Shown here: in pieces, positions 1 through 64,000 of the stretch
Position numbering within the stretch: the stretch's first letter is position 1
Layout of the letters: each line of letters starts with the position of its first letter
NCBI RefSeq assembly: GCF_963853765.1
Contig: NC_088860.1
Coordinates: forward strand, 30,380,001 to 30,444,000
DNA from: Magallana gigas
Taxonomy: Eukaryota
DNA: 64,000 bases
Direction: 5' to 3'
The notes under the pieces: generated by a model
The model's database searches: none
What the model was told of the DNA's origin: nothing
What the model saw: the letters and a program-made list of their open reading frames with translations, nothing else
Translations under genes and position numbers: made by a program

Positions 1-682
1 ACCCAGATCTAACGTGTAATTTGTTGACTATCCAGCTTCCTTAATACCTGCAAGTATCTGATAACTTCAGACAATGTAACAAACTTTTGACTGGTGTTCT
101 ACACAACAGAATCATTCAACAGATCAATGGAAAGTGCTTAGTCAAGCTAAGATAAATAAAGAGAAAATGAAATTAAGAAAATTTGAATGATAAAAAAATT
201 GATTTATAAGTCTTTTTTTCAATCCTATCAATTTCATTACATCATCAGAGACACAAATTTTGTGTGATGTGTATTTGATGATGATCAGATGGTATCATCA
301 AACCAAATGACAGAATGGCCAGCTATAACCTTGTTACATGTGATGTGGGTGTACAAATATATACAGCAGTCATTGTTTTCCCATCAGTTACACTGGGACA
401 GCTTTTATCTAAAATTTATTTTTTCATTAATTTATGATAGTGCAATAAACTACTATGTAACCGATAAACATTCGTAACATCCCTTGTGAAACATTTATCA
501 AAAACTCAATAATTCAATAAGTAAACCTTGAAAAAAATGCATGTCACTTTTTTTTTTAAACTTTCATATACATTGTGCTGATGTCGAATGTAATATGTTT
601 TGATAATTTACCATTATGTAGCCCCTCCTTACCACTGGAAGTTATTGTTTTACCAAAACTAAACATACTATACATGTATTTA

Positions 683-1900
683 AACAAGAAACCCATGGGC
701 TTTATCGGTCACCTGAGTAAATGCAGTGTGGCTGTGGCGATGTACATTTAAGTGCATTATATATAATTACAAGGCTAAAGAAATCATTTTTAAAATTCCA
801 GGATTGTTTAAATTCTAATAAAATTTTCAAAAAATTGTAGCATACCATACAGTGACATAATTGAACAAATCTTTAGTACAAAAAAAATAACTGGTCAAAA
901 TAACACCACCCACACACATCATTAGAGGCTTTAGAGCCCTGCCCAAACACCAGTACCCCTGACCCAGGGGCATGAAATTCATAACTTTGGAAGAGGCATT
1001 CTTCCTCATCATAATTATGTCCATCTGCTTAATATTCAGGAGGAAAGGAGAAGATTTTCAAAGAATTAATGCATTTTCACTTTATAATCATTAGAGCCCT
1101 GCCCTAACACCAAAACCCCTGAACCAGGGGCCAAGAAATCAACAATTCATAAAAAGACATTCTTCCTCATTATAATTATGTACTTGTTCATAGGCTTAAT
1201 ACCCAGGAGCAGAGGAAAAGATTTTCAAAGAATTAATGCATTTTTACTATATAATCATTAGAGCCCCACCCTAGCACCAGAACCCCTGACCCAGGGGCCA
1301 TGGAATTAACAATTTTGGAAGAGGCATTCTTCCTCATAATTACTATGTACTTAGTTCTTTTGCTTAATATCCAGGAGCAGAGGAGAATATTTTTGAAGAA
1401 TTAATGCATTTTCTCTATATAATCATTAGAGCCCCGCCATAACACCAGAACCCCTGATCCAGGGGCCATGAAATTCACAATTTTAGAACAGGCATTCTTC
1501 CTCATCATAACTACAGTATGTACTTATATAATTATTAGAGCCCCATCCTAGCGCTAGAACCCCTGATCCTGGGGCCATGAATTTCACAATTTTGGTAAAG
1601 AGCTTAATGCTTATGACAATCATGCCAGCAGTTTGATTGCTTGGTGTCCAGGGGTAAAGAAGAAGATTATTTAAAGATTGCATTAATTTTGATGGTTTTA
1701 GCCCAACCCCTCAGGCCCCATAGGGGCAGAGGCCATGAATTTCACAATTGTTACTCCTCTTCACCTATAGATGCTATATGCTAAATTTGGTTGAAATTGG
1801 TTCAGTGGTTCCTGAGAAGAAGCTAAAAATGTTCAAAAGTTTCTGACCGACGAATGATGACGGACAAAAATAGCTAGCAATAGGTCACCTGAGTGACTTT
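683..1900 (+). mobile_element. Non-autonomous Helentron/HINE-type element with internal ~160-170 bp tandem satellite (3' end truncated)
   Basis: Starts aaacaagaaacccatgggctttatcggtcacctgag, resembling the 5' end of the element at 22306. About 5 tandem units contain ccagaacccctgacccaggggccatgaaatt (units near 951, 1110, 1278, 1446, 1553). It ends gacggacaaaa...ggtcacctgagtgac. Confidence 0.7.
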
Positions 1901-2438
1901 GTGCCAAGTTTGGTTGCGATTAGATCAGCGATTTTGCAGAAGTAAAAAAGTGTAAAAAGTTTATAGACAGAATGATAGTTGGAAACTGGACAAAAGCGCA
2001 ATTATGCTCAGGTTACTCATTTTCAAGTCAATTCAAAATATGTTTTTATTTATATACATGCATTAATTTAATTCTTTATCATGATATTCATCTCTTTTTC
2101 CCCCTACACTAACAGGTGTCTAAATATTACAGATTTTATACAAGTGTACAGAAAGCAATAAAACTTTATGGCTTTAACTCTACTGAGCCTTAAAAAATTC
2201 TAAGAATGTTACCTATATTATGTACATAATCTGAATAATAAGGTCATAGATAAAAGCATGATCAACTCAATTCTTATGGAACTTAGCAATTCTAATTGTA
2301 TTTTAATCAAGATTCTTTAACCCCCGAAAATGAAACTGCTGGGATTATCATTAGGATACATCTGTTACACAGATTAAATATCAATATCAGGTTCTTTATC
2401 TTTTAAATGATAAAAATTCCACAAAAAAGAGTTAATAC

Positions 2439-2446
2439 TTCTCTCT

Positions 2447-2506
<60 letters not shown>

Positions 2507-2519
2507 TTCTCTCTCTCTC
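2439..2519. repeat. (CT)n microsatellite
   Basis: Interrupted CT dinucleotide run just downstream of the RFT1 exon 5 donor. Confidence 0.95.
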
Positions 2520-2529
2520 CTACACTTAC

Positions 2530-5500
2530 TTGAGCAATGCAGAAGTTTATTAAGCCCCACTGTGGAAAATAGATGACTAGGAATGCAGCAACAACACATT
2601 TCAACAGTTCTGACAATGCCACAGATACAACCTGTAATTAAAAACATATAAGCGCATCTCTGATTGTATATATCACAAATGCTTCACAAACTTATATTAA
2701 TAATTATCATATAAAGCTAAGAAAAAAGATGTTTGATTTGTTGGTGGAGTAAGTAAATATATGTAACAATTAAGCTGTTCCCTGGGAGGTGGAATGTTTA
2801 AAAATTTAGTTTGTATCATGATAAGCTCTAATACATGTACAAAACCCATCTCCAAATATCCAATTTTTAAATATTCTATAAAGTTATATATATATTCGAT
2901 AAATGTTCCCACATTGACTTATGAAAAAAAGTATTAAAAGGGTACTATAAATGCATGTATTGATAATCTTGCTTAGTATAACTTTATTTTCCATGAAAAA
3001 TCAAAACAATTAATTTGCATGATACAAAATTAATTTTTCCAGCAGTATATCAAATCACATGCAAAATTAAAATTGCTAATCTCCAAGCAGCTAAAATATT
3101 GAAATACATGTATCAAATGGTAGTCAATTCTGTCTAAAGTATGTTCCAACCATTAGAAACATGTAATTATGAATGCTTGTAATAATTGACTTACCCTGAG
3201 TCTGTTAAACAAGTGGCACTGTCCAATAATGAAGTGGGGCCTGGCTAGTGTAGTGATTATAGTGTTCAAACAGAAGCACAAGACACCAACTCCATAGTAA
3301 GGAATGCTCTCTGGATCCGGACTCTCCAATCCATACATCCAGATAGATCCAAATATAAAACACACAACGATACTCATTGGAAACCTGAAATAGAGATAGT
3401 TAGAACATAGGCATCATACATTCAAACTCTAAACAAATTAGTTCTTGACTCATATGCTGATTAATAAATTGGGGCTGCCATGGCCAGGGTAAGTGTACAA
3501 GTACATGCAATCTGTAAGTGCAACATCCACACAACTTTGTTCCATGTAAGTTTAACCTACTGAATATAATATATACACCACAACATACACATCATTAATT
3601 CATTAAAAACCCAAAACCTATGAAGGTATTTTATTTTTAAATGTTAACATAGTAAAAGCTTTCTTTGAACAAAGTTTCAACTATATAAAGAAGGCACCGT
3701 AATGATTTCCCTCGGACCAGCATCAGGCTCCTACTATCACTTACTCACATCAGATTGACTATATATATAGCTATCACTTACGTTAGCCACATCAGATTGA
3801 CTAGCTATCACTTACATTGGCCACATCAGATTGACTAGGCTATCACTTATGTTAGCCACATCAGATTGACTAGGCTAAGCTATTACTTATGTTAGCCACA
3901 TCAGATTGACTAGCTATCACTTATGTAAGCCACATCAGATTGACTAGCTATCACTTACATTAGCCACAACAGGTTGACTAGTTATCATTTACGTTAGCCA
4001 TATCAGATTGACTAGCTATCACTTACGTTAGCCACATCAGATTGACTAACTATCACTTACGTTAGCCACATCAGATTGACTAGCTATCACTTACATTAGC
4101 CACATCAGGTTGACTAGCTATCACTTACATTAGCCACATCAGATTGACTAACTATCACTTACGTTAGCCACATCAGATTGACTAACTATCACTTACGTTA
4201 GCCACATCAGATTGACTAACTATCACTTACGTTAGCCACATCAGGTTGACTAGTTATCACTTATGTTAGCCACATCAAATTGACTAGCTATTTATTACTT
4301 ACATTAGCCACATCAGATTGACTAGCTATCACTTACATTAGCCACATCAGGTTGACTAGCTATCACTTACGTTAGCCACATCAGGTTGACTAGTTATCAC
4401 TTATGTTAGCCACATCAGATTGACTAGCTATCACTTACGTTAGCCACATCAGATTGACTAGCTATCACTTACATTAGCCACATCAGGTTGACTAGCTATC
4501 ACTTACATTAGCCACATCAGGTTGACTACCGGTAGTTATTACTTACGTTAGCCACATCAGATTGACTAACTATCACTTATGTTAGCCACATCAGATTGAC
4601 TAACTATCACTTACGTTAGCCACATCAGATTGACTAGCTATCACTTACGTTAGCCACATCAGATTGACTAGCTATCACTTACGTTAGCCACATCAGATTG
4701 ACTAGCTATCACTTACATTAGCCACATCAGATTGACTAGCTACCACTTACGTTAGCCACATTTGATTGACCACTTGTCGCCAGTCCTTGTTTTCTATCTT
4801 GCTGAGGCAGGCCTGATCGAAGGACTCGGTCGCAATGAACAGAGTGGTGGTGTATAGGAGAGTCAATCTGAGAAAACAGAATACATAACATTAAATTAAT
4901 CTGTATATAAATATAACTATAGATTGACAGAAAAATGACAAAAATACCATAATTAAATACCAGTAGAAGGCATTCACACTGCCTTAAAAAAAAAACACTC
5001 GGTTAAAAGTAACGTTACTTTATTTTAATATTTCAAGAGAAGGACAAAATTTGGAGCTCATCATTAGTAAAATTATTATTCATTAATAAATTAGTTTCTT
5101 TAATTGCTCATAATATTTTAAATGCAATATGGTATTAACAATTGATAATTTATAGCATCTCAATAGATGGAGGAGCCCAGAAAAAGTCTAATGTTTAGTA
5201 AGGGTACATAAACAACAATATTTTATCTTAGGCACCTTAAAGACACAAGCTAGGGCATTACAAAATACCACATCTAACTATAGTTTAAATAATGTTGATT
5301 TTTACCCTACAAATAAAAAAATTGAGTTTTACTTTAAAAATAAGCTCGAGAATACACTGTGAAAAAAGTAATTGCTTCCAATTTTAGATAATGCAGAAGA
5401 TTATATTCGTTGGTTTTTTTTCCTGCTTTGCTTTTTGTGTGGCATATGTACATCATGTATGCTATCTATCTGAATTATAACATAGCAAACTGGCAAGTTG

Positions 5501-6795
5501 TTTTCATCTAATAAGCTTCAATTTCTGACATTAAAATGGTTGCCTGATAAACCCGTACTGAATGACACATATTATTTAGAGAATTTCCCTTCAAGATGTA
5601 GACATGTATGCTTTTAAGAACATCTTTCAATTTGGAAGATAGATAGTTTATTTGTATGTGTGTCAAGACCTTGAACCATACTTCTGGGTTGAATAAACTT
5701 ATAAAAAATGAGTGGTGTAAATTGTCATCATTTTGTTGAAGATTAATATTTTCATCCATGATTGACAACAAACTTTCTGGGCTGACTATATATACCGGTA
5801 GTAATTCAATATCAATCACTAAAATAATCACAATTACTAAATATATGTAGATATGTATTCACTGCTCAAGCTTCTAATACAAAAAAAAAACAAACCATGC
5901 GCATGATAAACAAATATATTTATGCTGGGTTTTTTTTTTAAATTCCCCCAAAACATAAAAAAACCAAAAACCAGCATTTGGGTTTTTCCAAACTTGTGAT
6001 AGTGATCTCAGCTGTTTTGCCCCAAATTGCACTGATCTGCTGTCAGACTCTTAATAGTTTGATAAAACATGGGAGTTCTAAGATGCATCCTAAATACATC
6101 AGGTCATAAGTAATGTCTAACTTTATAGGACTTATATTCATATACCAGGTACTTGTAGTTACTCTCCAAACTCCCTTGCCAAAAAAAAGTCAAAGAATAG
6201 TGTGCACTTAATTAATTTGCCTCACCAGTGCCCATAGTGTAACAAGGATTTTTTTTCTGTCTTTCTGATTCATTTTCCAAATTTATAACAAAAATAGTAC
6301 ACTTTCAAAATGGTTTCCTTCCACAGGACATACTTAGGAGCTAAAAAAAAATTATCAAGAGTATGACCATTCTTTTATTCCATATGGATAATTTTACTGG
6401 CATATCAAACAACCATGCGAACTAAATATCAAGTTAAATGTGGGCATGTAACCTAAAAAAAATTGATATGGGTACATGGGTCCATTTCATGCTTAAATTC
6501 TCAGGTCCAGTTCAATGCCTTTAGAGTAGGCAAACACAACTTAACTATTAAAGAATGTGTAATTGTATCTTTATGTTAAATTTGTAATATTTTTTTTAAT
6601 CAACTAGTTCCAAAACTGAAAAAAAAACTATTCTTTTAGTGACCATTGCCACAGTGTAAGTCTAAATATATCTATTGATAATTGTTTACTACATGAAGAC
6701 ACTGCGTCTGCAGGGTCAAGATTCCACAAATACCACCTGCTTAAACTGTATCATTGATGGACATGGAAAAGCTTTCTCTCTCTCTCTCACTCTCA

Positions 6796-6826
<31 letters not shown>

Positions 6827-8618
6827 TACCTGACATTGACCACTCCTAGCAATTCCTTGGAAATATACCTCAGTACAACTCCATTCAGAATAAATGTCAT
6901 CATTCGAATACATAACTGAAAAATAGGATGAATCAGTAGGTCAGGATTAGATTCATACACTACTACTCTGCAATTATTTTTGGTCAAAGTTTTTTGAATT
7001 CATATAACAGTGGTCTTACAACAGCCTCAGTTTTGTACAATTGAAATCCTGATATAATTAAAAAAAATAAACTAAAGAGGTCTACCAACATTTAATTCAC
7101 TACAGACTAGGACTTCACATTTTAATTTCAAAAATGAATTATATATGAATAATTAAAAAAAAAAAATTCTTAACAAATAATCTGAATTAACGGTATTTAT
7201 ATTTACTATGTATAAAGTATATAAAACTATGTAGCTATAAAACGGTATTTTAATTAACGGTATTTATATTTACTATGTATAAAGTATATAAAACTATGTA
7301 GCTATAAAACATGGAGTGCTGCAGAATTTATTAGCTTATTAGCTAGGCTGTTCATAGCTGCAGAACTGTAGCTCTCCGGGAAAAAAAATATTGACAGACC
7401 GGAGAGCTACAGGGCCACCCATTGAAAAAATTGTATATTTATTGCGCAGAAAAACGTGCACTAGTTTTCGACTGATTTACCTTATTTATACGCAAATTCT
7501 GTGAAAACAATTAGTACCATTAAATTCTTCATGCAATTTACTACTGATATCGCCTCTTTATTTGCCTCAGACTTTCAACGAAACACGCTACCGACCTAGG
7601 AAAATCAAGTATGTTGAATTTACATCGAGATTGATAGTCGCCATTTTTACATGTAAACAAAGTGCACCACATGAATTTACGGGACTGGTGATGGTGTTTA
7701 AAAGAATATCCGAGGCAAGTGAACAGACGATATCAGTAGTAAATTGCATGAAGAATTTAATTTTACTAATTGTTTTCACAGAAATTGCGTATAAATTAGG
7801 TAAATCAGTCGAAAACTAGCGCACATTTTCTGCGCAATAAATATACAATTTTTTCAATGGGGGGGGCCCTGTAGCTCTCTGGTCTGTCAATATTTTTTTT
7901 CCCGGAGAGCTACAGTTCGTCAGCTAGGCTGTTCAATAAGTTTATAGAGATAATACCACATAGGTACAACACTCTATTGCAATGTACATCAATATCTTTG
8001 AAGCACATCTTTTAGCACTGAAGTGGAAAAAACCAATTCAAACTGGTTTATATATAAATAATTAGCATTGAATACAACTTGCTTTGTTATTACACTGGTT
8101 TGTGTTTTGTATCTTGAAATTTAATTCATAATCAGATGAAAACTACAGCATCCCTCATCATATATCATGGTATCATTCACAATCCCCCCTCCCCCATGAT
8201 GTTTTCTATAGGTAAACTGTCAACTTGATAATTATATCATTTCTCCATTTGATCTTAGATATCAGCACTCACTTTAAAAACATACATCCCCATAGGCTAT
8301 CTCTTGAAATGAGATGCATATTCGAACAAATACTTTACAGCCAAATATATATATACCATATGATGTATTTTAATTCATTAATTTAAAAAATGGTTATTAA
8401 AACTGTATAATAATTTATTTTTTAATTCAAAATATTTATTTACTGCTAAAGTAATATCAGTGTATAAATGTGTGAATTTTGAGAGAAATGTTGTTGCTAA
8501 TCACTAATCTAAAACTTGCGATCGAAAGATTAATTTATAAACTGTTCATTCTCACCTGTAGGGCCATGTTATAAGTAGCCGCTCTGGCTGCACCAGCTAA
8601 AAGATCCTGTCCTTTCAT
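2530..8618 (-). CDS. RFT1: Protein RFT1 homolog (Man5GlcNAc2-PP-dolichol translocation), coding exons 1-5; gene continues beyond the left edge
   Basis: Exons 8618-8556 ([21 protein letters not shown]), 6915-6830 ([29 protein letters not shown]), 4867-4751 ([25 protein letters not shown]), 3384-3195 (..[24 protein letters not shown]), 2631-2530 ([34 protein letters not shown]). All are GT-AG and phase-consistent. Peptides match the RFT1 N-terminus as I recall it ([35 protein letters not shown]). No exon 6 was found in 1-2529. Confidence 0.93.
3734..4770. repeat. 34-bp minisatellite (~30 units) derived from the RFT1 exon 3/intron 3 donor junction
   Basis: Unit ctatcacttacgttagccacatcagattgactag. 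On the minus strand it reads ..tgtggctaac|GTAAGTgatag, and the last unit overlaps the real exon 3 end at 4751. Confidence 0.95.
6774..6820. repeat. (CT)n microsatellite
   Basis: CT run adjacent to the RFT1 exon 2 donor. Confidence 0.9.
7355..7926. mobile_element. Foldback MITE with ~200-bp terminal inverted repeats and 9-bp TSD (Mutator-like)
   Basis: Left arm tagctgcagaactgtagctctccggg...ctactgatatcg is the reverse complement of the right arm cgatatcagtag...cccggagagctacagttcgtcagcta. Direct repeat ggctgttca at 7346-7354 and 7927-7935. Confidence 0.85.
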
Positions 8619-9037
8619 TTTTTTTTTTTAAATCGTGCTTGGATAAAATTACCACAGCGTTAAAAACTACACACTATGCACCAACAATAGCCATGCAAGG
8701 TAGAGAAAATCCTTCGAATTTCCTGACATTGCTTTTCTTTGGTGAATGAACTACCAATGAATGCTGATCCAGCTGGCCGATGCCGCAACGTCGACTAAAC
8801 CGAAAGTGAAACTACAGGTTTGAACCCGATCTTTAAATAAAATCAGGTAAATAATATTATTTGAACATAATGTTCTTTATAAAATAATAAAATAAAAATT
8901 AGTGAAAAATTAATTATTTTTATTCAATTTTGTGGGTTATTTCATTCATGACAATGTGCTTCAATGAAGATTTTGACATCAACAGTTACTCCCCTTTATG
9001 AAAGAACTCTTCAGTGTGTTATGGTTACCAGTCGAAC
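8619..9037. promoter_or_regulatory. Bidirectional promoter region RFT1/CCT7
   Basis: Start codons of the divergent genes are only ~420 bp apart (8618 and 9038). Contains gaaagtgaaact at 8802-8813. Confidence 0.7.
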
Positions 9038-12000
9038 ATGATGGTAAGTGAAATTGTGTTGTCTTAAAATCCATCCCCATCCTCGATTAGCTTAAACTCT
9101 TTATCAAATGTGAACATTGTTCTGAACTGCATGTATTGTGATGGTTGAATGTGATCACTTATATATTAGTTTTAACCTTAGCTTAGAAAATGATTTTAAT
9201 GTCTGTTTTGGAAAATATGCAAGTAATCACATGTTGTTCTGGAATGTTCAGAAAATGACTAACATGACGCTGCAATAGTTTAACAAAACTAAGAAATCTT
9301 TCTACCATAAAGAAATTTGGAAATTATTATCATATCAAATGTAACATAGTTCAGCATGCATGAATCCCCAGGAATCACAAGTTATTTTTTTAGAAAAATA
9401 CTTAATAGTTATGATTTGAGCTGAAGCTGAAAAAAAAAATACATTCCAAACTGTAAAGAAATTAATGAATAAACCATACTCAAGAGCTTGTTATTTATTA
9501 TTTTTGCTGCCTTCTTAATATAATGATAGGAAATGGATTTATATGCAAATATACAGAATGGGGGGGGGGGGGGGTTAATAGTATGAATTTCAGCTGCATC
9601 GAGTCTTGTTTCATTTATACTTATAAGTATATTTTTACTTCAAAACCAGGATAATAATATTTTAACTATTATTTTTTTTAATTTCAGCAACCACAGATCA
9701 TCTTGCTGAAGGAAGGGACTGACTCCTCTCAGGGGGTTCCTCAGATTGTCAGCAACATCAATGCCTGTCAGTCCGTAGCTGATGCCGTCCGAACAACCCT
9801 GGGCCCAAGGGGAATGGACAAACTTATCATCAATGATCAAGGTGCATATTAGTTGGAATAGCTTAGTGTGTCTCAGACAAGCCCTTCACCACAGACTGTA
9901 GTTGCAATGAAGCAAATTGGAGTGAATATGCTCCAAACTGATTTTGAAGAAAAGAGTTCAAACTATGCTGCAAAAAAATTCAAAATGTATCTTCACAAAT
10001 TTTTTTGAGCTTTTGTATTTATATATGTCCCAACATGTGACATACATGTATTCTTTGTTTTGCAGGAAAGTCCATAATATCAAATGATGGAGCCACCATT
10101 TTGAAAAATTTAGACATTGTGCATCCTGCTGCTAAAACTCTAGTAGACATAGCTAAATCTCAAGATGCTGAGGTTAGTAAATTTACTAGTTTGAATTTTC
10201 TAAATTTACACTTCTTTGATTAAAATATGAAAAGTAATAGGTCTCTTTCAGCTATGTTAAAAGGGCCAAATACATATATAAGTTTATTATTTGATTTTTA
10301 GGTTGGAGATGGTACAACATCTGTAGTTTTATTAGCTGGGGAATTTCTTAAACAATCCAAACCATTTATTGAAGAGAATGTCCATCCACAAATTGTCATT
10401 AGGGCCTTTAGGAAAGCAACAGATCTAGTAAGTTCAGATCTACATATATAATGTTACTGTAAATCCAAAGAAAAAGAAATTAATCCCTGGTTTGCAGCAC
10501 AGTTCAAATTCTTGTGTGCTTTTAACTGTTTAAGACAAATTTTTGTCTTTAGAGTTAAAAGAAATACCTCTATGATTTTGGGCCTGCTTCAAAGAGGGTA
10601 AAGTAATTGAAGTCGTGAGACTGGGTTGACAAACCATGTTGACTCAGTTCGAACTCCTTTGAACACTTGCAGAGATGTGAGATTGTATTGCATCTTGCTT
10701 GTGATTTTCACCGGATTGTTATATGTTGTGTGTAATTTAATAGTCGATTCTTATCGCGATAAAGATGTTGTGGCGTATTTTCTGCTTCCAGCATGTCTCT
10801 CTACAGCTGGTTTCAATTACTTAATTCATGATTACTTACAAAAAATTCCAATGTGCTTTCTAACTTGTTACAATTCAGCAATTTGACAAAAATATCATTG
10901 CTCATTGATATTGTATTCCTATTTTCAAAAGGCTGTTCAACGAATCAAAGAAATTTCTGTCAAAGTCAAAAAAGATGATAAAGGGTAAGTAATTTGTGTA
11001 AAAGCTTGGAAGATGATTTTGAGGAAAAAATGTTTTGAGTGAGCATCTACCAGTAGTAGTTTTAATATTTTTAATATAAATATTAACAGGGAACACAGAG
11101 AGCTTCTAGAGAAGTGTGCAGCCACAACATTGAGTTCAAAGCTTGTCGCTCATCAAAAGGACTTCTTTGCAAAGATGGTAGTGGACGCTGTCATGCATCT
11201 AGATGAATTGCTTCCTTTGAACATGATTGGTGTAAAGAAAGTCACAGGAGGGGCATTAGAGGTAAGCTAGACTAATGATTGTCCAATGTTAGCTATAGTA
11301 ATATTTTGAGGGAAAGAATGCAACAGATCCACCGATAAGTCAACTACAAGATTTGTTGCCTATACTTGTGGTGTTACATCAGTGGAAAATAAAGAGCTAC
11401 TACCTCTTGTATCAGTCTCTGGCTGTTTTAGTCAGGATAGATATGTTAGGGGTACAGCTTTCTTCCTTGAGAGTTGGTCTTGTGCTTTTCTCTGAATTAG
11501 ACCATAGCTTGTGAAGGTACACTCACATTGAGTAGATTATACTCTGTGCTATTGAAATCAAACAAGTAGTTCATACCAAGCAAGTTTTGAATATAGCTGA
11601 ATAGATAGGTTACTGGTTATGAAACATTATGTGGACGAAAATTAGTTTCTTATAAGATGCATTTTCATCATTGCTGTGTATTGTTACTTTATAGGATTCC
11701 ATGTTAGTTGCTGGTGTCGCTTTCAAGAAAACCTTCAGTTACGCTGGTTTTGAAATGCAACGAAAGCAGTATGAGAAACCCTTGATAGCTTTACTAAATG
11801 TGGAACTGGAGCTGAAGGCAGAGAAGGAGAATGCTGAAGTCCGAGTAGACAATGTTCAGGTAATCTATCAATACAAATGTCAAACATTGGTTGATACATG
11901 TATTAAGGTAGTGTTAACAAGAAAATGAATCAATGTACTTGTACCTACATGAAAACTCTTTATAATTTTAGGAATATCAGTCCATTGTTGATGCAGAGTG

Positions 12001-15000
12001 GAAAATTCTGTATGAAAAATTGGACCATGTACACAAAAGTGGAGCCAAGGTGGTGTTATCCAAGCTACCTATTGGAGATGTAGCCACGCAATATTTTGCA
12101 GACAGGTATTATTTATTTGGCGGGAGGGATTGTTATGAGCAAACACTTCTAAGGGCAAGGTTTAATAAGAATTCATTCCAAAGAGGCAGCTGCAATGATG
12201 TTCACTCACGATGGTCTTCTGAAAAATTAACTTGAAGACAATGCCTTATGGCTTTACTGAGCTTGACTGTCTTAATATTAATTGTAATATGGTTGGATGG
12301 CTTCACATGTTTGGCTGTCAATTTCAACTATTGAATCATAATTTGAAGAATGAGCAACTATAAGCATTATATAGATGATTTGTTATATCATTAGTGTAGT
12401 AACCCAATCAAGCAAACAAAGTTTACACTTGACTATTTGATATGGTATTAGATGGTACAAAACAAAACAACAATAAAGCAGCATGGTAGTTTTTCTAGAC
12501 ATGACAGATGTACTAATACTTTTATTTTTTGCAACTCTTGGGGTGTTGTAAAATCATTTAAGGAAATTCCTGGTGGTTCAATAATCATGGTTTTTATTGG
12601 CATTCCTTGCTTAAAAATTTATTCCTTTCACAAATCATGAAACAGTCTAACTCTTTATTCAATATTCATACAAGTAAATCCACAAAATTATTTTCCCATA
12701 ATTCAGTTAAAATTTTACAGTCCTGAAAAATTGGCCCCAAAGAATTTAGATATACAGCACAATAGATAAAAGAATGCATATTTATACTGATATATTTTTG
12801 TATTGATGAGACCACACAAATGAGAGATCATATTAAAGGATTTGTAAAATTACAAGTTGTAATGAAGTGATAAAATTTTAGACAAGTATGTAAAATAATT
12901 CTAATGTTCAGTGATAAAATCATTGAATGGAATTAAGGCAACAAATGCAATGATGTTTACTCACGATGGTCTTCTGATTTGAATTCTGAAGACAATGCCT
13001 TATGGCTTTGCTGAGCATATTTGTCTGCTACATCTTTCAATGAGAACTCGTTTTTCTTAAAAAGTTCATCACAAGATTTAATTGCTACTCAATGTACAAT
13101 ATTTTAATTTGATAGTTCTTTGATTTCAATTGGGAAATAACTGTAGTGCACTTGTATGCTCTAATCTAACTAAATTTACTTTATGTTATATAGAGACATG
13201 TTCTGTGCTGGTCGGGTGCCAGACGAGGATCTGAAGAGAACATTGAAGGCGTGTGGAGGATCCATTCAGACCACCTGTCAGAACCTGGCCAGCAACGTGC
13301 TGGGGTCCTGTGAAAAGTTCGAGGAAATTCAAATCGGTGGAGAGAGGTAGATTCTTTTGATGTCAAAAGTGATGACTTGAAATTATTTGTAATTTGTTAT
13401 TTTAGTAATGAATGCAGCATATACAGGTAATTGCCCCACTTTCAACCATCGTTGTATCATGTTGTAAACTGGTGATTCCCTACTTCAGGTACAATTTGTT
13501 CACTGGCTGTCCTCAAGCAAAAACCTGTACCATGATCCTCAGAGGTGGTGCAGAGCAGTTCATTGAGGAAACAGAAAGATCTCTTCATGATGCTATCATG
13601 ATTGTCAGAAGAGCCATGAAGAATGATGCTGTTGTTGCAGGTGTGAATGTTTGAAAATTTACAATGTAATTAATTTTTAGCTCATCTGAGCTTCAATTAA
13701 TTGGAATGTGGTAGCAATTTTGGACTTTCTTGTTATTGCTTCCAGCTTTCCTTCTGAAATACCAAGTGGAGTCTCTTGTTAATCTGTATGTTTTTCAAGT
13801 GCTAATAATCTTGGTGAAAGAAAGTTCTCAAGATTTATGCATGGAATGTCATTTGTTTGTGCCATTCCATCACCATATCTTTAGACAGATTAATTGTAAG
13901 CTACCATATTTTGTTAGTTTTTGTTAAAGAAAAATCATCCTCCTTGTCCATGTGTCAGTCAACACATTACTTAAGTTTTTAGTATAAAGTTTTTAAAGGA
14001 GAGTTCCTTTAATGGAGTGGTTTAGCAAACCAACCGGTACTTGTACGTTTAGGTTTCAAGGTAAAAATACACATACTAAGTTCACATTACTTTTCTTGTT
14101 TGGCAGTTATTATTTAACGCATACTTGTACTTGTAAATGTTTTAAATTGTAACTTTTATGTACTCTCCTTTTACCCTGGGTATTGATAATCGCAGTGGAA
14201 ATCTGAAGATAGCAAGTGAACATTGTGTCATATGTATTTATATTTGTTTGTGTCAACAGTGTGTTTAATTACAGATGATAAAGAGTCATTGCATGGTTTA
14301 GCAAGAAGCGATGTGTATTAAAACCTGAACAACACAACACATTTCAGTGAAAATATATCATTGAAATCTTTATATTAGTAGTTGCATTAAATGCTAAGGC
14401 TTTAGGAAAACAAAGGCTTTTGTTCATATAAATAGCCAACAAGTCAATAGAAACTACATGTTTGATCCTACGTGTACTTCTTAATCTACATTTATGTTTA
14501 TTCATGTACATACATGCATGTAGAAATTTGTCATTACAAAAACTGATGACATTCATAATGCAAATGTATTCCTTTGCACACTAACTTGTAGGCGTTGGTT
14601 TGCTAAACCTCACCATTATTTCATGTGATGTCTTACATTTTAAAAATCTACCATGATTTTGATGAATTTTAAACATGAGTAAAAAAAAAAAAAAAAAAAA
14701 AAAGACATATCCTGATGAGTGTCAGTAATAGGAATTCTTTTTAGTGTATACGAATACCAAATGGAGTCTCTTGTTGAACTGCATGTTTTTCAAGTGCTAA
14801 ATATCTTGGTGAAAGAAAGTTCTCAAGATTTATGCTTGGAATGTCATTTGTATGTGCCATTCCATCACCATATCTTTAGACAAAACAAGTGTAAACCAAC
14901 AACTTGTTAAATATTCGGGAAAAAGGAAGCCCAATACAAATCGCCTTTGTCCTTGTGTCCCTACTCCTGTTCATCCATGGGTCAATCAACACTTAAACTT

Positions 15001-16417
15001 TTTTGTAACACAACTACCAGAATAGTTCCTTATTATGATGAGCTCCAACATCATTTCAGTGACCACTTTTTATAAGGCCTAACAAAAAAATAGGTTTGTT
15101 TCCGCTTTCAGGATGAAAAAAATTAGGGTCGGTAGGTCGGCTTTTTTTTTTTTACTTTCACCCTGAATCTTACATTTCTCGAGCTCAACTGGAACGACAT
15201 GTGCTGCCATTTGTAAATAACAAACATCTACACAACACTGATGACATCTAAATATTTGATAAAGTTCTATAAGCGTTTTTACGACTTAAATTTAGAGGAC
15301 ACATTAAATTCTTAAATCAGATAAAAACGAAATTTTAACAAAAAACGGATATAAACGGAAATTTACGAAAAAACTTGAAAAAAAAATTGGGGGTTGGCGG
15401 GTTTAAGTTAGGGTTGGTCGGAAAAGCGGAAACAAACCTATTTTTTGTTAGGCCTAAGAAGACTTCAATAAAAAATATTCTGCTATAATTATGACAATTT
15501 TCAAATGGGAGTAAAAATAAATTTACATTCCGATTTCAAGTGTCAATGATTCGAATTGATTTTAACTCACCTGAGCTTGAAAGCTTAAGTGAGCTCTTCT
15601 TCAGTTTCCTTATTAAATACCAAGTGGAGTCTCTTGTTTAACTGCATGTTTTTCAAGTGCTAAAAATCTTGGTGAAAGAAAGTTCTCAAGATTTATGCAT
15701 GGAATGTCATTTGTATGTGCCATTCCATCACCATATCTTTAGACAAATTAAGTCATTCTTTAAGGTTGTTTTTAAAAAAGCTCAGGTGTGCGCTGGCCCA
15801 TTTTGCTGCTCGTTAAGAATCTGCTTGGTGTGGTTTTCTGTTCTATGAAATGTTTTTGCAATATAATTCTCATACAATATTTACTCAAATTTGCAGGTGG
15901 AGGAGCCATCGAGATGGAACTAAGCAAGTACTTGAGGGATTACTCGAGGACCATCGCAGGGAAAGAACAACTCATGATCAGTGCAATGGCCAAAGCATTG
16001 GAAATCATTCCCAGACAGCTCTGTGATAATGCAGGCTTTGATGCTACAAATATACTAAACAAACTTCGCCAGAGCCATGCAGAAGGTAACTTTAGTTTTG
16101 AGAGACATTTCTATTGAAATTTGCATAAATGTAAGTTAATTTATCTAAATTATGTATGTGCTCATGTTATTGTGACACATTACTGTCTGTCTACAGGAGC
16201 ACTATGGTCTGGTGTCAACATAATGAAGGAGGACATATGTGACAACTTTGAGGGTTTTGTGTGGGAACCAGCAGTCGTCAAAATCAACGCTATCACTGCC
16301 GCCTCGGAAGCAACGTGTCTCATCCTCTCAGTGGACGAAACCATTAAGAACCCCAAGTCTGGTGGAGACGCCCCCGGGGGTCCAGGGATGGGGCGTGGTA
16401 GGGGAAGGCCCATGTGA
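9038..16417 (+). CDS. CCT7: T-complex protein 1 subunit eta (chaperonin CCT7), 12 coding exons
   Basis: Exons 9038-9043, 9688-9841, 10066-10172, 10302-10427, 10932-10984, 11090-11261, 11695-11859, 11972-12105, 13194-13346, 13489-13640, 15897-16085, 16197-16417. Peptides [82 protein letters not shown] and C-terminal GRGRGRPM are diagnostic of the eta subunit. Confidence 0.98.
12190..12265 (+). ncRNA. SNORD35: C/D box snoRNA, SNORD35 (U35/yeast snR73)-like, copy 1
   Basis: C box atgatgt 12195-12201, D' ctga, C' tgaaga, D ctga 12257-12260. The guide ctcacgatggtct is complementary to 28S rRNA AGACCGUCGUGAG, and the +5 rule points to the C methylated by U35. Located in CCT7 intron 8; a second copy lies in the same intron. 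Confidence 0.85.
12944..13020 (+). ncRNA. SNORD35: C/D box snoRNA, SNORD35-like, copy 2
   Basis: Same boxes and guide (atgatgtttactcacgatggtcttctga...tgaagacaatgccttatggctttgctga) with terminal stem atgc/gcat. Flanks are unrelated to those of copy 1, so conservation is confined to the RNA. Confidence 0.85.
13759..13890 (+). ncRNA. SNORA3: H/ACA snoRNA, SNORA3/SNORA45 (yeast snR11)-like, copy 1
   Basis: Hairpin 1 accaag..cttggt has pocket tggagtc/gct pairing 28S GAGC-U-UGACUCUA. H box aaagaa. Hairpin 2 atggaatg..cattccat has pocket ttatgc/cacc, compatible with 28S GGUG-U-AGCAUAA (the mollusc 28S sequence at this site is assumed). ACA at 13885-13887, 14 nt after the pocket. CCT7 intron 10. Confidence 0.8.
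14010..14618. mobile_element. MITE with 25-bp TIRs, probable TA TSD
   Basis: taatggagtggtttagcaaaccaac (14010-14034) matches the reverse complement of gttggtttgctaaacctcaccatta (14594-14618) with 2 mismatches. Confidence 0.65.
14754..14885 (+). ncRNA. SNORA3: H/ACA snoRNA, SNORA3-like, copy 2
   Basis: Near-identical to copy 1 over ~132 nt, ending agACAaaa. Confidence 0.8.
15075..15455. mobile_element. MITE with ~34-bp TIRs (aggcctaacaaaaaaataggtttgtttccgcttt)
   Basis: Clear terminal inverted repeats. A related aggcct-ended element occurs at 35265-35531. Confidence 0.8.
15617..15748 (+). ncRNA. SNORA3: H/ACA snoRNA, SNORA3-like, copy 3
   Basis: Near-identical third copy ending agACAaat, about 150 nt upstream of the exon 11 acceptor. 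Confidence 0.8.
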
Positions 16418-17481
16418 AGACAATCTAACCCTAGGAACAAATTATGAACAAAAGGATTCCTGTCGTTTAACTTGGCAAAGTAGATCTGCAAAGTGGTGAT
16501 TTATTTCAGAAGTGTTTTCAAAATTCCTCCAAAATGACATATACAAATGGAAACGTGAAGTATTCCTGTGTTCAACTGTTCATCTCATCACTGAACATTA
16601 ACAGCCCTGTTGGGCTCAGTACTTAACTCGTGTGAAATCCCCATTGTGAGAGACTGAAAATTCTGTGAGAGCTGTGATGTACATTAGATTAATGTATGAA
16701 CTTTTTATTTTAATTGTGCTTTATATATTTATTATTTTGAGAATAAAATCTACTGAATATATACAGCAACTGAATTATTGTGTACCAGTATGTAAGGAAG
16801 CTCCACAGCTCTTAACATATTTGGAGTTAACCAGTGTCGTTGCATATTTGTTGTAAACTCACTGGACATATACCTCTTTCACAAAGGTTATTTTGCTAAA
16901 GTTAAAAGAACATTAAATAGATGTTAATTTAATGGTGTGGTAGGATGTGGAGAAGGTAAAGATAATCTAGTCCCAAGTTGCTGGATTTGAATCGATAAAA
17001 ATTTCTTTATCCTAATTTGTGTCCCATATATATACAAACTTTCGATCAGTGATTTTATTTTTAAAATGTCTGGTGTAATTGAAGGGTTATGGTTTCAGTA
17101 CAAGGAATTCAACCTGGCAGCCTAGCAGCCAACGAAATAAAATTTGATTGGGAATGAGAGGGAATGAAAATGTATTGGTAGTATACGTGCATTGTACCTG
17201 ACTTAAAATCTTGCATTTTGAAATGGTAATAATGAATACTATAAAGGAAATGTTTGTGTTTAAGCTTCCTGTTATAAATCATGATACTGATGACCTCATC
17301 TAGCATGAACTGCCTTAATATGGTGTTGGCCTCTTCATAAGACAGAAGGATGCAAAGAAACATGTCAATGAAGGGAGACTAGCTTGAATAGTTCCTGGCT
17401 ACTGATAGAGAATTAATGTTGGGGTTTTGTAGCATTTGTTAAAAAGGATCTTGCCATGAACCTTGTTTCTGGGCTTGTGAA

Positions 17482-17810
17482 GGTGGCTCACTACACTGTA
17501 AAATATTTTCTCAAATCAGCAGAAAATTACTTGATTATGATAGATATCATAATGGATAAGAAGTATTTAAGTCCAATAGGCAAAAAAATTTGCAATTTTG
17601 GATAAAAAATTACATTTTCAAAAATTTAATTCAGTTAACATAAACAATAGCTCAAGGCAGATTTGAACTCATGATCTACGGTTCAGAAGCCCAATACTTT
17701 AACCACTGAGCTACAATGATATACAACCTAACCGAACGATATAAAAAGTTTAACAAAACATTTAAATCGCCATCTTGTGACATAGCTTCTTAAAAGTGTA
17801 GTGAGGTACC
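17482..17810 (-). mobile_element. TTAA-type MITE (Kolobok/piggyBac-like) containing a tRNA-derived segment
   Basis: TIR ggtggctcactacac / gtgtagtgaggtacc followed by ttaa. The interior is the inverse of the copy at 59741-60092. Bases 17656-17714 read gtagctcagtggttaaagtattgggcttctgaaccgtagatcatgagttcaaatctgcc on the minus strand. Confidence 0.75.
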
Positions 17811-18732
17811 TTAAAGCTGAAAACTACTTGTTAAGCCTTATTAGGGCCCTTCTTTGTAGGCACCCTACAGTAATCAGTCCATCTGTTCTTCCATTTGTCC
17901 ATCCAAGATCGCTTGTCCGGAGCATATCTTCTTTCCACTTGGTCCAATCTGGCTCATACTTCACACACAGCATGCCTTTGGGTAAAGAATGTGCAGTGAC
18001 CCTGAACCATGTTTCTAGGTTGAAGCTAAAGGTCATAGCAGAATTATATGAAAAATCCTCGCCCAGAGCAAATCTTTTTTATCCCTTTGGTCCAATCTGG
18101 CTCACAGAGTGCCTATGATCAAAGGGTTTACAGTTATCTTAAATGATGTTTGTAGGTCAAGTGTCATGGTAGTGTTGGATCACACTAAATTATTTTTAAG
18201 AGCACGTATATTCTAGCTCTCCACTTGGCCCTATTTGGCTCCTACTTCACATTAACAGAGCTTTTTGGATTAAGATGTGCAGTGACTTGAAAATTTGAAC
18301 CAAGTCAATGTGAAGGTCATAGTGGATCTCTTAATAATCGGTTTTAGACTGTAGATTATTTCCCATTAGCTTAATCTTGCTCAGGTTGAAAAAAATGCTT
18401 GTATGTTTTTTTATAAGTTATAGGTCAAGGTCAAAGAAAAATTCTCTGAAATGCTTTTCATCCTATTGTCCATTATTTCAGTGGGGACTTTAAAGATGGT
18501 CACCATCTCAATGTTGTCTAGATTGTTATCCTTTGCCTCTATCCCTACAACTCTCTATATATAAGCCTCTTGCCTTTAAACTGTTTAAAGTATTTTAAAT
18601 CTGTTGTTTATGTCCTTTTGCATCATCAATCATGATAATTAATGTGTCCACAAACTGGAACTGTACAGATTACTTCTACTACTGTAGTTTCCAGCAGAAA
18701 AAGATAATATACAAATTGCATTAATATTTTAA

Positions 18733-21700
18733 TCATAAAAACATATCTTCAAAATAATCTTCAAATTCTTCATCCCTAAAAAAAAAGAAGATAAAATGAA
18801 CTTAAATAATTAGTATACAAAAGCCAGATGTACATGTATACTTAAAAATATTCATAAGTTAATTCATAATGAAATTTCTTTTGAAAATAAAATAAAAACA
18901 TATAAAACTTGAAAAGTTCTGAACACAAACATTATTTACATAACTTGATCCCATTCAATACTGCAATAATGAAGTGTGAATAGTTTATCACAAATTACCT
19001 TGATTTCTCTTCTGAGACTTTGGCTGGACCACTCCAAATGGATTTCTCATCTTCATTAGAGGTCTCTTTTTGTTTACTTGAAGAAGCTTCTGGATTGTCT
19101 TCATCTAAAATGAATTCTGTAAAATTATATTATACAATATGATTATTACTCCTTATATGCTTTACAATATCAAATAGATTGTATTTGTGTACAAGTTAAA
19201 CAATTTGCAAAATGTAATCTTTTGAATTTGTAACAACTGTTGGATTGAAATGCAAAGTACACATATTTATTGTATCTGTTCAGGAACAAGCTACTTAACC
19301 ATTTTTGTAAAGAGCATGTAAATTCAGCACCATGCAGTGTACCTGTATCTGGTGTGGGGCTTTCGTGGCGAGATTTGTGTTTCTTGTTCTTGGATTCACT
19401 TCGTTTGTCCCTCTTCCTTTGTTTTGGAAGAATTTCTTTCTTTCTAAAAATGCATGTAGAAAACTCATACAATGTTTTATATGAAAACCAAAAATTTTGG
19501 TGGTTTTTTTTTTTAAAGATTCAGTTCCCTATTCTTTAAAATGATTTTTTTTTTTCATTTTAATAATTAGGCTTTTGAATGAAGTAGCCATACAATTATT
19601 GTTTGGATAAATGAGTAGATTTTTTAATAGTCTAGCTGTCTTGTATAGTTACATGTAGATCTGGGCTGCGTTCAAGATAGTGGCTGCTACGTACACTCTA
19701 GCTTTTAAGTCAGACACAGTACCATCAGACCCAACCTAACACCAGAGTAAACCCCAATTAAACCCGGGTTTACTTTGGGTTTACTTTTTGAAAAGTTGGG
19801 TCCACTTGGGGTTTACTTTGGGTTTACTCGGGGTTTACTCAAGAATTGCTTTTGGGGTCAACTGTTCGCACTGAGGTGTGAAGCAGACCTGTAATTTATC
19901 TTACCATCTAACTGCTTGTAATTTCTGCCCCTTGTATACTCCGAATACACATGTAGTGTCTGCTTTCAGGGGTATACTTCTGATCGGGGTTTACTCTCTG
20001 TGTCCATTTTGGGTTTACTCTGGGTCCACTCTAGTAAATCCGGAGTAAACCAAGGGTTTAGTTGGGGTTTACTTTCTTGTTAGGTTGGGTCTGATCAGTA
20101 CTGTACATGTATATAAGTCCTGTTGAATGCACTGAATGAATTAATGCTGTTAATGCTAAACTAGCATATTGTTCACAGAGCTAGGTAGCTGCCACAATCA
20201 AGCATGCAGCCCTGTACACATTCAATTGTGCAATCATTAACTTACTTGTGGTGGTAGTTTAATCTGTATGAACAATCTGGACACAGTCCTAAATAAACAG
20301 CAAGTACATGTCAATCATTCTCCAGTAAGTAAGGTACAGTAAAACACGGTCATAGCGAACACTCTTATAACGAATTGACGCTTACAGCGAAGTGAATTTC
20401 ATTCCCAAAGACTCTATTTCATGTTTTAAACTTGACTGATAAAACGAATTACGCTTATAACGAAGATAATTTGCCCGTCGCTGGGACTTCGTTATAAGCG
20501 TGTTTTACTTGTACATATATTTGTTTTACATTTGCATCTCTTGCTCCATATTTCTATAATAAGTCATGAAAGAACTATATATGATAAGAGTTAAATTTGG
20601 CCCCCATAATTCACCATTTTTTAAAGTGTTATGGGTACAATAAAATGTTATGCTATAATTTAGAAGAGTTGATATAAAATATATTTTTCACATATTTGTT
20701 TGATTAATTTGCACTCACATGCAGTATATGACGTCAGAAGTGACGCTATTATATAATTTTATCAAAATCAGACGAAAATTGACATTTTTCTCATCTTTTT
20801 ACGAATGGGAAATATAGAGCGCATGCTCGAACCAGGACAAATTTTTTGTCACTTATTAGGCTTGGCTAAATATATCTCTGATTAAAACATTTTGTTGGTT
20901 CAAGCATGCGCTTTATGTTTCCTGAAAGAAAAACTGCTTGAAAACAAGCTCTTTTATACTAAAATGCAAAAATGGCGGGAAAAGGTTGTCTTTACAATGC
21001 CGTATTTCTAAATTGTGGGCACTTGAATCAAAATGAACATTAGATAAAAACATTACATATATATCTGTACAAAAAAAACAAAGAATTACAGTGAAATAAT
21101 GATATTCCTTTTAGGGGGCCATTTTAGGCCCATACCATATATAGTCCTTTAATGGTGAAAATCTTTAAGAACATTGAACTTGCCCAAAATATTAAATCTG
21201 AACTCGTATAAATACAGTATATGAACAATTTCAACAATGTTGAACAATTCATTCCTGTAATTCAAAACCAGTATAAATCTATAACTTACTTAATTTAACA
21301 AGTGCGTTTTTCTTTTCGCCGCCTTCAACATATGCAAAATTAACCTCCCAACTTCGCAGTCCATTCTTTTCATCACATTTTCTGTTTCCACAACTAAAAT
21401 GACCTACATGTGAAAACAATTCAAAGATGATGCTTTAAAATACATTTATGATAAATACCCTTTTTTAAAAATCACAATTTTTTTTAACAAATGGAAAATT
21501 GGCTTGCAACATAAACAAGTATCATCATCATTACTTAAATGTGTCAAATAATATGGTCAAAATATAAAAAGAATTCTGCTTCTATCAATTAAATTGTACA
21601 ATTAGAGAGTATGTTCACAATGTTTTTACCTTTCCCTTCAACAACTTCTTTTTCAATTCTCCACCTCATGGCAACCTGAAAAGTAGATTACAGTGTATTG

Positions 21701-22305
21701 AGATCCAAGAAAATACAATTAGAATTTAACTTAATTGACATCTCTGCTTTAGTTAAACTTAATTCTGCTATGACTTTGATATAGAACATGACTCAAGGTT
21801 ACTGCACATCCTTTACCTGCAGGCAGTCTTTTAATAAAGTCTGAGCAAGAGAGGGCAAAATAGAAAGAAAACACTGTCCAGACGAATTTTTTTTCAAAGA
21901 TCTGCTTTGAACCTAATTACTGACCAAAACAATTAGTTAAAGTTCACTACACATCCATTTCCTACAAGAAGTATGAACAAGTTTAGGCCAAGGGTAGAGC
22001 ATATATGGTACAATCGCTGATTTTTCAAAGGTTTAAAGGGACATGGTCACAATTTTGGTCAAAAATTATTTTTTCTATTTTATTGTATACAATGCTTCAG
22101 TAAGGCATTTTTGATAAGCAACCAAATTTGGGTATCATTTTTTGGGTCATGAGCAAGTTACAGAGCATACAATTCTTTGCTATGTAAACAAAGCTTTTGT
22201 TTACATTTTGAACGTTGAAGTGAAAATTCCAGTTCTAGAACTAAGATTAATGTGTTAAACATTATGAACTGTTTATTTATGCTTATAAATTGAATAAGAA
22301 GATAG

Positions 22306-22341
<36 letters not shown>

Positions 22342-48268: not shown

Positions 48269-49741
48269 GCCTATGGGCCACATCGCTCACCTGAGCAACA
48301 ATAGCCATTTAATAAGATATCAGATATATGGATTCAGATCTAAACAAAACATCTGGACAATGAAGTAAAATACTTGTTCCTGTATAAAAAGTTTTCAAAC
48401 TTTTCTATTAATGTTCTTATGTTAATCATAGAACCTTTTAAAGACGGGATGATTTCGTAGTCATATCACATATTGAGTATTGCAGTTCACAAGAAGACTT
48501 AAACAATTGTTCATATATCTATAAACCTACATCAAATTTTGAGCCCCTGTTAGGGCCCTAAAATTTTCCAAGGACCACAGTCAAAGCAGTTGAGAAATCA
48601 ATCAAAAATATGGCAAGATGCTCACATATATAAGACTTAGTAAATATACCAAGTACATATATTATAGCATTTAAGTTTTTGAAACTAATGAGAATTTTTT
48701 TCCTATGTGAAAATTGGATCCCCAACCCCAGAAGATCGCGATTTTGATTATCTTGAATCTACACAATCTATGGATGCTTTCACCAAGTCATAGCTTTTCT
48801 AGACGATTGGTTTTTTTTAAATGGGATTTTTAAAGGTTTTTTTTTTTTTTTTTTAGATATTTTTATGTAAAAAGTGACCCCCTTATCGTGACCCAACCCA
48901 ACCCAAGGATCATGATTTGAACAAACTTGAAACTACCATACCAGACAAATGACAACTTTTATGGCCAAATGAATTTTTATACATATTCATAAGTAAAAAT
49001 TTAAGCCTCCTTTGTAGCCACAACCTACCTCTGGTAATCGTGATTTGAACAAACTTAAATCTACACTACCATATGTTGCTTCAAGTTACAGCTTTATTGG
49101 TCAATTGGTTTTTGAAAAGAAGATTTTCAAAGATTTTTCTCTGTATATTTCAATGGAAAAGAATCGACCCCGCCCTCCCATTGTGGCCCCACCCTACCCC
49201 AAGGGATCATGATTTGAAATAACTTGAATTTACACTACCAGAGGATACTTCCAAACAATTGACAGTTTTTCTGGCTCATTGGTTTTTGCATCGTCGGATA
49301 CCCACGGGTGATCGCGTCTTTTACTTATCACCCGTGGGTATCCGACGATGTGGTTTTTGAAAAGATTTTTTTTCTATCTATTCCTTTGTAAAACTTCGAC
49401 CCCCCCCCCCCCCCCCCATTGGGACCCTACCTAGTACCTACCCCCGAGGATTATGCTTTGAATAAACTTGAATCTACATTACCTGAGAATAATTTCAAAC
49501 AAGTTTCAGCTTTTTTGGCCAAATAGTTTTTGAGAAGATTTTTTTTAATACCAACAATTTTTCAAACATTTTTTAGTTATTTCTCATTGAAACAGGGCAT
49601 GTCCCTTCATTTAACAAACTTGAATCCCCTTCACCCAATAATGCTTTGTGCCAAGTTTGGTTTAAATTGCCTAGTGGTTCTGAAGATGTCGACAATGTAA
49701 AAAGTTTATAGACGGAAGGACTGACTGACGCCGGACAAAAA

Positions 49742-49784
<43 letters not shown>

Positions 49785-49786
49785 TA
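48269..49786 (+). mobile_element. Older HINE element with degenerate Cg170-like monomers
   Basis: 5' atgggccacatcgctcacctgag; diverged satellite monomers; 3' hairpin agctcacttgagctttcagctcaggtgagcta. Confidence 0.8.
49289..49350. mobile_element. 62-bp hairpin mini-element with perfect 24-bp TIRs and 9-bp TSD
   Basis: catcgtcggatacccacgggtgat + 14-nt spacer + atcacccgtgggtatccgacgatg; tggtttttg duplicated at 49280-49288 and 49351-49359. Confidence 0.85.
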
Positions 49787-50658
49787 AAATAAAAAAAAAA
49801 ACAAGATTGATGAGATAAAGATTTCATAACTTGTATATATATCCATTGCAATGGCATTTTCTCACAAGACAAAACATTTACTGAAGCTTTTAGTTAGACT
49901 TGCTTAGGTCTCTGTTGTTTTAATGTTTTATATTTCTTACAACTTTTAACGTTGTTCAGAAATTTGAAAGTTCTGCCATACTCAAATGGCATTAAACACG
50001 TTTGACATCATTGTAGGTATTTTAAAAGAATGTGTTATTAAATAGAGAGACTTGCAAGTCTAGCTTTTAGTTCATATCGGAAAATACAAGGAGCAAAGAG
50101 ATCAACGTCTAAGCAACAACCGCACAGCCATGACAGAGAAACGAAATGTATCAATAAAATTTGTGCGATATACAGTCTCCATTTACAAGCTTTAATGAAT
50201 GTGTCTGTAACAGTTTAAAATCTAATCTAAGTACTCAGTATTACAACTAACTCCTTTCTCCTACAACACTCTCCAGCCATCGCCTCGAGCCACGACCAGG
50301 AGTCTGCATAGCTCTCTCCTACTAGATGGTAAGGATCGTACAAATTAGCCGTGGTTTGCGACGATGGTTTTTTTTGCTGAATGACGTAAATACCCGTGCT
50401 TTTGTAACCAGCATATCAAAATAAAATCAACACAACCGTAATTAATGTAAAAGAGGAGTTACCCAAAGATACACAAATCAACCCGTACAAGAATCTTCAT
50501 TATATGAAAACTCGCTTTCTTTTGCAATACACACATAACCAGTCGAACTTGCATGTTTGCTATGAAAGAAAATTGCAAACGATTTGGTCAACGTTTGTAA
50601 ATCGAAATTCCAAAGCCCATTTATGATAATACAAAAAAGAATTGGAATGGAACGTTTA

Positions 50659-53600
50659 TTACACTTTGACTAAATCTGAGGACAGGTCTTGGTTGTCGAT
50701 CACAACTTCTGTCTCTATTTTTGACAACGTGACGTCACTGTTGGATTTTGACGACGTTGTTTGTGGCGTTTTGTCCGATACGTCATATTCACTGCTGTCT
50801 GCCGTTTGTAGACTGTCCGATTTCAGTGCCCGTATGCATCTCTAAATGGAAAGAAAATTAACAAATTAAATTTACAACTATAATACCTTGAAGTTATTCA
50901 AGTTAATCACACGCCCCTTTACCGGCCCTTCATGGTTACAGATATAGGTAACTACCAAAAACAAGCGTTGAATTTTTTTTTTCAATATACAGGTGTAAAT
51001 TAATTAATGTGTTTGTTTAACCTATACGTATACATCATTTACATGTGCTAATGTCGGTAACTTATAACTACACTAATCGTAAAACAATGAATCATGGGAT
51101 TTTTGTCCGTCCATCTGAGATCCGGTATAAAACGTGTAAGGAAACTAGATTATTTAACCTTATGTAACTAATGCTTTAATCAGGAGACAACGTTAAGGAG
51201 ACTGAATGATCAATAAATCGACCACTAGTCCTTCCAAACATTTTAAAATATGATTTGTTGAGCTATAAACTATAATTATTTAGTAAAGAAACAATCCACA
51301 CATTTTATCTATTTTCCTATATTTTCAAATTCAACTCTTCATCTAAAGAAGAGCAAAATAGTCTAAAAATGGCATCGACCATCAAACACAATTAATTTGT
51401 ACGGAAGCAGAAAAAACAATGGTAGATAGATACCTCGGTAAACGAGCCCTTCTCGGTGTAGACGGCGTGGAAAGCCCCCAGTATGAAACCAAAGATGACG
51501 GGCCCGACGGCTACAAACCACCCCAAGCACTGTCTGTCGTCACTGGCGACCCCCTCAGCTTTAGGGTCCCTAATGGTGGCGGGGAATGGGTACACGTACA
51601 CAGCAAAGTAATAGATCAGCATGGCCTACAAACAGGAAAAAAATAATTCTAATTAATTAATTAAGTAACAATTTGATAGATCATCATGACCAGTGCAAAA
51701 TAAATGTAAAGGCTCTTATTGTATGAACAAACTCAATTAAAAAACAACATTGCCTACAAATTAATGGTAAAAATTGCCAAGACCTCAATAATATCAAACT
51801 GTCGTATCAATTAAATACGAGTAACGGGTCATATTTTGCACTCCATGCCAGCAATTAAAATGCAAGTACATTATAATTAATAACAACCGTGTATTGTATG
51901 TATAAAAGATTTACATGTAACAGAAACAGGAGTTATATAATTATATTTACATTTATCAGTGTCTTTGCATGTGTACGTTTGATTTTGTACGATACAGTCT
52001 AATAAATTCAAATGCATATAATTTGGGCGCAAGCGGGGTTTGCTTTTTTATATTTAAATATTTTATCGTACAATTTCTGAAAATTATCAAATCTATCATA
52101 AAGCCCTTCGGGCTTTTTTTGGATTTGATCACGCCCCGACCGAAATTATCACCTCATAATAACCAAAGAATGATTCCTTATTCCTTAAATAAAAAAAAAT
52201 CAGAAAGCGTATAGTAAATGTTGACTCCGTGACTGACCGCTATAACAAGAGAGGAGGCTCCGTACCACAGACTCATCAGGGCGCGCTCCAGCAGCAGGTA
52301 CATCAGGTTCTGTTTGACTGCAAGGATACACGATATAGGTCTGTACAATACTGAATATTCTATGGTGTTATATGTATTGTTAATATGTCTGTGGTGTTAA
52401 TTTTAGAAAGGGTTAATTTTGTGGATGCTTAATATTGTGGTTATACCGACTGCGCATAGCCAATGACTGTGGGGACAATATGGTTTTATCCTGTTATACA
52501 TATTGTTTATATTATTTATACTGACTATAGCGGTTGATTATATAATCAATACTGACTGTAGCCGATGACTGTGGGGACGATACTGACGATGATCACCGTG
52601 AAGATCAGACGGTCCAGGTAACTGTTGACCAGCATGTACAGGTAAACGCCGCTCTGGAAAACCATACAGGTAGCAAACAATGAAAACCATACAGGTAGCA
52701 AACCATACAGGTATCAAAAACCATACAGGTAGCAAACAATGAAACTTAGTGACCTGCTTGCTTACTCTACCACCAATATTGTCTAAATGCGCATGGGGGT
52801 TTTTTCTACTAGTAATTTGCATTATTATAATATGATATGAACTATGCAATTACTGCACAAAACTATTGTATTTTTGCAAAAGCCCTTCGAAATGTTTTGG
52901 CTGGAAATACGCATGCTCAAAATAACTACAACATTTGTTCATAGAAAAAAAATGCACTACAATGAATTTGCATAATGGTCAACATTGCTAGCAAAAGATT
53001 ATACACGTGCTATAAAATTATTCATCACAAATTTTGAAAGATGTTATGCAATTTCGTATCTGCTATGATATTAGCTTATCTTTGTGATATTAGATCTGTA
53101 ACTCCGGGTCTGAAATTTTGTTTTGAATTTTTTCAGACCAGGAGCTACAGACATGCAGCTATTATATGTAATACCACGAAGTTTATACTGTAGAAAACAA
53201 TTAAAGCAAGGAGAAAATCAATCAGTCCCTTTCTAAACCCGTTTTTCTGTTACTAACACACAACTGCTATAGCTTTCTTTTCTTTTTTTAATGGATAAGT
53301 TTGTTTTTATTTATACAAACCGTAAAAAAATACGAAACTACTAAGTCAAACATACCTGGAAACTGTATGGAATGCACAATATGAAAGAGAGGAAGGACAG
53401 TATTGCCACCAACGTAGACCTTCTCCGGAAGAACTGCAGTATACAGGTGGGCAGAGAACACAGCAGGGCCTCCCAAATCACCGTCAGATGCAGCACCTGC
53501 GTGATTCCGTCAAAACAGTATTACATATACTATAGTATATTGTTGGGAAAAATTACATAATGATCCTCTGTATTGTAGTATTTTTTTTTATGACATGAGT

Positions 53601-56600
53601 TTTAAAAAATCTGTAAATTTATATAGAATATAAATACGCAACAGGGTTAATTCTGATATCAAGTCATTTTTCACAAGCTTTTTCATTCAATTTTATCATC
53701 AACATTTTGATGAAGTTTTGTGTGTGTGTGTGTGTGTGTCCAGTGACATTTTTTTTCTAAACATCTTTTCGATTTGCAGAAGTAGAAAATTGTTTCAAAA
53801 TTAATGAGAAAAAAGCAATAAAATACCATGTGGAGTATCCCTAGGAGATACACTCCTAAGTACAGGCACATTGCAATGCCGGGCACGTGACGGATTTTAC
53901 CAAACATTCCCAGAAGAAGGAGACCCAAACCTAGAAACAAATCAACAGAAGTTGTACAATGTTTGGCCATAGTCATTTATGAATAATTCAATACATAGAT
54001 ATTTCGCTTTATCTGAAAAATATTATATCATAAAAGTATCTGAAATATTTTTAGAAGTGATTCTTTATTACCCGGTTTCAGTTTTTCTCCGTATTCAAAC
54101 ATGCCATAGTTTGAATTAGTGGAAATGAAAGGAATGAAAGCAATACCGAACACCACAGGTACCAAGCCGTATACAAGGAATAGGATCACGTTAGCCCTGG
54201 GAGACGAGAGGAAGAAAAACTAATAATGTTTGTCTTATAAATGATTTAAGAAAGTAAATACATGTAAAGCATACCAATCCGGCAGAATGATTCATAATTC
54301 ATATGAGGTTTTGATAATATGGATCAGACAAAAACGCACTGTGTATTGGTTGGTGGGAGGGTAAAAAGACGGTCGTATCAGTAAGCAAGAATTCTTGCAC
54401 ATAAAATGCCATATTTATTTTCCATATTTTCTTTGTCAAAACGTATTCTTTAGTGCTTAAAGAAAAAGAGACTTTTGTAAAAGAAGCTCTCTATAAGTTT
54501 TCATACGCACTTACCTTACAATCGTGGTTTTGTTGTTGTAGAGATGGGCGCCGATGGTAGGGAGGACCCCAGACCACAGCCCCAGGGAATAGATGTGCAG
54601 AATCAATGCATTCATCCAGGGCTGAAAAAACGCAGAGCAATATAAAACTGGAACAAAGTAAGAAGGAGAATCAACTTTCGAATATTTCCGGAACCTTGCG
54701 CAAGATTCTCCAACTTCCTATATTTCAATAGTAAATTATATGGACACTGACTGTCCCGTATTTGATTGTTTAGACAAGGAAATTACGGCAAAGGAAATAG
54801 AAGTTTGTATTCACAAACTCAAAACAAACAAAAGTGCAGGGAACGACCAGCTAATTAACGAATATTTTTCCGAATTTCAACTTTTGTTTCCTAACCGTCG
54901 TGACTTCTTCTCCTGAGATTACCTGGGGTGAGTAGAGTTTGGCCAGGGACAGGCTCCACACCCCCAATTCTTGATCTTCCTGTTCCTCGTCGATGTTTTT
55001 TTCGTGGTAAGAGAACGAACCATTGACCTCCACAAGACTCCCAAATGGCTCAGAGGGGGCCACCGGAGGAGGGGCCACCCAACCATAAACGAGCACCACT
55101 AGCAGAAGAATCAAAGCCGTGGGCGATAGGACGAATGCCAGCTGTAATAAAGTGGGCGACATAATAAAGGATAGCTGTAACAGAGTTGGCGATATGATAA
55201 GGACCAGCTGAAATAAAATGGGCGACATAATAAAGAATAGCTGTAATAGAGTGGGCGATATGATAAGGACCAGCTGTAATGGAGTGGGCAATATACTGAA
55301 GGATAGCTGTTATAATGTAGGTGATATTATAAAGACCAGCAGTAATAAAGTGGGCGATATAATTAGGGATAGCTGTAATAGAGTGGACGATATGATAAAG
55401 GTCAGCTGTAATAAAGTGGGCGATATGATTAAGAATAGCTGTAATAGAGTTGGCGATATGATAATAAATAATGTAATAAAGTGGGCGATATAATAAAGGC
55501 CAACTGTAACAAAGTGGGCGATATAATTAATGATAGCTGTAATAGAGTAGGCGATATCATAAAGGGTGGGCAATTTGATAAAGGTCATATGTAATACTAG
55601 TAGTTTGGCCGATAGGCTAAAGACCAGCTACAGTAGAGTGTACATCAATGAATGGAGAGAACTTTTAATATACACCTTGTTTAAGAAGTCAGACTGTGGA
55701 GTAAAATGTTTCAGATGTCTATTTATAGCATTTTTTCAATAGAGATATCTAATTAAATATGTAATGTGCGTGTATATTTCTATTCTATCATTCTTGATTG
55801 ATTCATTTTAAAATGCAAATGATATACATGTAGTATTTTTATCGTACGGGTAGTTTTTAAAAGTAAATATGCATTGCACATTGACGCGTATCCTCTGCAT
55901 TTTTTTTTTTACCTTGTTCATAAACGAAGGTTCTTTAGCAGTGCACATGAAGAGTAGAAACCACGTGACCAGTAGGGCAATGGCCAAATACCACACCATG
56001 TTACCTTCCTCGGACAGTCCATCGGAAATCTGGAGAAAATACTCCCTGCAATGAGAGCAAATGATTTGAGTGACTTCATGTTTTTCAGGGGAAAAATACA
56101 CAATTTTTTTTCTTCAGTAAAACGTCATGAAAAAAACAATCTAGCGTATTGTACAAATATTGACAATTAAGAATGATAAACTTCCGCATGATGTAGAATA
56201 TGTTTGTATTTTAAGAAACAAAATCTTACTTGAAGAATACAATTGGCCTCTGGTGACCAGACCTAAAGGAATAAGACACGGGTGAAATTTGCAAAAATTA
56301 AATAAATTTTAATGAAACATTCCTGTTACAAAGCAAACAAAATTAATTTAAAGAACAAAATCACAATGAGAAACCGAGCTGCGAAATCCATACATTTCCG
56401 AGTGGTTTGGGTGAGAAGATTCGTCATACGGGGAAAAGAAGGAGGCGAAGGCATAGTAGAGACAGTAGCTGAGTTCTAGACTGCCCGTCAGGCTCCTGAT
56501 GTAGGAGAGGATCAGGATGGTTATAGCACAGCCTGTAAAATATCGGGGGTGAAGATGGTTATAGCACAGCCTGTAAAATATCGGGGGTGAAGATGGTTAT

Positions 56601-58345
56601 AGCACAGCCTGTAAAATATCGGGGGTAAAGATGGTTATAGCACAGCCTGTAAAATATCGGGGGTAAAGATGGTTATAGCACAGCCTGTAAAATATCGGGG
56701 GTGAAGATGGTTATAGCACAGCCTGTAAAATATCAGGAGTGAAGATGGTTATAGCACAGCTTGTAAAATATCGGGGGTGAAGATGGTTATAGCACAGCCT
56801 GTAAAATATCGGGGGTGAAGATGGTTATAGCACAGCCTGTAAAATATCGGGGTGAAGATGGTTATAGCACAGCCTGTAAAATATCGGGGTGAAGATTGTT
56901 ATAGCACAGCCTGTAAAATATCGGGGGTGAAGATGGTTATAGCACAGCCTGTAAAATATCGGGGGTGAAGATGGTTATAGCACAGCCTGTAAAATATCGG
57001 GGGTTAAATTGCTAATTGCACAGCCTGTAAAATATCGGGGGTAAAGATGGTTATAGCACAGCCTGTAAAATATCGGGGGTAAAGATGGTTATAGCACAGC
57101 CTGTAAAATATCGGGGGTAAAGATGTTATAGTATAGCCTGTAAAATATCGGGGGTTAAATTGCTTATTGCACAGCCTGTAAAATATGGGGGGTAAAGATG
57201 TTATAGCACAGCCTGTAAAATATCGGGGGTTAAATTGCTTATTGCACAGCCTGTAAATTATCAAGGGTGACGACAAAATGCCAAGCTAAAAACCGTTTCT
57301 TGTTGACGGCTAATGCGTTTCTGTCCTATTTTACGTTAACTCTGCAATGAAAAAGCCATTATGTGAATACTTTTTGAAGAGATAAAAGGAGTTTTGTTTT
57401 TCTTCGTAGATGACATTGCTAATGAGATCTTTAATGATAGCAGTTTGTTTTCACAAATTGAAGATAAAAGGCGTGTAACAGGACGTTGATAAACGATTTT
57501 CCTTTCCACCGACATTGTGACGTATCGTGACAGGAACCGGTTGTCCTTTACATTTTTCCCGAAGAAAATCAATGAAATTATGACACATAGAAACACGGAA
57601 ACATAAGCTGGATGTCAAATATTCTAATCCACAATACAATACTGGTATAAATCAAATTACCGAACGTCTTTTGAGAAGGATATCTTTTATACTGAACATC
57701 TAGATGTCGTGGAGAATATCTTTAAACAAGCCTCCATGGGATCACTGCATTTCTGAATGCATTCATTATTCAATTATTCACATTGATTCTGAAGTGGAGT
57801 CGTAGTTTACTTATGCAAAAACTTAATTGGCTGCATTGTACATGTTGAAGAAATCGATCGTTCTGTGAACAGAATGCATGAGGAAGATGATTTTAAAATC
57901 ACCTAGACGACATGGTTTTTTCTTTCGATTTCTTCGATTATGCTCACCATTTTCTAACTACTGAGTACCCAATTTCTAGAAAGCAAAAAAAAAATCATTA
58001 CACGTATAAAGTAAAAGGATGAAATGATTAAAAAACCTGGCAGAACACCGATTTCAACAAGATTACCTAAAATGCATGACTTATTTGCTCAAACGCTACA
58101 AAACGAAATTACTCTGAGGTTTCAAGTTCAAGGAATATTTTATGGTTTACCTTTCAGAATGGGTACAAGCAAACTGTAGATGCCGAGGATATTCTGCCGA
58201 TAGATGGCGCCGAGCTTTATTTGGACGTAGCAGATTGGTACACAGAAAGAGAGCAGTATGATGTAATGAGCCAGAAGGTACGTCACTACAAGGAAAACGT
58301 AACGCAACGTTAGACATTCTACGTGAACATAACGAGATGTTCGCA

Positions 58346-58409
<64 letters not shown>

Positions 58410-59603
58410 CACCAGCTCAGCAATGTGATAGAAGCATACTTTTTTCATTCGCATAATCAATGATAAAAGTGTTTTAATTAGTACATGCATACCAATATCG
58501 CAAAAGTCCATTTGTAACAAACCTCTGCCCGCTTAAGGTTAAAGCAGGGGCATTGTCTGCAATTGCTGAACAAGTTAGAAGGATGTTTGGGAGATTTTTT
58601 TTTTTACAATATACCGCTGACGAACTTTTTAAGTTTTTGAAATAATCAAAACTGTATTAACATCAGTATCACATTGACCTACATGTACCTATTTGTAACT
58701 TTATGATGAAATAGGCCTGTGATTAACTGTTGACCAAATCATTAACTCGGAAAATTCACTCAACAGTCATCGAGATATCATTGGCTGACGGTAGAAAAAT
58801 ATTAACTTTGCTTTGATTTTGACAGTCATAAAAATTTTCACTTGTCGAAACAGCAGACAACGCCTGCAGAACACCCATTATATTTTTCAGCCGCCGGTCA
58901 CCTTTTTTTTAATATGAGAGAGACCTCAGGGTATACCGACGTTCGAGTCGTGTCTTTTACCCCCCCCCCCCCCCCCGGCCCTCCTTCGTTGAGCAATAAG
59001 TACTCAGAAGGACGGTATGCTGAAATAAAAATAAGTAGCGCGTTGAGTGTCTTCATTCTGTCATGCTGATGAAATAATTACGTTATTACGCGGACATTTT
59101 TGTTAGAACAGTTCCGGACGTGCTTGCTTCAATCCAAAATTCTGGTAATGACGCTCAAAGTTGGGTCTATTACATAATTAAACTGTCTGCATTGGAAATG
59201 CCAAATGATGGCTGGGTTTGATAATAAAACATTGACATTAAGGTTCTGAGAAACAGACAATAGTGATTTAAAATGCATTAAACCAATACTCACTAGATGA
59301 GGGATGAAGCTATGCGTTTAACAGTCAAAGATCTGAATAACAAGATGAATTGCAAAGATATGGTGCTAACTTCAAGATATCAACAGTTTTCTCTTCCAGC
59401 GTCTTTACCAAATATACAAGTATTTATGCCCGCGACTGGGGATTTTTAGATATCGCACATAATTATACTGATTTTGATAATACTTACAGTATATGTATTT
59501 ACTAGTATACTCGGCAACATGTCATGTAAAGCAATATCTAATTACCGGTAGATATTAATTAAATAAAACTTAGTGCATGTATACAAGATAAAACTATTTT
59601 TTG

Positions 59604-59688
<85 letters not shown>

Positions 59689-60566
59689 TTTCATTTTATT
59701 ATTTATCCAGAATTATTTCATTGGATAAGATTTAAATTAAGGTGGCTCACTACACCTAGACTTATACTTTTTAAGACACTGCGTCACAAGATGGCGATTT
59801 AAATGTTTTGTTAAACTGTTTATATCGTTCAATTGGGTTGTAAATCGTCGTAGCTCTGTGGTTAAATTATTGGGCTTCTGAACCGCAGATCATGAAATCG
59901 AATCCGCCTGGAGCTTTTGTTCATGTTTACTGAATTAAATTTTCGAAAATTTAATTTACATGCATCCAAAGTTGCACATTTTTTTTACCTATTTGACTTA
60001 AATACTTATTAATTGTATCCATTATGATATTTATCGTAATCAAGTAATTTTCTGCTGATTTGAGAAAATATTTCAAGGTGTAGTGAGCTACCTTATTTCA
60101 ATTTCAAAGCAACTTATTTGAATACTAAAAGAAAGATTCTCCATTATTCTCCATTAATTTTTATGACCATATATTTTAATCATTTTCATTGAGATTTTGA
60201 ATTGAAGCTTTTTCCAAGAGCAATAACAATTCACAGTTTCAAGATAAAATACAATATGCTTAAATAACTCGAAAACAATCAGCGGAGACGAATTAATAAC
60301 CTATCGATTTTGCGACAAGAATAAATGATTCAGCATCAGCGATGACTAAGTCTCCAATCTCTCTGAAACAACACCGATTTATAATCAAGCACGGCAAAGT
60401 ACAAACAAAAAACCACCCTCAAGTGCATGTCCAACTTACCTGAGTATTTCACCAGGTAATATGGAAGCGAAATACTAGCATGTAAACCGATGGAATAAAA
60501 GCAAACCATGCCATAATTGAAGGTGTTCCATTTCGGTATCCCTGGTCCATTCGGAGCGGCTTCCAT
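50659..60566 (-). CDS. Divergent SLC6 (neurotransmitter:sodium symporter fold) transporter-like protein, 13 coding exons, ~593 aa
   Basis: Exons 60566-60440, 58285-58151, 56532-56394, 56045-55913, 55141-54923, 54621-54515, 54196-54072, 53930-53827, 53496-53356, 52653-52557, 52317-52238, 51625-51434, 50841-50659. All phases join into one open frame of 1782 nt. Hydrophobic segments align with SLC6 TMs (ILLSFCVPICYVQIKLGAIYRQ..VPILKG; LQISDGLSEEGNMVWYLAIALLVTW; YSLGLWSGVL; LGWFVAVGP). An additional upstream exon is possible. Confidence 0.85.
52657..52745. repeat. Short 16-25 bp tandem repeat (aaaccatacaggtagc) abutting an SLC6 exon acceptor
   Basis: 4 copies immediately intronic of the exon starting at 52653. 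Confidence 0.8.
55141..55595. repeat. 33-bp minisatellite (~13 units) derived from an SLC6 acceptor junction
   Basis: Minus-strand unit ctggtccttatcatatcgcccactttattacAG, contiguous with the exon start ctggcattcgtcctatcgcccac. Confidence 0.92.
56516..57258. repeat. 38-bp minisatellite (~20 units) derived from an SLC6 acceptor junction
   Basis: Minus-strand unit gctgtgctataaccatcttcacccccgatattttacAG. The last unit supplies the real acceptor and first codons at 56532. Confidence 0.95.
58350..58408. repeat. (GA)n microsatellite
   Basis: Pure GA run. Confidence 0.95.
59607..59685. repeat. (TA)n microsatellite
   Basis: Pure TA run. Confidence 0.95.
59741..60092 (+). mobile_element. TTAA-type MITE with internal tRNA-derived segment (same family as 17482-17810)
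   Basis: ttaa|ggtggctcactacacc ... ggtgtagtgagctacc; tRNA-like segment at 59850-59908. Confidence 0.75.
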
Positions 60567-62518
60567 GATCTCTTGTCTCTCCTTCTGTTCAGATAAAAAT
60601 AGATACTGAAGCTGTGGAGCATGGGAGCCGTAATGAGCCGTTCTCCGCAGGCATCTGACGGTGTCGCCAGGATTAAACTTTTATATGGAAAATCGAACAA
60701 ATCTTTGTTAAAATGCCTCACAGAGCGCGATCCACAACTCTCTCTTTCTCTTTTAACATTTTCGAATGGTTGGATGAAGAAAGGTATATTATGCTAATTT
60801 GAGAAACACTTTGCTTTTGAAAATGATATTTAAAAAATTTGAAAATTGAAATTCATTCTGAGGGTATCGTTTGCCTGCATTTTGATGGTACGATTTGCCT
60901 TTTAGAATGAGAAGTATCTATGAAATGTTTGTTCAGACAATGGAAAGAATATTACCGATTTTCTCTGAAAACAGACAAACTCTTTTTAACACAGGTTTGT
61001 TATAATCAGTATAGATTGGAACTTCGTGTATTTTTAGGAGGGGGTGGGTGGGGTAAGGAACCCTTTTAAAAAATTCTAAAATCCAAAATGAATTATATGT
61101 CTGTATTGCAAAATTCTTATAACCGTGTACCACAATAACACTGAAAATAAACCCGCTATTTCACTGTAATTTATCGTTATATACGGGAATGCTAACACAG
61201 CAAACAGTGCTTGCATGCCAGTGGGTGCTGTTCTTATATTAGATATGGCCTTTCGTTAAATCTAATTGCATTATCAAAACGGAAAAAAACAATCGAGCAC
61301 TCCCGATGCCTTTTTATTGATGATATCAATATAGTAATATATTTATGGTTTTAATTCACAATCACGAAGATACATCCGTAATGTGATGCTTTAAACGTGA
61401 CAACAAATCGATTGAAGCACTGTTCACATTTCTTTGAAAAATAGAGTTACACTTCTTGATCTATGTATTTGTCGAAAACAATTCCGCCACAGTTCGTTTA
61501 TACCAAACTCTCAAATTTCGGCGAGACGTAAGGAATCATGGGAAGTATGCGGTTTAGGATGGCAAGTTGTACAATATTGTAAAACTTATTCTTCACTTGG
61601 TGATCTTTTTTTTTTAAACATTCTTGATTCAGATGAAGTCGATATCTGGAGGCCTTAAAATCAGTCAGAGGATTTTTTTTTCCTTAAAACTATTTTGGTC
61701 ATAATTTCTCAAGTTGCGCGAGTTTACTTACTAATATATTAATAGTTACTTCTTTTAATAAGACCAGTACGTGAGTATAACCTATTCAGCAGTCCACTTT
61801 TACTATGCGGAAATGTTACAGCTCATTTAAATAATACTGTTAATAGTTATATCAATTATAAGAAAACAATTAAATTGGTTAAACCATTTAAAGATAAAAA
61901 ACTTTTAAACGTTTGTAAATATACTTAAGACATACCATCGATCTCTACTGGTCGCCTAAGTTTTGGTTAAATTGTCCTTTATAGCTAAGCACTCTTCTAT
62001 AGTTACGGACATAAAGAAAATACTCAAGTTCTACTCAAGTTATGTTTTAGAAATAAGTACATGTATTACCGTTTACGTTACGAGCCACAGCTGTATAATT
62101 CAATTTCTATTGAAAGCTTTAAAAACATCATATTAACAAGAAATTAATATTTGACGATTGTCTCAACACAACGTGTGTTAAATGAATTTTGGAAACACAC
62201 ACAATACTTTCATTTATACATGTGCCCTACTTTCATCAATATTTATGATTTAAAATTGTAGCATTTCAAGTTAACTGATGACGCAGGCGAGTACAGTACT
62301 GACATAATGTAAGCATATTTCATCGTGTTGTCAGCATATATATAACCAATGTATAATTATTTATTTTCAATTTTTACTAATTCTCATCCATTAGTAATTT
62401 AATGTTCCTACATTTATGCATTTGATATCGTACATGCATCGTATAAATCGAGGGAACATAAAAATTATATAGGAATAAAACGTACGGCAATGTTATTGAA
62501 TTTGCTTTTCACATGATA

Positions 62519-62599
62519 GCACAGGGGCCAAGCCCGTTTTAACATTAATTATTTATGGTTACATTGAAATTAATGTTAAAACGGGCTTGGCCCCTGTGC
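62519..62599. repeat. 81-bp hairpin with perfect 32-bp arms
   Basis: gcacaggggccaagcccgttttaacattaatt / aattaatgttaaaacgggcttggcccctgtgc. Confidence 0.85.
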
Positions 62600-64000
62600 A
62601 TTATAGAACCATTTAAATTTTAATAAGACCTTGGACTTTCGGTAGGATGTAACTATCTTTTTCGTTCGTCAAAACAGTATTAAAAAAACGCTGGTTTCAA
62701 GTGAAGTATACACAGATTGCATAGTCTTAGCTAAAAAGCCAGACAAATCTTGTTGATTTCAAAGAGCCATGGCTAGGTGACTAGCGATAAAATAGACACA
62801 CCTACGTCACAGTGCTGTTTGACAAAACTACCAAAAGTCCAAGCTCCTGTTAAAACGGTTCTATCAAAAGTATAACACTAATTACTGCATTTGCAAATCC
62901 CTTCAGTTTGAGGAATGTTGAATCACGGGACAAAAACATTCGTTGAGCTTATCAAAAAAGTCTATATTTTTTGTGTAATCCTGGTTTTTGTGTAATCCTT
63001 GTTCAATGACGTTGTCAGGAAATAATTTTTGTTTTAGTAAAAATCGAATTAAAAATCATTTTTTTAAATTTCTTCAAAAAGATTGAACATATTTATTAGT
63101 GCGTTAACTGGAACAACATTACTTATGGTCCATTTATGTTTTTGTTCTTTTCTGGGCGAATCAACCCATAACCTCTAAAAAATTAGCCTTTCAGTATAGG
63201 TATGAATATTTATATTCATATTTTAAGACATCGCAGTCGATCATGAAAAGAAACTATGCATTTGCCAATGTCAATGATTTTCTCTCAGAGTTGTGATTCT
63301 TGATTTACTAGCGATTCATAGGCTGTTGGTTAGGCTGTCCACAGTTAATTCGATGTTTAACGGCACCCGCGCGCGTACATGTAGGTTTAAAGGTAATCTT
63401 CGGTTGAAAAAATAAAATAAACCCCAATTTTCAATTTTATTTTTTCTATTTTGATTTAACTTTTTTTGCAACTGAATTACTGCAATCTGTAGAAACATGA
63501 AATTTTTAGGGTACATTATGGATAAAACAATGGATACCAATTAAATGTATATAACTGGCGGGGAAATAAAACTCAACGTGTAGCTTGCATGCTCATTGTA
63601 TATGTGTGAATGTAATTTATTAAAATCATATGTTTAAAAAATTTGTTTAATTTGATTTCATAGCTCTTCCTCGTTGGTTTGGTATTTTGAAGATGACGTT
63701 AAACGTTAAAAAAATTACTTTGTGCAGCCTAATAGGTGGTAAATATTTTTTTTTATGTAACAGTGTTACCTGTAGCCTAGAAATACACTTTAAGCTTCGG
63801 ACTTCTACAATGCAACCACTAGTGTTTCATCCAAAGATTCTTCAGTACTGATATGTAATCAATGGAATACAATTGTTGTCTTTCTTTCGCATGCATATGA
63901 GCAATCTTTTCTACTGCAGAGTACGTGTACTTTGCATAGCCAGTCTCTATGCAAGCAAGGTCGGAATTTCTCTTCTGATGGAAATTCATTAACAGACTTT

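What the first reader, a model, noticed from the sequence alone, without database searches (positions are those of the whole stretch)
3734..57258. Recurring system: minisatellites seeded precisely on exon-intron junctions
Seen: all three long non-transposon minisatellites in the window (34, 33 and 38 bp; two unrelated genes) have units spanning a splice junction, with roughly half exon and half intron sequence. All expand only into the intron, leaving the exon intact. Three of three is unlikely if arrays arose at random positions, given how little of the window is junction sequence (no formal test run). Inference: either a mutational process targets junctions (e.g. splicing- or R-loop-linked slippage), or selection keeps such arrays as splice rheostats or raw material for intron sliding and gain. 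Intron origin from tandem arrays has precedent, but I know of no description of this as a genome-wide junction-anchored class in bivalves.
Basis: inference. Interest (0 to 1): 0.8.

Follow-up and report, generated by a model that had tools for sequence, protein, structure and literature searches.

The report
Splice-junction minisatellites ("mirages") in oyster genes
Three introns in two oyster genes are largely made of tandem copies of their own exon edge plus splice signal, a kind of repeat already known as "mirages" in amphioxus and from a few human genes. The cell still splices at the copy that touches the exon.

Summary
All three long, locus-unique minisatellites in the window have a unit that spans a real splice junction.

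- A1: 34 bp, 30 units. It is built on the 5' splice site of an RFT1 exon.
- A2: 33 bp, about 13 units. A3: 38 bp, 20 units. Both are built on 3' splice sites of two exons of an expressed SLC6-like gene.

RNA contigs from three runs join exons only at the exon-adjacent acceptor of A2 and A3. Across nine exons these joints give one open reading frame. For A1, the Pfam domain continuity, the reading frame and mollusc RFT1 proteins all place the exon end at the first repeat unit.

A genome-wide motif test finds consensus donor motifs in 25-55 bp tandem arrays 2.5-3.9 times more often than the same motifs read backwards (pooled p about 2e-6). An acceptor motif shows no excess (1.16x, p = 0.43). Nothing supports a "splice rheostat".

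The class is not new. The amphioxus literature calls these arrays "mirages", at both 5' and 3' boundaries, with an intron-gain model. Human F7, IFI6, CBS, LMNB2 and PDGF carry donor versions. I found no bivalve paper.

This scan has already reported the same class on other parts of this genome, and one follow-up also named mirages.

Verdict: a new member of a known kind, of moderate interest.

The parts
3720..4770 (-). A1: 34-bp minisatellite of 30 units. Unit 0 (4737-4770) holds the functional RFT1 exon end and donor (exon ...GTCAATCAAATGTGGCTAAC|GTAAGTGG intron; cut between 4751 and 4750). Units 1-29 are decoys inside the intron.
   Evidence: TRF. Unit list: 22 of 29 decoys keep GTAAGT, and 6 read ATAAGT through CpG decay at the junction. 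Unique in the genome.
4751..4867 (-). RFT1 exon whose last 20 nt (V N Q M W L T) seeded A1
   Evidence: Pfam Rft-1 positions 44-88, E = 5.6e-5. Mollusc RFT1 proteins P0004 and P0006 read VVNLMW at this place. The start at 4867 is inferred from the acceptor and the reading phase.
3385..4750 (-). RFT1 intron, 1366 nt, about 75% of it A1 decoys
   Evidence: Donor and acceptor read. The frame AC|G closes only from the first donor. The intron opens G TAA, an in-frame stop.
3195..3384 (-). Next RFT1 exon (FPMSIVV...NRLR)
   Evidence: Pfam Rft-1 positions 92-153. 85 homologues in the representative library, including full-length RFT1 proteins.
55142..55565 (-). A2: about 13 copies of a 33-bp unit (66-bp higher order) made of the intron's last 10 nt (..TTATTACAG) plus the exon's first 23 nt. 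The copies lie upstream of the used acceptor, are in frame (11 codons each), and are the most diverged of the three arrays.
   Evidence: TRF (74-80% matches). Unit list. Unique in the genome. Unspliced RNA contigs cover 55114-55698.
54923..55141 (-). SLC6-like exon whose 5' end seeded A2
   Evidence: RNA joints 55141->55913 and 54621->54923 in runs X1-X3. In phase 0 of the open frame.
55142..55912 (-). Intron holding A2 (771 nt, about 55% array)
   Evidence: Joint with CT..AC ends in three runs.
56533..57270 (-). A3: about 19 decoy copies of a 38-bp unit made of the intron's last 21 nt (TTCACCCCCGATATTTTACAG) plus the exon's first 17 nt (GCTGTGCTATAACCATC). Each copy is a complete 3' splice site with a candidate branch point (TTCAC).
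   Evidence: TRF (92% matches). Unit list: 19 of 20 copies keep TTTTACAG|G. Unique in the genome.
56394..56532 (-). SLC6-like exon whose 5' end seeded A3
   Evidence: RNA joints 56531->58150 and 56260->56392. Open frame.
56533..58150 (-). Intron holding A3 (1618 nt, about 46% array)
   Evidence: Joint seen in X1, X2 and X3. GT..AG placement.
58151..58287 (-). Upstream SLC6-like exon (TM1-2 region) that is spliced to the exon behind A3
   Evidence: RNA contigs. Weak Pfam SNF hit at positions 39-81.
55913..56045 (-). SLC6-like exon that is spliced to the exon behind A2
   Evidence: Pfam SNF positions 163-198, E = 1.4e-4. RNA joints.

Best explanation
These are junction minisatellites of the 'mirage' type.

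**How they arose (inferred).** In each case a 33-38 bp piece straddling an existing exon-intron boundary was duplicated in tandem. The array then grew by slippage or unequal exchange to 13-30 copies.

**Why the genes survive.** The spliceosome uses the copy that is continuous with the exon body. That is the 5'-most donor in RFT1 (inferred from reading frame and homology) and the 3'-most acceptor in the SLC6-like gene (shown by RNA). Every other copy is therefore removed with the intron. The mRNA is unchanged and the intron is 0.4-1 kb longer; arrays make up 46-75% of these three introns.

**Function (inferred).** The arrays have no demonstrated function and are most likely tolerated by-products.

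**Frequency.** Arrays carrying a consensus 5' splice site are 2.5-3.9 times more common genome-wide than composition-matched controls. Some bias, in origin or in retention, therefore favours donor junctions in this genome. Its cause is unknown.
For: **Anatomy.** Units, junctions and copy lists are.

**Splicing.** Only the exon-adjacent acceptor appears in RNA contigs of three runs from at least two studies. The nine exons so defined give one open frame.

**A1.** Pfam Rft-1 is continuous across the intron, positions 88 to 92. The frame closes only from the first donor, and an in-frame TAA follows it directly.

**Direction exon to array.** A1 decoys encode N-L-M-W, the sequence of other mollusc RFT1 proteins. 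The live exon now reads N-Q-M-W.

**Not transposon-borne.** Each unit is unique to its locus.

**Not an assembly artefact.**
- RNA contigs run collinearly through A2.
- A contig from another sample starts inside an A1 unit and continues into the same distal flank.

**Copy number changes fast.** Paralogous gene pairs carry the same array at the same junction with 4.6 vs 44.6 copies, and with 814 vs 1086 bp.

**Genome-wide donor excess.** Array families with the motif vs with its reverse: AGGTAAGT 21 vs 8, AGGTATGT 12 vs 5, AGGTGAGT 21 vs 12. Normalised by single-site counts, pooled p = 1.7e-6.

**Precedent with the same behaviour.** F7, IFI6, CBS, LMNB2 and PDGF (PMC1557585); amphioxus mirages (PMC3087553).
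Against: - No RNA was laid on A1, so use of its first donor rests on frame and homology.
- Contigs drop rare isoforms, and products of decoy sites would be lost to nonsense-mediated decay. Low-level decoy use is therefore not excluded.
- Unspliced contigs across A2 reach a depth close to that of the exon in one run (11.3 vs 12.3). The array may therefore slow or impair removal of that intron, which would make it not quite neutral.
- The genome-wide test uses only three donor motifs and one acceptor motif, with one control each. Families were grouped by hand from listings cut at 100 rows, which cover chromosomes C1-C5, C1-C3 and C1-C8 respectively.
- The acceptor motif shows no excess, although two of the three arrays here are acceptor arrays.
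- A simple neutral model does not by itself explain a donor excess.
Confidence: 0.72

Rival explanations
1. There is a junction-targeted mutation process. Breaks or template switches happen preferentially at exon-intron boundaries. Possible causes are transcription or splicing-linked R-loops, or homology that ends at exon edges between very divergent haplotypes. Repair then leaves tandem duplications that span the boundary.
For: - Donor motifs are 2.5-3.9 times over-represented in arrays.
- All three arrays in the window, plus the single clean array in an unselected 200 kb, sit on junctions.
- The only other animal in which the class is called general, amphioxus, is also extremely polymorphic. 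The class comes from PMC3087553; the polymorphism is my own knowledge.
Against: - The acceptor motif shows no excess (1.16x).
- The junction sits anywhere in the unit, with 4 to 23 nt of exon, so there is no fixed break point.
- No de novo events or population data were available.
- The excess could equally come from retention.
Confidence: 0.3
2. The arrays are pure chance plus a filter. Tandem duplications arise uniformly. Those inside exons are purged, and those spanning a junction survive because the outer site is used. The apparent excess then comes from how arrays were selected (transposon-linked arrays set aside, window picked by the reader) and from an imperfect motif control.
For: - The window is one of several hundred read in this genome.
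- In the compact host genes, 8-12% of positions are junction-spanning.
- The acceptor motif shows no enrichment.
- Half of the donor-motif arrays inspected are not at exon ends (L024, L025).
Against: - A filter cannot raise junction arrays above the uniform expectation.
- Three independent donor motifs all exceed their reversed controls after normalisation (pooled p = 1.7e-6).
- Even the within-gene null gives p of about 1e-3 for this window.
Confidence: 0.2
3. The arrays are kept by selection because they work. They could act as decoy or auxiliary splice sites that tune splicing efficiency. Extra U1 sites could protect long AT-rich introns. In A2, the array could be an in-frame ladder adding 11-residue modules.
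For: - Most decoys keep perfect signals: 22 of 29 in A1 and 19 of 20 in A3.
- The A2 unit is 33 nt, and the frame stays open through about 4.5 copies upstream of the exon.
- Human IFI6 and CBS do use the first two pseudo-sites (PMC1557585).
Against: - Only canonical joints appear in three RNA runs.
- The A1 and A3 units (34 and 38 nt) shift the frame, and A1 decoys follow an immediate stop.
- High copy identity is expected from youth and array homogenisation alone.
- Variation at the A1 junction is plain CpG decay, with no sign of protection.
- Paralogues differ about ten-fold in copy number.
Confidence: 0.06
4. The arrays came first. A pre-existing intronic minisatellite was there, and the exon boundary slid into it. 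On this reading the exon edge derives from the repeat, not the repeat from the exon.
For: From sequence alone, the direction cannot be read for A2 and A3. Their exon starts did not reach a Pfam match.
Against: - For A1, the repeated exon part encodes the conserved RFT1 motif VVNLMW(L/C)T found in distant molluscs, and it lies inside the Pfam domain.
- For the fibrinogen-domain case, the repeated part is the conserved EFWLG motif.
Confidence: 0.03

Closest known systems
[quoted passage not shown]
   Same: - Tandem copies of a piece spanning an exon-intron boundary.
- They occur at both 5' and 3' boundaries.
- Copies carry AG/GT signals, yet normal splicing is kept.
- They are unstable in length.
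   Different: - A different phylum, mollusc rather than cephalochordate.
- The units here are short (33-38 bp, against 150-160 bp in the globins; Adh3 has 10-72 bp).
- Copy numbers here are higher (13-30, against 3-6 in BflGb6).
- Polymorphism of these three arrays was not tested here.
- A genome-wide donor-motif excess is measured here; I found no such measurement in the amphioxus paper.
Human donor-junction minisatellites: F7 IVS7 (37 bp x 5-9), IFI6/6-16 intron 2 (25 pseudo-sites), CBS IVS13, LMNB2, PDGF intron 4 (PMC1557585)
   Same: The first monomer spans the exon-intron boundary, so the authentic 5' splice site is followed by identical pseudo-sites. The most upstream site is used, and 5'-to-3' oriented scanning has been proposed as the reason. 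A1 has this architecture.
   Different: - The human cases are all donor-type and isolated.
- A2 and A3 are acceptor-type, where the last copy, not the first, is used.
- IFI6 and CBS also use the first two pseudo-sites. No such use was seen here.
Intron gain by tandem duplication across an AG|GT proto-splice site (Rogers model, as cited in PMC3087553)
   Same: A tandem duplication creates extra splice signals, and the sequence between them becomes intronic.
   Different: That model creates a new intron inside an exon from a single duplication. Here an old intron is lengthened by many copies, and no new intron position is seen.
Transposon-borne satellites of this genome (the 166/167-bp repeat at 931-1513 and 22657-23934)
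   Same: Tandem arrays in and near genes.
   Different: The 166-bp repeat is dispersed. It turned up in 3 of 20 random 10-kb pieces. The three junction arrays are unique to their loci.

Membership tests
Junction ('mirage'-type) minisatellite | Head-to-tail array of a short unit (minisatellite range) | tested here: met
   TRF: 34 bp x 29, 33 bp x 12.9 and 38 bp x 20.
Junction ('mirage'-type) minisatellite | The terminal monomer contains a functional exon-intron boundary | tested here: met
   A2 and A3: RNA joints end at the array's last acceptor. A1: Pfam Rft-1 is continuous across the intron and the reading frame fits; no RNA was laid on it.
Junction ('mirage'-type) minisatellite | The splice signal is reiterated in the other monomers | tested here: met
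   GTAAGT is intact in 22 of 29 A1 decoys. TTTTACAG|G is intact in 19 of 20 A3 copies, and YAG in most A2 copies.
Junction ('mirage'-type) minisatellite | The exon-derived part is older than the array | tested here: met
   A1 decoys encode the N-L-M-W of other mollusc RFT1 proteins. This is not resolved for A2 and A3.
Junction ('mirage'-type) minisatellite | Normal mRNA is made from the exon-adjacent site | tested here: met
   Only canonical joints appear in X1-X3, and the nine exons give one open frame. For A1 this is inferred only.
Junction ('mirage'-type) minisatellite | Length polymorphism or instability between alleles | tested here: inconclusive
- Indirect evidence: a contig from another sample enters A1.
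- Indirect evidence: paralogous arrays elsewhere differ, 4.6 vs 44.6 copies.
Transposon-borne or dispersed satellite | The unit recurs at other places in the genome | tested here: not met
   Whole-genome DNA searches return only the locus itself.
Multi-donor or multi-acceptor isoform ladder (IFI6-like) | Several repeated sites are used in stable mRNA | tested here: inconclusive
   No decoy joint appears in the contigs of three runs. Contigs drop rare forms, however, and the raw-read run barely covered the gene.

The most novel reading that the evidence does not exclude
Oysters, like amphioxus, may have a mutation process that preferentially duplicates exon-intron boundaries, above all 5' splice sites. 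One possible cause is that repair between very divergent haplotypes stalls where exon homology ends. Junction minisatellites would then be a major and continuing driver of intron length change and occasional intron gain in hyper-polymorphic marine invertebrates.
Probability: 0.25. Interest if true: 0.65.

Novelty: new member of a known kind. Interest (0 to 1): 0.4.

Why it matters
**If only the ordinary reading holds.** The arrays are a practical warning for gene prediction and read mapping in oyster genomes. Introns can hold tens of perfect decoy splice sites, and short-read assemblies break at them.

**A ready-made natural experiment.** The arrays also bear on how splice sites are chosen:
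- 29 identical donors, of which the first is apparently used;
- 19 complete acceptors, of which the last is used.

**The wider question.** Why are donor-junction arrays 2.5-3.9 times over-represented? The answer bears on how introns grow and arise, and it can be tested with existing oyster long-read population data.

Tried and rejected
**Genome sampling.**
- I planned a random 2-Mb sample for Tandem Repeats Finder with a permutation test. I replaced the plan with whole-genome pattern counts against reversed-motif controls.

**Statistics.**
- I rejected raw match counts as a statistic, because single long arrays dominate them (AGGTATGT 450 vs 290; acceptor motif 51 vs 87). I used hand-grouped array families instead.

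**Pfam.**
- The exons behind A2 and A3, taken alone, gave no hit. RNA joints and the open frame carry the argument instead.
- The L007 exon and the two L021 exons also gave no hit. Those exon calls rest on open frame, splice signals and motif resemblance only.

**Other assemblies.**
- The look-up of encoding contigs with a window ORF and with P0003 found nothing.
- P0002 gave a 941-bp contig too short to reach the array position.

**Readings rejected.**
- Assembly artefact: RNA contigs and an independent contig contain the repeats.
- Transposon origin: the units are unique to their loci.
- Array-first origin for A1: the repeated exon part is a conserved protein motif.


Full report
**What is in the window.** Tandem Repeats Finder reports three long short-unit arrays:
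- A1 at 3768-4770 (34 bp x 29, 89% matches);
- A2 at 55140-55565 (33 bp x 12.9, with a 66-bp higher order, 74-80% matches);
- A3 at 56516-57270 (38 bp x 20, 92% matches).

The only other long arrays are two 166/167-bp satellites (931-1513 and 22657-23934). The same satellite turned up in 3 of 20 random 10-kb pieces of the genome, so it is dispersed. The window is G000:C8:30380001-30444000 of a 564-Mb assembly. Whole-genome searches find the A1, A2 and A3 units only at their own loci. They are therefore not transposon-borne.

**The host genes and the junctions.** All relevant genes are on the minus strand.

A1 lies in an RFT1 gene.
- The exon 4751-4867 matches Pfam Rft-1 positions 44-88. The next exon, 3195-3384, matches positions 92-153.
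- The first exon ends ...GTCAATCAAATGTGGCTAAC|GTAAGTGG. The next begins after tctatttcag|G. The split codon AC|G closes only if the first donor is used.
- The intron opens G TAA, an in-frame stop.
- The A1 unit is the last 20 nt of the exon plus the first 14 nt of the intron.
- There are 30 units. The first is the live junction. Of the 29 decoys, 22 keep GTAAGT and 6 read ATAAGT. The variation at the junction is of the CpG-transition kind, ACGT to ATGT or ACAT.

A2 and A3 lie in an SLC6-like gene. Its Pfam SNF hits are weak: exon 55913-56045 at E = 1.4e-4 and exon 58151-58287 at E = 0.024. The exons behind the arrays do not reach a Pfam match by themselves, so I used RNA.

**RNA evidence.** I laid contigs of three RNA runs and raw reads of a fourth on 52700-58600.
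- They give eight distinct exon-exon joints with GT..AG ends on the minus strand (nine rows; two are alternative placements of one joint). These include 56531->58150 (three runs) and 55141->55913 (three runs).
- Placed by the GT..AG rule, the introns are 56533-58150 and 55142-55912.
- The acceptors used are ttttacag|GCTGTGC (A3) and ttattacag|CTGGCATT (A2). These are the array copies that touch the exon.
- The nine exons so defined read as one open frame of SLC6-like sequence.
- The A3 unit is 21 nt of intron end plus 17 nt of exon start. 19 of 20 copies keep TTTTACAG|G, and each has a candidate branch point.
- The A2 unit is 10 nt of intron end plus 23 nt of exon start. It is more diverged and is in frame (33 nt).
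- No joint from a decoy acceptor was listed. Contigs drop rare forms, and the raw-read run barely covered the gene.
- Unspliced contigs run collinearly through A2 (55114-55698). In one run their depth is close to that of the exon (11.3 vs 12.3). This shows that the repeat is real in RNA, and it hints at slow removal of that intron.

The arrays make up about 75%, 55% and 46% of their introns.

**Direction of origin.** A search of 1.84 billion representative proteins with the exon downstream of A1 returned 85 homologues, among them full-length mollusc RFT1 proteins. At the place of the A1 exon part they read VVNLMW.
- The A1 decoys encode V-N-L-M-W-L-T (CTG).
- The live exon reads V-N-Q-M-W-L-T (CAA).

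The repeats thus preserve the ancestral exon sequence. The array was copied from the exon, and the exon has since changed.

A short-read contig from another sample (87% identical in the intron) begins inside an A1 unit and runs into the same distal flank. The array is therefore not peculiar to this assembly.

**Is three of three more than chance?** With 60-120 junctions in 64 kb and units of about 35 nt, 3-7% of positions would give a junction-spanning unit. That gives p = 4e-5 to 3e-4. If arrays are restricted to the two compact host genes, p is about 1e-3 (the junction counts are estimates). The window is one of several hundred read in this genome, so this alone is not decisive.

In that unselected sample:
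- The short-unit arrays in L003 and L012 belong to one dispersed family, next to the 165-bp satellite and an ACGG-type microsatellite.
- The L005 array is a coding 87-90 bp repeat.
- One L007 array sits beside an inverted copy of its own unit.
- The single clean array (L007 6659-6769, 22 bp x 5) starts exactly at the end of an open frame that follows a good acceptor (...HTHYYTGTLT ACAG|GTTTAC). There is no Pfam hit, so this is a probable exon only.

Among arrays fetched because they carry AGGTATGT:
- One paralogous pair begins after a Fibrinogen_C exon ending EFWLG| (Pfam E = 6.5e-13). The two copies have 4.6 and 44.6 units.
- Another pair fills the intron between a Lys/Glu-rich exon and a probable RhoGAP exon, with arrays of 814 and 1086 bp.
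- Two further arrays (L024, L025) are not at exon ends.

**A genome-wide test.** I counted places where a splice motif recurs three times at a spacing of 25-55 bp. I compared each motif with the same motif read backwards. I grouped hits into array families by hand and normalised by the genome-wide count of the single motif.

| Motif | Families, motif vs reverse | Chromosomes listed | Single sites, motif vs reverse | Ratio | p |
|---|---|---|---|---|---|
| AGGTAAGT | 21 vs 8 | C1-C5 | 16,687 vs 24,509 | 3.9x | 5e-4 |
| AGGTATGT | 12 vs 5 | C1-C3 | 23,388 vs 28,569 | 2.9x | 0.03 |
| AGGTGAGT | 21 vs 12 | C1-C8 | 8,097 vs 11,517 | 2.5x | 0.008 |
| TTTTNCAGG (acceptor) | 18 vs 11 | whole genome | 42,760 vs 30,308 | 1.16x | 0.43 |

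The three donor motifs pooled give p = 1.7e-6. For AGGTGAGT the control is itself contaminated by GGTGAGTGGA donors.

Limits of this test:
- one control per motif;
- hand grouping of families;
- listings cut at 100 rows;
- no direct proof that each array sits on a real junction.

The result is a real excess for donor-type arrays. No excess is shown for acceptor-type arrays, although two of the three arrays here are acceptor arrays. An asymmetry is plausible. Upstream decoy acceptors are complete 3' splice sites that the spliceosome meets first, so they should be harmful more often than downstream decoy donors. This is inference.

**How it works.** The best-supported reading has four steps.
- A boundary-spanning piece was duplicated in tandem and expanded. 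The anatomy and the direction of origin support this.
- The gene is unharmed because the exon-adjacent site is chosen. This is shown for A2 and A3 and inferred for A1.
- The remaining copies are intronic ballast.
- Use of a decoy would shift the frame (units of 34 and 38 nt) or meet the stop that opens the A1 intron. Such products would be degraded.

I found nothing that supports a regulatory 'rheostat'. The cause of the donor excess, whether mutation bias or retention, cannot be decided with the data at hand.

**Comparison with what is known.**
[quoted passage not shown] The most upstream donor is normally used (PMC1557585).
- *Amphioxus.* The same structures are named 'mirages' (PMC3087553). 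[quoted passage not shown]
- *Bivalves.* I found no paper.

**Earlier findings of this scan.** Other follow-ups on other parts of the same genome reached the same reading. One also named mirages and called the class common. I found the amphioxus literature independently, before reading that note.

What this report adds:
- RNA-proven acceptor-type cases;
- the ancestral-codon evidence for the direction of origin;
- a first genome-wide motif test that separates donors from acceptors.

**Verdict.** This is a new member of a known kind, of moderate interest.

Noticed in passing
window 52683-52737 (minus strand), just upstream of the acceptor at about 52660: A small 16-18 bp x 3-4 repeat (GCTACCTGTATGGTTT) ends at ttttccag|AGCGGCGTTTACCTGTACATG, the acceptor of the last coding exon of the SLC6-like gene. 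A loose end of an RNA contig (place 53356) matches that exon start. The unit resembles the exon's first 20 nt (GTTTACCTGTA). It may be a fourth, small or decayed junction repeat.
   Followed up: partly
window 55114-55698: Unspliced RNA contigs cover all of A2 and run into the exon. In run X1 their depth is 11.3 against 12.3 for the exon; in X2 it is 4.6 against 19.3. The other introns show little or no coverage. The intron holding A2 may be retained or removed slowly.
   Followed up: no
window 4751-4770 compared with decoy units 3720-4736: The live RFT1 exon reads CAA (Gln) where all decoys read CTG (Leu). Leu is also the residue in other mollusc RFT1 proteins. This means two adjacent substitutions in the functional copy after the array formed, or an allele peculiar to this assembly.
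   Followed up: partly
window 3720-4736: The exon-intron junction of A1 is a CpG (AC|GT). The decoys vary there as ATGT or ACAT, the signature of methyl-CpG decay. Six decoy donors are inactivated in this way.
   Followed up: no
L026:1494-1612 and L029:1501-2647; L021:540-1625 and L023:1065-1878: Two pairs of paralogous genes on contig C1 carry the same junction array at the same exon end with very different sizes. The fibrinogen-domain pair has 4.6 vs 44.6 copies of a 26-bp unit. The probable RhoGAP pair has 1086 vs 814 bp of a 29-bp unit. Copy number changes quickly after gene duplication.
   Followed up: partly
L007:6659-6769: In the random genome sample, a 22-bp x 5 array (97% matches) begins at the last 4 nt of a probable exon with an ADAM-like propeptide look (...HTHYYTGTLT). 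There is no Pfam hit.
   Followed up: partly
window 931-1513 and 22657-23934; L010, L012, L016: A 165-167-bp satellite is dispersed in the genome, in 3 of 20 random 10-kb pieces. It is often next to an ACAGACGG-type microsatellite and to a 21-51 bp minisatellite family (ACAGAGGACAGCAAC...). It is probably carried by a mobile element.
   Followed up: no
window 35533-38444 (+): Three long open frames (373, 308 and 242 aa) have the look of a non-LTR retrotransposon, with a reverse-transcriptase-like middle frame. They lie between the genes.
   Followed up: no
window 51300-60600 (minus strand): The SLC6-like gene is very divergent. Only two of nine exons give even weak Pfam SNF hits. Yet it is expressed, correctly spliced and open across all nine exons checked.
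   Followed up: partly
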